From the IMG/VR virus record IMGVR_UViG_3300044712_001462, positions 160,529 to 224,528 of that record: a DNA stretch of 64,000 bases; one strand, 5' to 3'. Both the position numbers and the translations under genes were made by a program. Positions within the stretch are counted from its first letter, which is position 1, and every line of letters begins with the position of its first letter. Shown here piece after piece: positions 1 to 64,000 of the stretch. The notes beneath the pieces are model-generated. The model was given only the letters and a program-made list of their open reading frames with translations, was not told the DNA's origin and made no database searches.

Positions 1-678
1 GTAGTAATCATTCTTGTCTCGAATGTGCTCTGGATCCTTACAGAACCCAAAGTGCAAACACACTGGCCCAGCTATCTGCCAAGCATCATCAGCAGAAACT
101 AACCGTCTATCGTGCACGCGCAGACCAAAATCCTGTAACGGATGCGTACCTCGCTCAGGGTAATTGTGATTCTGTCGATACCGGTCTCCCGAACGCACCC
201 GCCAGAACCGGATATGCTCGATGTCGTAATACCCGCCGGTAATGAACTGATCTGTTGTCTTCCAGAAATGGAGTGACGGAAACCGCCACGCCCACTTCGA
301 GTCGTCCTGCCTTATCTGTTTGATAATGGCAGACAGCTCATCTCGACGATAGAACTCATCAGCATCAACCGCGATCAGCAACCCAGGCGTGACATTCTCC
401 ATATACCGATTACGAAGCTCACACTTAGCCTGGGCCCCTCCAGTTGAAGTCCAACCATGCTGGATGAATCGAATCTTCTTATCTGGGTCTGGAAAATCTC
501 GGACCAGGCTAGCTGTCTCATCAGTTGACAGACCATCCGATGTCACTCGTGTAGCCGGATACAGTCTGTCTGCTCCCTCCACGACTGTAATGCTATCAGC
601 CAGCGGATAGTGCTGCTCCAGGTTACGCGCAATGTACTGAGCCTCGTTTAACACGATCATACCGATCGATACGTGCAC
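1..678 (-). CDS. GT2-like (GT-A fold) glycosyltransferase, 3' end truncated by window edge
   Basis: Not in ORF track; translated by hand. GTG at 678 after a GGAG SD gives (M)HVSIGMIVFNEAQYIARNLEQHY...VVEG...DGLSTD...IAVDADEFY (DxD motif), open to base 1. Confidence 0.8.
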   Translation of the reverse strand, partial: MHVSIGMIVLNEAQYIARNLEQHYPLADSITVVEGADRLYPATRVTSDGLSTDETASLVRDFPDPDKKIRFIQHGWTSTGGAQAKCELRNRYMENVTPGLLIAVDADEFYRRDELSAIIKQIRQDDSKWAWRFPSLHFWKTTDQFITGGYYDIEHIRFWRVRSGDRYRQNHNYPERGTHPLQDFGLRVHDRRLVSADDAWQIAGPVCLHFGFCKDPEHIRDKNDYY

Positions 679-687
679 GGCAGTCTC

Positions 688-1692
688 CTAACAGATAGCA
701 TTCAACCAAGCTTCCACATGATCTTCTGGCCTGTGTTTATCCGCAGCCCCAGGCCTTACAGCAGGTAAGGGTCCGCGCATAGCTGCACTAAGCTCAGCCA
801 CACTACCCAAGGACGTTACTATCAGTCCGGGTGTGTCTGGTGCTTCCAGAGCCGCGCTACCTACATCCGAGACAATTACCGGACGTCTACGAGCCAAGGC
901 TTCGGCAATGGTTAAGTCATACCCCTGTCCATAAGCTGTCGGTACCACTAAGGCGTCCACTCCGTCATACACAGCAGGCATATCCCGACGTTTGACATTC
1001 GAGATTGTGGATAACCTCACGCCAGCCAACTGTGCTGCTTCGGCTGCTGTCTCAAATAACCGAGTTCCCTGTCCCGAAATAGAAGCGCACAGAAAAGTAT
1101 CCTGACGCTTAACAGGAGCCGTCGGAGAACGGAAAAAGTACCCAGGAATCGGGTTGTAAACCAACTTAGCCTGGGGAAGACACATGTAGTGCCTGAGCAT
1201 CTGATACTCGTGACGACTGATCCCTAGCACCGTATCAAAAGTAGCTAGAGCCTTACGTTCCCGAAGCATACCAGGCGCATCAAACCGGGGCTCCTCGCTC
1301 GTCTTACCTAGCCAGTACAGATTCCACTGGGTCAGAAACGATCCCCAGCCAAAACCGTGTAACGTACAGGCGGTTGTCGTATTCGGTAAGTCAGCCCACC
1401 AGGTCCTGTGTACATCTAGGGAGTCGCAATGCACGACGTCAGGCCTGATTCGCTCACAGAATGCGCGGCATCCTTCTGCAAACTCTGTCGAATAGACATG
1501 CGGCTCACAGTCAAGATGGTGAACAACCAGGTTAGTTACCTGTGTTACTGCCTGTAATGTTGGATGTCCGGTAGTTAAAACAAATACCGTATGTCCGGCG
1601 GCAGCCAGCGCTTCCGCTCTGTCCTGAACCACAAACGGCATCCCACCACTACGATGTGTAGGATATACCCGACAGACAAGTATGATCTTCAT
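688..1692 (-). CDS. GT4-like (GT-B fold) glycosyltransferase
   Basis: N-terminal MKIILVCRVYP..SGG, RPDVVH; C-terminal QGYDLTIAEALARRRPVIVSDVG (E-x7-E-like motif). Confidence 0.85.
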   Translation of the reverse strand: MKIILVCRVYPTHRSGGMPFVVQDRAEALAAAGHTVFVLTTGHPTLQAVTQVTNLVVHHLDCEPHVYSTEFAEGCRAFCERIRPDVVHCDSLDVHRTWWADLPNTTTACTLHGFGWGSFLTQWNLYWLGKTSEEPRFDAPGMLRERKALATFDTVLGISRHEYQMLRHYMCLPQAKLVYNPIPGYFFRSPTAPVKRQDTFLCASISGQGTRLFETAAEAAQLAGVRLSTISNVKRRDMPAVYDGVDALVVPTAYGQGYDLTIAEALARRRPVIVSDVGSAALEAPDTPGLIVTSLGSVAELSAAMRGPLPAVRPGAADKHRPEDHVEAWLNAIC

Positions 1693-2192
1693 TTACGCGT
1701 GCCCCTTAGACAAGCCACAAAATTCAGAGTCAATCTACCACTATCCAGCGAACCAGCGTCATAAGCATGGAAGTCTAGTAGCGCCGGGCCCAGCATAGAC
1801 AGATCAAATACGCCTGCTCTGGTGTCTGGTCCAAATGTATACCGCATCTTGTCGCCATCCGGACCTAAACCGTTCTCTCCGCGATGTCTGAACAACAGGT
1901 CCTGAATCCAAAAGCGTTTGCAACACCCCAGCACATTGGAGAACCACCTGCCAGGATCCGGCGAATAATGAAACACATTACAAGCCACAACCAGATCCGT
2001 TAACTCTCTGCCTTGGTTATTGAGATCCCAGTCACTTACTCGCCAACGTAGAAACTCAGCCCTTGGATATAGATTACTAACAATGCGACACTGGCGATCG
2101 TTCAACGATAACCCAATAATCTTGCTGACAGGCTCTTTGGACCACTTGAGAAAATATCTCTCGCAAGCCTCATAGTCCTGGTCTACAGCCAT
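1689..2192 (-). CDS. SAM-dependent methyltransferase-like protein
   Basis: DLVVACNVFHY motif typical of class I MTases; glycine-rich motif I is degenerate; lies inside the GT cluster. Confidence 0.45.
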   Translation of the reverse strand: MAVDQDYEACERYFLKWSKEPVSKIIGLSLNDRQCRIVSNLYPRAEFLRWRVSDWDLNNQGRELTDLVVACNVFHYSPDPGRWFSNVLGCCKRFWIQDLLFRHRGENGLGPDGDKMRYTFGPDTRAGVFDLSMLGPALLDFHAYDAGSLDSGRLTLNFVACLRGTRK

Positions 2193-2797
2193 TCCAGCAC
2201 CTTCTCTACGGGTACTAACAGTGTTCGAATCCGTTCCACGAGATCTCGAACAGGTTTTGGATCAGTCTCCCAGGGCACATGCAGAGTAAGGACTAGCGGG
2301 TACCCAAAGGTCGCCGGGATCCTCTCTACTAACTCGGAAGCTCGTCCATATAGCTCTTTACAGGCAGGCATGTAGACCGCTGCGCCAACCCGAGAAGGTA
2401 GGCAACTAGACGAGATATTTCCCTCATAACCTCCCAAGAAGATTGAGCCACCAGCTTCTGACCAGTTAAGGACTGTCTGTCGCGTATAGGCGTTGAATGG
2501 TGGAATGTACACCCCTGTCTGAAGCTTTAACCTAGACTCGCGCATTCTGTCCGCCGAGACATCTGCTCCCCGAGTATGGTCGTAGCCATGAACCGACCAC
2601 CGCTCTGGTTCCTGCAGATCGACACGCGCCGCAGCTCCCGGCTCCAACCAAGCCGGTACTGCGCCGTAAATGGCTGGTGTGCCTATCAGACCACAAGCAC
2701 CCCTCCACCAGTCAAAATAACGCAGAGCGCCATCCGATCCCTGTTCCGGCTTGTCTCCCTCTCGTCTCCCTACGTCATCAATCCGTAAGACAATCAT
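2183..2797 (-). CDS. Polysaccharide deacetylase-like (CE4/NodB-like) protein
   Basis: LRIDDVG, HGYDH, YIPPFN and LTLH motifs. Confidence 0.7.
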   Translation of the reverse strand: MIVLRIDDVGRREGDKPEQGSDGALRYFDWWRGACGLIGTPAIYGAVPAWLEPGAAARVDLQEPERWSVHGYDHTRGADVSADRMRESRLKLQTGVYIPPFNAYTRQTVLNWSEAGGSIFLGGYEGNISSSCLPSRVGAAVYMPACKELYGRASELVERIPATFGYPLVLTLHVPWETDPKPVRDLVERIRTLLVPVEKVLEWL

Positions 2798-3744
2798 GCT
2801 GCCTCCACAAGCGCCCTAAACGATTCCTTCTTCTGCTCCCACGAACGCTGCTCAGCCCACTGTCGCGCAGCCAGACTAGCTTCTGAAATATCCTTCCCCA
2901 GCCACTTCTGACACAACAGCAACAGGTGGTGCGCATCCGGTAGGTACCAATCTACCGATCGGCCTATCTTTTTGGTCACCGCACGCGAGTTGATCCTGTC
3001 TAGAGCTGGGTATTCGTTCCACGGATTACCGTTCGTGGAGATGACAGGCATTCCACTGGCTGCCGCCTCGAGGATCTCTAAGCCAATACCGTCCACTGAG
3101 TGGGGCACAAGAAGAACATCCCCCTCTGTGTACAGCTCTGCGTTGGACTCAGGACTCGAAGTAGACGCCCAGTCCAGTTTCTTCTGGCTATAAACTGCAA
3201 TAGGTATATCCGGCCAGTTATGCCTCAGCCGCTGCACGAGCCCGCCGCCTTTTCTCCCCAAGTACCCACCGTGCCCGTTGATAAACACAAAACGGCGACA
3301 AACAGTTCTCTGTCTGAATACAAACCTAGTCAGATCTACCGGCCAGGGAAAAAAGACACAGGGCAGCCGATCCTTAAACTGGTTGAAACAGTGTTCAGTC
3401 GGACACAGATAACGAGATACACCCCACTGTCGGGCGCTGTCTGGCAACCACTCCTGCATAGGAATGCAGATAGCAGGGCGACTGTACTCACGGCAGAGCG
3501 CAGGCAGAGTAGCAAAATAAGGGTGTTCGCAGAAAACAACCCTATCTACCTTGTCTCGCACGAAAGAGAGTCCAGCCTGCTCGTCACCGTATGTTGAGTA
3601 CTCCGCGCGATCAGGAGTTGTGGTGGGAAAATCTCGATGTTTCACCACCAGCCAATGGGCTAAATCAACGTGGGAATCAATCTGGCGATTGAGTTCACCC
3701 AATCCCGAAGCGCAGCAATACCCCGCTAATCCAATACGCGACAT
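2794..3744 (-). CDS. GT4-like glycosyltransferase
   Basis: PVDLTRF; DVLLVPHSVDGIGLEILEAAASGMPVIST; C-terminal SWE helix. Confidence 0.8.
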   Translation of the reverse strand: MSRIGLAGYCCASGLGELNRQIDSHVDLAHWLVVKHRDFPTTTPDRAEYSTYGDEQAGLSFVRDKVDRVVFCEHPYFATLPALCREYSRPAICIPMQEWLPDSARQWGVSRYLCPTEHCFNQFKDRLPCVFFPWPVDLTRFVFRQRTVCRRFVFINGHGGYLGRKGGGLVQRLRHNWPDIPIAVYSQKKLDWASTSSPESNAELYTEGDVLLVPHSVDGIGLEILEAAASGMPVISTNGNPWNEYPALDRINSRAVTKKIGRSVDWYLPDAHHLLLLCQKWLGKDISEASLAARQWAEQRSWEQKKESFRALVEAA

Positions 3745-3750
3745 ATCCTC

Positions 3751-3978
3751 TTAATCCAAAACAGGTGGATCGATAATGATTCCCCGAACCACGCAATTAG
3801 GGCGCAGCAGGGGTGGTAACCCTCTCAAGGCAGCTTTGGCTGCGGGGTAGTTATTGAAGACAGGCAAGGCATCCTCTAACCCGTGATGATTCTTCCGCAT
3901 AAAGTCCCACACAGTAATCCAACGATCCTCAGGCGCGAGCCAAATAGAGAACATCCCGGAATACCCGTGATCATCCAC
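3751..3978 (-). CDS. Hypothetical protein
   Basis: Packed co-directionally with the GT cluster; GGAGG upstream. Confidence 0.5.
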   Translation of the reverse strand: MDDHGYSGMFSIWLAPEDRWITVWDFMRKNHHGLEDALPVFNNYPAAKAALRGLPPLLRPNCVVRGIIIDPPVLD

Positions 3979-4058
3979 AATCTGCCTCCATGCTCAGCGA
4001 AGATGATTCTCCCCTGTCTGGGACCTATCTTACTACCCTTCAGCAACTTAGAGCCAGA

Positions 4059-4283
4059 TTAACCACTCAGGCCCATTCCCAGCGGTATAAACACCACACC
4101 TATCTTCGCACACTGAATCGCCATCAACGTGCACACGTAGCTCATCGGATCCTCAAAGTAGAAGAAGCTACACCCCTTCTGTCTCACCGCGTTCACGGGG
4201 TTCGTTGTTAACGCCAGCCACACGAACTGACCTTGTGTCAGCCCAATCATAGCTACGCTCGCCTGGGGAGCACTCATCGTCAC
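4059..4283 (-). CDS. Hypothetical protein
   Basis: Strong GAGGAGG SD upstream; likely first gene of the leftward GT operon. Confidence 0.45.
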   Translation of the reverse strand: MTMSAPQASVAMIGLTQGQFVWLALTTNPVNAVRQKGCSFFYFEDPMSYVCTLMAIQCAKIGVVFIPLGMGLSG

Positions 4284-4389
4284 TACCTCCTCTCGGGTTA
4301 TGTAACTGATATTGCGCTAGGGTCGCACAACCCTTCACACTGGGAAACACAGGCTGATAAATACAAGACACCCAAGCGCTGGTCACAAC

Positions 4390-4701
4390 ATGGATGGAAT
4401 TCCTGTCACCGTCAACCAGAAACGCTGGCGACTTGTATTCCGGCAGTTGGATAAAAACGAACATGGGCGTTGTGATGCGCCTCATGTGAAAAACAAACAA
4501 ATCTCTATTTCTCCCACGGTTCTCAACGACGAGGAACTGTATCTAGCCACTGTCCTCCACGAGATCCTCCATGCAGCCTGTTGGAGCCTCGACGAGGAAT
4601 ATGTAACGGAATACGCCAAAGCAGCAGCGAAAACAGCCATTCGTCTTGGGTTTCGACTCACTGAGGAGCCCCATGGCAAAAAGCCAAAAAACACTCGTTG
4701 A
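4390..4701 (+). CDS. Small HEXXH zinc-metalloprotease-like protein
   Basis: GRCD...ISIS...LATVLHEILHA. Confidence 0.65.
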   Translation: MDGIPVTVNQKRWRLVFRQLDKNEHGRCDAPHVKNKQISISPTVLNDEELYLATVLHEILHAACWSLDEEYVTEYAKAAAKTAIRLGFRLTEEPHGKKPKNTR

Positions 4702-4945
4702 TCTGGCTCGTTCTAAAACTCCTAAACAATCTCCCACGCAAATCAGCTTCATCGACAAACTGCCAGACGAGATTCGTCAACAGCTGCTTGATCTGCGTGA
4801 GCAATTCCTCGCCGGGAATCTAGGCAACTGGACTCCACGAGGACTCTTGGAAGAAATCGTGGAACCAGCCGGTGTGGAGATCGGCGTTTCCTTAGCAACG
4901 TTTCGACGCTGGCTTTATGAGGGACAACGGAAGAACAAGAAATGA
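4673..4945 (+). CDS. Small protein, possible HTH DNA-binding
   Basis: ATG at 4673 after GAGGAG; C-terminal VSLATFRRWL recognition-helix-like segment; ATGA overlap with next gene. Confidence 0.5.
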   Translation: MAKSQKTLVDLARSKTPKQSPTQISFIDKLPDEIRQQLLDLREQFLAGNLGNWTPRGLLEEIVEPAGVEIGVSLATFRRWLYEGQRKNKK

Positions 4946-6222
4946 GAAACACCGGCAGGAAAAACTCAAAGAGCATGGTTGCCACAGCCAAAGAGCTGGG
5001 GAAAAAGAAAGTCATCGACTCACTGGCTAACGACGCCGCGGAAGATACACCTTCTGAGCAGATTAAGATCGTCCCTATCGGCAAAGACGGCCTCGAGCTG
5101 ATCATAGCCGGGCCCACTATCCGTACCGTCGAGGAGGCTCTCAAACGCGCTGAAATCGACTTAGCGATCTGGGACGTTGTTACTCAGGAAGTCAACTCCT
5201 GGGAATGTGTGGGGAAGATTAAGCAGGGCCAGGACGCCAGTGGGCGCTGGAGACGAGAGAAGTTGTGGAAACAGCCGCTCTGGCAGGTCAAAATCAAACT
5301 CCAGAGAAAAGCCCCGAAGCCTATCCAGGAGGCTATCAAAGGCCTGGTGGAGGAGTTCTCAAAGAAGCCGCCAGCACTGCCCAAAGTCAAATACAGTAAG
5401 AGCACCAAGCCCTACATGCTCGAGCTGTCGCTCTTTGATGTGCATCTCGGGAAACGGTGCTGGGGTGCTGAAGCGGGGGCGGGCGACTACGATCTCAAGA
5501 TTGCCGAGCTGGATTACCTGGCGGCTGTAGATGACCTCCTGGAGAAGATTCAGCACTACAAGATCGGCAAGATCCTGATGCCTCTCGGTTCTGACTTCTT
5601 CCAACAGAATAGCTGGATCGCGGAGACGGCTCGAGGAACTCCGGTAGACAGCGTGGATGACCGGTTCCAGAGAGTGTTCCAAGTCGGATGTCGGGCCCTG
5701 GAACATGCCATCAAGCGCTGCCGAGAGGTGGCTCCGGTGCACACCCTGCACATTGCAGGGAACCACGACCCGGCTACTTCGTGGTATATGTGCGAGTGGC
5801 TCAATGCCCGGTTCAACGGGGACAAGCATGTCAGCTTTGACAATGGCCCCTTGTTCCGGAAATATCAGCGCTGGGGTATCTCCCTGCTAGGCTTCACACA
5901 CGAGGCTCTCAAGAACCTGCCATTGATTATGGCCCGAGAGCAACAAGAGGCGTGGGCAGAAGCCAAGCACTTTGAATGGCACGTCGGCCACCTCCATAAG
6001 AAGATGGAGACAGTCTACGTAGCGGGAGATACCTACAACGGGGTGCGCGTAGCTGTGCTTCCCAGCCTATCAGGTACCGACCGCTGGCACCATGAACAAG
6101 GGTTCGTGGGCGGGCTGCGTACTGCGGAAGCCTATCTCTGGGGGACAGACGAAGGCTACGTCGGGCATTTCTCTACCATTGCCCGCACTGAAAGAGCTCG
6201 ACTAGGGTTGAAAGCGGCTTAG
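4942..6222 (+). CDS. Calcineurin-like metallophosphoesterase with N-terminal extension
   Basis: DVHLG, GSDFF, GNHD, FTH and GHLH motifs. Confidence 0.85.
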   Translation: MRNTGRKNSKSMVATAKELGKKKVIDSLANDAAEDTPSEQIKIVPIGKDGLELIIAGPTIRTVEEALKRAEIDLAIWDVVTQEVNSWECVGKIKQGQDASGRWRREKLWKQPLWQVKIKLQRKAPKPIQEAIKGLVEEFSKKPPALPKVKYSKSTKPYMLELSLFDVHLGKRCWGAEAGAGDYDLKIAELDYLAAVDDLLEKIQHYKIGKILMPLGSDFFQQNSWIAETARGTPVDSVDDRFQRVFQVGCRALEHAIKRCREVAPVHTLHIAGNHDPATSWYMCEWLNARFNGDKHVSFDNGPLFRKYQRWGISLLGFTHEALKNLPLIMAREQQEAWAEAKHFEWHVGHLHKKMETVYVAGDTYNGVRVAVLPSLSGTDRWHHEQGFVGGLRTAEAYLWGTDEGYVGHFSTIARTERARLGLKAA

Positions 6223-6398
6223 AAGCCGTACTTCCTCAACAGCTTCTTTGCTGTGACTTTCTGGGCTTCCGTCAGATTCTTACGCTGACGGAAGCACACG
6301 TTTTCCAGAAAGTCTGCCTCAGCCGACGTGACATCGACGTCCACAGCATTGTCTAGCTCGAGTAGCCTATCTTTAAGAGCGCGATCCTCAGCGTTCAT
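6219..6398 (-). CDS. Hypothetical 59-aa protein (below ORF track cutoff)
   Basis: MNAEDRALKDRLLELDNAVDVDVTSAEADFLENVCFRQRKNLTEAQKVTAKKLLRKYGF; converges on the plus-strand island with a 4-nt overlap. Confidence 0.55.
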   Translation of the reverse strand: MNAEDRALKDRLLELDNAVDVDVTSAEADFLENVCFRQRKNLTEAQKVTAKKLLRKYGF

Positions 6399-6415
6399 CT
6401 ACACATCCGTGTGTC

Positions 6416-6874
6416 TCAGTTGTAGTCATCAATGTAGCCGGATCCGTGATACCGAGCCTCAGACTCGAGAACCGCCCAATTCCCTACGTTGTAACCAGGA
6501 TGTTCACCAATCTCTGGCCGGTGCCCGCTGTATTTCACACGCGTCAAATAGCACCGAGAGCAGTATCCGTGTACTTCTCCTACCCCATCCGTATGGTGAT
6601 AGGCTACATGGTCACCACAGAGCTCGCACCCATAAGCAATCGCGCTTAAAGCCTTCTGCAAAGCCCTTCGTCGCAACGAAGTCGTACGCACAAGAGACTC
6701 GTCGTCAAACAGAAACTGCCAGCAAGAGATATCCTTCTCAAACTGGCAGAGTACTCGGCGTAGCAGTGACTCGTCATCTGGCAACATCATCTGCTTGACT
6801 TGTGCGTACTCGGCATAGCGAGCTTGAAGACGCCCATCCTGGCGGGCAGAGAACACAAGTGATACTGCTGTCAT
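6416..6874 (-). CDS. Hypothetical protein with CxxC...CxxC zinc-binding motif
   Basis: CELCGD...HGYCSRC. Confidence 0.6.
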   Translation of the reverse strand: MTAVSLVFSARQDGRLQARYAEYAQVKQMMLPDDESLLRRVLCQFEKDISCWQFLFDDESLVRTTSLRRRALQKALSAIAYGCELCGDHVAYHHTDGVGEVHGYCSRCYLTRVKYSGHRPEIGEHPGYNVGNWAVLESEARYHGSGYIDDYN

Positions 6875-6920
6875 CGTATGTCCATAAATCTAGGGTTGGG
6901 TCCTAACTCCTCTGATAGCA

Positions 6921-7511
6921 TCATTTTATCGACATAGCGTGCGATACCAAAGAGAAACCACACGTATCGTCATAAAACTGTCCCGCCACACAGTAATGCA
7001 GCGCTTCAATTGTTGACGTGTTGTAGATAACCACATCAACACACTCGTCTGGAATCTGCTCAGAGGAATGAGCCGGAAGTCCGTTATCAAAACCCGGCCT
7101 GACGATCTTATAGATCCTCCCGCCGCGCCTGTGAATCGCCTCTGCCTCTTCTACAAACCGCACATCTTTGATCACGTAGTCATCCGGCTCACTATCCACC
7201 AGACGCTCAAAAATCTTTACCCAGCAATCATACCCGTGGATGTCGCGGCCACCCTCGGTACCATAGCGCTGCATCAGGCGTCGAACCTCTGGGTTCTTCT
7301 TCGCCTCATCCCAGCCCACTTCCGATATGAGCTGGGATAAGCGCACGATCTGACCAAGCGACACCGGCACCCACGGATCGACAGCCAGCAAGCCCTTCTT
7401 CATGGCATCCGCAAACGCAAACGGCTTAAACCCCGCCTTGAGAAACGGGATCGCTGCTGTGTCTTTACCATGCTGGGCTTCACCAGCTAGTCCGATCAAG
7501 TGGTATGTCAT
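6921..7511 (-). CDS. Deoxynucleoside monophosphate kinase (T4 gp1/T5 dnk-like)
   Basis: IGLAGEAQHGKDT P-loop, FAFAD, RRLMQRYGTE, DVRF..E, HSSE. ATG at 7511 overlaps an upstream TGA. Confidence 0.9.
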   Translation of the reverse strand: MTYHLIGLAGEAQHGKDTAAIPFLKAGFKPFAFADAMKKGLLAVDPWVPVSLGQIVRLSQLISEVGWDEAKKNPEVRRLMQRYGTEGGRDIHGYDCWVKIFERLVDSEPDDYVIKDVRFVEEAEAIHRRGGRIYKIVRPGFDNGLPAHSSEQIPDECVDVVIYNTSTIEALHYCVAGQFYDDTCGFSLVSHAMSIK

Positions 7512-7696
7512 TTCGTAGTCCACCCGCCATAGTAGCCGGAGTAATGTGGAGAATTACAAATTGCATCCGTGTACGCGCGCATGAGCTCTTCCTGCGCGCG
7601 CTGCTGGTCATATTGCATGCTCAAAGCCGACCAGTCATACGAGAGGGTCGTGGTCTTTGCCGAAATAGCTGAGATAGCCCGCTTAACCGCGGCGAA
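7508..7696 (-). CDS. Putative +1-frameshift extension of the 7683..7892 gene
   Basis: 62 sense codons open from CCC-TTT-C; stop overlaps the dNMP kinase ATG (ATGA). Confidence 0.45.
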   Translation of the reverse strand, partial: FAAVKRAISAISAKTTTLSYDWSALSMQYDQQRAQEELMRAYTDAICNSPHYSGYYGGWTTK

Positions 7697-7892
7697 AGGG
7701 AATTACCCGGACCTCAAGCCGGTCATCCATGTTCACGAATTCCTCAGGCACCAAGCGCATAGCACGAATCGTGGCATGCTTCTCGTCTTTCGCCATTACA
7801 GCGCTGGGCTGCACCACGATCGAAGTGACTCCGCCCTCTTCCTTCTGCTTTTCCGTGGGGTTCAACAATACGATTACCAGATACGGTTCCAT
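7683..7892 (-). CDS. Hypothetical 69-aa protein ending LEVRVIPF
   Basis: GAGAGG SD; operon-consistent position. Confidence 0.7.
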   Translation of the reverse strand: MEPYLVIVLLNPTEKQKEEGGVTSIVVQPSAVMAKDEKHATIRAMRLVPEEFVNMDDRLEVRVIPFRRG

Positions 7893-7906
7893 CTTTTTCT
7901 ACCTCT

Positions 7907-8485
7907 CTACTTCACAACGTTGTTTCCGGTGGCGGCGTACACAGCCTCCACCTGACCAATAATTGATTCCTGAAAGCTGTTAAACCTCTTTGATAAGAGA
8001 CCTTGCAGCCTGATAAGCTCTTCAATCCACTTCGCACAATCATCCGTGAATTGCTTGTCTGTAGCGATACGATTACTCCACCTAGCTAGCACATCACACC
8101 TGCGTGCTTCGCTGATATCGAAATCCTTTTCAAACCGATCTCGTTCCTCTGTCATCTCCGACAGACTAAGTTCAAGCTCCTCAATCCGTTCCCGCCGTTC
8201 CCGCTCAACTGCATAAGTCTGGCGTGCGATGTCCCAGGCCTTCTGAATATCATCACGCTCTGCGGTCAGCTTGTTGACCTGATCTGCCAACATCGCGATC
8301 TCTGACTCGCGCTTCACCAGAAGATCTGACTTATCCGCACACTTGCGCACGATGGCGTTAGTCACATCGAGCTGCTTCTCAAGCTCCTTCACGACCTTGT
8401 TGTACCGGGCCTGCATCGCTATCAGATCGCCCTGGTAGTAATCCTCTCTCCGCCACCGCTTCAAAAACCGCTTGCACCAATTCAC
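7907..8485 (-). CDS. Coiled-coil hypothetical protein
   Basis: Heptad-rich E/K/R/L composition; ATGA overlap with upstream gene. Confidence 0.65.
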   Translation of the reverse strand: MNWCKRFLKRWRREDYYQGDLIAMQARYNKVVKELEKQLDVTNAIVRKCADKSDLLVKRESEIAMLADQVNKLTAERDDIQKAWDIARQTYAVERERRERIEELELSLSEMTEERDRFEKDFDISEARRCDVLARWSNRIATDKQFTDDCAKWIEELIRLQGLLSKRFNSFQESIIGQVEAVYAATGNNVVK

Positions 8486-9138
8486 TGGGCATCTCCTTCC
8501 GCGGACATCTGGGCCCGCTGCTCATCCGTATAGCTCAGCGCCGAGGTGTATACCGCTCGATCCAATCCAGAATCCTGCAGCATGCGACTGCGCAGCACAT
8601 TCCCAGAGGATGCCGCATACACGCCTTTTACGCCAGCTGAGTTGTTCACAAACGAAGCCGACATGTGTTGGCTCATTCCAAGTGCACCAGACGTAGCAAA
8701 GGCATCGATGTTCGCACCCAGGAACAGGAAGGACCAGTTATCCTTCTCCTTGTCCGCCAGCAGCTGCTTTACGCGCTCAAGAGAGAACTCGGTAGACGAG
8801 TTTTCCTCGCCATCCGTAATGATCATGCAGATCACTTCCGGCTTAGTACTCGCCTTATTAATGCGCTCCGTCACATGAGCCACGCCCAAGCCAATGGCGT
8901 CTAGGAGCGGCGTACCACCCCGAGGCACCAACGTAATGTCCTTCACCTCGTCCAGCCGAACTCCATCATAAACCACTTCCCGCGGATTCACGTTGTCGAA
9001 CTGAATCAGCGTAAACCGAACGTCTCCATCCAGCTTCTTCTGGTCTTCTACAAAGCTCCGTAGCCCACCCTCGTGATCCGACTTCGCCGACTGCATCGAA
9101 CCTGACCGATCAAGGATCACCACAATCTCAGTACTCAT
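8482..9138 (-). CDS. von Willebrand factor A (vWA) domain protein
   Basis: MIDAS DRSGSM, RGGTPLLDAIG, IITDGEENSS, FLFLGAN. Start reassigned to ATG 9138 after GGGAG. Confidence 0.9.
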   Translation of the reverse strand: MSTEIVVILDRSGSMQSAKSDHEGGLRSFVEDQKKLDGDVRFTLIQFDNVNPREVVYDGVRLDEVKDITLVPRGGTPLLDAIGLGVAHVTERINKASTKPEVICMIITDGEENSSTEFSLERVKQLLADKEKDNWSFLFLGANIDAFATSGALGMSQHMSASFVNNSAGVKGVYAASSGNVLRSRMLQDSGLDRAVYTSALSYTDEQRAQMSAEGDAQ

Positions 9139-9733
9139 ACAACAACTCCCTATAGCGCTCTGAAACCCCAAAATACGCTGCCAGACTCTCCAGAGTCGTG
9201 AACACCGGAATGTCTGCCTCGTAAGCCAGCTGAACTTCCTCGTCCGCACCTTTCGAGTCACCTGACACCCGGTATACCGCTTCCGACCCTAACACCCAAG
9301 GCTTGTCTATTTCCGTCCAGATGGCATACGGCACCTCTTCCCAGTTAGGATGAAAAACAGAGAAAGCCGGGTTCAGCGGTGCCAAACCCAGCTTCCAAAT
9401 CGCATCAAAAGCTTCTACCGAACGCTTGAGATTCGCTTCCCTAGTCTCAACGCCGCGTAAGGTATCCCCGTTGCTGATCGGGCACGCAATATAGACTCGT
9501 CGGCGCATAATCAAAGAATCCGTTCTCGTGCGAAAACTCCGAATAGCCTTCTCGGCGTCCTCTTTTGAGGCCCAACGCTGATCGGCATCACTCCGAATGC
9601 CCTCAAACCACTCGCCAACCTTATCCATGTACATGAGCCCATCAGGCTCATATACATACCACCCGCGACCGTCCGCATTACCGACCCGGGCTGATGCCAG
9701 CATCCTCTGACGGTACCCTGCGCTGACTTTCAT
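9128..9733 (-). CDS. DUF4406/nucleoside deoxyribosyltransferase-like C-terminal domain protein
   Basis: RVYIACPIS...PLNP...SKGADEEVQLA...IPVF. Confidence 0.65.
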   Translation of the reverse strand: MKVSAGYRQRMLASARVGNADGRGWYVYEPDGLMYMDKVGEWFEGIRSDADQRWASKEDAEKAIRSFRTRTDSLIMRRRVYIACPISNGDTLRGVETREANLKRSVEAFDAIWKLGLAPLNPAFSVFHPNWEEVPYAIWTEIDKPWVLGSEAVYRVSGDSKGADEEVQLAYEADIPVFTTLESLAAYFGVSERYRELLYEY

Positions 9734-11535
9734 TAGGTCCTCTTCGGCGTGTGAACATAGTGCATGGCAGTCAAAAATCCCCAGAACCACAGTACCCCAG
9801 TCCCGAATCCGCACACAAGCGCAGTCAGAAAACTGTCTGAGATCTGGTGCCCTGCCACAAATCCCAACCCGGCGCTCAGACAGACATCAATCAGAGCCCG
9901 ATACGGGTAGGGTTCCGGTTCCGACGGTTTCAGCACAATTTTCGGTTCCTGGTAAATCTGGTCCCACATTTGCGGACTGATGCGTTGAATCATCTTTGCT
10001 CTCCTTGATTTCTTGGGATAATCGGGCGCTCGCTTCGTCATATTCGCGCAGCGCCACAACCATCTCGGTTTTCAAGACACGGGTGTACATATCTCCGCCT
10101 ATGTCTCCGTAAGATGTATAGGCTTTGAGTAAGTCATAGAATCTGCGCCGGTACTCCGATTCCAAGCCGATGGCTCGAAGTATGGAGTAGCCCCAACTCA
10201 AGTGTGGAGGCCCCAAGCGCGAGAGGTATCGCCAATTCGGACTGCGAACACTTCGCCTTTACCAGGCCCGTGATAAAGAAAGCCGCCGTTAAAGCTATAG
10301 GCGTAATAGACCGGTCGGCCCTCGTTGCTCCGCAGATCCCAGATCGTTTCCTTCAGCTCAGCTCCGAACCAGGTTTGCCTCGTGATGCTCAAACGACGAT
10401 CAGTTTCTACGTCTACCTCAACGTCATACCACTCCGGATGAGCCATAATTACAGCACTCCGCGTCTCTGCGTACAGCTTGGGATGAACAGGCTCATACAA
10501 ACTGACGGATAATCCGTGAAAAGTACCATCATCGCAGGCCACTACCTTGCGCGAAGGCACCTTATAGTGCAGACCAGCGTAGTCATACTCGCAGTAGTCT
10601 CCATTGCGCACCAGGTAGTCCAAGCCCTCTCGGAGATCTCTAACAAGTTTCTCAGCCATCTCCTGCTGACCTGCGGCATACAGCCCCGTAAGCCAGCCGT
10701 GAATATGCGCCAGGCGAGTCTTTCCTTCGTTGGACAAATACAACCGTCGATACATCTCTGTGCGGTCAAGGATACGCGCTAACTTGCCATATCCCAGGTC
10801 TAAAAAATCAAGCTCAGGCGTTCGAACGTCAGTTGCCACTAATTAGAGCCTCACTTTGACCGGTCTTTGTAATACGCAGAGTAACAAATAAACTCCCCTA
10901 TCTCATCCAAATATCCGTTGTCAATCAACGCCCCATAGAATCCCTCGCCAGTCTCTGACGAATGAATCTCGGCACGCTGCCATAAAGCAACAATAGCTGC
11001 TAGTCGTACTGACTCAGCCTCATGGTTAATCTCACGCGGCATTGGTTCTCCCCGCTTCCTGATGCTCCACAGCATGAAGGGCATCAAACACAAAATCAGC
11101 ATACTCCGAATCACCCAAGTGCTTTCCTGCCTCGCGCAGCACTCGTGAGATCTTGTCCACAGCTGCCTTGAATTGCTCCCGAGACATCGGATAGCTCTCA
11201 GACAAACGATCCAAAATGGCCTCCAGTTGCTCTACGGTCATCTCGGCAAGACACAGCTGGATGACCTGGGAATACCCGTTTACCGAAGGTTCAATATGCC
11301 TCCAGATATCGTCGATCAACTCATTCCTCATCTAGTAGGTACTCCAGAATCTCGGCCATTGACTCTTTCACCGGCAACGTACTTCGACCCGACATGTGGA
11401 CATAACACCCTGCCACACCGTCGGTGAGCTTAATCTCCGAGATCGCTGCAATGTGTCTGGTGAAGATCACTAGCCGCTCTGTGTCAAATGACTGCGACGT
11501 AAGATAGATGTACTCAGGCATAGCGTCTCTCTTTG

Positions 11536-11553
11536 TAATAGCGATAACAGAAA
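11536..11553. promoter_or_regulatory. Conserved intergenic box, copy 1 (TAATAGCGATAACAGAAA)
   Basis: 14-bp core identical in five intergenic sites. Confidence 0.7.
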
Positions 11554-11819
11554 CTACACAGGCAGCCAGATGCTGTCCTCGACTTCCACAGGGTGAAGCC
11601 CCGTGTCATGTAGCCACTGCTCTACGAAGTCAGACAGGTCCAAATCTAGCTCGTCCTTACACAACACGACCTGTTTACCGTTCACAGTGTCATCCACGAA
11701 AAAACAGAATTGCAACTGCTCCACGAGAAGCTCTATCTGCTCGAGTTGCTTGACTTCTTCATCAGTCAGATTTTCAAATATCCCTGACCTGAATCTAAAT
11801 CTCGGCAAAGCTAATCCCA

Positions 11820-12401
11820 TTACGCGCTCTTCCTTTTCTGTTCAAACCGGTCTGCAGCCCAGGCTGCCTCTCCCGTAAATTCCACTTCCTCATAGTCCAC
11901 AGGCATGTAATCCCAGACACACGCCATCATGTAATCCGGGTCGTCGTACCCACAGCATCCTTCCACGTAGAGTCCATCCTCGTCGTAGATCGAAAACTGG
12001 TAATACTCGCCGTTGACCCAGGTGTTGTAGGATCCCAGAAAATTGCGGGCATACTCCTTACGCTTCTCATAATCCTTAGGCAGGAACTTGGCGTTCTTGG
12101 AGATAATGAGCCCACCTACATCCGCAGTATCCCAGCGACATTGCATCCCCTCGCCGCGGAGACTCCAGACCGTACCGCTGTGCTGGTAGCAGCTGAGAAT
12201 GAATGCCGAACCTACATCCAGCTTTCTCCGCATCCCGATTGTGGCAGGTGTCGGATCACCAAACTCGTCTCTTGGACCCAGGTACTTGAAAGGGTCCTGG
12301 AAATTAACATGCCGATCACAGAACGAAACAATCTCCCAGTCGCCATACTTACACGGGCTTTCAGCATCTGAATCGTATTCCAGCCGCACTTCGTAATTCA
12401 T
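11820..12401 (-). CDS. Hypothetical phage protein
   Basis: YQHSG..WS...CRWDT..VG...WVNGEYY...CCGY pattern; ATGA overlap at start. Confidence 0.7.
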   Translation of the reverse strand: MNYEVRLEYDSDAESPCKYGDWEIVSFCDRHVNFQDPFKYLGPRDEFGDPTPATIGMRRKLDVGSAFILSCYQHSGTVWSLRGEGMQCRWDTADVGGLIISKNAKFLPKDYEKRKEYARNFLGSYNTWVNGEYYQFSIYDEDGLYVEGCCGYDDPDYMMACVWDYMPVDYEEVEFTGEAAWAADRFEQKRKSA

Positions 12402-12622
12402 ACTGGATCCCAGATATCCAAAGTCATGCGAACATCCGTCACGGATTGAAACTGCGCTGGGCAAATACTCACCAGGTCGCCCTCTTCGTCATAAACTCGC
12501 TCGTCTTCTTGTGAGACATCTAACACACGTAACACGACACACCTCCTATAAATGAAAAGAGCCTCACCGGTTTCCCGATGAAGCTCTTTATCGCGCGCCA
12601 CTCTTTTCAAATGCCAGAGCAA

Positions 12623-13012
12623 CTACTCTGGCTGTTTGATCTCGGTCTTCTTGTCAATCATCTCGATATACAGAGCGATACCGTACTTGCCGCACAACCT
12701 GGCAGCTCGCACAAGGAACTGCCACTCTGTAGCAGGATCGCTCAGTAGAAGTATCACGCCCGGCTTCTTACCAGTCAGTTCAGCGTAGTGCAGAGACTGG
12801 CCAATGGATTCAGCCCATTTCTTCGGGTAATCTACCTCGATCGCGTAATCATCACTAAGGAGATCTACACGTGAGCCGTCTTCCAGCCGCACCTCTGTTT
12901 TAGCCTTGTACTTCGGAGCCAGGCGAGCGCACTCGTCAAGCTCCCCTGCAAAAGCGGAACCCAGGCACAACACACCGCACAACCAGCAGATTATCTTCGT
13001 TGCAGAATTCAT
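12623..13012 (-). CDS. PD-(D/E)XK-like small protein with N-terminal signal peptide
   Basis: Hydrophobic N-terminus ending AFA; EVRLEDGSRVDLL..AIEVD..KWAESIGQSLHY. Confidence 0.6.
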   Translation of the reverse strand: MNSATKIICWLCGVLCLGSAFAGELDECARLAPKYKAKTEVRLEDGSRVDLLSDDYAIEVDYPKKWAESIGQSLHYAELTGKKPGVILLLSDPATEWQFLVRAARLCGKYGIALYIEMIDKKTEIKQPE

Positions 13013-13030
13013 AGCTTAAAACTAGCGCAT

Positions 13031-13288
13031 CTACTTGTCTTTGAGCAACTGCAACTCGTCACACCAGTCCACATACCTCTCTTGGTCAACTTCGGCCCAT
13101 TCACCATTCGGTCGAAAGCAGTTATCCTCAATCGTGTTACTCATGTACTCTCGCAGTAACTCCTCATACCAGGCCGCATACTTCTCCTGGTCAACATCTG
13201 CCCATTCAGCCATCGGGCGGCAATCATTGTCCTCAATCATGTTAATCATCTGCATGTGCAGCTCGTCCTCGCGAGAAAGTGTTGTCAT
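13031..13288 (-). CDS. Hypothetical protein with internal duplication
   Basis: IEDNDCRPMAEWADVDQEKYAAWYEEL / IEDNCFRPNGEWAEVDQERYVDWCDEL. Confidence 0.7.
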   Translation of the reverse strand: MTTLSREDELHMQMINMIEDNDCRPMAEWADVDQEKYAAWYEELLREYMSNTIEDNCFRPNGEWAEVDQERYVDWCDELQLLKDK

Positions 13289-13459
13289 CTACTTCTCCCT
13301 AGTCTTGATTAACTGTAACTGGTCATACCACTGCATGTACTGCTGGCGCGCCTCAGGCGACCAGACATATACAGGGGCGTAATCGTAGCTGGTAATCAGA
13401 TCCAGCATCTTTAGGCGGAGACAGTCGGGATCCAGATCCTCAAGTGTCGATGTGACCAC
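13289..13459 (-). CDS. Hypothetical 56-aa protein, distant paralog of the downstream repeat unit
   Basis: GTG after GGAGG; MLDLITSYDYAPVYVWSPEARQQYMQWYDQLQLIK; stop abuts the next ATG. Confidence 0.55.
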   Translation of the reverse strand: MVTSTLEDLDPDCLRLKMLDLITSYDYAPVYVWSPEARQQYMQWYDQLQLIKTREK

Positions 13460-16400
13460 GTCACCTCCTTGCTTCCGGCTCCATGAGCGCAGGGACGCTC
13501 ACCGAGACCGGGACATAAGATTCAAACCACAGCTTCTCAGCCGCGGTCAGAAGAGAAGACCCACAAATCGGGCACACTGGCAGGGCAGGGGGTGTAGCGT
13601 CTTGCCAGCTGCAATCCACTTCCACCCCGCAACACACCCTGGAGAACTTAATCATCCGTTGCCAACGGGTTGAACCGCAGCATCTGCTTTCCATTCCACG
13701 TATGGGTAGACGTTGCAGGAGCGGCTTTCCCGGTGCGCTGGTACTTCATATAGGCCGCATGCTCGTAGCAGTCACGGCAGAAGCGATGGGGCTTTCGCTG
13801 CTGATCTTTTATGGTATACCCCCGAAAATCGGTCAGTCCGCAATTCTCGCAAGGCTCTTTTGACAGGTCCGTCGACTGCAACATCAGAATTCAGCCTCCT
13901 TCGGGAGATTCGTTGTGATGTTCCTGGCGACAATATCTCGCGGCGTCTCGTCGAGAGAGGTAACCGGGAAGCTACTACCTGCCTGAGTCACATAGCGCCA
14001 GTCATAGCATTCCCCAAGAGGAATATCACGCTCACCACAGAAGTCGCGTAATGGTGTTCCTACCTCGCTATGAATCGGTAAATAACGCCCGTTTTTCAGG
14101 TTGTGCCACGATCCATCAACCTTCGTCATAGAGTAGACCCGCTCAGGCTGACTTTCTTCTTCCTCTTCTTCCTCCGTCTCACCCGACGCTCTGTCTGCCG
14201 CACAGATCAATGCCTCCAACTCATCGGCCAGATCGTGAAGATCCTCAGGAGTGACCGCCCATCGATCTGTCCTCAGACAAGCGAAGTGACCACCTCCGCC
14301 GGATTCGAGACTGACCTCCAGGTGCTGGGGCATGTCATTGCAGCAATCACCTTCGTAGTCTGTGTACGAGACCCGCGACACAAACGTATTCTTCTCTGTC
14401 ATGCGAACATCTCCAATCCACCATCTTCATAGCGCACACCGCAACGAACTAAGCTACGAATGTCCTCATCCGTGGCCACAGCTGCCAACTCCTCGACATC
14501 GGTGTCCAGGTAAATAACATCGTGTCTTGCGCCAGACACCATATCCCGCATACCCGGAACCAGCCGATCCAGAAGCAAAAAGGCATGCAGATCCATACGC
14601 TGTGATAGCCTCTCAGTTTCAGGAATGCGCTCGAACTCCAGAAACTCATCATCCAATTCCTCAAACAGATCGTGCACAGGTTTGCTGAGCATTCTGAACT
14701 CCTGTTTTCTCTAGTACGTCGATCATCTTCTTCCAGTCCGCCTTTTTCACCAACCCGCGTCTGAGCCAGATCTCTGCCATCTGGCTCAGATTCTTCCTAG
14801 CCAACTCAGCGTTGATATCCAGATCCTCCATAAATCTCAGCAACATCCATGATGCCTCTGTCAATATGTGTCGCTGACGCTGATCCAGCGCACACGCATG
14901 TTTCTGACTGGCTTTCTTATTACCCATTTTCTCCCGTTCGATGCATGATGTCGTACAGTGTTCCCCACTCCTGCGCTTTAGACGTCTGGATCAAGTACAC
15001 CTCCAGCGCCTTAGCCCAATCCTGCTCCGCGCGAATGTAGTCCTCTTGCTCAAGGCTATAGACAACTGATGACAAATGCTGGCACAACAAAGCCAGCATG
15101 TTCTGTTGTCGACCTGTCAAATATACAGGCTTCCTAATTGTCACATCGGCCATATCTTCGCTCTACTCGTTCTAGCAGCTGTCGCGCTGCAGCAGACCAC
15201 CCAGCCATCCCTGGTGACGTACACGCCGCAATGCTTGAAATAAAACTCTCTAGCTCCTCAATCCGCTCTGGATACTTGGCCTGAATCCAACCCCGTTCCT
15301 GAGTATCCTGTACACACTCCATCAAAATCTCTGCCGCCCGAGACCGGGAGATATCCCCTGTCTCATAAGCGGCTTTCACCAGCGTCTCCATAGTCTGTAC
15401 AGGCAGGTCTGGATTGATGCTTTTAAACATCTTGTACAGGGCCTGGGCATGCTCGTGCTGCGCAATCTTGGCCTGTAACTCCTTAATGTATAGTTGCGTG
15501 TCCAGAGTCATGATAAAACCTGCCTCCACAGCCTAAACACAGGCAGACCCAAAACCCGCCACGTCGTAACAGACCACCAGCTAGCGTGTTTCCGTACCCG
15601 CTCGTTTCTCGTCACTGAGATCAGACTTAGCATTTCCAGTCTCCAGTTGCTCTAAATGCCAACGAAGAACCGACGCCGCCCAGCCGTGTCCAGAAAAATA
15701 GCCACCATGACCTCCTTTGCCATCGCCGGGTGTCTTATCTGGGCGATACGTATCCTCGCCATAATCCAGAAAACACTTGATGGCGTTTCTCACTTCATGC
15801 GCATCGTACATCGCACTCCTCCTCTTCCTCCTCGAAATCACGCACTCCAAGTTCTTCCAGATACTCAGCTACGGAAATGTACCATTTCTCAGGCATAGTC
15901 ACGTAACTTGTACCATCCTCTGTCATGTACACCCCGGTACACTTCGTATCCAACAGCTCAACGCAGCGCTCATACTCCGCTACTAGCGCGTCATATTCTC
16001 CTTTCAGGACCGCAAAATCTCGGTTGTAGATCGCAAAGTAGTCATTTAACTCTTTCGCCATGCGCTTCTGTTCCTGCGCAATCTTTTTCAGCTGCCTATC
16101 TGGAGATCCAGACCCGGTGATACACCACGCAAAGATCGCCGCGCATACCGACACAGCAAGAATCATGTAATAAGGAAGCATCTGTTCAAATGTCAACTCA
16201 GCTAACATTGCGTTTCTCCGCGCCAAGCCTAACAGCTCTCGTATCGATATGGTACGTATTTTTCTGATACCGGGCGGAAGCCATAGCAGCTTTACGACTC
16301 CGGTAGACGAGCATGCCTTCGTCCTCGTCCGTATTCCCGTCCACAGGTAGTACAGGTTCAAACGTATCGGCCATCACAACTACCCAGTACCCCTGCTCAC

Positions 16401-16994
16401 ACTCCTGAAGCAAACAATCCTTACCCATCGCATCATGTAGATAGTCCGCAACAGCATCCAGCAGGTCTGATAATCCTGCTGCCTCATCGCCAGCCTGCTC
16501 CAGTAACCACTGGCGTTGTCGACGAAAAAGCGGACCATCTACCGCCCGCAAAGCATTTCGAAACTTCTTAACACGGTCAACACTTAACTCTTTATCCCGA
16601 GTATTCACCTACAGATCCTCCTCACTTTCTTGGGACAGCCACTCAGTTGTTCTGGCGTCTAAAGCATGTTGGTTCTTCCTATCCGTCTTCGAACGAGAAT
16701 TACTACTCGTACCCGCGTGATAATGGTCGTCATAAAAATCAACACCTCCCCCTGACTCTACCAGTTTCTCGAAGCTCTTCTGAAAAGCCTCGTGAATTCT
16801 CTGCAACTCCGATTCCGACTCCACACACCGCACACCCGCCATCGCCGTCTTAGCATCGCGGTACAGCAGGTATAAGGCTTCCTGCGATCGCTGGAGCGCA
16901 CCACGTAACGACTCCAGCTTGCAGCCGTCTCTGTACAAGAGGTCGTACACGTCGTCTAATTCATCAAACAGGCGGCTCATAAACCCTCTTAAAT

Positions 16995-17024
16995 AAAAAA
17001 CCCACCAGATGGAAAACTGGTGGG
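16995..17024 (-). terminator. Intrinsic terminator
   Basis: CCCACCAG/CTGGTGGG stem followed by T6 on the minus strand. Confidence 0.75.
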
Positions 17025-17056
17025 ATTATGAACTACGTCGGAGACGGGCGACTAGA

Positions 17057-17263
17057 TCAAGCGTCTTCTTCCTCGAGCACTCGGTACTGACGACGACACT
17101 CCGTAGCCAAATCTCTCAGATTCGACGAGAACTCTTCTACACTGTACCGACCAAACAGCAGCACATGGGCCAATTGAACTAGTTTGTCCTCGACCTCTGG
17201 ACGGTGAGCTGTGAAATGCTGATTGTCGCATACTGTCAACAACTCATACAAAGCATGAAGCAT
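17057..17263 (-). CDS. Hypothetical protein
   Basis: ATG 17263 with GAGGG SD, directly after box copy 2. Confidence 0.6.
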   Translation of the reverse strand: MLHALYELLTVCDNQHFTAHRPEVEDKLVQLAHVLLFGRYSVEEFSSNLRDLATECRRQYRVLEEEDA

Positions 17264-17271
17264 GTGATCCC

Positions 17272-17290
17272 TCTCTAATAGCGATAACAC
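17272..17290. promoter_or_regulatory. Conserved intergenic box, copy 2 (TCTCTAATAGCGATAACAC)
   Basis: Exact core match; intergenic. Confidence 0.7.
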
Positions 17291-17297
17291 AAAGTCC

Positions 17298-17705
17298 TTA
17301 GTGCTCAGACGGGAGCATCACCACAAAGCCCATTCGCCCCGGCGAAAGCTCCTGTGCCCCCACAAACAGTCTAAACGGCTCATCTCCGTCAAACTGGAAA
17401 TCCGTGTACTCAATATCCTGCGTGATCAGAGCAGGCTCACTGGAATCCGTGCGGGCAGTAATGACCGCTCCATCCCCATCGGCCTTTGTCAGCGTCCAGA
17501 CATGAAAAGAAGCAAAGTTGGGCCCATACAGGGCCTCACATGACTTAAAATTCATCAGGTAGCTGGCAATAAGGTCTGCCAGCCAATAACACTTACCTTC
17601 TTTCAACAGGTGAGCTACCCCATCCGTGCACACAACGTTTCGGTTAAGTGTGACAATGTGGTAATTCTCGGTCCCAATAAACTGTCGCAATTCTTCGTGT
17701 AGCAT
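17298..17705 (-). CDS. DUF6876-like protein
   Basis: LRQFIGTENY, TDGV, CYWL.D.IAS, QDIEYTDF, MLPSE pattern (family recalled, not searched). Confidence 0.6.
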   Translation of the reverse strand: MLHEELRQFIGTENYHIVTLNRNVVCTDGVAHLLKEGKCYWLADLIASYLMNFKSCEALYGPNFASFHVWTLTKADGDGAVITARTDSSEPALITQDIEYTDFQFDGDEPFRLFVGAQELSPGRMGFVVMLPSEH

Positions 17706-18035
17706 ATGAAAACCCTTTTGTTTACTTATTCGCCCCGGCATTCTTTTTGAAACGCGTCAATAATCGCGCCAATCTTGTCGTCATACTCCTGGGTCACACG
17801 CTTGGCCTCTTCGGAGTACCGCAGCACTATCTTGTTGCACTCGTGACAGATCATCTCCATGCTGTCTCCGTAATCATCCCCCGTTAGCGGGTCCCTCCAG
17901 AGCACAACACCACAGTGCATTGTCTCGCAAATGTCCTTGCCACAGCCGTAACACGCATGGAGGCTCGGTGTCTTTTTTCCGCACACGTCGCAAAAATAGA
18001 CTGTCCTAGTTTGCTCAACAGTCGTTGTTTCTGTC

Positions 18036-18425
18036 CTACGGCCCATTAGGTGCCTCCGCTGAAACTGGTGGCTCAGATAGCTCTGTCAAAGAAGCCAGCC
18101 ACCCTGTACTGCCGATCTTAATCTCGTATTTATGCCCCTTCTTGATCTGAATGGCATGCATGCAGGCAACAGTCGTCACAATCTCTACACTTTTGTCATC
18201 CTGCAGAGTAAGCGCCAACCAGTAACAGCAATTGGAGCTGCCGCCTCCGCCAATCTGGACGTCTGTGACACGTCCGGTAACGACTTTCCCCTCCACCTGG
18301 TATTCCTTGGGTGTGGCACAGCCAACGATCAGAGCGCTCCCTCCGATAGCCAGCCCAAACAAAATGACCACAGCTAGAACACTGCCCAGAAGATTACTAA
18401 TCCGCAATAGCATCTGTAGACTCAC
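18036..18425 (-). CDS. Putative membrane protein or lipoprotein
   Basis: Long hydrophobic N-terminus ending in lipobox-like IVGC. Confidence 0.5.
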   Translation of the reverse strand: MSLQMLLRISNLLGSVLAVVILFGLAIGGSALIVGCATPKEYQVEGKVVTGRVTDVQIGGGGSSNCCYWLALTLQDDKSVEIVTTVACMHAIQIKKGHKYEIKIGSTGWLASLTELSEPPVSAEAPNGP

Positions 18426-21400
18426 TCCTTGTTACGTCACTGGAATACGGAACACTCCTATAAGAGTAAGGCGAAACATACCCACCATCTTCCGCCTTAC
18501 GCTGTAGCTGGATGACTTCATTCACTAGCCTGGCCGCATCTAAAGACCCAGCCGGTCGCCGATAACGAACCTCTTCTCGACCACTGGGCCAGGTATACAC
18601 AATCTCAATGATCACTCCGAATGCTCCGTATCAACTAGGAACGGCCATTGTTCCGATGCCTTCCTTCCTTCAATCAAATCATGTACAGACACAACATGAA
18701 ACAAATATTGAGCCGCGGCCATGGCTGTAGCCTCTTGCAGACTCAGCTCCGCGACGGTGTTAATAAGCCTCTCGTTCTCCCGAGTCAGCCTGCGCACTTG
18801 GTCTCGCAGAGTGGTTGAGGAGAACGACTTACTTGGTTTCTTCATCGGCGCTCTTTTCTGTCTTAAGGCATCGAATCTCCCAGGCTCTCGCCGCGGCTCG
18901 TGTGCCAAGATAAGCCTGCTCAATGGCCCACAACTGCTCCCAGGCAGTGGAGTTTCCGACGTTCGGATAGTCGGGTGCCACGGTACGGGCAATATCAGCA
19001 ATGCGCTGGAAAAGCTGGGTCACCGTAAACTTCGCTGCGTTACACACGCGGACTGGTTGAAGTTCATCCCGATTTTCCGGAAGAACATCAGAGATACTGC
19101 GTTGCACGCAGTCCACTGTATCCTCGATACACTGTCGATACTCTTTGGCGTAATGGGCAGAATCACGGATGCGGTCTATGTTCCGGTACACCCACCGAAG
19201 CTTCTCTTCGAGTTCCAGCTCTCGCTCTCGAGACTCAGTCAGCCGAGCGTCTAACTCTCGAAATCGCTCCTCATTCCGTTGGTCGAGCTGGTTCCACTGC
19301 TGGACTGACGCTGCCAGTTCCTGCGTCAGGTCTTTTATCTTTTGGTCTTTGCTGTCCATCAGTCCTCACCTTGTAACGGTTAAGCCAACGCATCCAGAAA
19401 CCGGCTTCAATCTGGTATTTCAAAACCTGCGCCTCGTAGAACGCACGCTCACAATCATTAAGCTGGCGATAATGCGTTTCCCAGGTCAACGACGAACACG
19501 AGTATCTGACCCGCGGTACCAGTTTGGTTAGCAGACACTTACGGTAGTGCTGTTGTTGTTTTTGACTGTTTCGGTACCGCTCTTTAGCCTCCCGGCGCAT
19601 AGCCTGGTACATGGCTGCTTCGCTAGTCATTGTCGTTTCTCCAGTTCATCCAGCCGACGTCGCAAAAATCCAACCTCATCCACTAGGTCAGCAATCCGCT
19701 GATCTTTGGAGTCCAGTTGCGATAAGAGATTCTCCTCGCACTCTTGCATCGCAGCCAACATCCGCTCCAGGCGCTGCACAGGAGTCTCTGCAGGTTTTGA
19801 TCTACCACGACACATATGGACTGTGCCGTCCCCGTGGAACAAACGCCAACCACGCTCTGTCTGGCCCCACACAAAAGGGCCCTGACCACAGTACTTACAA
19901 GAGATGGCTCGTTTGTATCCAGGAGAGTAATACGCGCCATTCTCATCCAGTACGCCTTTGTCCTGGGCCTCTTCAACAGACAAGTGACCCGAAAAGTGCG
20001 CGGAGACATCTTCCTCGAAATCAAGGCACTGATCTGTTAAATCGTCAGCATGTATGCCCATCGGCTAACACCTCGAACTCATGATCATAGAGACACAGAT
20101 CTAAGTCATGCCCGTCTGTAGTCTGAATGCGTACGACCGTGTAATCCCAGTCCGGAATCTCATCGATCACGCGCCCAATAAATCCCTGCCAATGCTCTGA
20201 AAGCAATCTAACTGTTGTCACAATCACAACTCGCTAGCAACCGACTAGACAGAACAAGACAGGCTTTCTGCAAACTCTGGATCGTATGAGCAGCATCCAA
20301 GTCCAGCTCTGATCCGCTTTCTTCTTCTAATTCGCGCAGCAATTCACCGTCAAACCCACACTCATCAAATAGACCAGTCATGTCCTCGTCATACCACGAT
20401 TGTGGCGGAGGATACTTCTTAACCAAATCCCGCAGATCATTATTATTCATCCGTTATTCCCAGAAACAATTTGGTAACTGAGTCGTGCCCAAACTGACAC
20501 TCACTTTCAGACAACCCTCCCTGACAGCCTCCATAATGCAGCAGTTTAATAGCCTCTACAGCCGCCTCTTGCATATCTCGACAACAATATTCACAAGGTC
20601 GAGACGGATAACCCTTAAACCACTTCTCAGCACCCTTGCACCAGTGATAGCCGTACTTACACACGACACGGCCTCCACCAATGCTTATAGTCCTGCGCAT
20701 TCTCGTAATCTAACTCGATCTGCTTCCACACCTCCTTGAGCGACTTCCCCTCCACACACTCCTTGTGCAGGAAACAATTAGGCATATCGGATCCACTTGG
20801 GATCACAATAATCACAGACGACGTCAGAGCAGGCACAAACTGCTTATGACACAACGGACACCCGTCATACTTTCCGTAATGATTTCGGGCCTTAATGAAA
20901 TCCTTTCCATGAGATACCTCTCCAAACTGGATCCGCTTGCCTTCAACAATAATCGTCTGAGAATTCACCAATCACCTCCTCGGCCCGTACTCTAATCAGC
21001 TTCGGATCCACTCCTGACGCGCTGTATCTGACTAATTGCTTGACACAACGCTCAAGCTTCTCAATGCGACATGCCAGACACGTCTTGCCTGTCTGCTTGT
21101 CCCTGTGGTCCGGGCACAGGGGAAGCATCCTGCTTAGCGCCCTGAGTTGGCCCTGCAACACTGTTTCTAGTGACATCTGATTTCTCCGACTTAACAGATA
21201 GCTCCAACCGGCACGTACCCTGTGTAATCAGGGCAATCAGCACCGCGGCAATCGCAATCGCGCCCCAGTCGCTGCACTTCGTACTCTTTTCCACTTATAG
21301 TTCCTTTCCACAGAGATCACACGAGGTATATGCCGCACTACCGCCCGCCGGATCTCCATGATGTGTAGTTTCCCAGTGCATACAGCTGTTCTGGATTCCA

Positions 21401-21602
21401 CACAACCTGTAGTGCAACTCCTCGTTCTCTTGCATATGTCGCTTCGTTGTCTCCAGGCGGTCTCGGGAGAGATCAACAAGCCTCTGCTTAATAGTTCTCT
21501 CTCCATCAAGCACCGTTGCCAGGTGTTCACCTAGCGCACTTTCGCGACCATCTTGACCAAGGTAATGATCAATAACTCTCTGCAACGTTTCGGCTTTCAT
21601 GT

Positions 21603-21932
21603 TTAGTTCCACAGCGCTGTAAAGTACTCTCCGAACAACCCGTGTCCACGCTGAACTCTCTCCTCATCTACTTCGTTGTCATACCACAACTCGTCGTTTG
21701 CCGAGTATTCCATGGCGTAGATCATGTCATCCAGAATCGCTGCCCACTGCTCCTCTGTGAGCGGATCGGGAATACCCGAAATATCTCTGCGAAATGCTTT
21801 GAGCCGCGGCAACACAAACTTGGCTATCGTACTATCCAAGCTCCACAACTCACTGTCGTCCCACCCTCGGGTCCATCGCTGCCACAAATGCCGACACGAT
21901 CGTCCAATTCTCCACCACGACAAACGACGCAT
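21603..21932 (-). CDS. Conserved hypothetical phage protein
   Basis: ELWSLDSTIAKFVLPRLKAF...W..ILDDMIYA...LFGEYFTALW pattern. Confidence 0.7.
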   Translation of the reverse strand: MRRLSWWRIGRSCRHLWQRWTRGWDDSELWSLDSTIAKFVLPRLKAFRRDISGIPDPLTEEQWAAILDDMIYAMEYSANDELWYDNEVDEERVQRGHGLFGEYFTALWN

Positions 21933-21950
21933 ATCTCACTCCTTGCCCAT

Positions 21951-21992
21951 AAAAAGGAAACAGCCCCAAGCTAGAGGCTCAGGGCTGTTTTT
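21951..21992. terminator. Intrinsic terminator hairpin
   Basis: AAACAGCCC/GGGCTGTTT stem flanked by A and T runs. Confidence 0.65.
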
Positions 21993-22020
21993 CGCAACGA
22001 CAATCAGACACTACGCGGAC

Positions 22021-22974
22021 TTATTCCGCTGGCGGTTCGTCAACCGGAGGCTCATCCACCGGAGGCTCATCCACCGGAGGCTCATCAACCGGCGGCTCTT
22101 CGTCGGGAATCTCGACATCGACTTCACCCAACGCCACCAAGCCAACTTCGCCCGGAGCCACTGGAGGAACCGTGTCCTTGACTTCGACAACAAATTCGGT
22201 CTTCTGGCTGACATTGCCAGAGTCGTCGATGTACGCGAACGTACCGACCACAGTCGTGTCTTGGAGCACAACGAACTCATCACCAGTAACCTGACGCTCG
22301 GCCGTCAGCTGTTGATCCTTCGTGGTCTCAACCGTGATCGCCTTGTCACCGATCACCAGTTCCAACACGCCCTTCTGGATTTCATTCCATTCGGCTTCAT
22401 CGGCCGGGGGCGCTGGCAACACTGCCGCGAACTGAATACCTTTCACTTTCGCCATACTAACTTCTCCTACGGAAACTAAAGAAACTTGACCTGGACGACT
22501 TAACAAAAACTTAATACGCCGCAACATGCAGCGCACTTGTATCAATTCCTCACAAGGAGGAGCTGAAATGATTGACTGCAGCTTAGACTCAACACTCGCT
22601 AACGCACCGGCCAGATACTCAGCCAGATCCGCGACTTGCTGTCTAGACTCACCATACAGCTCTTGCATGTTCTGGCGCAAGCTGTGAATGTCACCTCGAA
22701 TCTCTGACACATCAGAACGCAGAGAGGAAATGTCAAGGCGAGCCCCGTATACTGAGGATCTCAGCGCAGTCATGTCACTGCTGAGACCCCGGATTTCCGT
22801 ACGTAGTGCAGCGATGTCACTACGTGAACCTGCAATATCCGTACGCAAGGCCGCAACGCTCTTTTGAAGCTCAAGCAATACAGTCAACGACATGCTTACT
22901 CCAGTATCTGGCTGAGAGCCTCCGCTCCACCACTCACGCAATCGGCGAAACAACATGTGCGCCTCTGTGCTCAA
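22021..22974 (-). CDS. Coiled-coil plus Ig/FN3-like protein with acidic DEPPV tail; probable internal in-frame start at 22455
   Basis: Heptad repeats at N-terminus; AGGAG-N8-ATG at 22455; YIDDSGNVS and DTVPPVAP motifs. Confidence 0.6.
   Translation of the reverse strand: MSTEAHMLFRRLREWWSGGSQPDTGVSMSLTVLLELQKSVAALRTDIAGSRSDIAALRTEIRGLSSDMTALRSSVYGARLDISSLRSDVSEIRGDIHSLRQNMQELYGESRQQVADLAEYLAGALASVESKLQSIISAPPCEELIQVRCMLRRIKFLLSRPGQVSLVSVGEVSMAKVKGIQFAAVLPAPPADEAEWNEIQKGVLELVIGDKAITVETTKDQQLTAERQVTGDEFVVLQDTTVVGTFAYIDDSGNVSQKTEFVVEVKDTVPPVAPGEVGLVALGEVDVEIPDEEPPVDEPPVDEPPVDEPPVDEPPAE
22031..22104. repeat. 15-bp tandem repeat (about 5 copies) encoding DEPPV
   Basis: ACCGGAGGCTCATCC-type units are directly visible. 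Confidence 0.9.
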
Positions 22975-23044
22975 CAGTTGATTAACTGTTCCCAGGCTAG
23001 CGCAGAAAGGATTTCGCCGTCAACAGAAGATTGAGATAGCGGTA

Positions 23045-23401
23045 TTAGGGACCACCGCTGAAACAACTGAGGTCGCGCCAGTCATCGACTCCCCAGGGGG
23101 CCTCGGAGTCGTAATATCGGCCGTTGTAGCGAACAAAGCAGTGATAGGCATAATCATCCGTATCTTCGTTCACCCCGGTCAGCTCGTCTCCCCAGAACGC
23201 CTCCGCCCCGGGTACCAAGCCACAAACCTCCTCAGCAAACCACTCGCAGTCTCCAAAGTTGACACCTGCCGCAGAGCTGTCAAACAGCTCTTTCCAGAGC
23301 TTCACTAAAACATCGATCGCCTCGGTTATCGTCCACGACCTCTCTTTTAAAGCATCAATGCGCTGACGAAATGTCAGATAATCGTCGGACACAGTAGTCA
23401 T
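23045..23401 (-). CDS. Hypothetical protein with possible Cys-His-Asp triad
   Basis: NFGDCEWFA...HCFV...YYDSE. Confidence 0.5.
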   Translation of the reverse strand: MTTVSDDYLTFRQRIDALKERSWTITEAIDVLVKLWKELFDSSAAGVNFGDCEWFAEEVCGLVPGAEAFWGDELTGVNEDTDDYAYHCFVRYNGRYYDSEAPWGVDDWRDLSCFSGGP

Positions 23402-23970
23402 GCTGCTAATTTCCCTGTCAGACGTCCTAGCTCTCGCTTGACATAGGACATTGGGTCATCAGCTAATCGCTCAAGACTATTCCAGGGTCGAGGAAACAGA
23501 ATTGCCTCACCGCCCGCGGAATAAAACTCTTTCACATTCTGCTCATAGTCATCGATTAGCACGGCATCCCGGTGCGCCAGAAAATGCTTAGGTGGACTGC
23601 CGCCCTTCTTGGACCGGGTCATAATCGTCGGGATGTACGAGAAGTGCTTCTCAACCCAATCAATCTTCCCCTCAACACAGCCCGCAGTGTGCGCTGGTGA
23701 AGTAACAAACGCCACGTTCGACTGCCCAACAGACTGGATAGCCAGCTCAATTAGCTGGAACGCCCATGAGTAGGGCTCCAACGTAGCCCAGAACGTGCGG
23801 TCCATTCCGTGCCAGAACTCAGCGGGCGTCATATTCCACAACTTATAGACATCCCACCCTGCAGTCCCTCGGTTAGCCGGGTTATCATACGGCCACGGTT
23901 TTCCATGCAGCTTCATCGCCCCTTGGTTAAAATCCACGATCGTTCCATCCAAATCGACTAGCGCCTTCAC
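23398..23970 (-). CDS. HAD-family 5'(3')-deoxyribonucleotidase-like
   Basis: DLDGTIVD, VTSP, GKIDW, LIDD motifs. Confidence 0.85.
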   Translation of the reverse strand: MKALVDLDGTIVDFNQGAMKLHGKPWPYDNPANRGTAGWDVYKLWNMTPAEFWHGMDRTFWATLEPYSWAFQLIELAIQSVGQSNVAFVTSPAHTAGCVEGKIDWVEKHFSYIPTIMTRSKKGGSPPKHFLAHRDAVLIDDYEQNVKEFYSAGGEAILFPRPWNSLERLADDPMSYVKRELGRLTGKLAA

Positions 23971-24656
23971 TCAACAACCTCCTCACAGGCCTCTTCTTCG
24001 GCCCTTGTAAATTCAGGACTCCACCAACACTCGCCCGGACACGCGGCGATACTAATTCCCGTGTCAACACTCCCTATCTCAGGAGAATCATCACAACCGC
24101 ACTGTGTGATCGATCCGTTTGTGCGCACAACCCATTCCGTACAGGCGCACATCCAAGACTCGCGGTCAGCAGGCTCATCCAATAAGACGTAACCTCTCCC
24201 AGCCGGTAGTGGCTCTTGTGTGCCACCCTTAGTAACATCACGGATCGCATCGATCTTTGTAAAGGCATCCACCACATCCAGATCGATCGGGTCGTGATAC
24301 TGATCTTGAGACAGATAGCCGTCGATTACCTTCGCTTTAGTCAGCTGAGCGATCAGAAGAGCCCTGCGCTTGATAGAGCCGTTTGTCACGATAAACACAG
24401 GATTACCCGTATCCGCAGCGGCAGCCATAGCCTCCACCAGCATCAACTCAAACTGCGGATGTAGCGTAGGCTCCCCGCCTCCTAGGCAGATGAAGCTGTC
24501 GTACTCCGTGGCAATCTCCAGACCTTTTCGGAAAACATCAAGCGACATGTCACTGCCATTGGCTGTTGCAGACATACAGCAGTGGGCACAAGACATGTTG
24601 CAGCGAGTTGTGAGTTCTAGGTACGTGGGTCGTCCTCCGGACCTGTTACTATCCAC
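23967..24656 (-). CDS. Radical SAM protein with C-terminal Cys-rich (SPASM/twitch-like) region
   Basis: CNMSCAHC, GGGEPTLHP, VTNG. Confidence 0.9.
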   Translation of the reverse strand: MDSNRSGGRPTYLELTTRCNMSCAHCCMSATANGSDMSLDVFRKGLEIATEYDSFICLGGGEPTLHPQFELMLVEAMAAAADTGNPVFIVTNGSIKRRALLIAQLTKAKVIDGYLSQDQYHDPIDLDVVDAFTKIDAIRDVTKGGTQEPLPAGRGYVLLDEPADRESWMCACTEWVVRTNGSITQCGCDDSPEIGSVDTGISIAACPGECWWSPEFTRAEEEACEEVVE

Positions 24657-24914
24657 GTTCCACCGTCGTGACGGATCATTTGTGGATACGGCAACAGCGT
24701 CTCTAGGAATCTCTCAAACTGACCTGTCAGCCATTTGTCGTTAGGCCATTCGTCTAACTCACCATCATGCCTGTGTCCTGCAATACCCGCCACAAACCGA
24801 CGCAGGTCACCCTTACCAATGTCTAAATAAACACACGCATCATCCGCAGCATACAGATATTCCAAGTACATATTTATCGCTACTCGTAAAGCCATAACAG
24901 CCTTGTCGGTGACT

Positions 24915-25220
24915 TTATCCCGCGTCATAATCATCCTCCTCGTCATCCTCAATGCCCAGATCGTCGTTGTAGAGCCATAGCCAGGCTTGGACCCAGGTGC
25001 CATCGTCCGCCTCACTAGTACCGGCATCATCATCGACTTCAATCTCGTTTCCATCCCGATAATGACCGTACACCTCTTGGGCCGTCTTAACCTCGTGAGG
25101 TGTAGCTTGCTGGAACGGTCTGACCTCACGGACTTTCACACCTGGAAATGTTTTAATCATGTCAGCAATGGCATCCGCTTCCTGCTGGGTACAACCCTCG
25201 ATCCAGATCTTATGGCTCAC
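24915..25220 (-). CDS. Hypothetical protein, tandem paralog B
   Basis: MSHKIWIEGCT...DDAGT...WVQAW. Confidence 0.75.
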   Translation of the reverse strand: MSHKIWIEGCTQQEADAIADMIKTFPGVKVREVRPFQQATPHEVKTAQEVYGHYRDGNEIEVDDDAGTSEADDGTWVQAWLWLYNDDLGIEDDEEDDYDAG

Positions 25221-25510
25221 AGGCTTTCATCCTCCTCCGCATATTCAAGACCCATCTCTTCATTGCTCACCCAGGTCCAGGCCTGCACCCAAACGCCTTC
25301 GTCGGATTGGATGGTTCCCGCATCGTCTTCAATCTTCAGATCATAAGCGTCGGCAGCTTCACTCTCGCGGGCTGCCTTTATATACCGTGGTGTAGCCAGC
25401 TGAAACTCTACCGGGTCGTGTACTATGACCCCCGGCATGGACCTCATCGCACTTACAATCCCGTGCGCATCCTCTTTCGTGCAACCTTCAATCCAGATCT
25501 TGTAACTCAC
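25217..25510 (-). CDS. Hypothetical protein, tandem paralog A
   Basis: MSYKIWIEGCT...DDAGT...WVQAW. Confidence 0.75.
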   Translation of the reverse strand: MSYKIWIEGCTKEDAHGIVSAMRSMPGVIVHDPVEFQLATPRYIKAARESEAADAYDLKIEDDAGTIQSDEGVWVQAWTWVSNEEMGLEYAEEDESL

Positions 25511-26870
25511 AGGTATCCCTCCACTAACTTTGTCTTACCCAGAACCTTGTCCTGCTGCACTAAGACATCGCATAGAGACAATTGACCGGCCAACCAATCC
25601 CGGCCAGGCATCTCCGCCGCTGTCACTGCCACATGTCGCAACTCCTCATACAGCGCCTTGTAATCAGGCGGAGGAACTGGTTTCGCCTGTCTCTCCTCCT
25701 CGACGTACTCCATAAACTCCTCAAAAGCTTCGTCCTCATCCCAGTCGTGCTCACTAAAGGGAAAAATCCGCTGAATAAAGTCTCGCAGATTCGGCAGGGC
25801 ACAGTTTACCCCGTTTCGCAAATCATCCAGGTCGTCCTGGAAATCCAGGAGATCAGCAACAGCCTGCTCCAACAATTTCTTTAACTGAGCTTCAGACAAC
25901 GCCATTCTATTACGCCCTTTCTTTATGCCCACACAACTGACACTGGATATATGCATTGGTTCCATTAAACACCACCAGAGGCATGTCATTTCGGCCTAGT
26001 CGCCAAACATGCTTACATGGCGGCCCCTTTGACTCTTGTCCAAGATCAATACCACGAGCCATAGCCAGTCGGTACTGCTCCGTCAGCCACTCGGCAAACT
26101 CTCTCGATCGAATGTCCGTAGGTACCGGACAGCCCTGCTCGTTCAAATACCTGAAAACCGCATCCACCTTATACCAGTCCGTGACAAACTCCCAAGTGTT
26201 CTTACCGTCGATCATTTCCACCTCACTTCTCTGCCAGGCAATCACCATTAGTGTTATACGGGTCAAAAGCACACGAGCACTTACAGACAATCGCGCAATC
26301 AAAACAAGTAATGCGAAGGTCACATTCCGCGTTTCAATGCTTCAAGGCCTGTTCTGCCCGGTTAGCCCGTGCGATTAAGCTCTTAATTCTGTCATCCACG
26401 GTAGCCGCTGCTTCGTTGGCCATTTTTCGTTATTACCCTTTCGTGAACAGTCATCTTCCCGGTCTTCGTGACATAGACCTGAACCTCTCCGCGGGGTGAT
26501 TTCAAGCGAATCACCACCCAGCCCTTCTTCTCGTCGGAGCACATGCGAGATACGTCGACAGCGCCGTACTCAAAGCCGTACTGAGTCTCTTGGTAGTGCA
26601 TGCTCAAGTCTCACTCGCCTGCTCATAGCCTCGCGAATACAACTCTTCTTTTCCACGGTGATGGCATTCCGCCCACAGAATATCCACATGCGTGTGATAG
26701 TCGCTTCTTGGGTTGTTTGCCGCAAAAGCACTCAGCCAGATCTTCTGTTCGCACTCCTCAACAATCTGCTCGTCAGTCATCTGAGCCACCTTTTCAATGT
26801 ACTCTGCCCACGGCTTACCGTAATTGTCTTTGCCCTCAAACCGACTGGCATACTCTCTCGTCTCTACCAT
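25507..26870 (-). other. Four small hypothetical ORFs (25507..~25905, 25910..~26215, 26392..26607, 26604..26870)
   Basis: Co-directional, coupled starts/stops; first genes after the promoter-like element at 26921-26949. Confidence 0.65.
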
Positions 26871-26920
26871 TGGTTAGCTCCCGTAAAAAAAAAACGAACA
26901 CTAAACCTGCCTCGTCAAAG

Positions 26921-26949
26921 ATTATGACACGAAAAGTGCCAAAATTGAG
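26921..26949 (-). promoter_or_regulatory. Putative phage promoter, copy 1: CTCAAT-N17-CATAAT
   Basis: Shared architecture with 35652-35680 and 41427-41455. Confidence 0.65.
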
Positions 26950-26955
26950 TTAGCG

Positions 26956-26994
26956 AAAACAGAAAGGGCCAGTAAGCAAAAGCTCCTGGCCCTT
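26956..26994 (-). terminator. Intrinsic terminator after the 1590-aa gene
   Basis: AAGGGCCAG/CTGGCCCTT stem with T-rich tail. Confidence 0.7.
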
Positions 26995-27022
26995 ACGTCG
27001 TCCACAGGTAAGTATCTCGTCG

Positions 27023-30000
27023 TTACGCCATCGAGGCTCTCGACAGCTCTCCACCTCCGCCACCTTGCGGATAAAACTGTCCCCAGAAGTTCTTCATCGT
27101 ATCATCGTCTTTGTCCTGGTTTTGAGCCAAGAGCTGCCCCAACATTGCACTGGTAGCGTTAGGCTCTCCTCCGTCCCGCGCAATCGACGGAGGAACCGGA
27201 TCACGGTAACGCGGACTCAAACCAATCTGCGGAGCGAGTCGGTTATAGTCACTCAGCACATTACTTTTACCGTTCTGCCACAGACCCTTTATCAGATCCG
27301 TAAGACCTCCACCCTGCAGCATCGTGCCTAGACCCTGCATGACTGGGGACTGCGACATGGCATAAGCACCCGGAAATGCGCCTCGTATGCCTTCTTGAAC
27401 ACTATTCTGTACCTGACCTGGCAACTCTTTCATACGCTCATCAACATACTGCTTGCCCTGGTCCATCATCTGCTGACCTCGATCCAGGAACGACTCACCC
27501 ATGGCCTGTCCCTGATCCATAAACTTATTACCCATCGCGTCAGCACGACTTAATGTGTCATTGCGCATGTTGTTGGCCATATAGAGACCCGTGCCCATCA
27601 TGCCCGCACTAGCCGCCACAGGACCGTAGGGAGCCATTGCCTTAGCCGCGGGAGCCGCATTACGAATAACCGTACCAGCACCTTGCCTCAAAGCACCGCC
27701 AGCGCGCCCCACTCCTGAGCGGAAATAACCAGACGCCTGCGCCGCACCCGGAATAGCCTTAGGTAGAGCCTGAGTCGTCATTGACGATGTTCCTGCCGCA
27801 CGTGCAGCATTCAAGCCCGCAAGTGCCTCGGGACTACCGGCAGGGCCATGTGGAACAACCGACCCGCGATAACCACTGGGAACCTGAGGAGATGCAAGAG
27901 GTCGAGCTGCACCCGCATTATTTGCAGCCGCCCTAGCGGCATCATCCGCTGTGTTCATGACACCTTTGGCAACGTCGTCTGTCATCCCAGCCGCACCACG
28001 AGCCACGTCGTCTGCTGAACCTGCTACACCTTTTGCCACATCATCAACACTGCTGACACCCTGTCTAAGCAGACGCGGTGCGAGCGATTTCACACCAGTC
28101 CAGAGACCCTTACCGATCGTTATTGGATTAATCGCTTGTTTCTCCGAAGACAACTTTGTCTGGAACGGACTTTTCGGAGCGGCTAAAGCCGGAGACTTTG
28201 GAACAGCACCGACAGGATTAGCCATCTGGTTGCCACCGGATCCCGGAGGCGAGAACGTGCCATGTGTCTGTTGTATGTTCTTAGGCATTGCCATCTGATT
28301 CATGCTAGGATTGAGTGAAGCGCCCGTAGCAGGGCTGGGTTGAGCCATACTCTTATTCCAGGCTTGAGAGTATTCAGGTGTCATCGCTAACCGCGCATCT
28401 TGTTCAGGTAGACCGGCTTTACGGCGCATTTGACTATCCTGCATGTACGCGGCAACCGGTTCCATAATACGACCATCAGGCCCGTATCCGTACCGATAAG
28501 GTTTACCGTCAGGCTGCGACAACGTGCCACTGGTTTGTTGCATCATCTTACCTCTTGGATCACTGGATCCTGAGCCAGCCATCTGGGGAGCCTGCTGCGG
28601 AGTCATACCCGGTGTTCGTATAACCGGACCAGGATTAGTTCCACCCAGCATATTGCCACCCGCTACATCCTGAGACGGATCAGGCTTACGCACACCTGCC
28701 GTCTGCGGCGCTTGCAACGCGGGATTGTTAGCCATCAGCTCCTGAGATTGCTGCATCTGAGGAGCCTGACCCGGGCTCGCCGGTTGTCCACCCGCTGAAT
28801 AAGTAGGGCTTCCACTTCGACGCATCGCCTCTGCCCGCTCATACTTCTGACGCATCGCTTCGCGCATGCTGATCTGAGCCGGGCTGAGACTGTACTGGGG
28901 CTCTGGTTTTTGCGCTGCCGCGATCATCGGACTGCCGTCAGGCCGCAATACAGGCCTTCCATCCCGACCAAGAACGGGATTTAGTTGTCGGCCCGAGCCA
29001 CCTGCCCTGTTTGGCAAATATCCACCACCAGGTGCGGTCATGGGCATCCCATTCGGACCCATCAGCCGTGTTCCACCGCCAGAAAGCTGATTGTCCACAG
29101 CCTCTCTATTAGCGCGATTACGATTCATGCGTTGCTGAGCACCCCAAGCTTCCTGACCTTGCTGGCTCATGCCGCCGGGCATCACCGGAGCATTAAGGGA
29201 TGCCTCAGTCTCCGCTCTCGCCTTCGCAGAAACTTCATCAGCAGAAAGCCCTTCATAGCCGGGATTAGATGGTGCCGGTCGAGGAATAGGCGCAGCAGGC
29301 GACTCACCAGGTGCTGCACTACCTTGAGCCGGAGCATTCTGTCCAGAGGGCTGTAATTGGTTCGCCTGCCCCATCGCCTGAGGTGCTTGCATCGCAGGAG
29401 CAGGCGGAGCTGTCATCTGCTGAGGCTGACCGCCCACTGTCTGGGTCTGACCGCTATTCGCAAACGAGGGGTTATTCCACTTCGTGTAATCAGGACGCTG
29501 ATCGGGCTGTACACTCTCAGGAGCCTGCGCCTGCATTCGCTCAAGCCTTCGAACTTCACTTCTATTCCCAGCTCGCCGAGCCCGATCAAGCTGAGGCTGG
29601 AAGCGACTCGCCCACTCCGGAGGACCGGCTGGTTGTTGTGGGGCTTGAGGAGTTTGAGCCAAAACAGGCGTCACAGGAGCTTGCAGAGCCGGATTAGCTG
29701 GCGGCTTCGGACCCGCTTGCATCGCATAATCGTTGATCATACCCTCGCCAGACTGCGGAGCGCCTTGCATTGCATAATCGTTTATCATCTCTGTGCCACT
29801 CGGTAAGTCCTTACGCTCACCGACTGGTGAATTCGGATCCCAAGGACCTTGGCCAGCCATCTGATTGGCCAAAGCACCGGCTGACCAGGGCTTCGTAGAG
29901 CGACCTGTCTCATAGTCCTTCGCGCTAACGGGATTGGTGTTATTCGCAATGTCATGCACGACCTGCGGAATCACACCCTGTTGCTGCTCACGATCAAAGG

Positions 30001-31795
30001 CAGGCCCTGGGTGGTATCCTCCAGATCTACCCTGCATAGCACCACCGACAGCATTGAGGCCTAACATATTTTTATTAGCACCGGTCCACCAATTTAGCTT
30101 GTTTCCTAATTCGCTCATTACTGTACCGATTGGTCCGCCCATCCGAGCTAGACCACCACCCAGCAGCGCATACGGAGCCGTATTTAGAGCCTGTTGTGCT
30201 CCACCCATAGCCATGTTTGCACCAGTCCGCAATGCAGTATTCACCGCATCTTGTTTGAACGGCTCAGCCTCTTGCCGAATCTTGTTATATTCGTCACCAG
30301 TAGCAAGCGTCTGTGTGTTGTAGGCATGCTCTGGCCGTTGGGTATAATCCGCATTCATACGCGGATCCACAGAGTGACCCACATCTTTTAAACCCGACCG
30401 CACAGTCCGCAGACCCCACTCCCTGGCTTTATCCGCAAACTCATCCAAGCCAGCTACTGTTTCCGAATTAGGAGCCATCCATTTTAAAGGCTCAGTGACC
30501 AGCTGACCGGCCAAACCGCCTACATTTGCGAGAGCACCCGCGCCAGTAAAGGCCTCACCTTGAAAAGCCCTCCAGGCGTTTTCAGGTCCGCGAGTGTACG
30601 GACCCAGATAGTAATCCCAGCTACGCTGAGCCTGATGATCGTCTATAGCGCTTCGAGCAACACTCTGCCTATTCTGTTGGTCTTCGTAGTCCTGCTGGTA
30701 ATTATTCGCGTTGATACCTCTGGCTAGCCGCTCGTTTTGAGCAAGACCTGACTCTTGTACCTTAGCCCGTAACGCGTCCAGTCCAGGAATCGGAGGAGAT
30801 GCTGCCGCTTGACTTCCCATCGCACTCACCCTCGAGGGAGGAGGCGCTTGCTGGGGCATATCTCTGCGCAACGACTGCGTGAGTTGATCCGCAGCAGACA
30901 GTTGATTACCAGGAGCCGGTTGGCGAATCTGCAGGTCTTTTTCACCGCTCGGCGGCACATAACTGCCGCCAGTAGGATTCGGAACAGGGGCACCTTGAGT
31001 CGGCATGGGTGCTTGCAAAGCGGGATTAGCCGGAGGCACAGAAGGAGCTACAGGCGATGCCGGTGGCTGCTCGGGCGATGGGAGACCAGCTGGGTACTTA
31101 TCCCGTTGAGCCCAGGCAGAATCCACACCACGACCGTAAGAATCATTCTCATACCGAGCAAACGGATTCACCGCGGGATTACCCTGCGGGATATCTTGCT
31201 CCGACACTGGGACCAGCTCCACTGAGCTCTTAAACAAAAACCCACTCTTACCTACCGGTGGCATAATGCTATCCACCTTCTTGTTCCGAGCCACGTCCTC
31301 CAGGCTCACCTCGGGCCCGCGAGCATCTGGAGCGATCTTCCACTTCGGACGAACCTGACCAGAGGCCGCAACGCGCAAAGTACTCGCTAACTTCGTAGGT
31401 AACATCGGGGGAGCCATTCCGTGAGTTGTAACAGAGCCGGGAGTCTGTATTCCCTCTCTGTTCGCAGGTTGAGGATACTGAGGACTTGCTTTCAGAACGG
31501 TACGAGGTGGAACCTTTGAAGTAACAGGACCTTCACCAGGCATATAGATGGCCCCAGCTTTGTTCAGAAGCCCGGGCCCGCCAGGTATAGACGGTTTGTC
31601 CTGTTGGGTCTGCGGCTGCAGATGAGGAAACATCTTGGCTAAGAAAGGATGCACAGGACGACGCTGAACAGCGTTTTGACTCCCCATGCCCAAGACAGAA
31701 GCTGGACTAATCGTTGTCCTGGCCAACTGATCGTTAGAACCGACCGTCGGCATCCGCATGGGATCTTTAGCAAATCCAGCCATTGTGACTTCCAT
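27023..31795 (-). CDS. 1590-aa Pro/Gln/Gly/Ala/Met-rich, largely disordered protein; possible internal virion protein
   Basis: Long ORF with no Cys; internal repeats NPALQAP x3, MINDYAMQ x2, DDVA(K/R)G-type x4. Confidence 0.75.
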   Translation of the reverse strand: MEVTMAGFAKDPMRMPTVGSNDQLARTTISPASVLGMGSQNAVQRRPVHPFLAKMFPHLQPQTQQDKPSIPGGPGLLNKAGAIYMPGEGPVTSKVPPRTVLKASPQYPQPANREGIQTPGSVTTHGMAPPMLPTKLASTLRVAASGQVRPKWKIAPDARGPEVSLEDVARNKKVDSIMPPVGKSGFLFKSSVELVPVSEQDIPQGNPAVNPFARYENDSYGRGVDSAWAQRDKYPAGLPSPEQPPASPVAPSVPPANPALQAPMPTQGAPVPNPTGGSYVPPSGEKDLQIRQPAPGNQLSAADQLTQSLRRDMPQQAPPPSRVSAMGSQAAASPPIPGLDALRAKVQESGLAQNERLARGINANNYQQDYEDQQNRQSVARSAIDDHQAQRSWDYYLGPYTRGPENAWRAFQGEAFTGAGALANVGGLAGQLVTEPLKWMAPNSETVAGLDEFADKAREWGLRTVRSGLKDVGHSVDPRMNADYTQRPEHAYNTQTLATGDEYNKIRQEAEPFKQDAVNTALRTGANMAMGGAQQALNTAPYALLGGGLARMGGPIGTVMSELGNKLNWWTGANKNMLGLNAVGGAMQGRSGGYHPGPAFDREQQQGVIPQVVHDIANNTNPVSAKDYETGRSTKPWSAGALANQMAGQGPWDPNSPVGERKDLPSGTEMINDYAMQGAPQSGEGMINDYAMQAGPKPPANPALQAPVTPVLAQTPQAPQQPAGPPEWASRFQPQLDRARRAGNRSEVRRLERMQAQAPESVQPDQRPDYTKWNNPSFANSGQTQTVGGQPQQMTAPPAPAMQAPQAMGQANQLQPSGQNAPAQGSAAPGESPAAPIPRPAPSNPGYEGLSADEVSAKARAETEASLNAPVMPGGMSQQGQEAWGAQQRMNRNRANREAVDNQLSGGGTRLMGPNGMPMTAPGGGYLPNRAGGSGRQLNPVLGRDGRPVLRPDGSPMIAAAQKPEPQYSLSPAQISMREAMRQKYERAEAMRRSGSPTYSAGGQPASPGQAPQMQQSQELMANNPALQAPQTAGVRKPDPSQDVAGGNMLGGTNPGPVIRTPGMTPQQAPQMAGSGSSDPRGKMMQQTSGTLSQPDGKPYRYGYGPDGRIMEPVAAYMQDSQMRRKAGLPEQDARLAMTPEYSQAWNKSMAQPSPATGASLNPSMNQMAMPKNIQQTHGTFSPPGSGGNQMANPVGAVPKSPALAAPKSPFQTKLSSEKQAINPITIGKGLWTGVKSLAPRLLRQGVSSVDDVAKGVAGSADDVARGAAGMTDDVAKGVMNTADDAARAAANNAGAARPLASPQVPSGYRGSVVPHGPAGSPEALAGLNAARAAGTSSMTTQALPKAIPGAAQASGYFRSGVGRAGGALRQGAGTVIRNAAPAAKAMAPYGPVAASAGMMGTGLYMANNMRNDTLSRADAMGNKFMDQGQAMGESFLDRGQQMMDQGKQYVDERMKELPGQVQNSVQEGIRGAFPGAYAMSQSPVMQGLGTMLQGGGLTDLIKGLWQNGKSNVLSDYNRLAPQIGLSPRYRDPVPPSIARDGGEPNATSAMLGQLLAQNQDKDDDTMKNFWGQFYPQGGGGGELSRASMA

Positions 31796-31810
31796 GTCCT
31801 CGAGGCTTGG

Positions 31811-31852
31811 AAAAAGAGCGGACCCAACTGTGAGGAGGAGTTGAGTCCGCTC
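31811..31852 (-). terminator. Intrinsic terminator
   Basis: GAGCGGAC.CAACT/AGTTG.GTCCGCTC stem followed by T5. Confidence 0.7.
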
Positions 31853-31879
31853 CAGGGCCAGTAGGCGGGGAGCAAGCGC

Positions 31880-32254
31880 CTACTTAATGAACTCTTGACC
31901 AGCTTTCGTCAGAGAATAATAGCCGTAGCCTTCTCTCCAATCCCGATTAACCAGACCGTCTGCCACATACCCAGCCAGAACTGCTACAGCCTCTCGCCCA
32001 CAACCGGCTACACTCCGAAAAGTGGGAACGTTGATCGAGCGATACTCGTGGATAATCTTCAGGTGATCTGCCACGGTCATGTCGCCCGAATCCTGCACCG
32101 GCTCGGGTTCAGGCTCGGGCTTCTTCTCTACTGCGGATACCGGCTCTGGCGGTTTAACAACAGGTGCCTCCACCACAGGCTCAGAAACAGCATCTACACG
32201 CGTCTCACCAGGCAGAGGCTCGACAGCAAACGGTCTTTCAGGCTTCTTAGCCAT
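31880..32254 (-). CDS. Protein with C-terminal winged-helix-like domain
   Basis: P/E-rich linker, then ...LAGYVADGLV...YYSLTKAGQEFI (wHTH wing signature). Confidence 0.55.
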   Translation of the reverse strand: MAKKPERPFAVEPLPGETRVDAVSEPVVEAPVVKPPEPVSAVEKKPEPEPEPVQDSGDMTVADHLKIIHEYRSINVPTFRSVAGCGREAVAVLAGYVADGLVNRDWREGYGYYSLTKAGQEFIK

Positions 32255-33114
32255 TATTTCCCCTTCTTAGACTTCTTTTTCTTCTTACCACCACAGCCAG
32301 CTGTTTTGAGTTCTGGCTCGGCTCGATCTACTGCTTTACCCAGCAGGAGATTCGATACACCCTTACCCAATCCTTTACCTGCCATCATTCCACCAGCTGC
32401 ACCAACTCCGGTGCCAGCCAGTGCGCTGCCAATACCCGCAGCAGCAGCAAGACCTGGTTTATCTTTCAGCTTTTCAGCCAGTAAAGCACCGAGCACACTT
32501 CCTGCACCCAGACCACCTACCGCACCAACTCCCAAGCCTGCTCCAGCTCCTGCGCCAGGAAGCACACCTTGAGCCGCTCCGCGGATCTTCTGTTTATCAG
32601 GAGCCTGCCCAGCACCATAGGCTGCGCCCAGAACGGCACCGGTAGGCGCAAGGCTCGCGCCAGCACCTAGTGCACCTAAGCCTAAAGCTGCTCCACCGCC
32701 AGCCAACGCCGCACTCGCACCGTTTGAGCCCAGATACTTTTTGATCTTCTCGATAGTGGCCTGCAACTGACTAGGATCCGCAGCTTGCTTAACCGGAGAC
32801 TCTTCTGACATCTGTGGCTTCTTCTGCTTAGGCACTTTGACCTTACCCAGAGCACCCACCACGCTCTCGAAACGAGCATCATCCCAAGACCGACGTGTAA
32901 CTGCTTTCTTTTCGCCTTCCATGGCTTCTTTTCTCTCAGGTAAACCGGTGTGTTTGGTACTCGCAAAATGCTTGGCGTCAGTCTTACTGATCGACTGAGC
33001 GATGTCTGCAATATGTCCGGATGGTGCTTTGGCCTTACCCTGTTGGATAGCATGTACCCAACCGAATAGGCGCTGCTGGCTTCGACTGTGGGCTGGAATA
33101 GTTACACCCTCCAT
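32254..33114 (-). CDS. DUF3008-like N-terminal domain fused to a Gly/Ala-rich hydrophobic (glycine-zipper) region
   Basis: PAHSRSQQRLFG...DAKHFASTKHTGLPERK; GxxxG repeats; start uncertain. Confidence 0.65.
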   Translation of the reverse strand: MEGVTIPAHSRSQQRLFGWVHAIQQGKAKAPSGHIADIAQSISKTDAKHFASTKHTGLPERKEAMEGEKKAVTRRSWDDARFESVVGALGKVKVPKQKKPQMSEESPVKQAADPSQLQATIEKIKKYLGSNGASAALAGGGAALGLGALGAGASLAPTGAVLGAAYGAGQAPDKQKIRGAAQGVLPGAGAGAGLGVGAVGGLGAGSVLGALLAEKLKDKPGLAAAAGIGSALAGTGVGAAGGMMAGKGLGKGVSNLLLGKAVDRAEPELKTAGCGGKKKKKSKKGK

Positions 33115-33176
33115 GACCTGTCTACGGGGTCGTATCACTATAGTATGACCCATCTTAGACACAGCGCGCAAGCCGT

Positions 33177-33812
33177 TTAGATGTCCTCAAGCTCGCTGTC
33201 GTAGTAGTCGTCATCCTCGTCAGACAGCTCATCCAGAGACATTGCTGCTACATCGTCTACGTCTGACTCGCTCAACTTATCGCTCAGCAGATAAAGCCCA
33301 TCCGTCATCCCGTACTGGACAAAGAACTCCGCGATATCCCGTCCCATCTTTCTCCACATGGCCAGCAGGAAGCCGTCGATCGGAACACCCTCGCCTACCT
33401 CTACAGTACTAGGAAACGAGGTCGTCCTATCCTCCCAGCTAATATGAGCCGTCAATCCAACCGCCAGAGGTTTATGCTCTGGAGTCGGAAGCAGCGACAG
33501 AGAGATCATAGGCCAGTACGAATACAGCAGCGAAATGAAGGTAAAAGGATCCTTCAGCGCGGTTTCAAACTCATCGATCTCCTCAGAGTTGAGATCGTAG
33601 GTCGCCATCAGCTCTTCACGGTCTGGAAAGATCTCGTCCCGCTTCTGCAAATACTTGTAGAAGTCCTGCATCGAAACCGTCTTCGCATCGTCCGTGGTTT
33701 TGTCTGTATCTACCAGAAGCTGCCGAAACAGATGGAGAGACAAAGTGTAAGCTGGACTACTGCAGCGCAGATGCTCACGACCCATTGTGGACCTCTCGAT
33801 AATGCGCCTCAT
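33177..33812 (-). CDS. Hypothetical acidic protein
   Basis: ORF track; operon context. Confidence 0.65.
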   Translation of the reverse strand: MRRIIERSTMGREHLRCSSPAYTLSLHLFRQLLVDTDKTTDDAKTVSMQDFYKYLQKRDEIFPDREELMATYDLNSEEIDEFETALKDPFTFISLLYSYWPMISLSLLPTPEHKPLAVGLTAHISWEDRTTSFPSTVEVGEGVPIDGFLLAMWRKMGRDIAEFFVQYGMTDGLYLLSDKLSESDVDDVAAMSLDELSDEDDDYYDSELEDI

Positions 33813-34844
33813 ACCTCTTCAGGGCGGTATGTATTCCATCTAGCGCAGACTGCAGAGAGCTTGTCATGGAGATAAGCTGATCCAGCTTCTGCTCAAAACC
33901 ATACGGATCCACGGTGGGCAGAAAACAGCGATCAAGGAAATCCTCTTCTCGGAACAGCTGCTCTCGAATACGAGCAGTTGCCTGGAGCGGCTCTAAGAGC
34001 TGCTGACAGAACTGACAGAGACCTCCCTGGTCATCCGCTAATCCAGAGGAGATGACTGATCCGCATCCCATGCAAATCGCTGTGTCCATCTTTTACGCCT
34101 CGTCTTTAATCTCTGTAGCCGGAAACAGCACACGCATAGGATCGTTACGTGAGTACCACTCCACCATTTCCTGCTTTATTGCCCACAGAACCCGCTCAAA
34201 GCAATCAGCACAGATGTTGTCTGTCCCGCACTCCGGACAAGGCACACTAGCCATCTTGCACCTTGCTTACTTCACCAGTTCCAGAGCAGGCAAGACACGA
34301 CAAAGGATGCATCAGCCCCCAATCGTAATCCTCACCCCACTGACCCGTCCCACCACAAGACTTGCATTTAAACATCTCAGGCAGCTCACCCAATTCTCGG
34401 AGAGCCGCATGAATCTCCGGCGACTCCAGACAGTCGTCAAAGCACAGCTTGACCAAACTATTCCACATCCAACGCTGGTCCTGAACCGTAGCCTGGTAGC
34501 CAAAGGACAAGCTGTTGTAGATGTGCCTCAGCTCATTCGCGTCCATGTCATACCTTCATTGTGCCCGAGGTATCGATGTTGTTAATCGCATCGTACGCCG
34601 AAGCGCTTCCACCAGGCAGAACCAGGACGCGCACACCGTTCGTCAGAATCAGGCCATAGTTATCGTCAGCCGGATAAACACCTTGAATCCGGTTCTCTTC
34701 CAGGTGCTTCTTAGCAAAACGCAGGAACATCTCCGCCTTCTCGGCTTCTTTCTTACCCACATCTTCAATGCCTGGATTCAGCTCAGCCAGGTTGTCTACA
34801 AAAGCCCCTACCAAGTACTGCAGCAGATCTTGTTCTTCAGACAT
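33775..34844 (-). other. Small hypothetical ORFs (33775..34089 CxxC, 34247..34546 CxxCxGxG Zn-finger, 34548..34844)
   Basis: CMGC..CQFC; CKSCGGTG..CLACSGTG (DnaJ-type Zn motif). Confidence 0.6.
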
Positions 34845-34859
34845 TCGATCACCCCTAAC

Positions 34860-34878
34860 TCTCTAATAGCGATAACAC
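34860..34878. promoter_or_regulatory. Conserved intergenic box, copy 3 (TCTCTAATAGCGATAACAC)
   Basis: Identical 19-mer to copy 2. Confidence 0.7.
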
Positions 34879-34881
34879 AGA

Positions 34882-35283
34882 CTAACTGTAAACTTTGAAC
34901 TCGGTGTGCCCAGAAGGATGCATGATCTCGTTGATCTGAGCCTTCTTAGCGCTGCGACGGTCATTCAGGTACGGCACCAGCAGTGTCTGGAAAGTAAATG
35001 CCGCAGACTCGGGGCCCGCCCAAGTGCCATTGCGGATCATCCTCCGGATCGCATCCTCGACATCCCAGAGTTGGCTGTTGAGCTGCGACAATTCCCCATA
35101 CCAGCTCACCAATAACGTCTCTCCGTCAACCCTCAGCGCCATAGCCTTTTTCAGCTGGGTGGTCAGTTCATGAGATTCTTGAAGCAGCGCTTCTAACTTC
35201 TCTACGGGTAGCGACCCGGCATGACGCCTCTTCAGATCCATGATCGTCAGCCGATCAAGCATCTCCGCGAAGCTCGTCGGCAT
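34882..35283 (-). CDS. DUF6165-like protein
   Basis: SFAEMLDRLTI..LK...LNSQLWDVEDAIR...NDRRSAKKAQIN...EFKVY (family recalled); GAGG before ATG 35283. Confidence 0.65.
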   Translation of the reverse strand: MPTSFAEMLDRLTIMDLKRRHAGSLPVEKLEALLQESHELTTQLKKAMALRVDGETLLVSWYGELSQLNSQLWDVEDAIRRMIRNGTWAGPESAAFTFQTLLVPYLNDRRSAKKAQINEIMHPSGHTEFKVYS

Positions 35284-35488
35284 CCTCAACGACACTGGGC
35301 TCGGCGGCGGGCTTGGGCTTTTGTTTAAGCTTTCGTCCATACTCACCTGGGGACTGTCGGTTGTTGGGTCGAGTGCTGTAGAGGAGTCTGTTGATGTACT
35401 CACGATCCTTGTCCTTATCCAGTTTGAGATTAGCCCGACGACCGTACATAGCCGCCGCCTTTTCACCCAGCCATCTGATGACATCCAT
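35255..35488 (-). CDS. Hypothetical basic protein
   Basis: First ORF after the structured leader. Confidence 0.5.
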   Translation of the reverse strand: MDVIRWLGEKAAAMYGRRANLKLDKDKDREYINRLLYSTRPNNRQSPGEYGRKLKQKPKPAAEPSVVEDADELRGDA

Positions 35489-35533
35489 TTCTACAGTTCT
35501 CTCTTCTTGAGCGCGAGATTAACTCGCAATAGC

Positions 35534-35645
35534 TAAAAAAAAAGAAGGGCCAACCGTGTCCCAGGAATGGATCGCGGTCAGCCCCCTTTCTCGGTTTAGT
35601 TAGTTTGTGGATGCAAAAACATCTCATCCACAAACGTTCGTAGAA
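35534..35645 (-). ncRNA. Candidate ~110-nt structured small RNA or attenuator leader
   Basis: Follows a promoter-like element; perfect 11-bp hairpin (35603-35635), then a long terminator stem and T9. Confidence 0.4.
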
Positions 35646-35651
35646 TCATGT

Positions 35652-35680
35652 ATTATGCCGCAAAAAGGTCAGAAATTTAG
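35652..35680 (-). promoter_or_regulatory. Putative phage promoter, copy 2: CTAAAT-N17-CATAAT
   Basis: Same architecture as copy 1. Confidence 0.65.
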
Positions 35681-38592
35681 GCCGCAGCGGTAGCTGGTGA
35701 CGAGGCATTTGTGGGCCCGCCAAACTGCTGCTGCATGAGCATCGCGCCACCTTGCATTTTTGCTTGATTGCGAATCTGATTCATCTTGGCCTTAACGAGT
35801 GAGTGAAGTACCTCATTCTTCTTGGCCAATGCACGAAGCTCACTATCCTTGACCGGTTCCGGTAAGCCAAGGAGTTCTTGAGCCAGCGACTCAGCTGTCT
35901 GCAACATCTGCTCAGGAGTCTGAGGCATATTGCCACTCGCCATCAGTCCCGTCACTGGCGGAGGCGTCATAGGCATACCCGTCGCCGGATCAACTTGACC
36001 CTGACCGCCAGCCGCAGCAGGATCCGCAGGTTGACCAGCAGGCATACCAGGCTGAGCTGGCATCCCTTGAGCTACTTGCGCACCCATTGCGGACTGATCC
36101 ATCTGTTCTTGCATCTCTTGCTGAGCAGTCTGCTCGGCCATGGCTTCTTCCGATTGCGCCTTAAGCTCGTCTCTGTACTCCAGGCCCAGCGAACGCAGAC
36201 CAGTCGTACGACTTACCAATCCGGTTGTCATCAGTTCCAGCAGAGCCATGTGACGCTGCAGATCGTCTGCGTGAGTAACCCGCTTATGGACTGCTTTGAT
36301 CGACTCCCAGGAAAGAACTCGAGAGATGCGTTCGACGAGCCAATTTAGGAATCGGTTGTTATCGTGAACCAGGTGATGCCATGTCGCCTCAAACAAACGC
36401 AACGAAACCGGGGCCGTCTGCAACTGAAGCGTGCCTTTGTACAACTCTACCGGCGTACCAGCACCGTTGAGCAGAGTCTCCAAGCCCTGATCCAGCAACT
36501 CGCGGGGTGCTAAAGCAGCTGCATCACCGCCCAAAGCCTGATACTGAACAGGGAAGGGGAGTGTGGACCACGAGGCGGGATCTCTGCGGCGCTTACGGAT
36601 CATTGATCGAACTTGGCCCATAAAATCGCCGCCGTTCATCGATAGCAGGGGATCACTAGCCATCCCTCCACTACCTCCCTTTACCGCGGGAGTGATTAGA
36701 CGGAATGGAATTACATAATCCAGAGCAATCGCTTCGTTATACCGGTGGAGAACCTGAACATACCAAGCTTGCCGGAAGTTCGTGAGTAACCGGGTAATAC
36801 CCCAGCCTCGATTCTGTCGACCACCCAGAGTGGCTTCTTTCATGTGATGGATAACACCGGGATGGAACCGGAAAAGCTGATTCTTCTTAATCGCTTCCAT
36901 CACCTGCTGAGGACACCGCTCTAAATGAAACAGCGTTCCTTCCCGTACTTGGCGCTTGTAGTCCTCGGGGATCTTCCAGAGATATGCCACGTCATCCGTG
37001 AACTGGTCATGAAGGATCTCGATGTCGTGTGGCGACCAGTACTTGAGCTTCAAGGCATCTGGGCGATTATCAGGCTCATCCTTCAACTTCCAGGGTCCGC
37101 GGTAGCCTGAACCGGTTTTGCACTTGGGGCACGTCGCCGTAAAGCTGAAGTCATTGCTAAATTTGAATTTGAAGTCTGGGTTCTCGTAGACATTCTTCAG
37201 GACAACCTGAAGACCGCATTTCGGACAACACATAAACCGACGGAAAGGAACCTGCAACGACGTGAACGCATTACCATAGCAGTTGCCGGTTATCACAGCC
37301 TGCTCAACGACAAACGAGTGCGTTTCCATCTCCACACAGCAGAAAACGTCATCTGTTATGCCTGTGGGACGCGCTCCCTTAACGCGGATAAACTGGCCAT
37401 ACGAAGTTGGCTCGAAATTTCTCTCAAACTTCTCTCTATGTTTCTCCAGCAGGAAATCTTGAGGCAACATGAACCGCTTCAATAACGTCACATAGTACAT
37501 AGGGCCTGTATACGACTCCACAGACCCATCCGACCTAACAAAAGACGAGGTTCGCGTATGTTCTCGTACGGGTCCAGTACACATTCCTATTCTCGGCAGT
37601 TGCTCAACTATACGCTCGAGCGTTATGCGAGCACTCTGGGTCAAAAGTGCACAACCGTAAGTATCAACCGACCCATCGGCAGCCAGAAATCCGCAAACGA
37701 ACCCGTACCAGTAACTGGCACTTTTATCATTCTCTGGTAGATCCTTATACCTGGCCGGTAGGCCGTTCTTAACAGCCATCTCCTCCCGGGACGGTGGCCG
37801 AGTCACTTCAGAACCATACCCGTCGAAGTAGGGTAGTACCTCAATTTTATCCCCAAAGAAACAGGCCGCTGACTGACACCCTTCGTTATACCGAGTACCA
37901 TCTCCAAACACGAAACCGTGGCGTACACCTTCCCGGAATTCCTCATTCTGTTCGGGACGCGGCGCTACCGTGCGCTCAATCCGATGGCCATCAATCAGCT
38001 TTGTAGTGGGAATACGCACTAATTTGTTAGTACTATTCTTAACGATCCACTCATGCTCTGGTGTAGCCAGCACCGTTCTGCCGTCGCTAAACTCGACCTC
38101 CCACAGCGGCTGGCGTCCAAATGCCTTGAACGTTGCCGGACGATAAACTCCACCTTCGGAAAGCACATCAACTGTCTGACCCTCCAGATCGCGCAGTTTG
38201 AACACCCCGTTGCGTGTAACTGCCTTCACGTCACCGTGAAAGCACATACGATCCATGCCGCGTTCGAACAAAAACGGCATGACACCAATATTGGTAAACA
38301 GGTTCTGCCACTTCTCTTTCTCGTCGTCCCCCAGCGTATCTCGAGAGTCCGTGGCTCCGAAATCTACGTCTGTCAGGAAGTAGGCCACGATGCGCTGCAT
38401 GGCCATCTTGTAAGTCGACTGAGCCTCGAACACATACTCAGCCATCTTCAAAACGCTGCGGATATCCTCCGGCATCGAGAGACTGGCCATATCCAGCCAC
38501 GGGCTCGGAAACGCATCGGACCCCCTCGCGCTACTAGCCCAACCACCAGCCGGATCCATCTGCGAGCGCATTGTAAACAGACTCATATTCAT
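35677..38592 (-). CDS. Portal-like protein with intein and Zn-ribbon insertion
   Basis: After splicing reads RGMDRM-CYGNAF (portal-type GNAF motif); IHHMK...RGWGI; long Q/P/M-rich C-terminal tail. Confidence 0.6.
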   Translation of the reverse strand: MNMSLFTMRSQMDPAGGWASSARGSDAFPSPWLDMASLSMPEDIRSVLKMAEYVFEAQSTYKMAMQRIVAYFLTDVDFGATDSRDTLGDDEKEKWQNLFTNIGVMPFLFERGMDRMCFHGDVKAVTRNGVFKLRDLEGQTVDVLSEGGVYRPATFKAFGRQPLWEVEFSDGRTVLATPEHEWIVKNSTNKLVRIPTTKLIDGHRIERTVAPRPEQNEEFREGVRHGFVFGDGTRYNEGCQSAACFFGDKIEVLPYFDGYGSEVTRPPSREEMAVKNGLPARYKDLPENDKSASYWYGFVCGFLAADGSVDTYGCALLTQSARITLERIVEQLPRIGMCTGPVREHTRTSSFVRSDGSVESYTGPMYYVTLLKRFMLPQDFLLEKHREKFERNFEPTSYGQFIRVKGARPTGITDDVFCCVEMETHSFVVEQAVITGNCYGNAFTSLQVPFRRFMCCPKCGLQVVLKNVYENPDFKFKFSNDFSFTATCPKCKTGSGYRGPWKLKDEPDNRPDALKLKYWSPHDIEILHDQFTDDVAYLWKIPEDYKRQVREGTLFHLERCPQQVMEAIKKNQLFRFHPGVIHHMKEATLGGRQNRGWGITRLLTNFRQAWYVQVLHRYNEAIALDYVIPFRLITPAVKGGSGGMASDPLLSMNGGDFMGQVRSMIRKRRRDPASWSTLPFPVQYQALGGDAAALAPRELLDQGLETLLNGAGTPVELYKGTLQLQTAPVSLRLFEATWHHLVHDNNRFLNWLVERISRVLSWESIKAVHKRVTHADDLQRHMALLELMTTGLVSRTTGLRSLGLEYRDELKAQSEEAMAEQTAQQEMQEQMDQSAMGAQVAQGMPAQPGMPAGQPADPAAAGGQGQVDPATGMPMTPPPVTGLMASGNMPQTPEQMLQTAESLAQELLGLPEPVKDSELRALAKKNEVLHSLVKAKMNQIRNQAKMQGGAMLMQQQFGGPTNASSPATAAA
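37282..38244 (-). mobile_element. Intein (321 aa) with LAGLIDADG homing endonuclease
   Basis: Block A CFHGDV, block B ATPEHEW, HGFVFGDG and GFLAADG motifs, block F DVFC, C-terminal VITGN/C. Confidence 0.9.
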
Positions 38593-38603
38593 CCCTGACG
38601 CAT

Positions 38604-38631
38604 AAAAAAAGGCGATACCAGAGGCACCGCC
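38604..38631 (-). terminator. Intrinsic terminator
   Basis: GGCGGTGCC-TCT-GGTATCGCC stem (G-U pairs) followed by T7. Confidence 0.65.
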
Positions 38632-38663
38632 ATTATCCTGGAGAGGAGCTGCTCAGCGCAAAG

Positions 38664-38858
38664 TCAATTACGGCAGCAACCGCCGTCCCTGAAAGCTTTT
38701 AAAGCTTCTGCATTGTCCGATCGGCAGCAACAAGCAGCTTTATCCGCCAGCCGCTTACAAACATGCTCCTCCAGCTGGTCCGCCGAAGCGCACTTTGTTT
38801 CATCCTCGGGAGGGGTCACACCCTGTTCGATCGCACCTGTTTTTACCATTTCATCCAT
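38664..38858 (-). CDS. Small Cys-rich hypothetical protein
   Basis: GGAGG SD; overlaps upstream stop. Confidence 0.6.
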   Translation of the reverse strand: MDEMVKTGAIEQGVTPPEDETKCASADQLEEHVCKRLADKAACCCRSDNAEALKAFRDGGCCRN

Positions 38859-39630
38859 ATGCGTATTCCTCCGCCGCAGAAATCATGGCATCCGCTTTCT
38901 CCTCATCCGCAATAATCAGATTGATCTGGGAGAAGATGCCGAAGTTGTGAACAAACCCCAGACTAAACACATTCCAGGTCCGATTCGTTGCCGAATGCGA
39001 GACCTTAATCGTCCTGTCCTTACCAAAACTCGGAGGCTCGAAAAACGTTCCGAACTCAAACCGTGAATCATAAACCAGGAACAGACCACCATCCTGCTCA
39101 GACACCCAGTGATACGAGCTGGTGATCTTTCCCCCAGCACCCATATCAAACGTCACCTTGTGTTTTGGCTTCTCGGGCTCCGGGCCCAATCCCGGAATCC
39201 CCAGAGACTCAAAAACCCTGTCCAGAATGTCGGCTACCGCGGACTTAGCGATCCGATCATCGTCTGCAGCCACAGGCTCTTCTCGATCGCTCAGCTGAGC
39301 CTCCAGAGCCTCGATCTTCGCTACTAGCGCCGACACGTCCACAGTCTGAGGTGCACTCGTCTGAGACGCTTTGGTCACCTTCTTCTTCGCCGCGGGCGTC
39401 ACCTTCTTCGCCATAGTCTCTTCATCCTGTTCTACGATGTCTTGCATGTCCTGCATCATCTGGGCCATATAGTGATAAGCCAATACCGTGCGATCCTCCA
39501 CGGAGCTGGTTTCCCGGGCTGCGCGCTCAAAAGCCGCTTTCGCCTGTTCTGGACTAATCTGTGCCAAATCCAGCGGCATCCCGCCTTCAGCTAAGACGTC
39601 GGCACTGGTCTTAATCGTTGTGATTGTCAT
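38851..39630 (-). CDS. Hypothetical protein
   Basis: Start reassigned to ATG 39630 because the upstream part of the ORF is a terminator. Confidence 0.7.
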   Translation of the reverse strand: MTITTIKTSADVLAEGGMPLDLAQISPEQAKAAFERAARETSSVEDRTVLAYHYMAQMMQDMQDIVEQDEETMAKKVTPAAKKKVTKASQTSAPQTVDVSALVAKIEALEAQLSDREEPVAADDDRIAKSAVADILDRVFESLGIPGLGPEPEKPKHKVTFDMGAGGKITSSYHWVSEQDGGLFLVYDSRFEFGTFFEPPSFGKDRTIKVSHSATNRTWNVFSLGFVHNFGIFSQINLIIADEEKADAMISAAEEYAYG

Positions 39631-39645
39631 GTTCACCTGATAAGT

Positions 39646-39687
39646 AAAAAAAAAAGGGCAGTGCTGACAAATGTCAGCACCACCCTC
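39646..39687 (-). terminator. Intrinsic terminator
   Basis: GTGCTGACA/TGTCAGCAC stem followed by T10. Confidence 0.75.
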
Positions 39688-39716
39688 CCCCAACCGTCCA
39701 CCCAGACAGTAAATCA

Positions 39717-41153
39717 CTAGGCGGCGACCATATCTCGCTGAGTCTTCTGTTGCTGACGCTTGTGCGTGATTCGGCGCGTGTCAGGAATTCCTACTCGGAA
39801 CATGACGTCGCCAATCTGCACCTCACGTTCCCCACGATAGCGCATCGGCGGGAGCATGAAAACCTCAGCTGCCTCGTCCAGACCGAAAGCCCGACGGAAA
39901 TCCCAATACCAAGACACTCCACCACGTTCGCGGCGAGCCTGATCCAGAACCGACGTTACGTAGCTCATCTTCAACAAGGGACCCGACACCGTCGGGACAC
40001 GCACGACACGGGACTGGAGGAACTTATCCACCAACCACATGAAGTGCTCCCCGGTCTTTTCACGGAGCTGGGCCTCGGTATAGAAACCGCTCGGGACATC
40101 AACCGGGAAACTCGCCGGAAGCACAAACTCACCGGTCTTGAGATCTTTGAGTATGTCCAGCACCAACGTGTCAGAAACCTGGAAGTTTCGCAGCATGGTC
40201 AAATGCTCGAGCGTGTCGCTGGAGAACTCCACGAGCACATCCGGAGCCCACACACTGGGATCCTGAATCACTTCCGGAGTTCCACCGGGGGTGATATTTT
40301 TCTTGTCACAACCCAACACTGCATTGTTCATGATCTCCTGCATTTCATTGCAGACATCAAACAAAAAGCAGTGATGCTCGTCATCAAGATTCCACGATGA
40401 CGACGGAATACCACGCATCAACCGAAATCTACCCTTCTCCATCTGGGCTCGCGTATATCGGCAAGTCTTACGAAGAGTGACTACCACGGTCTTCGGATCT
40501 ACCTCGCCTACTACCTCCACACAATTGGGCTCCGGCATGGTGCCTACAGCCAGAACCGCCCTGGGATCCTTGCCTAAGAAGTCAGCTACATCAAACCGGT
40601 ACAACGCAGCCCAGTCGCCATTCGGCAACTCGCCAAGACAGACATCCAGATAATCTGACTTGGCGCGAGTCTGCCGGACCAACCGCAGCACACCCGGTTC
40701 CCCGGTTAAATCAGCCTTCAACGGACCAATGTCCGGACACTCCAGCTTCATCTGATGCATACGGTGCATAGGTTTCGCGAAGTCCACGTAGCAGAAGTGA
40801 TCCGGATCGCTATTCACAACCACGCTGTCTCGAACCAGTCGACCGTCCTGCAAAATCGCCGGAGTTTCTATTTGTCTTCCACGCACTGATGCATTCTTGT
40901 ACGGCTGATCCCACATCATCAGGAACTGAGCATCGTTGTGATGCACGACCGGCCCTAATGGGCGGTGCGAATAAATTCGCTTACCCCCCAAATGAATGTA
41001 ATTCCAGCGTGGAACTACTGCGATCTGTAACAGATCACGCCGGATTTCGCCCAGCAAAATTGCCTTACCGCCAACTCGTTGATACTCCAACCGGTAAACT
41101 TCCTGAGCCTTGTTGTTGCCTTCGCCCGTCTCTGGATTTTCAATACGGAACAT
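39717..41153 (-). CDS. Hypothetical 478-aa protein
   Basis: Long ORF with AAGGGGG SD; no recognised motif. Confidence 0.75.
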   Translation of the reverse strand: MFRIENPETGEGNNKAQEVYRLEYQRVGGKAILLGEIRRDLLQIAVVPRWNYIHLGGKRIYSHRPLGPVVHHNDAQFLMMWDQPYKNASVRGRQIETPAILQDGRLVRDSVVVNSDPDHFCYVDFAKPMHRMHQMKLECPDIGPLKADLTGEPGVLRLVRQTRAKSDYLDVCLGELPNGDWAALYRFDVADFLGKDPRAVLAVGTMPEPNCVEVVGEVDPKTVVVTLRKTCRYTRAQMEKGRFRLMRGIPSSSWNLDDEHHCFLFDVCNEMQEIMNNAVLGCDKKNITPGGTPEVIQDPSVWAPDVLVEFSSDTLEHLTMLRNFQVSDTLVLDILKDLKTGEFVLPASFPVDVPSGFYTEAQLREKTGEHFMWLVDKFLQSRVVRVPTVSGPLLKMSYVTSVLDQARRERGGVSWYWDFRRAFGLDEAAEVFMLPPMRYRGEREVQIGDVMFRVGIPDTRRITHKRQQQKTQRDMVAA

Positions 41154-41164
41154 AATGTTCCCCC

Positions 41165-41314
41165 TTATTGATTTTTGGCGTAATGTCTATCTCGTAGGTA
41201 TTCCTTCACCGGAATCACCACGTGCCGCACTCTTCCCGTGCGACAGTCCTCAAGCTTCAACCTCACGTGCCCCGACGGTATGTCGCGTCCTACTCGGCGC
41301 GTCCGTCGAATCAT
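41165..41314 (-). CDS. Small basic hypothetical protein (49 aa)
   Basis: GGGGGAA-ATG; MIRRTRRVGRDIPSGHVRL... Confidence 0.4.
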   Translation of the reverse strand: MIRRTRRVGRDIPSGHVRLKLEDCRTGRVRHVVIPVKEYLRDRHYAKNQ

Positions 41315-41426
41315 TTCCCCCGTACTGCTCAAGCAGTAAACTCTTGTCATACAACCACTTATGTAATACCCATGACAGCACTCCCTGATGTGACGTTGAG
41401 ATACAAAAGCTAACGATCACCCAGGT

Positions 41427-41455
41427 ATTGTGCCTCAAAAGTGGGGGAAATTTAG
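41427..41455 (-). promoter_or_regulatory. Putative phage promoter, copy 3: CTAAAT-N17-CACAAT
   Basis: Same architecture as copy 1. Confidence 0.6.
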
Positions 41456-41555
41456 GTGTGGAAACAGGCAGGCTCTATAAGGTTGATCGTAAAAATCAAG
41501 AAAAAGCGGGTCGGAAAAATAGGAAAAATGTGAAGATTTTTCCGATTAGGGGGTT

Positions 41556-43376
41556 CTACTCGACTCTGTCATCGTCATCGTAGTAGTACTCGCCGTCCTC
41601 CGAATCCCCAGGAGAGGTATCCGGCAGTTCATCTAGCGCCAAAATCTCAGAGTCACTCTCGGGCCCAGGCTCATCGACCTCGGGCTCCTCTTCTTCCATG
41701 TCGTCAGGCTCCCAGTCAGTACTGATCCGACTCAGAACCCCTCCGATTGGAGGAGAGTCAAGCAACCCGGTAACATCCGGTAGCTGGAACAAAGGAAAAG
41801 GCTCCAGACCAGGCAAACACAGATAAGGGAATGAGCCAGTACTGATGCCACCAGCCCAACCTTGAAACACAAATACCAACACTGTGTCATAAAGCTCTGA
41901 CAACTCACGTACACGTTGCTGAAGTAACGGTGCCGTCTCAAACTGCTCCAGCGTCACCATGTGCCCTTCCACCTGGAATACCAAATACCAGAGGGGATCA
42001 CTTGCGGGCAAACTGGGCCCAGTCTTTGACTTTCTTGACGGCTTCTTCGGCTGCTGACTGGGCTGCGGCTTCGAGCTGGGATTTGTTTTCTTCGACAAAG
42101 GAGTCCTCACCACTCTTAATGATCTCGTTGGGCCGAAAGATCAGAGACACCGTATTGCGCTGCACCTGCTCCGTCTCTGACTTACTAATAACAACCACCT
42201 GCGGAGCTGACATGGAAACAGGCTGAGCCTTTGTTTCCTCCAGAAAGCCGTTCACCATCTCTGTTAACGACGGTTGAGACTTCCCGTCATTCCGCACCCA
42301 CTCACCTAACACACAGTCGTAGTACTCAATCGCGGAGAAGCAGGCCACACGCAGATAATCATTCGTCAATGTCATCCACTTCCTCCTCGTCCTCATCCTC
42401 GTCTTTAGCGCTATTGCCGGTGTTACAGATCGGCTCTGCCAAACCCTTGTAGACGAGCTCGAAGTGAGGCATGACCGGCTGCTTGCGATCCTCCAGCTTC
42501 AACTTGCCTGTACGACCTGCCTGCATCAGCGCATAGCGCGCCATAATCTCACCGTCGTCTGCATACACAGTCAGATAGGCCACCGGGATCTTAACCTGCG
42601 TGGAGTAGAAGTGAGGGGCAATCGTAATCCCCTCAGGCCGCTTATCCAGCTTGTCCCCTTTTTTGAGCCAGCCGTCTTTAACCAGCACCCCGGATTCCAT
42701 CTCACCTGTAAAATTCAATTCAATGTGCATCGTTGCTCCCATAAGGATTGTTAGCCGCTTTCAGCGCGTCCCGAAAATGCAGCGTATCACCAAATATCAT
42801 TTCTTCGTTGTACACATACCTAGGAGACATCCCCCCGGTAATGCACATCTTCTGAATGAAGTAATGAGAACCCATCGTGCTTTCAACAACCGAAGCATGC
42901 ACTTTTGCGTACTTAAAGCCGTCCACACAATGTGGCTCTTGAACCTCAATCTCCTGCGCTCGTACGCGGTACAACACATTCTGCTTACTATCATTCAACG
43001 CCAACGTCCCAAAGTACTGCAGAGCAGTCTCTCCCCATTCCCTGGGTAGGAGCTGAATATGGTGAGCCCAGAAAGGTGGCACATTGAGTAGCAGAGGACG
43101 GTTGTGAACAAGCAGCGTAGGCGGCTCATCAATCCCCATCTCCGCCATAAAGACCACCCAAGGATCCACCGGCCAACTCAATACCGTATACACCAGCGCC
43201 GGAGTAAACAGCACGTAGTCTTTGGCATAGCTGGCCAGCGGAGTATGCGGAGCCAGCTCAACGACTTTCGGCTGCACAGACAGAGTGTGACCGACGTCGA
43301 CCGAAGGAGAAAAACCTGTCGGAAACAACTTGGGTAACTGATCTACGACGCCGGTCATCACTCCGTCCGAACTCAT
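41556..43376 (-). other. Four hypothetical ORFs (41556..~42010, 41998..~42375, 42359..42742, 42720..43376)
   Basis: Contiguous co-directional ORFs; two have acidic C-termini. Confidence 0.65.
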
Positions 43377-44122
43377 GCACTCACCTTCAACTTCGTCTTT
43401 TTCGCGGGTAAGGTCTTCACCAAGTCGACTCCATTCGCAATCGATTCACGCAGCGCAGGAGCCAGGTTCAAAGCGTTCGCAACTTCTAAGCAGACTCGTA
43501 AGTCATCTTTCGAGTTCACACCTGGTTTACCGTTCTCAAAGTCAGCAATCTCCAATCGTGATAGCGATAACTGAATTGCCACCTTTTTCGCCCAGCGCCC
43601 CGGTCGCAACAAACCATCCAGATCGCGATAACCGTGATTTAACCACAGTCGCTGCGGTAGATCGTTACAGCCGGATTCGGCGGATTCCGCTGCCGCCAAC
43701 TTGGCGAACGTGGCGATATCAAACCCTACCAAATACACACTATCCGATGCAAATACACCCGTTTCCACGTCAGTGTCCGAGAACTCTTCATCCTCGTCTT
43801 CATCCTCCACATACCCGCCATCGTACTGAGACAACTGAGGATGAATCTCGTTGATGAAGCGCGCAACCTCCTGACCGATATTCTTATCAAAGTGCACACC
43901 GGTACCCGCCTCGGCGCTATACATCCACACGTCATCCAGCTTCCCGAAGTAAGGAATCTTCAGACCCTGAATCAGGAACTCCTCCCGCTTCTCCGCCACT
44001 TGCGCCGCTGCCGTCTCCGCTTTCGTCACATTCTTGTTCGGCTGGAACTCCGGCACCCATTGCCCGAAGTCGCTCCGCAATGACGTCTTGAATCCGACAA
44101 AAATCAAGTCTTTGACTGCCAT
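43373..44122 (-). CDS. Hypothetical protein, possibly degenerate DnaQ-like exonuclease fold
   Basis: IFVGFKT (ExoI-like, lacking D/E), LVGFDIATF (ExoII-like), DDLRVC (ExoIII-like). Confidence 0.4.
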   Translation of the reverse strand: MAVKDLIFVGFKTSLRSDFGQWVPEFQPNKNVTKAETAAAQVAEKREEFLIQGLKIPYFGKLDDVWMYSAEAGTGVHFDKNIGQEVARFINEIHPQLSQYDGGYVEDEDEDEEFSDTDVETGVFASDSVYLVGFDIATFAKLAAAESAESGCNDLPQRLWLNHGYRDLDGLLRPGRWAKKVAIQLSLSRLEIADFENGKPGVNSKDDLRVCLEVANALNLAPALRESIANGVDLVKTLPAKKTKLKVSA

Positions 44123-45026
44123 CTAGCTTTACCACCTTATAGTATTTGCCCAGCGTTTCGGCCTCTTCCGCTAACTCCAGCGGAATCCCCACAATCAACG
44201 CTGCTTTTTGTTCATCACACCAATAACGCAACCGTTTTACCGCCGCCTGCAACTCACCCACTGCTCCGAGTTCCGCGGCGTTGTCTACCAGAACGAGATC
44301 GCAACGATTCCCCTTGAGGAACCGACGCTGGATCTCCAGGCTCTTTGTCATTTTGGCTTTACTGCGAGCCAGACCTTGCCAGAACGACATCGGCTTCTTA
44401 AGCACATTCACGGTATTCCTGGCACTCACGAGAAACTGCTTATCTTCTGGGTAGTTCTCCAGGTAGATCGCGCTGTATGTGACGCCGGTATCCCGATCGA
44501 GATACGACAGCCCAGCTGCAATACTGGTCAGCTCTAGCTCGATCTGAGCTAGTGTGCCTACCAGAACCAGCGTGTCCGCTCGCTCCAGCGGATAGCACTC
44601 ATCCTTCCCTGTATCAATGAACGTGCAAGGTACCGCAGACTTACCCGCTATCCGCTCTCTCCGAGCTTCTTCCCGCTGCTCCTGAACTTTCTCGTTCGCC
44701 AGTTCCTTAGCACAGTCCTTAGCCAGGTACGGTAGCACCACCATCTCATACATCTTCAAGAGATCATCGCGCCGAAACGCTTGATCCGCCTTCGATGTCG
44801 TGGAACCTACCAGCCACTCCTCCACCAGATCTGTGTGTTCAGGAGCCTTAACCAGCAGTTCCTGGTGGAGGTTATAGCGCCCCAGCGCATACAGCTGTCG
44901 TGAGGCGATGAGCGCCGCACAGGTGTGGTTGATGTCCACATCCTTTGTTACCAGCTCCACAGCCTTCTGTTTAACTTCCGCCGCCGCTTCCTCACTCAGA
45001 GCCTGCAATCCTTCGTCACTCATCAC
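43932..45026 (-). CDS. Hypothetical protein, possibly degenerate RecA/DnaB-like fold at C-terminus
   Basis: TLVLVG (no GKT), IYLE, DLVLVDN (Walker B-like), LRYWCDEQKAALIV. Confidence 0.4.
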   Translation of the reverse strand: MMSDEGLQALSEEAAAEVKQKAVELVTKDVDINHTCAALIASRQLYALGRYNLHQELLVKAPEHTDLVEEWLVGSTTSKADQAFRRDDLLKMYEMVVLPYLAKDCAKELANEKVQEQREEARRERIAGKSAVPCTFIDTGKDECYPLERADTLVLVGTLAQIELELTSIAAGLSYLDRDTGVTYSAIYLENYPEDKQFLVSARNTVNVLKKPMSFWQGLARSKAKMTKSLEIQRRFLKGNRCDLVLVDNAAELGAVGELQAAVKRLRYWCDEQKAALIVGIPLELAEEAETLGKYYKVVKLDGSQRLDFCRIQDVIAERLRAMGAGVPAEQECDESGDGSGASGGEAGGVPDSGSEDSLLREAG

Positions 45027-45221
45027 GCCCTCCCGGCAGCTCTACACAAATCGATCCTCGATCTTCCAACATACGAACTATGTCACGCAGGGCCGCGTCC
45101 ACTTTTTCACCATCAGACTCTGTAAAGCCGCTGTTGTCACAACACGTCCAACCTCCGGCCAATACATTCTTCAACATAAGTGAGGCTGCAAAATACGCCT
45201 CTTTCTTAGCCTGCCGCTTAT

Positions 45222-45740
45222 TCATCCCGCACGCCTCTTTGGAAAATTCAACTGACGCTCAGTCCTCATCAAATAATCAGCAATCAAAATGGCTTCCGCT
45301 CGCGCTTCGTCCTTCTTTAGCGGTAACGTATCCGCGACAGCTGGGTAAATAGCAACTGCGGCCACAATCGACTCCGCCTTCTGTGCCCCCTTCTTCACAT
45401 ACTTGGGCTTCCAAGCCAGAGGACTAATCAGCTGAAACGACAACTTGTTCGCCGCACACGCCATCTCCCAGTAAGCCTGAGCCATCCCCACCATCTTGAT
45501 TGTGTGGTAGCGATCCGTCGGTCTGGGGTTTTGCTCCTCAATACCCACGACGACCCGCACGCCTTCTTTCTGCAACTTCTGGAAGCGACAGATCAGACGC
45601 AGCATGCCATGCAGGTCGTAGTGTTTACCCACTTTGGGCACATGCCAGGACTCCACACTTTGACCTTCGTTGTAGATCACTGCCACCGCCCCTTCCTTAC
45701 CTGGGTCAATGCCCACGTAAGCCACCGTTACATCAGGCAT
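45222..45740 (-). CDS. ruvC: RuvC-like Holliday junction resolvase
   Basis: VGIDPGKEGAVA, IEE, ISPLAWK, DEARAEAILIA. Confidence 0.85.
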   Translation of the reverse strand: MPDVTVAYVGIDPGKEGAVAVIYNEGQSVESWHVPKVGKHYDLHGMLRLICRFQKLQKEGVRVVVGIEEQNPRPTDRYHTIKMVGMAQAYWEMACAANKLSFQLISPLAWKPKYVKKGAQKAESIVAAVAIYPAVADTLPLKKDEARAEAILIADYLMRTERQLNFPKRRAG

Positions 45741-46554
45741 TACGCCCTCCCGGACTATAAATCTCTTTGAATTCTTCTAATAACAAATGACAAATCATCG
45801 AATCGTAACCCGCACTGTGCCGCTGCTCATCGGTTAGTCCATACTTCTCGTTGAGCTGATACACCTGGCAACAATGATCACTACTCCAGCGCACACCCTT
45901 AGCCGGGATATTCCGGACGCGCGTCAAATACCCCGCAAAGCTCTCGTCGCCCTTGGGATACATCTTGAGTTGACGTGCCTTCTCGATAATCCCAATGTCC
46001 ACGATCTGATCCGGGGGAATTTCAAACCGCTGTCCCAGCCACTCCTGTGTCGCATCCGCAAAGACACGCCGGTCAAAGCCCAGCACATTCAGACCCACAA
46101 TCTTCTTGCCGTCGTCTAAGGCTTGGGAGAGGAGATCTACGTACATTTCCAGCGTCTCCAGCGGATGCGCCGGACTGGTATGCATGACTGCATACGGGAC
46201 ATGAAAGACACTCCCTTTCTCCTGCATCGACTCCGCCACAAAACGCAACTTGTCTTTCAACCAGTTGGGGTCGATGTACTCGGGGAGCAGAGTCCAGTTC
46301 AGAATCGTGGACTCAAAGACATCCGCCGTGGAGTCAGTCACATCGCAATGACCGATCTCCACGATAATGTCGTCACCACATTCTTTTTCAAACTTGCCGC
46401 GTTCAGAGTAAGAGAAGCTGAACCCGGTTGTCTCCAAGTCGAAACAGAAGTAGTTGTCAGGAACGTGTTGACCAAAGTGATCAAAGATCTCGTACAGCAC
46501 AGTGAGGTCCACCTCTCTTGAGAGAGGCACCTCACCGATCACTTCGCTGACCAC
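45733..46554 (-). CDS. DEDDh 3'-5' exonuclease (DnaQ-like)
   Basis: FDLETTG, IVEIG, GLNVLGFD, HSAGYD. Confidence 0.9.
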   Translation of the reverse strand: MVSEVIGEVPLSREVDLTVLYEIFDHFGQHVPDNYFCFDLETTGFSFSYSERGKFEKECGDDIIVEIGHCDVTDSTADVFESTILNWTLLPEYIDPNWLKDKLRFVAESMQEKGSVFHVPYAVMHTSPAHPLETLEMYVDLLSQALDDGKKIVGLNVLGFDRRVFADATQEWLGQRFEIPPDQIVDIGIIEKARQLKMYPKGDESFAGYLTRVRNIPAKGVRWSSDHCCQVYQLNEKYGLTDEQRHSAGYDSMICHLLLEEFKEIYSPGGRNA

Positions 46555-47150
46555 TTCTCCGGATCGAGGGCCCTCTCTCGGTTAATGATTCTGTCAATAA
46601 CCGACCAAGGAACGTCCTCATTACGCAGTAAGCGCACTATCGTGGCAAGATCAACCTTCAAATCATCACCCGGCGTCATGTTATTAAGCAGGCCGCGGAT
46701 GCGTACACCTGTTTTTGTATACTGCTCCAGTAGCTTCACACAATCCGGAGTCTGACCTAAAGCAGTCACATCTCGCAGGCCATCAAACAGATGACCTGTG
46801 AAGAGACTGGACAGCATAGCCAGATAACCCATCTGGGCCGCCGGATGTACGTCTAAGAAACCCGACTCACGAAGTACATCCTCGGCGGTCTGTTTTGGAT
46901 CCTGTGTACAGGTGTTGAGAAATTTGAAGTAGGCATCGTGCGCGGCTGTCAGAGCCTTGCCTGTTTCCACCCCCTCGGTATCATCCATCGCTGCGGCAAC
47001 AGTGTCGTAAAGCTCAGGCCACGCATCGTTCCGAAACAGGGCGGCTACTCGCTTAATAATCACTGGCATGCAATTCACCCAGTCACGCTGAGGTGAATAG
47101 ACAGGCCCTCCCTCTTTGGGACGAATCGAAATATTATGCTCTGACATCAC
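46539..47150 (-). CDS. Hypothetical protein
   Basis: ORF track; GGGGAG SD. Confidence 0.65.
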   Translation of the reverse strand: MMSEHNISIRPKEGGPVYSPQRDWVNCMPVIIKRVAALFRNDAWPELYDTVAAAMDDTEGVETGKALTAAHDAYFKFLNTCTQDPKQTAEDVLRESGFLDVHPAAQMGYLAMLSSLFTGHLFDGLRDVTALGQTPDCVKLLEQYTKTGVRIRGLLNNMTPGDDLKVDLATIVRLLRNEDVPWSVIDRIINRERALDPEKWSAK

Positions 47151-47156
47151 TCCCCC

Positions 47157-48775
47157 TTACTCGTAGGTGTTGCAAATCAACGACACCCAGCGGGACACCT
47201 TCTCGTGCTCCACGCAGGCATCAATCTTGGTATGTGTCCCGTCAGTCCAAAAAATAGTTACTCGATGATGGTTGTGAGACAGATCTCCCACAACTCGCTC
47301 AACCGTCTTTCCCACCAGCCCGTCACAGTAGTCCTGCGTGAAATACGGCATTACTTCCCCATTCCTGCTTTCTCTGCCTTTAACGACCACTCATACCAAG
47401 CAGTACAGGTTGAGCATCCGCATGATCTGTGGTTTCCACGTAGGTCGTGCGCCTGACGCAGTTTAGCGCCCTCTAACAACAGCTCCTGCATCTCACTAAT
47501 TTGCTGTCGAAGAGCCTCTACGCAATCCCGCTCATGTAGATGCTGATATCCTCCCTCCTCGCACAAATAATACTGAGCATCCTCTGCGATATCAGCTCCG
47601 CACGTATTACATCTGATTTTAATCTCAAGCACATACTCGTTTACCGTCACTACGCCCCTCCTCTGTGGCTTCGTCTAGCCACGGGTGTCTGTTAATCAAC
47701 TCCACGCGCAACAATGCGACAGTCATATTTGCTAAGGCGTCATTTTGTGTAACGATGTCGAAACACTCCAAAGCCTCTTTTGCTGCCGCCTGCGCCTCCG
47801 CGAGCTGCTGCCTACAGCGTTCAACGCCATCGCTACTCCAGCCAATCCAGTCCAGGTGTCCTTCCAGTGTTGCAATGCGAGCCCGAGACTCCGCGAGCTG
47901 CTGGCGGGCCTCATCCCGTTCCCGCATCGCATCCGACCAGGAACATTTCACTACCTCAAGATCTCCAGTACCTGTAATGCGTGACACGTCATAGGTATCT
48001 GGGACCTCATACACCACTGTCAGTCGCTTCACGATCCCCTCCCGCCGCTGCGGCTAGTCCCGCCTTCTCTACGCGCTTGAACACTGCATGAAAACCACAG
48101 TCGCAATCACCGTCTGTCAGCATTCCGTCGCATCCGTCTTGGTGCTCTCCGTACTGATCCAGTAGTCGATACTTCGCCGCCAGCGCCGCCGCGAGCTGCT
48201 GGCGAAGCTCCTGAATCCACAACTTGTACTCAGACTCGCACTGCTCGTAATCAGCCCGCGCCTCCGCGAGCTGCTTATCACACTCTGCAACGTCGAGGCG
48301 AGCTGCATCGCGTTCTGCTTGCGTGGTGCCAATATCTCGGCAGGCTTCCGTGAATGCGTTGAACCACCGCAGTTTTTCTGCATTTGCCTCGGCAAGCTGC
48401 CGCTCCAGCTCATCAAGCCTATCAGCGAATTGTCCTTGTCCACCGCTGCGCAATATTTCCTGCATTGAAAACTCGCTCATCCTGACCTCCCTTCTCGTCA
48501 TCAAGAGACGTAGCTATCGTAACACCATTCGTCCAATCAATACTCGTGTCGATAGTCCCAGTGACCCCGCACCCGCAGACCTTCGTGTCCAACGTAAACG
48601 TCAGCCCTCCGCACTTCTCGCAATGGTATTTCGCGAGCTGCTGCTCTGTCTCCCAAACCTTCTTAGCCACTAACAGCACCAGAGTCAGATCGCCCATAAA
48701 GGCACGCGGACCTGCGTTCTCATGCCTCTGCAACCAATCCGTCAGGCGCTCCACTGCAATTTCAAAATCACTCAC
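47157..48775 (-). other. Cluster of small ORFs, three of them coiled-coil and sharing QQLA segments
   Basis: 47157..47390, 47351..47650, 47625..48032, 48007..48504, 48422..48775. Confidence 0.65.
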
Positions 48776-49154
48776 CGTCCGACCCCTTCATAGGCAGCTC
48801 CTCAATATCAACACTCTCCGAGTAGTAGCCATTCGACTCGCCAATCCAACGACTGATGATAGTTGCTCCGTCTACCTTAAACGTCAGTGTTGTCTCTGTC
48901 ACATGGTCGCTGTACTGTCTTTCCGGTCCCTCCTCCTCTTCATGAGTGGCAATTTCAATCACTTTTCCAATCAGCGCATCCCAGTCGCCCTCAGTCGATT
49001 CCATCCTGACTACCTCACAACAGTCCTGGTAGTGGTGGATCATAAACTGACGTCCAGACTCCGTGGTCAGCATGATCTTTCCCTCGTCGTCATCAATATC
49101 AATGTACGTCAACGTTTCTCCCACCAATGATTCTATCCCAACAGGTCTTCTCAT
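48768..49154 (-). CDS. Conserved hypothetical phage protein
   Basis: HYQDCCEVV...WIGESNGYYSESV pattern. Confidence 0.7.
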   Translation of the reverse strand: MRRPVGIESLVGETLTYIDIDDDEGKIMLTTESGRQFMIHHYQDCCEVVRMESTEGDWDALIGKVIEIATHEEEEGPERQYSDHVTETTLTFKVDGATIISRWIGESNGYYSESVDIEELPMKGSDGE

Positions 49155-50032
49155 TATTTCCCCTTACAGTTCTCGCTCTTCCACTTCAGATCACAATCCA
49201 GGCACCGCTGCTTCTGCAAAAACTTCGGATCGTGCAGAGCATTTGGATTCCCGCACATTGGGCACAGCGCCTCCACATACGTCCTCAGATGCGTAGCCTG
49301 AGCACACCTGTCCTTACCGATCGGACACTGGTGACACGGAATCTTGTACTGACACGAATACTTAGGCTGCCCAGGGAACCGGGCCCGAATACGCTCTTTG
49401 TTGTACGAAACAAACGAAGAGGGCACCCTCACCTGATCGAACTTTGGCAGGTTCTCCCTTGCGCACAGCTCTGGCGTGAAATACCCCCACAGTCGCAAAC
49501 CCACGAGTTGATCTTCCGTTGCAAACGGATAGTCACCATACGCCGCAGAAAACCCAAGATCGTGGGCCATGTACTTACAAAAACGGCGCGTCCAAAATCG
49601 ATGGGTCACCAACCCTGCTGCGGAACCAGCCAGGATACGGAAGCAAAAGATCGCTCCCCGTTGACGTGGTTTATAGAAGTGAGGCGTAGTCTCTACTACT
49701 TGGAGAGGCATCCACTCGGAAACTGTCTGGCCTATCCACGGTAACACCGGCTCGAACTCCAGCAGCTTCGACTCATTCGCTGCCAGACGCCACGCTGCTT
49801 GCTGTAGATCAGCTGCCAGCAGCTTGGTGTTTGCTAACCCCAGTAACGACAACTCCACCGTACGCTGATAATGCGAGGCTGGAAAAGCATCAGTAATATC
49901 CCGGCAAAAATCACCGAAAACGGATCCAGCCAAGACGCGATTAACATACGGGGTTCCTGCTTTTGCTAACTCAGCCTTCGTGCTCAAAATCTTCTTGACC
50001 GAATACCGCGGTAAATCAACGGATACAGCCAT
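49154..50032 (-). CDS. Hypothetical protein with Cys-rich C-terminal Zn-binding region
   Basis: C..CHQC..C..H..CPMC..CLDC. Confidence 0.7.
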   Translation of the reverse strand: MAVSVDLPRYSVKKILSTKAELAKAGTPYVNRVLAGSVFGDFCRDITDAFPASHYQRTVELSLLGLANTKLLAADLQQAAWRLAANESKLLEFEPVLPWIGQTVSEWMPLQVVETTPHFYKPRQRGAIFCFRILAGSAAGLVTHRFWTRRFCKYMAHDLGFSAAYGDYPFATEDQLVGLRLWGYFTPELCARENLPKFDQVRVPSSFVSYNKERIRARFPGQPKYSCQYKIPCHQCPIGKDRCAQATHLRTYVEALCPMCGNPNALHDPKFLQKQRCLDCDLKWKSENCKGK

Positions 50033-50035
50033 ACG

Positions 50036-50482
50036 TTACTTTCTATGCCAAGACGCGATCAGATCTTCTCCCCCCATTTCCTCGCAGTAGCAATCCTCTT
50101 CCACAACCAGATAAGTATCAGTCACGTCGTTGTGAAAAAACGTTTGAAACTCATCACAACCAGAGTACCCAACGCATTGCCATTCAGGCGGGAACTCCAG
50201 TGTATACTCGTTCACATACCGAGAGAAATCCGAACCTTCCTCCAGCAGCATCTGTACATCCCAAGGAGTACCCCCCATCTGAAAATACCGACAAACAGCT
50301 GTCAGTAAGAACGTATCACGAGTCAGCTGCGCATCGCTTTCTGGGCCCGGAGGATAGTCTTGAACACATCGTGGAGGTATCACAAGCTCACCACCCACGC
50401 GTAACGTCACAAACAACCGATGACCCAGCGATGATTGCGTTGAAAAAATCCGGTAACCGTCATACGGATTGATCTGCGTCAT
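50036..50482 (-). CDS. Hypothetical protein
   Basis: Starts directly after box copy 4. Confidence 0.6.
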   Translation of the reverse strand: MTQINPYDGYRIFSTQSSLGHRLFVTLRVGGELVIPPRCVQDYPPGPESDAQLTRDTFLLTAVCRYFQMGGTPWDVQMLLEEGSDFSRYVNEYTLEFPPEWQCVGYSGCDEFQTFFHNDVTDTYLVVEEDCYCEEMGGEDLIASWHRK

Positions 50483-50488
50483 ACTTAC

Positions 50489-50510
50489 TTTCTGTTATCG
50501 CTATTAGAGA
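50489..50510. promoter_or_regulatory. Conserved intergenic box, copy 4 (inverted: TTTCTGTTATCGCTATTAGAGA)
   Basis: 22-bp identity with copy 5. Confidence 0.7.
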
Positions 50511-50917
50511 CGACACAGAGCCGCCAGACCCAGCCACATGCGCGTATTAAGTGGGTCGTCCACAACCTCGGCGTCACCCACCGCGATAATCAATCTCTCG
50601 GCTGCCTTGGTCTGCTCCTCTGAGAGCGTATACCCCATCGCTACCCCGGCTGCAAAACAGGCTTCGAGCTTTTCCCGCATGACATAACTGTATAGCGGAA
50701 TACGGATTAGTTCAGAATTTGCTGTAACAATCGTCCAATCAATGGGGTTCCGAAGAGCATTACCATTTACCGGACCATTCGCCACATACCAGGCCGAAAC
50801 ACCAGCTGGGTATTGTGATTCACGTAGCACCGCAACCGGATTAACACCCTCGGCAACACCGGAACAATCCACTTTTACGACATCCACCAACATCAACTCA
50901 TCTCCCTTGCGTACCAA
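50504..50917 (-). CDS. Hypothetical protein
   Basis: ORF track. Confidence 0.6.
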   Translation of the reverse strand: MVRKGDELMLVDVVKVDCSGVAEGVNPVAVLRESQYPAGVSAWYVANGPVNGNALRNPIDWTIVTANSELIRIPLYSYVMREKLEACFAAGVAMGYTLSEEQTKAAERLIIAVGDAEVVDDPLNTRMWLGLAALCRL

Positions 50918-51696
50918 TGGTCTTCCAACACTTCAAAATCATGATGATCTGTGGGCAGAGGAACTCCTGAGTAATTACGGGCTAGATCCTGCTCCGGCCC
51001 TCGATCCGCTGACAAACCCCTCCGCTCAGCCGCGGAATGCTTCCCATTGGCGTCCGCGTTAATCCGGACACCTTTATCAAACGTACTCACCTTCCATCCA
51101 TTCACACTCATTAACCACCCGAGCAGCATGTCGCCGCCCTTGTGGCGCAACTCCGGAATCGGCCAGTTGTATTGCCTAAGCACTGACGACAAAATCGTCC
51201 ACCAGCCACCCGTGAAGAACTGAATATTTTTGTCTGGAGCCTGACGCCGAGACCACTCCTGCGTCTTCAGCCATTCCTTCTGCGGACCTGACACTGCTTT
51301 GTACCAGCGCTGTCCTACCATGGCACAATCTTGCATCTTGTCGTACACGTCCTGCCAGAACTGAGGATTACCCGCCAGATAAGAGTCGTCATCAAACCAC
51401 ATGGTCATCTGGGCCAGCGGATACTCCGAAGAAAAGAACATCTTGCGCATCAAGGGATACTTCAGTGCATTCCCGGGAGCATCAAAAACAAGACATGGAA
51501 TGTCCCAGCTATCCGAGACACGTCGGGCCCACTGGTGTACGTACTTCCGAGTCTCCTCGCATACCGAATTCAAACCCAAACGAAAATCATGAATCTTATC
51601 TCGGCCACCTTCTGCGGTTAACAAAGACGCCAAACAGCGATCCGCCAGACTCGTGTGATCTCCGTAAAACAACGCACATGCCGAGATGTAACTCAT
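50893..51696 (-). CDS. GT-A fold glycosyltransferase-like protein
   Basis: RCLASL, N..KYP, MWFDDDSY (DxD), FFTGGWW, GGDMLLG; GGGAGG SD before ATG 51696. Confidence 0.65.
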   Translation of the reverse strand: MSYISACALFYGDHTSLADRCLASLLTAEGGRDKIHDFRLGLNSVCEETRKYVHQWARRVSDSWDIPCLVFDAPGNALKYPLMRKMFFSSEYPLAQMTMWFDDDSYLAGNPQFWQDVYDKMQDCAMVGQRWYKAVSGPQKEWLKTQEWSRRQAPDKNIQFFTGGWWTILSSVLRQYNWPIPELRHKGGDMLLGWLMSVNGWKVSTFDKGVRINADANGKHSAAERRGLSADRGPEQDLARNYSGVPLPTDHHDFEVLEDHWYAREMS

Positions 51697-51708
51697 GATT
51701 CCTCCCAT

Positions 51709-51760
51709 AAAAAAGCTCCGCGCACGTGACCGGCTAAAAACAGCCAACATGCGCGGAGCC
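51709..51760 (-). terminator. Intrinsic terminator with long stem
   Basis: GCTCCGCGCA/TGCGCGGAGC stem followed by T6. Confidence 0.7.
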
Positions 51761-51787
51761 CGCTTCACCGCCACCATCGTCGTATAA

Positions 51788-52714
51788 TTAAGCCGCCCCG
51801 ACCTTCTTACTCTTCAGGCGGGCCACAGCAGCCGCTGCACGAGCCTTAGGGGAGTCTTCTGTTGCCGCTTTTTTCCTTTTGGGCAGAAACTCATCTCCGA
51901 CGGTCTCCGACACCGGCAGCACATCCGCTACCTCGTCTTCCTCGTCAGACTCGTCCGCATAGCTCATGGCCTTCTCGACAGCTTCCAGCGCCGCCTGCAG
52001 CTTCAGACGATTCGTCTTGGCCACAGCCTCCAGTCGCTCCTGATCCTCCTGGGCCTCACGCAGCTGCTCCAGAATCGAATCATTCGCGAACTCGCTGGGG
52101 TCCTCCACCAGTCGATCAAACACCGCCTCGTCGAACACGTCCTGGGCGTTTACCAAGCTGTTTGTAAGCTTACGTAACTGACTGAGACCAGCCGACGGCG
52201 ACTTGGGTGCCGATCGCGGACGACCTTTGGGATTGTTACTCCGAGCCCCAGACTCGCCGACCACCAGAGCGCGAATCTCCCGCGACGTCAGCTTGTCTTC
52301 AAAGCAGCACTCGATCAATTCATCCCGCTTCTGCAAGCTGGTCAGAGGCGTAAGCGCGCAGATATGCGTCCAGTCCAGGTGATAACCAGTTGCCTCGTCC
52401 ACTCGATCAGCCAGGTCCCGCAACTCCTGTCTCTTCCAGGAAACCGCCACTTGCTGGTGGGTATAGAGTACCGCTTTGGTGATTCCGAGCGCGTCCGCCA
52501 GCTTATCCGCGGCACCGGCTCCATACTTCGACTCGTTCTGCATTACCGACGCAACTACGGTTCCCACCTCGAACCGAGCCAACACGTCATTGGCGGCAGC
52601 TTTCCGCAACCGATCACAAATCTTGTCATAGGCAGCTCGCAGCTCTTCATTCATCTCTGCCACTACCCGACTCGAACTCTGCAGCGCTAAGCTGCCTTCC
52701 GTCTCTTTAGTCAT
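51788..52714 (-). CDS. DUF1016/YhcG N-terminal-like helical domain protein
   Basis: RFEVG...KYG....KLA..L...LDWTH...KLTSREIR pattern. Confidence 0.5.
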   Translation of the reverse strand: MTKETEGSLALQSSSRVVAEMNEELRAAYDKICDRLRKAAANDVLARFEVGTVVASVMQNESKYGAGAADKLADALGITKAVLYTHQQVAVSWKRQELRDLADRVDEATGYHLDWTHICALTPLTSLQKRDELIECCFEDKLTSREIRALVVGESGARSNNPKGRPRSAPKSPSAGLSQLRKLTNSLVNAQDVFDEAVFDRLVEDPSEFANDSILEQLREAQEDQERLEAVAKTNRLKLQAALEAVEKAMSYADESDEEDEVADVLPVSETVGDEFLPKRKKAATEDSPKARAAAAVARLKSKKVGAA

Positions 52715-52751
52715 ACGAAAACCCCTACGTAACCCGTTACCAGTAAAATAT

Positions 52752-53942
52752 TTACGTAAATGTGGCGAGAGGTACTTTGCCACTTAATAGATCGAACGCG
52801 ACCTGCTCCAGCAGTTCACGTCGTTTGATGCGCTGATCTTTAGCTTCCGTTGTCAGCGCCAAAAAAATGTCATAACACGTGCGATCTTCTTCGAGATCGA
52901 GTGTCGCCAGGTTGCTCTTGGTTGTACTGGTGTTTTGTTCACCAACCAGACAGCGAGCTGAAGCTCCTGGAAAAAGGATCGTGCGCGCCATTACAGCATC
53001 TGCCATCTCTCGAGTCAATCCGCGGCGCTGAAGTTGGCTGGCCAGGACATCTTTACGGTCATCCCGCACCGACCGGTTCACCACCAGACCCAGCTTTGTA
53101 CTCGCCAAACTAGTCAACCAAGCTCGCATCTCGTCATATTGACGCACACGCTTCGCGGCGCGCAAGAACAGTTTTTGCAACTGCTCGAAAAAATTCTTAT
53201 CCGTCTGATGCGTCATCTTTCCGCCGTTTACAAACGGACTAATTGCGGTGGCGTTGGTCCTGGCATGGGTGATTGTGCTGGCTACCCGGAGCGAATAACC
53301 ACCTACCTCCGCGTTACTGAAGTGGAACCCAGTAAAAAACTCTTCTCGCCCGTAGCCGGGGAGATCCACAATCAGCGGATCCGGATCAAACAGATTGAAA
53401 AGGAGACGCCTCCCAGCCAGAGTCGCTCCACCTAGCTGGATGTCGGAATACTGCGAGCGCACAAAGTCAAAAGCCGCCTGGTAGAGATCCCGGTTGGAAA
53501 AGAACGCATAGCTGCGCCCTACTAAACCATCCACCGTCTTCGTCTGATGGTTCAGCACCAACCGATGGCCCTTGATATTCCCAAACCGCAGTTGGATCAG
53601 CCGGTTGAGAATGCTGGCAGCGGCTTCGTCACTGAACGTGACTGCCCGGTCCACTGCACGCTTTACAGGGCGTAAGCCGGAAACATGGGCAACAGCCTGA
53701 AACACCCCAGGAGCTAATCGAATACACAAAGTCTCCAGCGCCGATAACGACAACTGGAACACCCCGCGTACCTTGCAGTTCTTAAAGAGCAGGATGTCCT
53801 GCTCTTTCGCTACCAAGCTCATCTGGGTGTGCTTAACACAGTCGTCCAGCATAGCCAGCAAGCGTTCTTCCGCCTTCGGATCCTCCTCGGGTCGAAACTC
53901 AATCACTCTGGGCAACACAGCTAACTGACTCTTATGCGCCAT
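52752..53942 (-). CDS. DUF932-like protein
   Basis: GRSYAFFSN, GFHFSNAEVG..SLRV pattern. Confidence 0.5.
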   Translation of the reverse strand: MAHKSQLAVLPRVIEFRPEEDPKAEERLLAMLDDCVKHTQMSLVAKEQDILLFKNCKVRGVFQLSLSALETLCIRLAPGVFQAVAHVSGLRPVKRAVDRAVTFSDEAAASILNRLIQLRFGNIKGHRLVLNHQTKTVDGLVGRSYAFFSNRDLYQAAFDFVRSQYSDIQLGGATLAGRRLLFNLFDPDPLIVDLPGYGREEFFTGFHFSNAEVGGYSLRVASTITHARTNATAISPFVNGGKMTHQTDKNFFEQLQKLFLRAAKRVRQYDEMRAWLTSLASTKLGLVVNRSVRDDRKDVLASQLQRRGLTREMADAVMARTILFPGASARCLVGEQNTSTTKSNLATLDLEEDRTCYDIFLALTTEAKDQRIKRRELLEQVAFDLLSGKVPLATFT

Positions 53943-53952
53943 AAACCACCTA

Positions 53953-54486
53953 CTAACTAGGCTCGGAAAAGTTGCTCTCTAAGAAGCTGTCAAACGATTC
54001 CAGCACCAGCACCCGTGTTTCGCTGCACACCAACAGACGAGTCCCTGTTCCGTGCGCGGAAATGCCCATGTCGTGCAGGATGAAACCGTTCTTCACATAA
54101 GGCCACTTGATTACCAAGCCATAAGCTTTGGAATCCCCAATGTCGTCGGGGATGTAATCCACAAACTCGTCATACACCTTAGCCAGACGTGTCTTCTCAA
54201 ACTTTGTCATCAACCTGGCTACCGACACATCCTCTTCCACTTTGTACAGGGCATGTGCCACCAGGTAGAACGGCAACTCAGGAAACACAGTGTGGAAAGC
54301 CTCTAGCGTTAACCGCGGCTCACCATACCTCTCTTCTGAGTACTCAATCAGTTCCCGTTTGCGCCACGCTGAGGAGAAAAACGTCAACAGCCGGGACACC
54401 ACGCGATGTTCCCAGCTGTCGTCATTCCGTTTCTTCAACTCATTCAGGCTGCTCAGGAAACGCGGTTTAGGCGTCTCATCGGTCAT
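53953..54486 (-). CDS. Hypothetical protein (weak resemblance to Hjc-type fold, no catalytic motif)
   Basis: WEHRV...PFYLVA...YGLVIKW...LESFDSFL; ATGA-coupled to the recA-like gene. Confidence 0.5.
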   Translation of the reverse strand: MTDETPKPRFLSSLNELKKRNDDSWEHRVVSRLLTFFSSAWRKRELIEYSEERYGEPRLTLEAFHTVFPELPFYLVAHALYKVEEDVSVARLMTKFEKTRLAKVYDEFVDYIPDDIGDSKAYGLVIKWPYVKNGFILHDMGISAHGTGTRLLVCSETRVLVLESFDSFLESNFSEPS

Positions 54487-55994
54487 AGAGAATTCATCCT
54501 TCGTTCATTTTCCTGTCGCACTGCCTCCAACTGTTCTTGGAAATCCCGCCCTGGCTCAAACTCTGTCCGAGTCTTAATAGCCAGAAGCTGCTGCAATCCC
54601 TTAACGATCGCCGGATCGGCCTCAATCAACTTACCGGCCTCCGTTTTGGACACAGGATCCGACTTGGGAATACTCAGCGCCTTCGACCACACCCGACCTC
54701 CTGTTACCAGCGTCAGATCACACACCTCCGCAATTTTCTTTGCTCGACCCTCCTTGTAGCTGAGCAAAAGATCCACAATGGCCATCGGCCAGTTCCACTT
54801 CGTACGCTGCCGGACATCTCCAGTTGGCAGCACACAGTAATCCCACTCGATCGTGACATGCAGCGGTGTTCGCAGCGTTTCACCCATCGAGTTCTTATAG
54901 CAGTCGATCGTCAGCTTTCTTCCTCGAGTCTCCAAAATGGAGTCGTCATTTGAGGTACGCGAGAAATTCTGCGCCTTATCCGCAGACATCTGTATCTCAA
55001 ATGACTCTTGGAACAGAATCGTACGACCTCCACCGATCACCCTCTCGGTGTGAAAACCACCCTCCGCCTTCTTCGGCTTCATATGATTCACACCCACTAC
55101 GGCCATCGGCCACTCCGCAATGTCCTGAGGGATCTTCTTCAAGAACTGCGTAATCTGCAGCGCCTCATGGGGATGGGCCCGGTCAGCAAACCCAGCCTTC
55201 TCAATTCGCTCCTGACTCTCTTTCGAGAGCTTGCCAGTCAGCGAATCCACAGCGAACATCACCGGGAAGGTGATACCCGTCGCTGGGATCTTGTGCTTTG
55301 CATCCCCTGTAAGCATCAACTTCTTAGCCAGACCGATCTCCTCTTGGAGAATCGCCTGCCAGTCATCGGTACTCTTAGCGCGCCGCACCTTCATGACCTG
55401 CACACCCGTCTCGTCCGGGTAGCCCATAATCGATTCGAACCAGTCTGGTGAGAGCTTCGACTCGTTCTCAATGAGGCACAGGTAACCACCGGCCTCTGCA
55501 AACCAGCGCCCTACCTCCGCTACCAGACCACTCTTCATCGTTCCATGCGTACCCACCAGCTGATAAATCAGGCCCAAGGGGAAGTGCGAATGCTGGGTCA
55601 GATACTGGAAAGCCAGCGGACATTTGATACCCAGCATCATCTGTCCGGCTTCGCCACCTACTGAGGCGGAAGTAATCCCTTCTTTGGCCTGCTGCTCCTG
55701 CACCGTCGCCATAAGAAAGCGACTGATAGATTTCTTGGCTGTCACGCGCGGCTTGGGCTCAGCCTCTGCCTTCTTTTTCCCCCGTTTGACAGGAGCTACC
55801 TCCGCAGCGGGCTCAGGCTCTTCAACAGGCGGAGATGCAGGCTCGATAGCCACCGGTTCCTCTTTTGGCTCCTCGCCAGGACGGACTGGGCGTTTCCCAG
55901 CGTGCAACTTCCGCTTAAACGACTTGAACTCGGGTTCACCCGCGGTCTGCAAACGATCGCGAATCCGCTTAAATACATCACTTCTGATATCCAT
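54483..55994 (-). CDS. RecA/UvsX-like recombinase
   Basis: Walker A GTHGTMKS, IENE, FAVDSL, VNH, GGR, KN motifs. Confidence 0.85.
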   Translation of the reverse strand: MDIRSDVFKRIRDRLQTAGEPEFKSFKRKLHAGKRPVRPGEEPKEEPVAIEPASPPVEEPEPAAEVAPVKRGKKKAEAEPKPRVTAKKSISRFLMATVQEQQAKEGITSASVGGEAGQMMLGIKCPLAFQYLTQHSHFPLGLIYQLVGTHGTMKSGLVAEVGRWFAEAGGYLCLIENESKLSPDWFESIMGYPDETGVQVMKVRRAKSTDDWQAILQEEIGLAKKLMLTGDAKHKIPATGITFPVMFAVDSLTGKLSKESQERIEKAGFADRAHPHEALQITQFLKKIPQDIAEWPMAVVGVNHMKPKKAEGGFHTERVIGGGRTILFQESFEIQMSADKAQNFSRTSNDDSILETRGRKLTIDCYKNSMGETLRTPLHVTIEWDYCVLPTGDVRQRTKWNWPMAIVDLLLSYKEGRAKKIAEVCDLTLVTGGRVWSKALSIPKSDPVSKTEAGKLIEADPAIVKGLQQLLAIKTRTEFEPGRDFQEQLEAVRQENERRMNSL

Positions 55995-56022
55995 AAGTCT
56001 CTATCACTCTTTGATTTAGCGC

Positions 56023-56067
56023 AAAAAAGTGGGCGGCGGCACCCGTTACTTAAGTACCACCGCCCAC
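56023..56067 (-). terminator. Intrinsic terminator
   Basis: GTGGGCGG/CCGCCCAC stem followed by T6. Confidence 0.7.
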
Positions 56068-56090
56068 CGGCTTCAGGAGAAAACTGTTAC

Positions 56091-57602
56091 TTAGCTGGCT
56101 TTCTTCTTCTTGAGACCCTTCAAGGTAGCCAACAGCTTTTGAGGAACCGGCTTCACAGTCGCCTTCGGTGTTTCAACCACAGGCTCCTCATCATCGACTT
56201 CCGACTCTTCCACCTCCACGTCATCAACATCAGCGTAAGACGAGGGCTTAGGAACCGTAGCCGAGGTTCGCGTCGGCCGAGCTGACGGCGGCACAAACGC
56301 GCTCTCCTCAATGTCCGAAGCATTCTCATCCAGAGTCGTGTCGTATTGGACGCCTTCTTGTGCGTCCGAGTCATCCATGAGCTCTGCCTGAGGGGCTGCG
56401 TGATAAGTACGGCTCTTCAGCACACCTCTTACCGCATCCGTAAAGAACTCGGGGTGATCTAACCAGCCGAATTCCAACAAATTAGGTTCCTCCAGATAGG
56501 CATGCGCCATCATGACGCAGATCTCTTCCTGATCAGGGAAGTGCAACAGATCATCCCACCACATTACGTTCCGATACACTGCCTCCTCGATCTCCGGCTT
56601 CTCCGTCAAGCTCGGGCGGAACAGCTTCTTACGCCCGCCCAGCTCATACGGGAACGTGTCGAGAATCGCAGCACCCCAACCATCACCCTTGAAGTCGTCG
56701 GCCATCGGCTTGGTACCGTGACTAGTGTGTCGGTTCAAGAAGTCGCTCACCAGCGAGTCGCAATCCTCGTCAGTAGCATCTTGCGGAATCTGCAAGTTGC
56801 CGAGCTTGATGATCAGATCCATGCACGTCGACGGATCGAAGAACGAGACAAACTTACCCCGCTCAAGATCCACGATATCCCCGTGGACAAACGCGGTGTG
56901 CTGGTCATCCGGGTTATCCTCGTATTCCGGGGCCCGGGCATTCACCAGACCCAGGAACGACGACTCCGCGGTATTCGAGACCTGCAGAATCTGCGGCAGA
57001 TCCTTCTCGTTTGCTCCGAGCGGAATCCCGTTCTTCGCAAACACGTCGTCACCGTTCTGGTACATCAGCACCTGGGCAAACCCGATGGACTGTGGATAAC
57101 GGATCAGGCGCTTATCCACATAGGAGCCCCATTTCGCTGTCATCACGTCCTTGCCCCGAACGATCGCCTCAGCCATCTTCTTGGCCTTCGTAATGGCCCG
57201 GCTGAACACGATATACGGATTCGAGTTGACGTCGTAATCGCCCGACAACACCTGGCGAGGATCATAGAGCAGGAAGGTGAACTGCTGGCTCAGGCCCACC
57301 TGGCGAGCCGCCGGGACCGAGCGCCACCAGTCCGAGAACGATCCTTCCTCATTCACATCCAACCGGGTCGGATCAAACGGCCCATCCGGATTATCGTAGT
57401 TGAAGTTCGGGAGAATCCGGACCACACACGGGAACTTGCCCTTCCAATTCGGGCGACGGAGATCGCACTGCGGAGCTGACCGTTTAATCGTGCGATCATC
57501 CTTGGGAGCAAATCGGTTGCGTTGACTTGTTTCTTTGTGCGTCCAAGTACGAGGACGCGGAGCACCGGCATTGGCCGGACGTCGAATCTGATTCTTAGCC
57601 AT
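56091..57602 (-). CDS. Probable ssDNA-binding protein (gp32-like position and architecture)
   Basis: VVRILP N-terminal motif, acidic disordered C-terminal region, located between polymerase and recombinase. Confidence 0.45.
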   Translation of the reverse strand: MAKNQIRRPANAGAPRPRTWTHKETSQRNRFAPKDDRTIKRSAPQCDLRRPNWKGKFPCVVRILPNFNYDNPDGPFDPTRLDVNEEGSFSDWWRSVPAARQVGLSQQFTFLLYDPRQVLSGDYDVNSNPYIVFSRAITKAKKMAEAIVRGKDVMTAKWGSYVDKRLIRYPQSIGFAQVLMYQNGDDVFAKNGIPLGANEKDLPQILQVSNTAESSFLGLVNARAPEYEDNPDDQHTAFVHGDIVDLERGKFVSFFDPSTCMDLIIKLGNLQIPQDATDEDCDSLVSDFLNRHTSHGTKPMADDFKGDGWGAAILDTFPYELGGRKKLFRPSLTEKPEIEEAVYRNVMWWDDLLHFPDQEEICVMMAHAYLEEPNLLEFGWLDHPEFFTDAVRGVLKSRTYHAAPQAELMDDSDAQEGVQYDTTLDENASDIEESAFVPPSARPTRTSATVPKPSSYADVDDVEVEESEVDDEEPVVETPKATVKPVPQKLLATLKGLKKKKAS

Positions 57603-57607
57603 AGTTC

Positions 57608-57629
57608 TTTCTGTTATCGCTATTAGAGA
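57608..57629. promoter_or_regulatory. Conserved intergenic box, copy 5 (inverted)
   Basis: TTTCTGTTATCGCTATTAGAGA fills most of the polymerase-SSB gap. Confidence 0.7.
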
Positions 57630-57633
57630 TTAG

Positions 57634-60600
57634 TTAGGCGACTTTGATATATCCGCGGTGCGGAATCCAGATTTTCTTGGTGTCACCACCCTTGATAAAT
57701 CCATCTTCATACTGTGTCCAACCCGCATACTTCGGGTCTAGATCAATTGCAAAACAATCATCCGGGGTCATCGAAACACCCCAGGACTGCACAACTTTCG
57801 TATCCACGCCGAAGTGATACGGCCCAGTTCCGAGCGGAACACCATCCATAGACGTGGGATATAGTGGCACTCGCTCACACATGCACAGCGGCAATATTTC
57901 TGTGAGCACTTTCGGCACATGTTTAGCCGGAGCCATGACCATCAAAGCATCATGCACCTGTAGACAGATGCGGTAATCAATATCATCAGCGGTTGCGCCT
58001 GCGGCCCAGGCGTTCTCGCGGTAGTCATAGAGTTCCGCCACAGCCAGACTGATGGCATCTGCCACCATTCCCTGAATGGGAAAATTCATCGACTGGCGCT
58101 CAAACTCACCCCGCTGTTTGGCCAACCTGATAGCCGGAAACCGTCGGTAACGACCAAATGGGCTACACAACCAACGGGGTACCACATCCGGGTTGCTGTC
58201 CGGATGCGCTGCCAGGAACTTTTCTCGCGACCAGTGGTCAGGTCCTACCGCTCTCCAGCGACACTCATCAAACAACGTTGACAGACTGGGGTAAAGCGCA
58301 TCGAGCGCAGCAACGATTCGCTCGGCATCCGAGACCGAAACAAACACACCCTCTTCTTGAGCACCCAGCGCAATCGCCTTAGGACCTCGACCGTAAGCTC
58401 GGCCGAATATCACGGCCTTGGCTACAATCCGCATGTGTGCTTTATCGATAGAAGCCAGACCGGCTTTTGTAGGCGGGCAATCGAACCCGAACGCTAACAC
58501 CGCCACATTCGAATGAATGTCGTAGTAATTCGGATGATCTTCTGGCAGCTGATTGCGTAACGCATGATCCAACATCACCGGATCGCCTGACAAAATCGCC
58601 ATTACAAACAGCTCAGCACCAACATAGTCGGCCTCTACCAGGCACCAGCCAGGCGGAGCGCAAAGAACACTGCGCAGGGGAGACACATACTGATCACCCA
58701 GAATCCGCTTATAATCGGGTTCACGGCGTGCGCTGAGATTCTGCAGAGGCGGCCGAGCTGACGACCACCGGCCGGTTTCCTTGGTCTGGTAGATCGTGGT
58801 ACGAACTCTGCCATCACCACATACCCAGCTGGGCAACCCTTTGTCATACATCAGGTTCCCGTCATCATCATGCTGATAGGACACACCCCCGCTTTCGTCA
58901 TCTTCAGACATCGGAGGCCGGAGCACTGACTTCAAAACCTGACTGATAAAGCGGTAATCCCGGATCCAGCCGATCGGCTTTCTCAGATTCCGAACTACCC
59001 ATTCACCCTTCCGCCACACCTTCAGCTTATCCGAGCCATGCCACAGAATACCGAGCGTCATCTTATCGGTACCGGGTGTGGCTTCATCTTCCTTCTTTGC
59101 TTCAACCACCTCACTCCATTGCTTCACAGGTTTACCGGTTGCCACCAGTGGCTCTGTGGCAATCGACTTTGCACCCTTGGGTCTTAGCCTGGGGCGCTTT
59201 CCTTTCACCTTCTCCTTCCCGTTGTACTTTCTTCCAAACAACAACTCGCGAACTTCAAACGGAGAGTTCAAGTTGAGATTAGGCCAACAAGCCCAAGTCT
59301 TAATCTTCCTCTCCAGCTCGTTCTTCGCATGCATGTACCGCTCAGTCAGGGTCGCAACTCGTTCGCGATCCAAGACCAAACCAGTACGGGTGATCTCCAA
59401 TACTGCCAGCGTAGCCTTCTGGCTAATCCAGTACGGCTTCCAACAGTTATTACCAAACTCATCCGCATACAACGCTTTCATGTGCCGCATACATAGGCGA
59501 TACGTCACATCCGCGTCATAAGCGCCGTAAGGTACCAGGATCTCGTCAGGGCAGTCTCCGTAGCCTTCCAGAGCCGCCTTCTCGATACCTTGCTGCCGAC
59601 AGTAATCCGATTTCCACTGATTCAATATCGCGTCGTAGCGAGGCGCTGTCGTGTAAGTGAGAACTTGTCCTGTTAACGAGAAGTCGCCTGTCTCATCCAG
59701 GGCATGCGCCATTAAGGCAGTATCCAAACCGCCTTTCTCTGGCATCTCTTCCCAGGTAGCTGGAGCTGCGAACTGCTTTCTCAGATCCAGGCCCGCCGGA
59801 ACGAGCCATTCCAAGTCAGCCACGAAGTAGTGTCCACAAGGACGCTTGTCCTCCATGAACTTCGACAGGATCTTCATCGCCCGAGCCTGTCCACCATCCG
59901 TCGTAAACTGTTTCTTCCAAACCTTTCCGTCCTTGCGCACAAACTGCTTGAATGCAGGGGCACCCCCAGCATGATTCAGTTTGATGACCGCGGCTTTCTT
60001 CTCTGCCCAGCTCAGCTGAACCGTTCTCAGATAGGCTCCAGGGTTTTCCGGATGGTCACCGTGCCACTCGGCATCCATGGCGATGATGCGGTTGGTGGTG
60101 GTCTGGTTAATCTCTTCACAGAGAGCCAGTAATTGTGCCTCATCTTCAATCAGCCGGTGATCCAGACCTTCCTCAGAGACACAACCATTACCGCCTGCCA
60201 CCAGATCAGAGAATCTGCGTAAAGCCTCCGTGAACTGAGGAGCCGCATCCGGCTTATGCACAATGGCTGACGGGTGCATACAAGCCATCGCTTTGACCTT
60301 GAGCGGTGGAGTGTCATCCTCCTCGCTCGTCGCCATTGAGAACTCAAGATCGATTACCTGGCCCGCAATACCAGTCAAAGTAGCCTGCTTACCGCAGAAC
60401 ACCTTTACCGCTTCCGAGCCCAACATCAGGATGAACTTCGGCTTTACCAGCCTGATTTCCTGCTGCAAGAGAAAAGCCTGGTCCGCAATCCAACGAGGCT
60501 TAATCGCCCCTTCCCCATTTATGAGGTGCTGCGTCTTCAAAACACCCGTTACATACCAGCGCCGGTAATCCGCCACACCCAGCTTCGCGAGAGTCTTCAG

Positions 60601-61014
60601 TAGTTCATTACCCGACTCGTCAGAGAACCACCGACACTTCTGCGCATCGTCCGTGGTCAACGTCTTACCTACTACCATTACGTCACAGGGCTCAGGACCA
60701 CGGGAGCGCCAATCATTGTTCTCTCCACAGTTCCAGCGATGCCCTGAGACGACGTTAAACATCTCTGATCGGCCTGCCTTCGTCTTCAGTGCCAGATGTA
60801 ACTGACCCCTCCCATACAAGGCATTCTCGATCAAGGCTTCCAGCTTCTTACCCACTGTCTGTAGGCGCTGGACCCGTCCCTTCTTATCCGCCACAACCTC
60901 TGTGTCATCACCCAGAGCCGTGGCAGCCAACAAAAACTCTTCACCAGGAATAGGCATCCCTGGCGCTGTAATCGGAAACAACGCAGCCACTCTACTCCTG
61001 CTTTCGTCTAGCAA
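57634..61014 (-). CDS. polA: Family A DNA polymerase with N-terminal UDG-like domain and 3'-5' exonuclease
   Basis: UDG4-like EIRLVKPKFILMLG and HPSA; exonuclease DAEW, YGAYD; polymerase TGRWSS, ADYVGAE, RIVAKAVIFGRAYG, NFPIQG, QVHD. Confidence 0.92.
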   Translation of the reverse strand: MLDESRSRVAALFPITAPGMPIPGEEFLLAATALGDDTEVVADKKGRVQRLQTVGKKLEALIENALYGRGQLHLALKTKAGRSEMFNVVSGHRWNCGENNDWRSRGPEPCDVMVVGKTLTTDDAQKCRWFSDESGNELLKTLAKLGVADYRRWYVTGVLKTQHLINGEGAIKPRWIADQAFLLQQEIRLVKPKFILMLGSEAVKVFCGKQATLTGIAGQVIDLEFSMATSEEDDTPPLKVKAMACMHPSAIVHKPDAAPQFTEALRRFSDLVAGGNGCVSEEGLDHRLIEDEAQLLALCEEINQTTTNRIIAMDAEWHGDHPENPGAYLRTVQLSWAEKKAAVIKLNHAGGAPAFKQFVRKDGKVWKKQFTTDGGQARAMKILSKFMEDKRPCGHYFVADLEWLVPAGLDLRKQFAAPATWEEMPEKGGLDTALMAHALDETGDFSLTGQVLTYTTAPRYDAILNQWKSDYCRQQGIEKAALEGYGDCPDEILVPYGAYDADVTYRLCMRHMKALYADEFGNNCWKPYWISQKATLAVLEITRTGLVLDRERVATLTERYMHAKNELERKIKTWACWPNLNLNSPFEVRELLFGRKYNGKEKVKGKRPRLRPKGAKSIATEPLVATGKPVKQWSEVVEAKKEDEATPGTDKMTLGILWHGSDKLKVWRKGEWVVRNLRKPIGWIRDYRFISQVLKSVLRPPMSEDDESGGVSYQHDDDGNLMYDKGLPSWVCGDGRVRTTIYQTKETGRWSSARPPLQNLSARREPDYKRILGDQYVSPLRSVLCAPPGWCLVEADYVGAELFVMAILSGDPVMLDHALRNQLPEDHPNYYDIHSNVAVLAFGFDCPPTKAGLASIDKAHMRIVAKAVIFGRAYGRGPKAIALGAQEEGVFVSVSDAERIVAALDALYPSLSTLFDECRWRAVGPDHWSREKFLAAHPDSNPDVVPRWLCSPFGRYRRFPAIRLAKQRGEFERQSMNFPIQGMVADAISLAVAELYDYRENAWAAGATADDIDYRICLQVHDALMVMAPAKHVPKVLTEILPLCMCERVPLYPTSMDGVPLGTGPYHFGVDTKVVQSWGVSMTPDDCFAIDLDPKYAGWTQYEDGFIKGGDTKKIWIPHRGYIKVA

Positions 61015-62101
61015 AACTCACTTTTAACTTCCTCCGTGCCGCCTCCGCCTGGATGAGTTTGCGCATGTAGATGCGATCCATCATTCCAGGATCTGTTCCA
61101 GGCGGCAGATAGATGGGAACAACTTTCCCGGCCAACCTGGGCTGAGCGCTCAGAGCCTCGAACGCTTTCGCGATATGATGCGGCTGCCCTTCTTTGTGAT
61201 CCGGAGGTAAATCCGGATCCAACATCAGCACAACTACATCCTCTTTCTCCACCATTTCCACAATCAAACGAATCTGAGCCGGGGCCACGCTCTTACCCAG
61301 TAGCCCCATCGCCTGCGCACCGAAGTTCCACACATCCGACGGGCCTTCCACAATCACTTTTGTGCTGTACCGAATAGCATTGTCGTAGTTGTACAACACC
61401 TCGCCTTTGCGAATCCCCGGCGTGGTAAACCACTTTGGGCCCATGTTGTCATCATCCAGCACCCGACGACACTGCCAGCCCATCAGCTGATTCTTCATAA
61501 TGATCGGGGCATACAGCCGATTACGACACAGTGCATAATGCGACTCAATGATGTAGCCCACCCCGAACGTTTCAGCGACATACCGTGGATCAATCAGACG
61601 ATCCCACAAATACTTCAGAGCCGGGTGATTAGGATTCGTCTTGCAGATGTCTTTGAGCGACCAGGGTGGGCCCGGAGCCACTATCGCTTCACCCCGAGGC
61701 AATCTCTTCTTCTGTGTTTTAATAGAAGACAAATCCACCGATCCGCTGCGGCAATCTTTGAGCCATTCCCACAGCTTCAACCCACCACCGCTGGCTAAAC
61801 ACTGCTCGTTGTAGCACTGTGCCAGCCAAAGGTTGCGATTACACGTGTGCCTATCCGGCTTCCCCCAGCGATGATTGATGTACAGTCGCTTCCGCGTATC
61901 CCCACAAAACGGACAAGAGATGCGATATTCCTCCCCAGATACAACAGGGTCAAGCTTCTCGTAGGACTGCTTGACCCCATTTGCTCTCCGGGTGAATTGC
62001 TGATACGAGGCTTCCATCTCCAGGCCCTCGTTTACGATCGTCACATGCTCTTCTCCTCCTAATCGATTCACCAACTGTCGATACAACTTCCGATTTAGCA
62101 T
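60992..62101 (-). CDS. DNA primase (Zn finger plus TOPRIM)
   Basis: CPFC..CYNEQC; IVEGPSD; MLDPD; GTDPG. Confidence 0.85.
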   Translation of the reverse strand: MLNRKLYRQLVNRLGGEEHVTIVNEGLEMEASYQQFTRRANGVKQSYEKLDPVVSGEEYRISCPFCGDTRKRLYINHRWGKPDRHTCNRNLWLAQCYNEQCLASGGGLKLWEWLKDCRSGSVDLSSIKTQKKRLPRGEAIVAPGPPWSLKDICKTNPNHPALKYLWDRLIDPRYVAETFGVGYIIESHYALCRNRLYAPIIMKNQLMGWQCRRVLDDDNMGPKWFTTPGIRKGEVLYNYDNAIRYSTKVIVEGPSDVWNFGAQAMGLLGKSVAPAQIRLIVEMVEKEDVVVLMLDPDLPPDHKEGQPHHIAKAFEALSAQPRLAGKVVPIYLPPGTDPGMMDRIYMRKLIQAEAARRKLKVSFARRKQE

Positions 62102-63744
62102 TACACACCCATATCATCCGCGAACAACGCCCGTGAATTGTCGTCAATCAGGCCTTGTCGATTACTCGTTACCACTCTTCTCGCCTCACCCGCTGATACA
62201 ATCGTTCCGCTTTCCAGCTCATACTGATGACTGACATCCGATAACGACTGCATAGCCCCATCAATACGCAGAATACGAGTGGGTGAAACACCCGACCGAC
62301 GGTGCTTGACATGCCCAAACGCAATCAGACTCTCGCTTGTAGGAGTACCGGCTACAAAAGCGTTACTGATAAACTCCACGAAGCTCTTAGACTCTGAGCA
62401 ATCAGTCATCGAAGGCAGAGAACCCGGCTTCTTCGAGGCCGCTGCCGGACTCAGCTGATGCATGACCCAGACCGGACAATTGAACTGCTGCGCAACGCGC
62501 AACCGCAGTTCTCGGGGGAATGTGTTTAACAGTAACCGAAGTTCCCGGCCTAGATCTTTGTTGTGTTTTGAACAATACGCCTTTGCAGCAGCACTGGCAT
62601 GGTCAATGATGATGCGATCAATACGTCGGCCATCGTACTGGGAGACCAGTTTTCGCAAAACAAGCTCCAGACCGTAGTGCATATCCCCAGAATAACCTCG
62701 AAATGCCTCTGTTCCTCCCTCCATGTCAATGATGCAAATGTTCTTAATGAGCTGCTCGTAAGCGTTATCCACACGCTGCTCTTCACACCGGATGGTGGCT
62801 TCAGGGTTCTGTCTCATCATCTGCTGCAACTGACGCAGCTCATACGGCTTCAAGTTATCCGGCGTACTGAAGTCACGTCTCGCAATATCCGACCACGCTA
62901 CTCCTGCGCAACGAGCCAGACAGCGATGGAAAATATCTTCCTTTTGATCCTCCCAGGTCACTATCACCGTGATGGGAGCACCTTCTTCACTTCCCGTCTG
63001 AGCTACATGCTCCTCTAAACCGCGCAATGCCGACTGCACCGTAATCATGCACGCCAAGGTGGTCTTGCACGTACCATACGGAGCCATGAAGGCATTCACC
63101 TCTCCCGCTTTATCTCCACCGCCTAAACACCGATCCAGGAAATCAATCCCAATCGGGCGCAGCGGTTCACTCACTTGCTCTTTCCAATTTGGTGCTGCCA
63201 ACTTGAAATCCATCTCATCTAGGCCGAAGGTAGCTGCAGCGCAGAGACGATTCTCTGTCTCTCGCAGCACTGAAAGCAGACTTTCGTTGTAAGCTCCCTT
63301 TGTCTGCTCTGCCAACTCACGCTGGTGATACTCCAGCAACATGCGACGACAGTCATTGAGTGCCACTTGCACCATATCTGTCGTGGGAGCGGGACCGTCA
63401 AATATCGTATCCACAATATCATCGACTTCGACTTCATCCACGTCATGCACAAGGAAGAAGCCGTTGTCATCACGCATTCCAGATAGTTCTGCGTGCATGA
63501 ACTGTTTGCTAGGAATAAGACGACCGTTATAAGCTTCAGCGAAAGCCAGCGCAGCTTCCCAGATTACGGCCGCAGCAGAATCCTCCGCCTCCTCAAAATG
63601 CTCCGGAAGTAGCTGAGCCCGAGCCTGATCAAACGCAGCCTGATGTCGCATGAACACACTGAGAAACCGCTTACGCATCTCGGGTGTCGTCGAGCTGCGA
63701 CGAATGCTGAAGTCGTCATTTCCATTTCGATCTTTTGCCATCAT
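62101..63744 (-). CDS. DnaB-like (SF4) replicative helicase
   Basis: GIDFLDRCLGGG, APYGTCKTT, TWE, IIIDH, CPVWVMHQL, KHR. Confidence 0.85.
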   Translation of the reverse strand: MMAKDRNGNDDFSIRRSSTTPEMRKRFLSVFMRHQAAFDQARAQLLPEHFEEAEDSAAAVIWEAALAFAEAYNGRLIPSKQFMHAELSGMRDDNGFFLVHDVDEVEVDDIVDTIFDGPAPTTDMVQVALNDCRRMLLEYHQRELAEQTKGAYNESLLSVLRETENRLCAAATFGLDEMDFKLAAPNWKEQVSEPLRPIGIDFLDRCLGGGDKAGEVNAFMAPYGTCKTTLACMITVQSALRGLEEHVAQTGSEEGAPITVIVTWEDQKEDIFHRCLARCAGVAWSDIARRDFSTPDNLKPYELRQLQQMMRQNPEATIRCEEQRVDNAYEQLIKNICIIDMEGGTEAFRGYSGDMHYGLELVLRKLVSQYDGRRIDRIIIDHASAAAKAYCSKHNKDLGRELRLLLNTFPRELRLRVAQQFNCPVWVMHQLSPAAASKKPGSLPSMTDCSESKSFVEFISNAFVAGTPTSESLIAFGHVKHRRSGVSPTRILRIDGAMQSLSDVSHQYELESGTIVSAGEARRVVTSNRQGLIDDNSRALFADDMGV

Positions 63745-63989
63745 TACTCCATTACTCGTCGCTGGTCGTACGCTTTCTGTACGATGTCGACAATCTCAGG
63801 CGGCACAAACGATCCCCAGTGCCGCAAATAAATTTCCTCTAAGCCAATAATCTGTGTTACCGCAGCCGGAGCGTAGTCCTGCGCCAGCGTATGAAACCCT
63901 TTGTGATAAGCCGCGCAGTACCGAAACAAGTCTGAAATATCAGACTGGGGATTCGTCACAATCTCCAAAGCCGCGTCAGCTTCACTCAT
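63744..63989 (-). CDS. Hypothetical protein (may extend beyond window)
   Basis: Stop overlaps the helicase start. Confidence 0.5.
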   Translation of the reverse strand: MSEADAALEIVTNPQSDISDLFRYCAAYHKGFHTLAQDYAPAAVTQIIGLEEIYLRHWGSFVPPEIVDIVQKAYDQRRVME

Positions 63990-64000
63990 CCCGAAACCAC

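Follow-up and report, generated by a model that had tools for sequence, protein, structure and literature searches.

Organization of the box family in the phage genome

The stretch analysed here (the window) comprises 64,000 nucleotides, positions 160,529 to 224,528 of the 224.5-kb uncultured jumbo phage genome IMGVR_UViG_3300044712_001462, in which nearly all genes lie on one strand. Five exact copies of the 14-mer TAATAGCGATAACA were located at 11536, 17276 and 34864 on the + strand and at 50493 and 57612 on the - strand, with none expected in 100 dinucleotide shuffles. All five lie in short gaps between minus-strand genes, with the upstream stop codon from 3 nt inside the core to 8 nt before it and the core ending 9-19 nt before the next start codon. 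The box at 11531-11554 (+; 35.6 bits) fills its junction, the upstream stop being 4 nt before the core and the core ending 14 nt before the ATG of a 66-aa ORF (11321-11521, minus strand). The box at 17271-17294 (+; 36.0 bits) has a core ending 12 nt before the ATG of a 68-aa ORF (17057-17263, minus strand), which is followed by an intrinsic terminator at 17001-17024. The core of the box at 34859-34882 (+; 34.1 bits) ends 19 nt before the ATG of a 98-aa ORF (34548-34844, minus strand). At 50488-50511 (-; 35.7 bits), the upstream gene's stop codon is the TAA/TAG of the core, which ends 10 nt before the ATG of a 148-aa ORF (50036-50482), and this box is intact in a relative's contig (run X9). The box at 57607-57630 (-; 36.0 bits) fills the 31-nt gap between the PolA stop (57634) and the ATG of a 503-aa ORF (56091-57602).

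Four variant boxes complete the set of nine in the window. The variant TAATACCGCTATCT at 23029-23052 (-; 22.9 bits) is non-coding, with the upstream gene's stop in the box arm. The variant AGTTAGCGAAAACA at 26943-26966 (+; 27.1 bits) lies just after a terminator. The variants TAATCGCGCTAATA at 29102-29125 (-; 22.0 bits) and TGATAGCGATAACT at 43554-43577 (+; 28.2 bits) lie inside a 1590-aa ORF (27023-31795) and a 249-aa minus-strand ORF (43373-44122), respectively. The earlier note, which reported the five exact copies, was thus confirmed in its observation, although it placed them 5-15 nt before a start codon, a range exceeded by the 34864 copy at 19 nt. Of its three weaker matches, those near 23035 and 43560 are real but that at 6902-6923 is only one half-site (CTCTGATAGC) with a negative position weight matrix (PWM) score, and the sites at 26943-26966 and 29102-29125 were missed.

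Genome-wide, the five copies belong to a family of 33 PWM sites, 7 of them exact, all scoring 19.8 bits or more with nothing between 12 and 19.8 bits, against 0.75 hits in shuffles. The full element is a 24-26 bp dyad, nWYTS-TRWTAKC|GMTAWYA-SARWn, with a 7+7 core and symmetric flanks out to ±13, and the partial dyad proposed earlier (T..TA.CG.TA..A) matches the near-invariant columns of the family. Seventeen sites are non-coding, 4 lie at gene edges and 12 are intragenic, in a genome that is 6.8% non-coding, corresponding to an about ten-fold enrichment in non-coding DNA (p about 3e-10). Intragenic sites are weaker (25.2 against 30.8 bits, p=0.0004). About a dozen sites fill a whole gene junction, with the arms doubling as stop codon and ribosome-binding site, and 13 boxes end 2-19 nt before a start codon. 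Flanks beyond about 26 bp share no similarity.

Symmetry, orientation and a separate promoter class

The logo is mirror-symmetric when oriented by gene strand, and the half-sites vary independently. Watson-Crick complementarity equals the column-shuffle expectation at all 12 pairs, and the canonical site has A.C, A.A and G.A mismatches. Orientation is 17 forward to 16 reverse overall and 5:8 among start-proximal sites. In the related phage genome G001, which has its own box family, an invariant asymmetric centre reads GCCA 8 times and TGGC 7 times at start-proximal sites.

A distinct, oriented sigma-type promoter class, CTAAATT-N16-CATAATA, was found in nine copies, all intergenic and all on the gene strand, and is conserved in G001. 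Three lie in the window on the - strand: CTCAATT-N16-CATAATC at 26920-26949, CTAAATT-N16-CATAATA at 35651-35680 and CTAAATT-N16-CACAATA at 41426-41455, the latter two with no box nearby. Boxes overlap two of the nine promoters at classic operator positions, one at +1 to +24 and the other at the -35 element. The latter is the box at 26943-26966, whose flank CTCAATT is the -35 element of the promoter at 26920-26949, putting the box centre at about -41. With boxes masked, no other long motif was enriched in intergenic DNA.

Even spacing and sequence turnover in related phages

Three relatives (G001, G002 and G003) carry box families with different sequences, and closer partial contigs carry variants at the same junctions. 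The relatives L129 and L135 carry their own palindromes at the junction after PolA, and a box abuts the ATG of a gene for a 342-aa helix-turn-helix (HTH) protein in four lineages. Boxes occupy syntenic positions in G001, 6 of 61 syntenic intervals being boxed in both genomes (p=0.008). Spacing, about one site per 6.8 kb in the present genome, is far more even than chance in all four genomes, with gap CVs of 0.53, 0.45, 0.35 and 0.43 against about 0.9 for random placement (combined p about 6e-9), whereas terminators give 1.25 and gene starts 1.1.

Searches for a candidate reader protein

No binding protein was identified. Pfam profile searches found no ParB, KorB, HTH_3, HU, HTH_17 or sigma region 2 domain, and PF02195, PF08535, PF08857 and PF17762 gave no match in a six-frame search of the genome, although a highly diverged ParB/KorB member cannot be excluded. 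The best candidate is the 342-aa LuxR/sigma4-like HTH protein. Its domain model (pLDDT 86.9) retrieved PDB hits that were almost all LuxR-type DNA-binding domains at the top, but with non-significant scores (E of 1.8 or more, TM 0.40-0.48); Pfam GerE matches were sub-threshold in 2 of 15 homologues and whole-protein searches found nothing. The recognition helix of this protein is almost invariant between lineages whose boxes differ.

The interpretation in the earlier note was partly supported. Its central inference, a double-stranded DNA protein-binding site rather than an oriented promoter or RNA signal, is supported by the symmetry without covariation, the orientation counts on a one-strand genome, the free flipping of the G001 centre and the separate promoter class. 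The 124-aa protein (31880-32254, minus strand) proposed as a reader does look like a winged helix, its C-terminal ~70 residues resembling MarR/HTH_24 winged helices, but it has no Pfam or PHROG hit and no orthologue in G001 and is thus a weak candidate. The assignment of 50036-50482 as SSB could not be confirmed, the UvsX-like recombinase (54483-55994) is not directly preceded by a box, and a stoperator or operator function is not shown. With 5 of the 33 sites in view, the two most telling properties, even spacing and lineage-specific variants at syntenic positions, could not have been seen.

Interpretation of the boxes

We consider the boxes most likely to be docking sites for a dimer of a sequence-specific DNA-binding protein acting genome-wide, a reading to which we assign a probability of about 0.5. 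The protein would most likely be phage-encoded and co-evolve with the box, because each related lineage has a different box sequence at the same kinds of places, although a host-encoded reader cannot be excluded since the host is unknown. In this view, the 33 copies form a spacing-constrained network rather than a set of local switches, a site being placed in whatever non-coding DNA is available near the required position, its arms being recruited in short junctions as stop codon and ribosome-binding site, and weaker forms lying inside genes where no gap is available. Bound dimers would act independently of orientation on the co-directional gene array, either as barriers or insulators to transcribing polymerase or as loading and nucleation points for a protein that spreads or slides a few kb, so that even spacing gives whole-genome coverage; at the two promoter-overlapping sites they would act as ordinary operators. 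Our data establish the symmetry, the lack of RNA pairing, the orientation independence, the non-coding enrichment, the even spacing, the syntenic conservation with sequence turnover and the distinct promoter class, whereas that a protein binds, which protein it is and what binding does, including any arrest of polymerase, are inferred from sequence alone.

A promoter or entry site for the phage's own multisubunit RNA polymerase (RNAP), for example of a middle or late class, with its symmetry tolerated or a dimeric activator used, is the leading alternative but seems unlikely. The phage encodes a phiKZ-type beta/beta' RNAP and only nine sigma-type promoters exist for about 334 genes; several boxes follow terminators, the spacing and placement just upstream of genes would fit one signal per transcription unit, boxes precede orthologous genes, including RNAP-cluster genes, in two genomes, and internal and antisense late promoters do occur in AR9 (PMC5312081). 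However, the element is mirror-symmetric and orientation-free, whereas experimentally mapped promoters of phage multisubunit RNAPs, such as those of AR9 and phiKZ, are short conserved motifs upstream of many genes that are asymmetric and oriented with a fixed start (AAATATATATTAT-N6-G, AACA-N6-TA/G and TATG; PMC5312081). The ribosome-binding site lies in the box flank and one ATG overlaps the flank, so a transcription start would have to lie inside the box, and some boxes, also in G001, are followed at once by a terminator. The conserved bipartite promoter already fits a sigma-dependent phage RNAP, and the distant relative Arash packages RNAP plus a sigma factor in its virion. Sequencing runs labelled RNA behaved as DNA and gave no usable RNA data. 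A classical operator regulon, in which a dimeric repressor or activator switches the gene downstream of each box, including its own gene and the RNAP genes, with spacing as a by-product, appears somewhat less likely still. It would account for the two operator-positioned boxes, the box abutting the HTH gene in four lineages, which looks like autoregulation, and the box heading the gene run into the RNAP gene in both genomes, and the HTH domain model resembles LuxR/NarL-type dimeric DNA-binding domains, with SPBRE and its repressor MrpR as a precedent. Nevertheless, 31 of 33 boxes are not at any recognisable promoter, the dozen or so filling junctions leave no room for one, 12 are deep inside genes, local regulation does not predict even spacing in four genomes, the HTH fold matches are not significant, and the HTH helix does not co-vary with the box.

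A role in DNA transactions, as a recombination hotspot or cassette boundary, a site-specific nick, or a priming or replication site, would favour regular spacing but is improbable. Several boxes flank small genes of unknown function, one unit is box-gene-terminator (17001-17294), recombination between repeats explains indels in Cluster O phages (PMC4351075), and the symmetry resembles crossover sites with a central dinucleotide. However, the unrelated flanks give no sign of transposed or duplicated cassettes, the one indel seen in a close relative (48776-49157) is not bounded by boxes, no joints between boxes appeared in contigs, and 33 recombination sites in both orientations would scramble a genome whose synteny with G001 is well kept. 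An mRNA hairpin hiding the ribosome-binding site or serving as a processing site is disfavoured. Although the box lies on or next to the ribosome-binding site and some copies, such as that at genome position 159572, could form a 10-bp hairpin with a GAGAG 3' arm, the middle-of-stem pair 5/20 is complementary in only 16 of 33 sites, the commonest copy has three mismatches, the G001 arms show no covariation either, 12 sites are intragenic and sites occur next to terminators.

Comparison with described systems

The closest precedent is the unexplained 17-bp dyad repeat of Cluster O mycobacteriophages (TGTTCGGNNNCCGAACA; 34 copies in Corndog), which also lacks meaningful orientation, has a similar split of locations (14 intergenic, 10 at gene 5' ends and 10 internal), coexists with 8-9 separate sigma-type promoters with few copies near promoters, and was inferred by its authors to be a dimeric-protein site (PMC4351075). 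The shared kind is descriptive, not a homologous family. Its sequence and host group are unrelated to ours, its genome is about 70 kb, its arms are invariant rather than degenerate, its intergenic copies cluster in one operon rather than being evenly spaced over the genome, and it is shared unchanged by all five cluster members, whereas here each lineage has a different box. The SPBRE repeat of the 134-kb Bacillus prophage SPbeta, found in silico in many intergenic regions, was shown by ChAP-seq and EMSA to be the binding site of the master repressor MrpR (PMC10516654), but has about 9-10 sites, all in promoter regions of a temperate phage, and maintains lysogeny; here most sites are not at promoters and no lysogeny genes were seen.

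Stoperators of Cluster A mycobacteriophages (L5 gp71; PMC9283540, PMC6550527) are likewise scattered through short intergenic gaps, where a bound protein blocks elongating RNA polymerase, the roadblock mechanism proposed here, but are asymmetric 13-mers bound by a monomer. Stoperators are also oriented with transcription, whereas our site is symmetric and orientation-free. The KorB-OB sites of plasmid RK2 (12 OB sites) and ParB-parS are palindromic 13-16 bp sites, dispersed and orientation-free, that load a sliding or spreading clamp, which would make even spacing useful. The cores look alike (OB, TTTAGC-S-GCTAAA; the present box, TAGC|GCTA; L129, TAAAAGC|GCTTTTA), but half-site spacing differs by one base pair and no ParB_N, ParBc_2, HTH_ParB or KorB domain was detectable in the genome. 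The start-associated sequences (SAS/ESAS) of Cluster K mycobacteriophages, whose function is unknown, lie a few nt upstream of many start codons, include the ribosome-binding site, are conserved upstream of the same gene families and, in ESAS, add imperfect inverted repeats (PMC3203893), but SAS are asymmetric, essentially all in one orientation relative to the gene and not found inside genes, and regular spacing was not reported.

Implications

Dispersed palindromic repeats have been noted in a few phage genomes and mostly left unexplained. The present case adds a spacing far more even than chance in four related genomes, which argues for a genome-wide rather than gene-by-gene role, a sequence that turns over between lineages while positions are kept, which offers a handle for finding the reader by covariation, and a clear separation from a conserved, oriented promoter class that probably serves the phage's own sigma-dependent RNA polymerase. 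A more speculative reading, possible but unlikely on present evidence, is that the boxes are cis-elements of a previously undescribed chromosome-organising system in a clade of RNAP-encoding jumbo phages, with evenly spaced loading or anchoring sites, one per 6-8 kb, for a fast-evolving phage protein that would partition the co-directional 220-kb genome into regular domains for transcription insulation, protective coating, compaction or replication, box and reader co-evolving so that each lineage has a private code. If the boxes organise or insulate a 220-kb genome transcribed entirely in one direction, this would be a new principle of jumbo-phage genome management and would also supply orthogonal protein-DNA pairs; if they turn out to be ordinary operators or promoters, the result still gives the first regulatory map for an otherwise unannotated phage clade.

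Distribution of the box in the phage genome

The genome is a single 224,528-bp viral contig with 52.8% GC, assembled from a rhizosphere metagenome and rated 100% complete by CheckV, of which the window is the last 64 kb. Our gene calls gave about 334 genes, nearly all on the minus strand. The five exact copies of TAATAGCGATAACA were confirmed where the earlier note had placed them, at 11536, 17276 and 34864 on the + strand and at 50493 and 57612 on the - strand, with none expected by chance, and the 14-mer therefore reads in either direction on the gene strand. Each of the five copies fills a short junction, with the upstream stop codon located from 3 nt inside the core to 8 nt before it and the next start codon following the core by 9-19 nt. 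A scan of the viral collection for the exact 14-mer gave only single matches per contig, about the number that we roughly estimated to arise by chance for a 14-mer in a collection of that size, and was thus uninformative.

A PWM seeded on near-exact copies converged on 33 sites in the genome, nine of them in the window, all scoring 19.8 bits or more and with nothing between 12 and 19.8 bits, while shuffled sequences gave 0.75 hits. Of the weaker matches proposed in the earlier note, 23029-23052 and 43554-43577 are members of the family whereas 6902-6923 is only one half-site, and two further window sites, 26943-26966 and 29102-29125, had been missed. The element is composed of two heptamers, T-R-W-T-A-K-C|G-M-T-A-W-Y-A, with symmetric flanks that are pyrimidine-rich upstream and purine-rich downstream and with A...T at +-13, the whole element being about 24-26 bp. 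The common half-sites are TAATAGC, TGTTATC, AGATAGC and TGATAGC, and they combine freely. A subset of half-sites gives CTGT-N8-ACAG, which resembles an SOS box, and TGTTAT...ATAACA appears Zur/Fur-like, but the invariant central CG and the other half-site types do not fit such host-regulator sites.

Symmetry and orientation of the box

The flanks initially appeared to covary (CTCTC...GAGAG, GTTTG...CAAAC), as would be compatible with an RNA hairpin. However, column-shuffle controls showed that complementarity equals the compositional expectation at all 12 pairs, the commonest copy has three mismatches, and the mid-stem pair is complementary in only 16 of the 33 sites, leading us to reject the hairpin. 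Half-sites that vary independently about a dyad axis are the signature of a symmetric double-stranded DNA site.

Orientation against the gene strand was 17:16 overall and 5:8 among the 13 start-proximal sites. When oriented by gene direction the logo mirrors itself, with the exception of position +-7, where the AGATAGC half prefers the upstream side because it often supplies a TGA stop codon. The best test came from the relative G001 (234,886 bp, complete), whose box has an invariant asymmetric centre (CCA) that, at 15 start-proximal sites, reads GCCA 8 times and TGGC 7 times on the gene strand. In G001, the start-proximal boxes whose centre reads TGGC sit 2-13 nt (one at 20 nt) from the ATG, usually with no separate ribosome-binding site, so that the centre GTGGA may serve as one, while those reading GCCA sit 7-22 nt away and are followed by a GAGG-type site.

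A separate oriented promoter class and other intergenic motifs

With the boxes masked, the enriched intergenic words assembled into CTAAATT-N16-CATAATA, extending to CTAAATT-N16-CATAATA(c)(r)TG. There are nine copies, three of them in the window (26920-26949, 35651-35680 and 41426-41455, minus strand) and six elsewhere in the genome, all with exactly a 16-nt spacer, all intergenic and all on the gene strand, with none of comparable quality (2 mismatches or fewer) on the other strand. The same bipartite element occurs in G001, conserved as CTAAAT[AT]-N16-CACAATA. Matches to the classical sigma-70 consensus were below chance. The phage encodes a phiKZ-type beta/beta' RNA polymerase (RNAP), with the beta and beta'-like parts fused in one 1911-aa ORF that carries a LAGLIDADG homing-endonuclease insert (genome 116475-122210, outside the window), and a 971-aa ORF of the window (35677-38592) gave a weak intein-splicing hit. 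A megablast search against isolated phages found no match. By RNAP the nearest isolates are about 33% identical, and the nearest isolated relative, Salmonella phage Arash at about 32% identity, has RNAP beta, beta' and a sigma factor among its most abundant virion proteins. The bipartite promoter is therefore a natural candidate for the promoter of the phage's own, possibly sigma-dependent, polymerase. Two boxes overlap two of the nine promoters, one covering about +1 to +24 (genome 159572) and the other, at 26943-26966 of the window, providing the -35 element through its flank, with the box centre near -41.

A third intergenic motif consists of inverted repeats ATTTACG...CGTAAAT with variable spacing, at about 52756 of the window and at genome positions 19531, 19905 and 96998. 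In G001, a cluster of TAGCCTA/TAGGCTA inverted repeats surrounds a TATAAT hexamer at 180.17-180.24 kb and looks like a separate operator-promoter region.

Genomic context of the boxes

In a genome that is only 6.8% non-coding, 17 boxes lie in clearly non-coding DNA, 4 at gene edges and 12 inside genes (p about 3e-10), and the intragenic sites are weaker (25.2 against 30.8 bits, p=0.0004). About a dozen boxes occupy an entire junction, with TAA/TAG/TGA of the upstream arm as the stop codon and GAGAG/GAAAG/GGAGG of the downstream flank as the ribosome-binding site. Others abut intrinsic terminators on either side, but no consistent relation to terminators was found. Functional annotation of the box-adjacent genes returned almost exclusively genes of unknown function, with the exception of an RNase H. 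The window copies lie in and around the replication module, which includes a DnaB-like helicase, a primase, a UvsX-like recombinase and PolA (57634-61014), a family A DNA polymerase with an N-terminal uracil-DNA-glycosylase (UDG)-superfamily domain and a 3'-5' exonuclease domain. A close relative in an activated-sludge run (about 97% identical) lacks the 382-bp segment 48776-49157, which is one small ORF, and has 6 other letters in its place, with breakpoints that are not at boxes. The only runs labelled RNA behaved like DNA and are represented by short contigs, yielding no transcript-end evidence, and no joints between oppositely oriented boxes were seen.

Lineage-specific boxes in related phages

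Relatives are present in soil, sludge and groundwater samples. Our PWM was absent from all relatives, and the boxes had to be rediscovered de novo in each lineage, but each closer lineage has its own palindrome at the same places. Directly after the PolA stop, the relative L129 (63% PolA identity) has TAAAAGC|GCTTTTA, while the relative L135 has GTCCTTTTAA-TCA-TTAATAGAAC there, plus a perfect second copy after a terminator. Directly abutting the ATG of a conserved 342-aa gene, the sequences are CTGTTATC|GCTATTAGA-ATG in our phage, CTGTTATT|GTTAACAGA-ATG in the relatives L165/L166 (77% identity), CGTAATAGC|GCTTTTACAATC-ATG in the relatives L163/L164 (72% identity), and a variant of its own in G001. 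More distant homologues of the 342-aa gene have no box at its start.

Three larger relatives were analysed over their whole records. G001 has 37-42 copies of YMAAAA-GCCAN-TTTTKR, about half of them non-coding, in both orientations and with no arm covariation. G003 has AAAAC[C/G]GTTTT, with 10 exact copies against 0.005 expected and 19 at one mismatch or fewer, and G002 has TCAAAA-N4-TTTTGA, with 8 perfect copies. Between our genome and G001 there are 74 reciprocal-best orthologues with a mean identity of 38%. Of 61 syntenic intervals, 12 carry a box in each genome and 6 in both (p=0.008, although longer intervals are favoured in this test), and these include the junctions before the 504-aa baseplate-like gene, before the 342-aa gene and after the beta' gene.

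Spacing of the boxes

The coefficient of variation (CV) of the gaps between boxes was 0.53 in our genome, with a mean gap of 6.8 kb and no gap under 1.85 kb, whereas random placement gave 0.96, as did placement restricted to intergenic segments (p=0.0002). The value was 0.45 in G001 (p below 0.0002), 0.35 for exact copies in G003 (p=0.0016; 0.47 at one mismatch or fewer, p=0.0009) and 0.43 in G002 (p=0.027), for a combined p of about 6e-9. Strong terminators (CV 1.25) and random sets of gene starts (CV 1.1) do not behave this way. Even spacing was not part of the original finding, and we found no description of it in the papers we read. Four inter-box gaps, at genome 153803-159572, 172059-177799-183557 and 189630-195387 (the last three lying in the window at 11531-17271-23029 and 29102-34859), fall within 30 bp of each other (5740-5769 bp), but this apparent preference for about 5.75 kb was noticed post hoc (p about 0.003), was not replicated in G001 and is regarded as a curiosity.

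Candidate DNA-binding proteins

Pfam models for ParB_N, ParBc_2, HTH_ParB, KorB, HTH_3, HU/IHF, HTH_17 and sigma region 2 found nothing in the genome. The first four of these gave no support by homology to the boxes being ParB/KorB loading sites, and that resemblance is retained only as a working analogy. The 342-aa protein (genome 108549-109577, L125:18549-19577, minus strand, outside the window) is encoded in the RNAP gene cluster, in the same gene order as in L163, and carries an invariant sigma4/LuxR-like block, EARILARQTDEEIA...IEWYE.LFFNVRDRL. It has 22 metagenomic homologues, no Pfam family and no match in isolated phages. Whole-protein fold searches found nothing, and only the excised domain, which was modelled confidently (pLDDT 86.9), gave a consistent HTH picture, with top PDB neighbours that are almost all LuxR/FixJ/NarL-type HTH domains or sigma region 4 but none of them significant (E of 1.8 or more, TM 0.40-0.48). 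Its putative recognition helix is nearly identical in lineages whose boxes differ and is conserved in distant phages without a box at this gene. It therefore more plausibly reads something conserved, such as the -35-like CTAAAT element or the polymerase itself, with its gene being a conserved target of the box system, and it could be a sigma-like specificity factor. A homologue (P0014, 31% identity) lies in a 1.04-Mb contig (L170) among cellular-looking genes such as ammonium transporters and caspase-like peptidases, which may be a clue to a host or to a prophage remnant. The 124-aa protein (31880-32254 of the window) suggested in the earlier note as a candidate reader of the box does resemble a winged helix, but it has no orthologue in G001. 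Other conserved small or HTH proteins regarded as candidates are a 248-aa protein (genome 59964-60710) and a 216-aa protein (genome 115772-116422). Two further conserved proteins gave sub-threshold sigma4/GerE signals.

Comparison with known systems and interpretation

The closest precedent is the 17-bp dyad repeat of Cluster O mycobacteriophages, which has 34 copies, no orientation and a similar split of locations, coexists with 8-9 sigma-type promoters, and was inferred by its authors to be a dimeric-protein site of unknown function (PMC4351075). SPBRE/MrpR of SPbeta shows that such in-silico repeats can turn out to be master-repressor sites (PMC10516654). Stoperators share the roadblock logic considered here but are asymmetric and oriented. 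KorB-OB and ParB-parS share the symmetry, the dispersal and a loading-site logic that would make spacing meaningful, but no such protein was detectable in this genome. The SAS/ESAS of Cluster K share the association with start codons but are oriented (PMC3203893), and the mapped promoters of phage multisubunit RNAPs are asymmetric with fixed start sites (PMC5312081).

The main rival to a protein-docking site is a promoter or entry site for the phage RNAP, which is favoured by the position of boxes just upstream of genes, the scarcity of other promoters and the spacing. The symmetry, the flipping centre in G001, the lack of room for a start site and the existence of a conserved bipartite promoter argue against it, although on present evidence, without usable RNA data, this reading remains in contention. 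The observation made in the earlier note holds and is substantially extended. Its interpretation is supported in part, since the core inference of a double-stranded DNA protein-binding site is supported while the specific mechanism and the candidate reader are not established.

The analysis itself establishes a symmetric, orientation-free double-stranded DNA element that is selected for, as indicated by its non-coding enrichment, its syntenic retention and the weaker copies inside genes, and that is lineage-specific in sequence, distinct from the oriented promoter and evenly spaced over whole genomes, whereas protein binding and what it would achieve are inferred. The simplest model consistent with all of this is a docking site for a dimeric DNA-binding protein that co-evolves with it, which would be needed at regular intervals and placed wherever the compact genome allows, with its arms co-opted as stop codon and ribosome-binding site. 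Bound proteins could be orientation-independent barriers or insulators on a one-directional gene array, or the boxes could be loading or nucleation points for a protein with a range of a few kb, which would explain the spacing, while at two promoters the box would act as an ordinary operator. We regard the box as a dispersed palindromic phage repeat, a kind of element already described, to which this clade adds two features, namely even spacing and the clade-wide turnover of sequence at retained positions.

What the first reader, a model, noticed from the sequence alone, without database searches (positions are those of the whole stretch)
26921..41455. Three copies of a non-canonical promoter CT(A/C)AAT-N17-CA(T/C)AAT
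Seen on the minus strand: CTCAAT-TTTGGCACTTTTCGTGT-CATAAT (26949-26921), CTAAAT-TTCTGACCTTTTTGCGG-CATAAT (35680-35652) and CTAAAT-TTCCCCCACTTTTGAGG-CACAAT (41455-41427). All three have an exact 17-nt spacer with a shared CTTTT tract. Each lies in one of the large intergenic gaps at the head of a gene block. Inference: the geometry is sigma70-like with a TATAAT-like -10 but a -35 that is not TTGACA, implying a phage-encoded sigma/activator or an unusual host sigma specificity.
Basis: partly seen in the sequence, partly recalled or inferred. Interest (0 to 1): 0.6.

Follow-up and report, generated by a model that had tools for sequence, protein, structure and literature searches.

The report
Promoters for a phage's own sigma
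The three sites are real members of a nine-copy, very tightly conserved promoter family in a 224-kb soil phage that carries its own bacterial-type RNA polymerase and sigma factor, so the phage probably reads these promoters with its own enzyme and not the host's.

Summary
The window is the last 64 kb of a 224.5-kb virus record. The dyad CT(A/C)AAT-N17-CA(T/C)AAT occurs 8 times, all on the coding strand, where 0.07 are expected. A PWM adds a ninth site. The nine score 29-35 bits and the next best position scores 8.4. All nine are intergenic. The full consensus is CTAAATT, an A/T tract, G(-14)nC-ATAAT-A, then TG just before the expected start. The same element sits in intergenic DNA of four relatives (40-62.5% GC), once in the same syntenic gap where only the motif is conserved. 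The phage encodes one sigma-70-family protein and a beta-beta' RNA polymerase. The two co-occur in all 20 near-complete relatives. In the cultured relative Salmonella phage Arash, both were detected in virions. Host-type sigma-70 promoters are depleted. The motif matches the register of sigma-28/FliA promoters (CTAAA-N19-ATAA) but differs at -15 to -12. Best reading: a phage-specific promoter class read by the phage's own sigma, probably on its own polymerase, driving non-structural units, some of them short terminated RNAs. No RNA data exist, so transcript starts are untested.

The parts
26921..26949 (-). Promoter copy P1: CTCAAT-N17-CATAAT. The start is expected near 26914-26915. The weakest of the nine (29.1 bits).
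26956..26992 (-). Terminator-like hairpin directly upstream of P1: GGGCCAG, 13-nt loop, CTGGCCC, then a T-rich tail. This gives a terminator-then-promoter boundary.
   Evidence: read from the sequence; missed by the scan because its loop exceeds 8 nt
26604..26870 (-). First ORF after P1: 88 aa, GGGAG Shine-Dalgarno, ATG 50 nt after the -10. No family match.
35652..35680 (-). Promoter copy P2: CTAAAT-N17-CATAAT (34.7 bits, joint best). The TAA inside CTAAAT is the stop codon of the upstream 971-aa gene. The start is expected near 35645-35646.
35532..35646 (-). Short structured transcript or leader from P2: a 12-bp 5' hairpin, then a long GC-rich terminator hairpin and U9. MFE -47.3 kcal/mol, z -6.3.
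34882..35484 (-). 200-aa ORF behind the P2 terminator. It would be reached only by read-through or from another start. No family match.
35677..38592 (-). 971-aa homologue of Arash portal protein gp204 (27.6% identity over 402 aa, E 1.7e-48). It ends inside the -35 box of P2.
41427..41455 (-). Promoter copy P3: CTAAAT-N17-CACAAT (31.7 bits). The start is expected near 41420-41421. An AT-rich tract lies upstream.
39717..41153 (-). 478-aa ORF, the main gene of the P3 unit, preceded by a 273-nt leader. No family match.
39650..39691 (-). Strong intrinsic terminator (19 pairs plus a T-run) that closes the P3 unit just after the 478-aa gene.

Best explanation
The motif is a phage-specific promoter class with nine copies in the genome and three in the window. 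Its anatomy is a -35 box CTAAAT(T), a spacer of exactly 17 nt with an A/T tract, an extended -10 with an invariant G at -14, a -10 box CATAAT with A-11 and T-7, an A at -6, and TG at -3/-2. It is most likely read by the phage's single sigma-70-family protein (genome 59967-60707, minus strand). In this model region 4.2 (TPGAITQRK) reads CTAAA, and regions 2 and 3 read G-14 and CATAAT. This sigma probably acts as the specificity subunit of the phage's own RNA polymerase. That polymerase consists of a beta-beta'N fusion carrying an intein (genome 116475-122210) and a beta'C subunit (genome 112644-114542). By analogy with the cultured relative Arash, the enzyme is probably carried in the virion and starts transcription of non-structural, early-type units. 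Several units begin with a hairpin plus an intrinsic terminator. They would give short RNAs of 55-110 nt unless termination is overcome. Shown here: the motif, its statistics, its positions, its conservation, and the presence of the sigma and polymerase genes. Inferred: which sigma reads the motif, which core enzyme it sits on, virion delivery, and timing.
For: 1. The class is discrete. Eight exact copies occur where 0.07 are expected, only spacing 17 is used, a ninth copy comes from the PWM, and the nine score 29-35 bits against 8.4 for the next best position. All are intergenic and on the coding strand.
2. The context is promoter-like. Terminators lie directly upstream of the copies at window 26949 and genome 136946. 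ORFs with Shine-Dalgarno sequences start 23-273 nt downstream. The P3 unit is closed by a strong terminator.
3. There is a phylogenetic footprint. CTAAAT-N17-[CT]A.AAT occurs in intergenic DNA of G026, G001 (62.5% GC), G006 (40% GC) and G004. The copy at genome 38049 lies in the same syntenic gap in G026, G001 and G006, where only the motif aligns. Over 20 sites, C-35, T-34, A-32, A-31, G-14 and A-11 are invariant. G-14 was not in the search pattern used for G001 and G006.
4. The phage has its own machinery. The sigma scores 30.8 bits for Sigma70_r3 (cut-off 25.3), hits phrog_351 at 6.9e-10 and NCBIfam SigB/F/G at 1e-7. Its model has pLDDT 80, and all top Foldseek hits are sigma factors, the best being B. 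subtilis SigD. It is the only sigma-like ORF found. RNAP beta and beta' domains are present (Rpb2_6 at 3e-48, Rpb1_2, Rpb1_5).
5. Sigma and RNAP beta co-occur in 24 of 26 relatives, and in 20 of 20 that are at least 90% complete.
6. In Arash, virion mass spectrometry found beta (Gp206, top spectral count), beta' (Gp216) and the sigma homologue Gp10 at 100% coverage (PMC10585845; homology).
7. Arash has a parallel element. GGTATAAG occurs 32 times on the reverse strand and 3 times forward, 20-40 nt before SD+ATG, often with C(A/T)AATAA upstream. Its sigma keeps the region 2.3-2.4 core, but its region 4.2 helix is different.
8. None of the nine sites lies in the 57-122 kb block that holds most homologues of Arash virion proteins.
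9. Sigma-70-type promoters are depleted: 3 and 4 per strand against 7-15 in shuffles, none intergenic.
10. Complex prediction of the sigma with beta'N residues 1499-1911 gave 'weak support'. The score was 0.59 and the best of 3 controls was 0.00. The mark was reached by 51 of 78 solved complexes and 2 of 108 mismatched pairs. At 0.60 or under it was reached by only 5 of those 78 solved complexes and by all 4 mismatches that passed (of 180). The runs agree in at least 29% of contacts and the partner's pLDDT is at least 62. The pass may reflect memory of solved sigma-beta' complexes.
Against: No transcript data exist: no RNA run holds this phage. The link between sigma and motif is correlative. 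The co-variation rests on five CTAAA-type genomes against one outgroup, Arash. Nine promoters cannot transcribe about 300 genes, so other signals that I could not define must exist. The CTAAA form was found in only about 5 of the 50 sigma-bearing records scanned, and Vibrio phage D69 shows no GGYATAAK enrichment. The motif's register equals that of host sigma-28 promoters, which are conserved across bacteria, so conservation across hosts does not exclude a host FliA. The sigma lacks the aromatic region 2.3 residues of sigma-70: L-G-T-H-V-V-N where sigma-A has F-S-T-Y-A-T-W. The virion evidence comes from a homologue that is only 26% identical. The complex prediction gave only weak support.
Confidence: 0.6

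Rival explanations
1. The sites are promoters read by the host's flagellar-type sigma (sigma-28/FliA/SigD) on host RNA polymerase.
For: In the P. aeruginosa sigma-28 open complex, the -35 element is TCTAAAG (-36 to -30) and the -10 element is GCCGATAA (-15 to -8) (PMC12784957). The phage motif has C-35 T-34 A-33 A-32 A-31 and A-11 T-10 A-9 A-8 in the same register, with 19 nt between CTAAA and ATAA. Sigma-28 consensus sequences are conserved across phyla, which would also explain conservation among phages of different GC content.
Against: Positions -15 to -12 read c-G-g-C, with C-12 in 18 of 20 sites and G-14 in 20 of 20, not GCCG. The CGA core of sigma-28 promoters is never present, and -30 is T, not G. 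The phage carries its own sigma and polymerase, which would be redundant under this model. FliA is absent from non-motile hosts and is held in check by FlgM (established knowledge). I know of no phage shown to depend on FliA; this comes from memory and was not searched exhaustively.
Confidence: 0.12
2. The sites are read by the host primary sigma through the near-consensus -10 (CATAAT) and the extended -10. The CTAAAT box is then bound by a phage or host activator that replaces the -35 contact, as in T4 MotA/AsiA sigma appropriation.
For: The -10 matches TATAAT at 5 of 6 positions, with A-11 and T-7 kept in all nine sites. The spacing is 17 nt. G-14 is the key base of extended -10 promoters. 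T4 middle promoters have exactly this logic: a sigma-70 -10 box plus a non-sigma box near -30 (established knowledge).
Against: No MotA or AsiA homologue was found in this phage or in five relatives (those searches had no positive control, so this is weak evidence). Ordinary sigma-70 promoters are depleted and none is intergenic, which is odd for a phage that depends on host sigma-70. Conservation of A-6 and TG at -3/-2, and 30 bits of information, are atypical for sigma-70 promoters. The sigma's region 4.2 helix co-varies with the -35 box.
Confidence: 0.12
3. The dyad is not a promoter. It is a binding site for another DNA-binding protein (repressor, partition or packaging factor) or a repeated mobile element end.
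For: No transcript evidence exists. The P2 copy lies between a stop codon and a terminator, an unusual place for a promoter. Nine copies in 224 kb is a low number for a general promoter.
Against: All copies point the same way as the genes, lie upstream of ORFs or short terminated RNAs, and often directly follow terminators. The geometry and the conserved bases (A-11, T-7, G-14, 17-nt spacer) are those of sigma-type promoters. Flanks are unalignable between genomes, so it is not a mobile element.
Confidence: 0.05

Closest known systems
Sigma-28 (FliA/SigD) promoters: TCTAAAG-N14-GCCGATAA
   Same: Same register and spacing: CTAAA at -35 to -31 and ATAA at -11 to -8. A GC-rich extended -10 lies directly upstream of ATAA (PMC12784957). 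The sigma's best structural match is B. subtilis SigD.
   Different: Positions -15 to -12 are cGgC and not GCCG. T-7 and A-6 are conserved, and -30 is T. By profile the phage sigma is closer to SigA/SigB/RpoS (1e-11 to 1e-9) than to FliA (4e-5). In region 4.2 only the [S/T]-Q of sigma-28's S-R-V-S-Q is shared.
Salmonella phage Arash (OQ632216.1) and Vibrio phages D69/D148/D181
   Same: Cultured relatives with the same fused beta-beta'N polymerase (32-33% identity) and a homologue of this sigma (26% identity). In Arash both are virion proteins. Arash has a parallel element, GGTATAAG, about 32 strand-consistent copies, with a GGYATAA core like the GGCATAAT found here.
   Different: The -35 box differs (C(A/T)AATAA, variable spacing), the copy number is higher, and Arash has a second sigma-like gene, gp196, with no homologue here. 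The Arash paper reports no promoters. D69 shows no such enrichment.
phiKZ / AR9 jumbo-phage multisubunit RNA polymerases and their promoters
   Same: A phage-encoded beta/beta'-type polymerase with short conserved phage-specific promoters. A virion-packaged enzyme transcribes early genes (PMC7598289, PMC13282480).
   Different: Those enzymes are split into 4-5 polypeptides, are very divergent, and have no sigma-70-family subunit. Reviews state that no sigma homologue is present (PMC7824862, PMC13282480). Their promoters lack a -35/-10 dyad, and AR9 reads the template strand. Here the polymerase is close to bacterial enzymes (Rpb2_6 at 3e-48), beta and beta'N are fused, and a recognisable sigma is encoded.
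Phage-encoded sigma factors that redirect host core polymerase (SPO1 gp28 and gp33/34, T4 gp55, 'group 2' jumbo phages)
   Same: A phage sigma defines a phage-only promoter consensus that differs from the host's.
   Different: Those phages encode no polymerase core (PMC7824862). Here sigma and core are both phage-encoded and co-occur across the clade.
T4 middle promoters (MotA box plus sigma-70 -10, with AsiA)
   Same: A sigma-70-like -10 box combined with a non-TTGACA upstream box.
   Different: No MotA or AsiA was detected. The upstream box sits at -35 with a strict 17-nt spacer, not at -30.
Lambda pR'-tR' (6S RNA) and HK022 put: promoter-proximal terminators overcome by antitermination
   Same: Three of the nine promoters here, and both in G001, are followed within 55-110 nt by a hairpin plus an intrinsic terminator.
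   Different: No antiterminator has been identified here. Whether the short RNAs are end products or attenuated leaders is unknown.

Membership tests
Sigma-70-family-dependent two-block promoter | Two hexamers separated by 17 +/- 1 bp | tested here: met
   Exactly 17 nt in 9 of 9 sites; no other spacing from 0 to 60 occurs.
Sigma-70-family-dependent two-block promoter | -10 box with A at -11 and T at -7 | tested here: met
   CA(T/C)AAT in 9 of 9 sites. A-11 is present in 20 of 20 sites across five genomes.
Sigma-70-family-dependent two-block promoter | Transcripts start 6-8 nt downstream of the -10 box | not testable with these tools
   No RNA run holds the phage.
Primary-sigma (TTGACA / TATAAT) promoter | -35 box resembling TTGACA | tested here: not met
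   CTAAAT matches 2 of 6 positions. The consensus scan lists none of the three sites.
Sigma-28 / FliA-class promoter | -35 TCTAAAG and ATAA at -11 to -8 in the right register | tested here: met
   CTAAA-N19-ATAA is identical in register to the fliC promoter numbering in PMC12784957.
Sigma-28 / FliA-class promoter | Extended -10 GCCG directly before ATAA (the CGA core) | tested here: not met
   cGgC, with C-12 in 18 of 20 sites; no site has CGATAA.
Sigma-28 / FliA-class promoter | Recognition by FliA holoenzyme | not testable with these tools
   Needs in vitro transcription or a fliA mutant host.
Sigma-70 protein family (the 247-aa ORF) | Region 3 and region 4 helix-turn-helix domains | tested here: met
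   Sigma70_r3 scores 30.8 bits (cut-off 25.3). Sigma70_r4_2 is sub-threshold (16.7 bits). phrog_351 hits at 6.9e-10. The profile aligns through region 4.2 of SigA and SigB.
Sigma-70 protein family (the 247-aa ORF) | Region 2 domain that binds the beta' clamp helices and reads the -10 box | tested here: inconclusive
   There is no Pfam Sigma70_r2 hit. The predicted fold aligns over about 250 columns with full-length sigmas. Regions 2.3-2.4 align but lack the Y/W/W aromatics. The complex with beta'N gave weak support, 0.59 against a best control of 0.00.
FliA/WhiG subfamily of sigma factors | Scores above the subfamily cut-off and is closest to FliA | tested here: not met
   TIGR02479 scores 23.7 bits against a cut-off of 189.6. 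The profile is closer to SigA/SigB/RpoS than to FliA.
phiKZ/AR9-type jumbo-phage RNAP system | beta and beta' split into 4-5 polypeptides, two paralogous sets, no sigma-70-family subunit | tested here: not met
   There is one set: a beta-beta'N fusion plus beta'C. A sigma-family gene is present.
T4-type sigma appropriation (middle promoters) | MotA and AsiA homologues encoded | tested here: inconclusive
   No hits in six genomes, but the controls were silent too.

The most novel reading that the evidence does not exclude
This clade of 180-230-kb phages carries a complete bacterial-type transcription initiation system: a fused beta-beta' core plus a true sigma-70-family factor. The system is packaged in the virion and injected with the DNA. 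It reads a private promoter code, CTAAAT-N17-G(-14)nCATAAT, that borrows the sigma-28 register. Early transcription would therefore need neither host sigma nor host polymerase. Promoter-proximal hairpin-terminator modules would act as an antitermination-based timing switch or as a source of small regulatory RNAs.
Probability: 0.35. Interest if true: 0.8.

Novelty: new variant of a known kind. Interest (0 to 1): 0.62.

Why it matters
Reviews of jumbo phages describe two exclusive strategies. A phage either brings a divergent multisubunit polymerase without any sigma (phiKZ, AR9), or it brings sigma factors that redirect the host core (PMC7824862, PMC13282480). This phage and at least 20 near-complete relatives have both, and here a sharply defined sigma-type promoter can be assigned to that system. 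It gives a concrete, testable promoter code for a widespread, mostly uncultured phage clade found in rhizosphere, sludge and groundwater. It predicts the promoters of the cultured relative Arash, for which none are published. It also offers a compact orthogonal sigma-promoter pair and a natural experiment on how sigma region 4.2 and -35 boxes co-evolve.

Tried and rejected
1. Near-identical phages: megablast of 16 kb against INPHARED found nothing.
2. A single-protein scan of IMG/VR with the sigma found nothing. The alignment-based scan was needed.
3. The exact reader pattern and a relaxed -10 version were scanned in 25 and 50 sigma-bearing records. Only G026, G001 and G006 matched, with one hit in G008 and one chance-like hit in G017. 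G004 emerged only from the PWM.
4. RNA evidence: no RNA run holds the phage. Contigs from four DNA runs were laid on 35500-41480. One activated-sludge contig is identical over 35547-35836, but the table does not resolve the motif positions, so it is not useful as a footprint.
5. A second promoter class was sought by k-mer and dyad enrichment and by reading 93 upstream regions. AAGAG-N15-GTGG-type dyads are codon-usage artefacts. GCGCTA is only mildly enriched. 'TTTTAGCTAT' has three copies. No class could be defined.
6. Function of the genes downstream of the promoters: Pfam and PHROGs gave nothing useful for 20 proteins, so timing could not be read from annotation.
7. T7-type polymerase, Sigma70_r2, an alpha subunit and an Arash gp196-like second sigma were not found. 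The searches lacked positive controls.
8. MotA and AsiA were not found, and the controls were silent.
9. Vibrio phage D69 shows no GGYATAAK enrichment. Arash has no CTAAAT-type dyad.
10. A Markov-chain simulation timed out and was replaced by the analytic expectation.
11. Rfam and tRNA scans of the window found nothing.

Full report
**1.
The three minus-strand sequences are present exactly as quoted, at 26949-26921, 35680-35652 and 41455-41427. The window is the last 64 kb (160529-224528) of a 224,528-bp virus record with 52.8% GC. About 87% of its called genes are on the minus strand. In the whole record, CTMAAT-N17-CAYAAT occurs 8 times on the reverse strand, 0 times forward, and 0 times when the pattern is read backwards. 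Hexamer counts predict 0.07 such pairs (Poisson P about 1.5e-14). Among spacings 0-60 only 17 is ever used.

A PWM built from the eight finds a ninth copy at genome 159630 (CTTAAT...CATAAT). The nine score 29-35 bits, and the next best position on either strand scores 8.4. All nine lie in intergenic DNA, which is about 12% of the genome. It is the only clear dyad found in the intergenic DNA.

**2. Anatomy.**
Other copies have AAAA.

- **P1 (26949)** and the copy at genome 136946 directly follow terminator hairpins.
- **P3 (41455)** drives a 273-nt leader and a 478-aa gene that ends at a 19-pair terminator, 39691-39650.
- **P2 (35680)** is unusual. Its -35 box contains the stop codon of the upstream 971-aa gene. 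About 105 nt downstream lies a strong hairpin plus a terminator with U9 (MFE -47.3 kcal/mol, z -6.3).

Two further copies (genome 141603 and 137467) and both copies in relative G001 have the same layout of promoter, 5' hairpin and terminator within 55-110 nt. These units give either short RNAs or attenuated leaders.

**3. What could read it.**
The record encodes one sigma-70-family protein of 247 aa (genome 59967-60707, minus strand). The evidence:

- Sigma70_r3 scores above the Pfam cut-off.
- phrog_351 'RNA polymerase sigma factor' hits at 6.9e-10.
- NCBIfam SigB/F/G scores 1e-7 and FliA_WhiG 3e-5.
- An AlphaFold model built on 22 homologues has pLDDT 80. Its Foldseek hits are all full-length sigma factors, the best being B. 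subtilis SigD.

No second sigma-like ORF was found.

Unexpectedly, the record also encodes a multisubunit RNA polymerase. A 1911-aa ORF carries beta domains (Rpb2_6 at 3e-48) fused to the beta' N-terminal domains (Rpb1_1, Rpb1_2), interrupted by an intein with a LAGLIDADG endonuclease. A 632-aa ORF carries Rpb1_5. No alpha subunit was found.

Sigma and RNAP beta co-occur in 24 of 26 related IMG/VR records, and in all 20 that are at least 90% complete.

A complex prediction of the sigma with beta'N residues 1499-1911 gave 'weak support'. The score was 0.59 and the best of 3 controls was 0.00. The mark was reached by 51 of 78 solved complexes and 2 of 108 mismatched pairs. At 0.60 or under it was reached by only 5 of those 78 and by all 4 mismatches that passed (of 180). 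The runs agree in at least 29% of contacts and the partner's pLDDT is at least 62. Because sigma-beta' complexes are solved, the pass may show likeness only.

**4. Relatives.**
Cultured relatives exist. Salmonella phage Arash and Vibrio phages D69/D148/D181 have the fused polymerase (32-33% identity) and a homologue of the sigma (26% identity). In the Arash paper, virion mass spectrometry found RNAP beta Gp206 (highest spectral count), beta' Gp216 and sigma Gp10 at 100% coverage. No promoters are described (PMC10585845).

De novo analysis of Arash found GGTATAAG(t/a)aa(a/g)GTGTAA, 32 copies reverse against 3 forward (controls 6 and 10). The copies lie 20-40 nt before SD+ATG of minus-strand genes, and many have C(A/T)AATAA about 13 nt upstream. 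The virion-protein genes seen in the annotated stretches of Arash lie mostly on the other strand. The -10 cores are alike (GGTATAAG in Arash, GGCATAAT here). The two sigmas share the region 2.3-2.4 core (L-x-T-H-V-x-N), but their region 4.2 helices and -35 boxes both differ.

Among metagenomic relatives, the CTAAA form was found in G026, G001 (62.5% GC), G006 (40% GC) and G004 (as CTAAA[CT]-N17-CATATA). All of these share the 4.2 helix SPGA[IV]SQR. The copy at genome 38049 lies in the same syntenic gap in G026, G001 and G006. In the alignment of those gaps only the motif survives. Over 20 sites, C-35, T-34, A-32, A-31, G-14 and A-11 are invariant.

**5. Placement in the genome.**
Homologues of Arash virion proteins (major capsid protein, gp222, gp218, gp13, tail genes, polymerase, sigma) fill genome 57-122 kb. 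None of the nine sites lies there. Eight sites are at 137-202 kb among mostly small unknown ORFs, and one is at 38 kb. Host-type sigma-70 promoters are depleted (3 and 4 per strand against 7-15 in shuffles) and none is intergenic.

Together with the virion data from Arash, this favours an injected phage holoenzyme reading these promoters early. That step is inference. Annotation of the downstream genes gave nothing, and no RNA run exists.

**6. Comparison with known systems.**
The motif has the register of sigma-28 promoters. In the P. aeruginosa open complex the elements are TCTAAAG (-36 to -30) and GCCGATAA (-15 to -8) (PMC12784957). The phage motif has CTAAA at -35 to -31 and ATAA at -11 to -8, with the same 19-nt distance. 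It differs at -15 to -12 (cGgC, never CGA), at -30, and by its conserved T-7 and A-6.

The sigma is not a FliA orthologue. Profile searches place it nearer to SigA/SigB/RpoS than to FliA. So the motif works like a group-3 sigma promoter but is not a member of the FliA regulon class by the tests available. A host FliA remains a rival (about 0.12), as does host primary sigma plus an activator (about 0.12; no MotA or AsiA found).

The phiKZ/AR9 systems differ in having split, divergent subunits, no sigma-family protein and no -35/-10 dyad.

**7. Novelty and verdict.**
A phage-specific sigma-type promoter is a known kind of thing. What is new is its setting: a clade with both a bacterial-type polymerase core and a true sigma, which reviews treat as mutually exclusive strategies. 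The sigma-28-like code is private to the phage, and several promoters are followed closely by terminators. I rate it a new variant of a known kind, with interest 0.62. I put about 0.85 on the sites being promoters and 0.6 on the full best explanation.

Noticed in passing
genome 116475-122210, minus strand (outside the window; L015:12475-18210): RNAP beta and the N-terminal half of beta' are fused in one 1911-aa ORF. It is interrupted at about aa 1128-1498 by an intein with a LAGLIDADG homing endonuclease. Relatives have ORFs of 1460-2500 aa, so intein content varies.
   Followed up: partly
window 37276-38238, minus strand, inside the portal-like gene 35677-38592: Contigs from an activated-sludge run and a groundwater run skip exactly 963 bp (321 codons, in frame) here. 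The segment gives a sub-threshold Intein_splicing hit (E 1.7e-4, 21.9 bits against a cut-off of 35.8). It is probably an intein present or absent between strains.
   Followed up: partly
window 57634-61014, minus strand: A family A DNA polymerase of 1126 aa with an N-terminal uracil-DNA-glycosylase-like domain and a 3'-5' exonuclease. The PaBG paper describes a DNA polymerase I with a uracil-DNA glycosylase domain as unusual (PMC7412058). The best phage matches are only 23% identical.
   Followed up: partly
window 35538 (genome 196066); genome 139962 and 126099: Three intrinsic terminators are followed immediately by the same box, TTTTAGCTAT, and then after about 20 nt by a GC-rich CGCGCT-like stretch. 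This may be a second signal class, but there are too few copies to judge.
   Followed up: partly
genome 74901, 57329 and 9528 (outside the window): GAGATAGCGCTATTA(C/G)A, which contains the perfect palindrome ATAGCGCTAT, recurs at three gene junctions just before start codons. The copy at genome 38049 of the promoter is preceded by GAGATAG as well.
   Followed up: no
Salmonella phage Arash OQ632216.1, whole record: About 32 strand-consistent copies of GGTATAAG(t/a)aa(a/g)GTGTAA lie 20-40 nt upstream of SD+ATG. This is an unpublished candidate promoter class for a cultured phage. Arash also has a second sigma-like gene, gp196, that does not appear in the part of the virion table I read.
   Followed up: partly
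whole genome G000: Consensus sigma-70 promoters (at least 10 of 12 matches) are about threefold depleted relative to shuffles, and none is intergenic.
   Followed up: partly
G001 124089-124230 and 189106-189230: Both copies of the motif in this 62.5% GC relative are followed by nearly identical starts (ACATGCAGGCAA.TTAGCC) and by a terminator about 75-105 nt downstream. This suggests a conserved small RNA family driven by this promoter.
   Followed up: partly
genome 29305-30006, minus strand (L145:1305-2006): A free-standing HNH endonuclease (phrog_374, 1.9e-65) lies next to a plus-strand ORF at 27449-29308. That ORF matches the first ORF of Arash and is possibly the terminase.
   Followed up: no

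What the first reader, a model, noticed from the sequence alone, without database searches (positions are those of the whole stretch)
35677..38592. Homing-endonuclease intein inside a portal-like protein that also has a Zn-ribbon insertion
Seen: a 321-aa intein (38244-37282) with two LAGLIDADG motifs, Cys1, terminal Gly-Asn (no penultimate His) and Cys+1, inserted directly before YGNAF. It is followed in the extein by CPKC-x~30-CPKC. Established: phage inteins mostly occupy terminases, helicases, polymerases and RNRs; structural hosts are less common. Inference: splicing gates head assembly, and a metal-binding insertion in a portal is atypical. No terminase is adjacent in this window.
Basis: partly seen in the sequence, partly recalled or inferred. 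Interest (0 to 1): 0.6.

Follow-up and report, generated by a model that had tools for sequence, protein, structure and literature searches.

The report
Mobile intein in jumbo-phage portal gene
The gene is the portal (DNA entry/exit ring) protein of an uncultivated 224-kb soil phage, interrupted by a self-splicing, self-spreading intein; a near-identical phage carries the same gene without it. Inteins in portal genes are already known, so this is a well-documented new example and not a new kind of thing.

Summary
ORF 35677-38592 (-) encodes 971 aa. Residues 117-437 (window 37282-38244) are a LAGLIDADG intein with Cys1, TxxH, Gly-Asn end and Cys+1. CPKC-x28-CPKC follows 18 residues into the C-extein.

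The zinc ribbon is not an insertion of this gene. It is a trait of the whole portal clade (more than 1000 metagenomic homologs, Arash and Vibrio phages included).

The intein belongs to a family of at least 183 portal inteins, all at the same ..|C-Y-G-N site. Intein and extein divergence are decoupled. An activated-sludge metagenome holds a roughly 94% identical gene lacking exactly these 963 bases. So this is a mobile homing intein.

It combines Cys1/Cys+1 with the class 3 Trp-Cys-Thr triplet and has no penultimate His, a rare but reported combination. Regulated gating of head assembly has no support. Portal inteins are already known in mycobacteriophages. Verdict: new member of a known kind, moderately interesting.

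The parts
35677..38592 (-). Portal precursor gene, 971 aa including the intein; the only portal homolog in the 224,528-bp genome
38245..38592 (-). N-extein, aa 1-116 (N-terminal wing helices of the portal); ends ..GMDRM
   Evidence: helices 42-116 in the model of homolog P0003
37282..38244 (-). Intein, 321 aa (Hint splicing domain with a nested LAGLIDADG endonuclease)
   Evidence: Clean insertion relative to intein-free homologs. AF2 pLDDT 97.4. Foldseek top hits are TliVMA intein, PI-PfuI and PI-SceI, E 1e-14 to 1e-11. Exactly this 963-nt block is skipped in a contig of run X2.
38221..38244 (-). Block A, CFHGDVKA; Cys1 is invariant in 111 family members
38047..38064 (-). Block B, TPEHEW: Thr61 (B:7), His64 (B:10), Trp66 (B:12), all invariant
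   Evidence: (aligned to ATKDHKF of DnaE inteins)
37897..37920 (-). First LAGLIDADG motif, HGFVFGDG; catalytic Asp115 is kept in at least 90% of the family
37672..37704 (-). Second LAGLIDADG motif, GFVCGFLAADG; catalytic Asp190 is kept in at least 90% of the family. Matches I-Tsp061I (2dch).
37312..37347 (-). Block F, VFCCVEMETHSF: Cys302 at F:4 (invariant, where class 1 inteins have Asp), His309 (F:13), Phe311 (F:15)
   Evidence: block numbering from PMC2807308
37279..37302 (-). Block G plus the +1 residue, QAVITGN|C: Thr319 (G:5), Gly320 in place of the penultimate His, Asn321, Cys+1 (Cys438)
35677..37281 (-). C-extein, aa 438-971 plus stop: rest of the wing, stem, clip, crown and C-terminal helices of the portal
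37120..37227 (-). Four-Cys zinc ribbon, CPKC-x28-CPKC (Cys456, 459, 488, 491); the first knuckle lies 18 residues after the splice junction
   Evidence: Conserved in the clade. Each knuckle follows a beta-strand in the P0003 model, pLDDT above 90. Weak structural resemblance to Zn-ribbon families (lead only).
35914..36096 (-). Low-complexity Gln/Gly/Pro/Ala-rich linker before the conserved C-terminal helices
   Evidence: pLDDT below 50 at the matching place in the model

Best explanation
This is the single portal gene of a roughly 224-kb uncultivated tailed phage from soil or rhizosphere, interrupted in frame by a mobile LAGLIDADG intein. After translation the 321-residue intein cuts itself out and joins Met116 to Cys438. 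That restores the strand that leads into the clade's conserved zinc ribbon in the portal wing. Only spliced protein can form the portal ring. At the DNA level, the intein's endonuclease most likely cuts intein-free portal alleles at the conserved ..(Met)-Cys-Tyr-Gly-Asn site during co-infection and is copied in by repair (homing). That would explain why the same intein family sits at the same site in portals only 20-30% identical to each other. Shown here: the insertion, the portal fold of the extein, the intein and endonuclease fold, conservation of all splice and nuclease residues, the presence/absence polymorphism, and the intein-extein discordance. Inferred: that it splices (and does so constitutively), that the nuclease is active, and that the ribbon binds zinc.

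For: Intein identity. There is a clean 321-aa insertion relative to homologs. The AF2 model has pLDDT 97.4. Foldseek hits are TliVMA, PI-PfuI and PI-SceI inteins at E 1e-14 to 1e-11, then I-DmoI. Cys1, Thr61, His64, Trp66 and Cys302 are invariant; His309 and both LAGLIDADG Asp are kept in at least 90% of 111 sequences.

Mobility. 183 proteins carry this intein; every one whose junction could be read (about 117) has it at the same site. Intein identity exceeds extein identity in 95% of 6328 pairs, and the discordance runs both ways: exteins 98.5% identical with inteins 67% identical, and inteins 85.5% identical with exteins 40% identical. The extein tree needs at least 11 changes of intein state. 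A contig from an activated-sludge run skips exactly the 963 nt, with about 94-95% identity in the flanks, while two other rhizosphere runs hold 100%-identical contigs that span the two intein-extein junctions (both in X3, the N-terminal one in X4).

Necessity of splicing. The genome has only one portal homolog.
Against: No experiment shows splicing or cleavage. Pfam's Intein_splicing model scores below its cut-off on this sequence (21.9 vs 35.8 bits), although many family members carry it in precomputed annotation. The penultimate His and the block F Asp, which assist class 1 splicing, are absent. GC content of the intein (51.4%) barely differs from the exteins (54%), so there is no compositional sign of recent arrival. 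The portal fold was shown on a homolog, not on the joined exteins themselves, because that join was deliberately not made. The samples behind searches come from two searches with different biases.
Confidence: 0.85

Rival explanations
1. The intein splices by the class 3 route, or can use either route. The block F Cys302, not Cys1, would make the first attack on the N-terminal junction, forming a block F branched thioester that is passed to Cys+1.
For: The full class 3 Trp-Cys-Thr triplet is present and conserved: Trp66 (B:12) and Cys302 (F:4) are invariant, and Thr319 (G:5) is kept in at least 90%. Positions are as defined in PMC2807308 and PMC5050341. The penultimate His is absent throughout the family. 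The best-identity structural match of the splicing domain is the class 3 Msm DnaB intein 6bs8, at 22% over 97 columns.
Against: Cys1 is invariant in 111 diverged sequences, so it is under selection, whereas class 3 inteins are defined by lacking it (PMC7664689). The +1 residue is Cys, while all but one known class 3 intein have Ser or Thr. In actinobacteriophages, class 3 inteins were found in only four extein types; the passages read do not say which class the portal inteins there belong to. Block F numbering here rests on motif spacing, not on a superposition.
Confidence: 0.3
2. Splicing is conditional and times portal maturation, and so procapsid initiation. The switch would be redox or zinc: disulfides among Cys1, Cys302/303 and Cys+1, or competition with the neighbouring extein zinc ribbon.
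For: Four cysteines cluster at the active site, and a four-Cys ribbon begins 18 residues into the C-extein. Redox-sensitive splicing has been reported for a class 3 DnaB intein (abstract of PMC6195587). Replacing the penultimate Gly by His changed splicing in a mycobacteriophage intein (PMC5050341).
Against: There is no direct evidence. Intein-free alleles are the majority of the clade, and a near-identical intein-free phage exists, so the phage needs no such switch. The discordant phylogeny fits a selfish element. The same genome has inteins in two unrelated genes.
Confidence: 0.1
3. The intein is a decaying relic: it still splices, but its endonuclease is dead and it is inherited only vertically.
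For: There is no compositional difference from the host gene. Intein presence is clustered on the extein tree: 11 changes against about 43 for shuffled labels.
Against: Both catalytic Asp residues and the whole 321-aa length are conserved. No mini-intein derivatives were seen among 183 hits. Nearly identical exteins carry 67%-identical inteins, and very different exteins carry 85%-identical inteins. There is a presence/absence polymorphism at about 94% flank identity.
Confidence: 0.1
4. The host protein is not the portal but another ring-forming or structural protein with a similar fold.
For: No Pfam, PHROGs v4 or NCBIfam portal model matches it. The gene is not next to the terminase.
Confidence: 0.03

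Closest known systems
Portal-protein inteins of cluster C1 mycobacteriophages and other actinobacteriophages (Kelley et al. 2016, PMC5050341; bioRxiv 10.1101/2025.01.02.630785)
   Same: A LAGLIDADG intein inside a tailed-phage portal gene. A non-His penultimate residue (Gly, Lys or Ser) is common in phage inteins. Distribution is patchy, and intein and extein trees disagree.
   Different: The portal family is unrelated at sequence level: it matches no Pfam, PHROGs or NCBIfam portal model, whereas those hosts carry InterPro IPR009279. The insertion site is different, the phages are jumbo phages from soil, sludge and water metagenomes, and this intein carries the WCT triplet together with Cys1.
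Class 3 inteins (mycobacteriophage Bethlehem DnaB intein; M. smegmatis DnaB1 intein, PDB 6bs8)
   Same: Trp at B:12, Cys at F:4 and Thr at G:5. Phage association. 6bs8 is the splicing-domain match with the highest identity (22%).
   Different: Those inteins lack an N-terminal nucleophile and nearly all have Ser or Thr at +1. This family has invariant Cys1 and Cys+1. It resembles the three 'WCT inteins that begin with Ser1 or Cys1' that PMC2807308 mentions as unresolved.
PI-SceI, PI-PfuI and TliVMA homing-endonuclease inteins (PDB 1vde, 1dq3, 7qsu)
   Same: Two-domain architecture: a Hint splicing domain with a nested double-LAGLIDADG endonuclease. These are the best whole-chain structural matches (TM 0.56-0.68 by query).
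   Different: Only 10-14% sequence identity. This intein is shorter (321 vs 366-454 aa). Those are classical class 1 inteins with Asp at F:4 and a penultimate His (my own knowledge, not tested here).
Salmonella phage Arash gp204 portal protein and the Vibrio phage D181/D148/D69 homologs
   Same: Same portal clade (28-30% identity over about 370 aa, E 1e-40 to 1e-54). Same Y/L-G-N motif and the same CPxC...CPxC zinc ribbon. These phages also share the fused RNA polymerase beta/beta' gene.
   Different: They have no intein, a shorter C-terminal region and genomes of 180-187 kb. The residue matching Cys+1 is Thr in Arash and Ala in D181.
Canonical tailed-phage portal fold (lambda gpB 8xow, T4 gp20 3ja7, HK97, SPP1 gp6, G20c)
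   Different: About 10% identity. This family adds a four-Cys ribbon in the beta-rich wing region, a long low-complexity linker and extra C-terminal helices.

Membership tests
Intein (Hint-domain protein-splicing element) | In-frame insertion that is absent from orthologs, at a conserved site | tested here: met
   Alignment A1 shows a clean 321-aa block. A contig of run X2 skips exactly 963 nt.
Intein (Hint-domain protein-splicing element) | Block A N-terminal Cys or Ser, block B TxxH, C-terminal Asn or Gln, and a +1 Cys, Ser or Thr | tested here: met
   Cys1, Thr61-x-x-His64, Asn321 and Cys438. Cys1, Thr61 and His64 are invariant in 111 sequences. Every aligned intein ends in Asn or Gln (Gln in roughly a fifth), and +1 is Cys in all but three, which have Thr.
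Intein (Hint-domain protein-splicing element) | Hint fold | tested here: met
   AF2 pLDDT 97.4. Foldseek matches are inteins at probability 1.00, E down to 1.5e-14.
Intein (Hint-domain protein-splicing element) | Score above the curated Pfam or NCBIfam cut-off | tested here: not met
   PF14890 scores 21.9 bits against a cut-off of 35.8. TIGR01445 scores 14.1 against 24.5. Many close family members do carry PF14890 in precomputed annotation.
Intein (Hint-domain protein-splicing element) | Demonstrated protein splicing | not testable with these tools
   Needs expression of the precursor.
Class 1 intein | Cys1 or Ser1 nucleophile | tested here: met
   Cys1 is invariant.
Class 1 intein | Usual assisting residues: Asp at F:4 and a penultimate His at G:6 | tested here: not met
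   Cys302 is at F:4 and Gly320 at G:6. Both residues are typical but not obligatory for class 1 (PMC7664689; PMC5050341).
Class 3 intein | Trp (B:12), Cys (F:4), Thr (G:5) triplet | tested here: met
   Trp66, Cys302 and Thr319. Numbering follows. F:4 was assigned by motif spacing, not by superposition.
Class 3 intein | No N-terminal Cys, Ser or Thr nucleophile | tested here: not met
   Cys1 is invariant. I therefore do not file it as class 3.
Class 3 intein | The block F Cys is the obligate first nucleophile | not testable with these tools
   Needs C1A and C302A mutants.
LAGLIDADG homing endonuclease (double-motif, monomeric) | Two LAGLIDADG helices, each ending in a catalytic acidic residue | tested here: met
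   The motifs are ..FGDG and ..AADG. Asp115 and Asp190 are kept in at least 90% of 111 sequences.
LAGLIDADG homing endonuclease (double-motif, monomeric) | Endonuclease fold | tested here: met
   Matches to I-DmoI, I-Tsp061I and the nuclease domains of PI-SceI and PI-PfuI.
LAGLIDADG homing endonuclease (double-motif, monomeric) | Site-specific cleavage of the empty allele and homing | not testable with these tools
   Only indirect support: intein-extein discordance and presence/absence polymorphism.
Tailed-phage portal protein | Portal fold (wing, stem, clip, crown) | tested here: met
Tailed-phage portal protein | Present in virions at the unique vertex, as a dodecamer | not testable with these tools
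   Indirect support only: the 28%-identical Arash gp204 was found in virions by mass spectrometry. No oligomer model was made.
Tailed-phage portal protein | Match to a curated portal family model | tested here: not met
   No Pfam, PHROGs v4 or NCBIfam portal hit. The family is not represented in those libraries.
Zinc ribbon | Two CxxC knuckles, each on a beta-hairpin, conserved among relatives | tested here: met
   Cys456/459 and Cys488/491. In the P0003 model, beta-strands come directly before each knuckle, at pLDDT above 90. 121 of 138 relatives keep both knuckles, and 15 have lost them.
Zinc ribbon | Bound metal | not testable with these tools
   Needs metal analysis or a solved structure.

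The most novel reading that the evidence does not exclude
The intein is a mechanistic hybrid. It keeps both the class 1 nucleophile (Cys1) and the class 3 block F nucleophile (Cys302, within the Trp-Cys-Thr triplet). Together with Cys303, Cys+1 and the extein zinc ribbon 18 residues downstream, this would form a redox- or zinc-sensitive switch, making portal maturation, and so procapsid initiation, conditional. The ribbon itself would be a previously undescribed metal-binding module of a portal wing.
Probability: 0.1. Interest if true: 0.7.

Novelty: new member of a known kind. Interest (0 to 1): 0.4.

Why it matters
First, it gives a function to a large family of unannotated proteins. More than 1000 metagenomic clusters that no Pfam, PHROGs or NCBIfam model recognises are the portal of a widespread clade of 180-240 kb phages. 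That portal carries a conserved four-Cys ribbon that appears unreported for portals.

Second, it offers a natural system for studying intein homing among phages. There is one conserved site, 183 or more intein variants, a second site in the same gene, portals with two inteins, and a near-isogenic intein-free allele in the environment.

Third, the family has invariant Cys1 plus the full class 3 triplet. [quoted passage not shown] None of this changes what is known about inteins in kind.

Tried and rejected
- **Family scans:** Pfam, PHROGs and NCBIfam scans of the whole protein, both exteins and homolog P0003 found no portal family.
- **PDB sequence searches:** A profile of the portal family against PDB sequences gave only a spurious low-complexity match. 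phmmer of the block F/G segment against PDB found nothing, so the block F numbering rests on motif spacing.
- **Composition:** GC and GC3 of the intein against the exteins gave no useful signal of recent transfer.
- **tRNA scan:** The window has no tRNA genes.
- **Atlas look-alikes:** For residues 438-520 only weak zinc-ribbon leads came back (TM 0.4-0.49). They are not used as evidence.
- **Joined exteins:** The exteins were searched separately by reference, and the natural intein-free homolog P0003 stood in for the spliced product in the fold.
- **Large representative search:** Not used, because the word search and the fold settled the identity.
- **Complex prediction:** No dimer or dodecamer prediction was sent.
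- **Operators' limits on reads:** Read laying was given 4501 letters, within the 6000-letter limit.
- **Rejected reading:** 'Zinc ribbon as an insertion of this gene' is rejected; it is clade-wide.
- **Rejected reading:** 'Class 3 intein' as a filing is rejected, because Cys1 is present.
Full report
**1. What is in the sequence**

The window is the last 64 kb of a 224,528-bp virus record, G000:C1:160529-224528, rated 100% complete. Almost all its genes lie on the minus strand, and GC skew is negative throughout.

ORF 35677-38592 (-) is open for 971 codons.
- The intein is residues 117-437 (window 37282-38244). It starts CFHGD and ends ITGN.
- The next residue is Cys438, in CYGNAF.
- The two LAGLIDADG-type motifs are HGFVFGDG and GFVCGFLAADG.
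- The penultimate residue is Gly.
- CPKC-x28-CPKC (Cys456/459 and Cys488/491) begins 18 residues into the C-extein.

**2. The host protein is a portal**

Curated libraries do not recognise the exteins. Pfam, PHROGs v4 and NCBIfam give nothing for the whole protein, either extein, or an intein-free homolog.

Nearly all are unnamed. Most are 605-660 aa, and they sit on metagenomic contigs of up to 236 kb.

I folded the closest natural intein-free homolog instead: P0003, 660 aa, 77-79% identical, with an alignment of 110 intein-free relatives. The model has mean pLDDT 78.7, and the core is mostly at 90-97.
- Foldseek against the PDB gave 117 matches at E<=0.001. Every match listed is a phage, archaeal-virus or GTA portal.

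Independent support comes from cultured phages. tblastn against GenBank phages hits Salmonella phage Arash gp204, annotated 'portal protein' (28% identity, E 2e-40), and three Vibrio phages (30%). Arash gp204 was detected in purified virions with 32 unique peptides and 877 spectra (PMC10585845).

The genome holds only one homolog of this protein.

**3. The zinc ribbon is a clade trait, not an insertion of this gene**

The four cysteines are nearly invariant in the alignments. Of 138 relatives where the region could be located, 121 keep both knuckles, 2 keep one and 15 have lost them. In most of the 15, the second Cys of each knuckle is replaced (CPKTG...CPxTG), which looks like decay of the ligands on a retained scaffold.

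Arash (CPNC...CPAC) and Vibrio phage D181 (CPNC...CPSC) have the ribbon too. In the P0003 model each knuckle directly follows a beta-strand, in the beta-rich part of the wing, at pLDDT above 90.

A part-search of the ESM Atlas returned zinc-ribbon families only at TM 0.4-0.49. I treat that as a lead and no more. A literature search found no report of a zinc-binding portal, but that is not proof of absence. Metal binding itself is inferred.

**4. The insertion is an intein with an intact endonuclease**

Against intein-free homologs, the 321 residues are one clean block between the residue before a conserved Cys and that Cys..DR-M | intein | C-YGN.

A search with the intein region found 183 proteins. 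Every one of the roughly 117 whose junction could be read carries the intein at the same site, followed by C-(Y/F)-G-N.

An alignment of 111 of these inteins shows:
- invariant: Cys1, Thr61, His64, Trp66, His109-Gly110, Cys302 and Glu305;
- kept in at least 90%: Asp115 and Asp190 (the two catalytic LAGLIDADG aspartates), Cys303, His309 and Thr319.

The AF2 model is very confident (pLDDT 97.4, pTM 0.94). Its best PDB matches are homing-endonuclease inteins: TliVMA 7qsu (E 1.5e-14), PI-PfuI and PI-SceI. Free LAGLIDADG enzymes (I-DmoI, I-Tsp061I) and mini-inteins follow.

Sequence profiles reach only weak scores. PF14890 scores 21.9 bits, below its cut-off of 35.8, and DnaE inteins match at E about 1e-3. 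The case therefore rests on the insertion geometry, the motifs and the fold.

**5. An unusual splice-site signature**

The alignment to DnaE inteins (ATKDHKF against ATPEHEW) places Thr61 at B:7, His64 at B:10 and Trp66 at B:12. For the C-terminal blocks I used the numbering of PMC2807308. The block F strand V-F-C-C fits the usual V-Y-D-L pattern. That puts Cys302 at F:4, His309 at F:13 and Phe311 at F:15. Thr319 is G:5, Gly320 is G:6 and Asn321 is G:7.

So the family carries the complete Trp-Cys-Thr triplet that defines class 3 inteins (PMC2807308, PMC5050341, PMC7664689). It also lacks the penultimate His. Yet Cys1 is invariant and the +1 residue is Cys. Class 3 inteins by definition lack the N-terminal nucleophile, and all but one have Ser or Thr at +1.

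PMC2807308 noted three such 'WCT inteins that begin with Ser1 or Cys1' among 37 and left their mechanism open. I therefore file this intein as class 1-like with a class 3 triplet. I do not file it as class 3. Which cysteine starts the reaction cannot be decided in silico.

Roughly a fifth of the family ends in Gln instead of Asn, and three members have Thr at +1.

**6. The intein is mobile**

- **Decoupled divergence.** Among 113 intein-bearing portals, intein identity exceeds identity of the first 400 C-extein residues in 95% of 6328 pairs. Median intein identity only rises from 54% to 63% as extein identity rises from 20-30% to 70-80%.
- **Discordance in both directions.** P0183 and P0203 have exteins 98.5% identical but inteins 67% identical. 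P0139 and P0148 have inteins 85.5% identical but exteins 40% identical.
- **Repeated gain or loss.** On a FastTree of 159 C-extein cores, intein presence needs at least 11 changes, against about 43 for shuffled labels. The sample is biased, so this is a minimum, not a rate.
- **A natural empty allele.** The probable source sample is a rhizosphere metagenome (X1). Two other rhizosphere runs hold 100%-identical contigs that span intein-extein junctions: both junctions in X3, the N-terminal one in X4. In an activated-sludge run from a different study (X2), a 1536-nt contig lies on 36328-37277 and 38241-38825 and skips exactly 963 nt. It shows 82 differences over 1535 aligned bases.
- **The joint is exact.** The 4-base ambiguity of that joint is the TGCT shared by the first codons of the intein and of the C-extein. 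This is the precise intein-free allele in a roughly 94-95% identical phage.

Most intein-free alleles keep the Cys that an intein would need at +1 (95 of 110). The closest one, P0003, has Ala-Ala at the junction. That could be a resistant allele, but this is speculation.

The intein's GC content does not stand out from the gene.

**7. How it most likely works**

The precursor is translated with the intein sitting at the end of a wing helix and the start of the hairpin that leads into the first zinc knuckle (model of P0003). The intein folds independently and excises itself, joining Met116 to Cys438. The spliced 650-aa protein then forms the portal ring.

At the DNA level, the endonuclease cuts empty alleles in co-infecting relatives and the intein is copied in by repair. 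Splicing is necessary for a functional portal, because the gene is single-copy. But nothing indicates regulation. Intein-free alleles dominate the clade, and a near-isogenic intein-free phage exists. I give regulated gating about 0.1.

**8. Comparison with what is known, and novelty**

Portal inteins were reported in cluster C1 mycobacteriophages (PMC5050341). In actinobacteriophages they form five separate groups (bioRxiv 10.1101/2025.01.02.630785). So 'intein in a portal' is not new. Four things are new here:
- the host family, an unannotated portal clade bearing a zinc ribbon;
- the insertion site;
- the size and breadth of this intein family;
- the Cys1-plus-WCT signature conserved over the whole family.

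I rate it a new member of a known kind, interest 0.4.

**9. Context seen on the way**

- The large terminase is at G000:27449-29308 (+) (phrog_675 E 4.8e-56; GpA_ATPase above cut-off). It is far from the portal.
- The genome has at least two more inteins: one in a fused RNA polymerase beta/beta' gene of 1911 aa, and one in a 638-aa protein with a weak AAA+ lid match.
- The portal family has a second intein site, after Trp and before Cys near residue 50. Some members carry inteins at both sites (1315-1336 aa).

Noticed in passing
L008 (G000:C1:116475-122210, minus strand; outside the window): A 1911-aa fused RNA polymerase beta/beta' gene (Rpb2 and Rpb1 domains) carries its own intein (LAGLIDADG_2 plus Intein_splicing) at about residues 1093-1500. 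The Arash homolog gp206, a virion protein, aligns on both sides of that stretch and lacks it.
   Followed up: partly
L009 (G000:C1:142787-144703, minus strand; outside the window): A 638-aa protein with a third intein (LAGLIDADG_3 at 53 bits and Intein_splicing at 50 bits, both above cut-off). Its only extein hit is a weak AAA+ lid match below cut-off. The genome therefore holds at least three inteins of different endonuclease subfamilies.
   Followed up: partly
L010 (G000:C1:27449-29308, plus strand; outside the window): The large terminase subunit (phrog_675 E 4.8e-56, GpA_ATPase 32 bits) lies about 168 kb from the portal on the record, or about 53 kb if the ends are joined, and on the opposite strand.
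   Followed up: yes
Family alignment A1; proteins P0060, P0079, P0097, P0121 (site A) and P0123, P0134, P0225 (two inteins): The same portal family has a second intein insertion site, after a conserved Trp and before Cys near residue 50, occupied by a different, larger LAGLIDADG_3 intein. Some portals of 1315-1336 aa carry inteins at both sites. The window's gene has Met-Ala at site A, so it has no +1 nucleophile there.
   Followed up: partly
Proteins P0183 and P0203: The C-extein cores are 98.5% identical but the inteins only 67% identical. This looks like replacement of one intein variant by another in an otherwise identical portal gene.
   Followed up: no
window 57634-61014 (-), 60992-62101 (-), 62101-63744 (-): A replication block. 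The 1126-aa family A DNA polymerase has an N-terminal uracil-DNA-glycosylase-superfamily domain and a 3'-5' exonuclease. It is preceded by weak, below-cut-off matches to DnaG-like primase and DnaB-like helicase.
   Followed up: partly
window 27023-31795 (-): A 1590-aa ORF a few genes downstream of the portal has no Pfam or PHROGs match. It is not the homolog of Arash gp206, which maps elsewhere in the genome.
   Followed up: partly
window 33775-34546 (-): Three small Cys-rich ORFs lie just downstream of the portal: 104, 53 and 99 aa. The 99-aa one has two CxxCxGxG motifs like those of the DnaJ zinc-finger domain. Whether they are real genes was not checked.
   Followed up: no
window 32254-33171 (-): A 305-aa ORF with an N-terminal DUF3008-like segment (matches five PHROGs of unknown function), a long Gly/Ala-rich region and a Lys-rich tail.
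   Followed up: no
whole window and genome: There is strong strand bias: 146 of 200 ORFs of at least 150 aa are on the minus strand, and GC skew is uniformly negative across all 64 kb. The window has no tRNA genes. None of the portal's immediate neighbours that were scanned (five ORFs) has a named family.
   Followed up: partly
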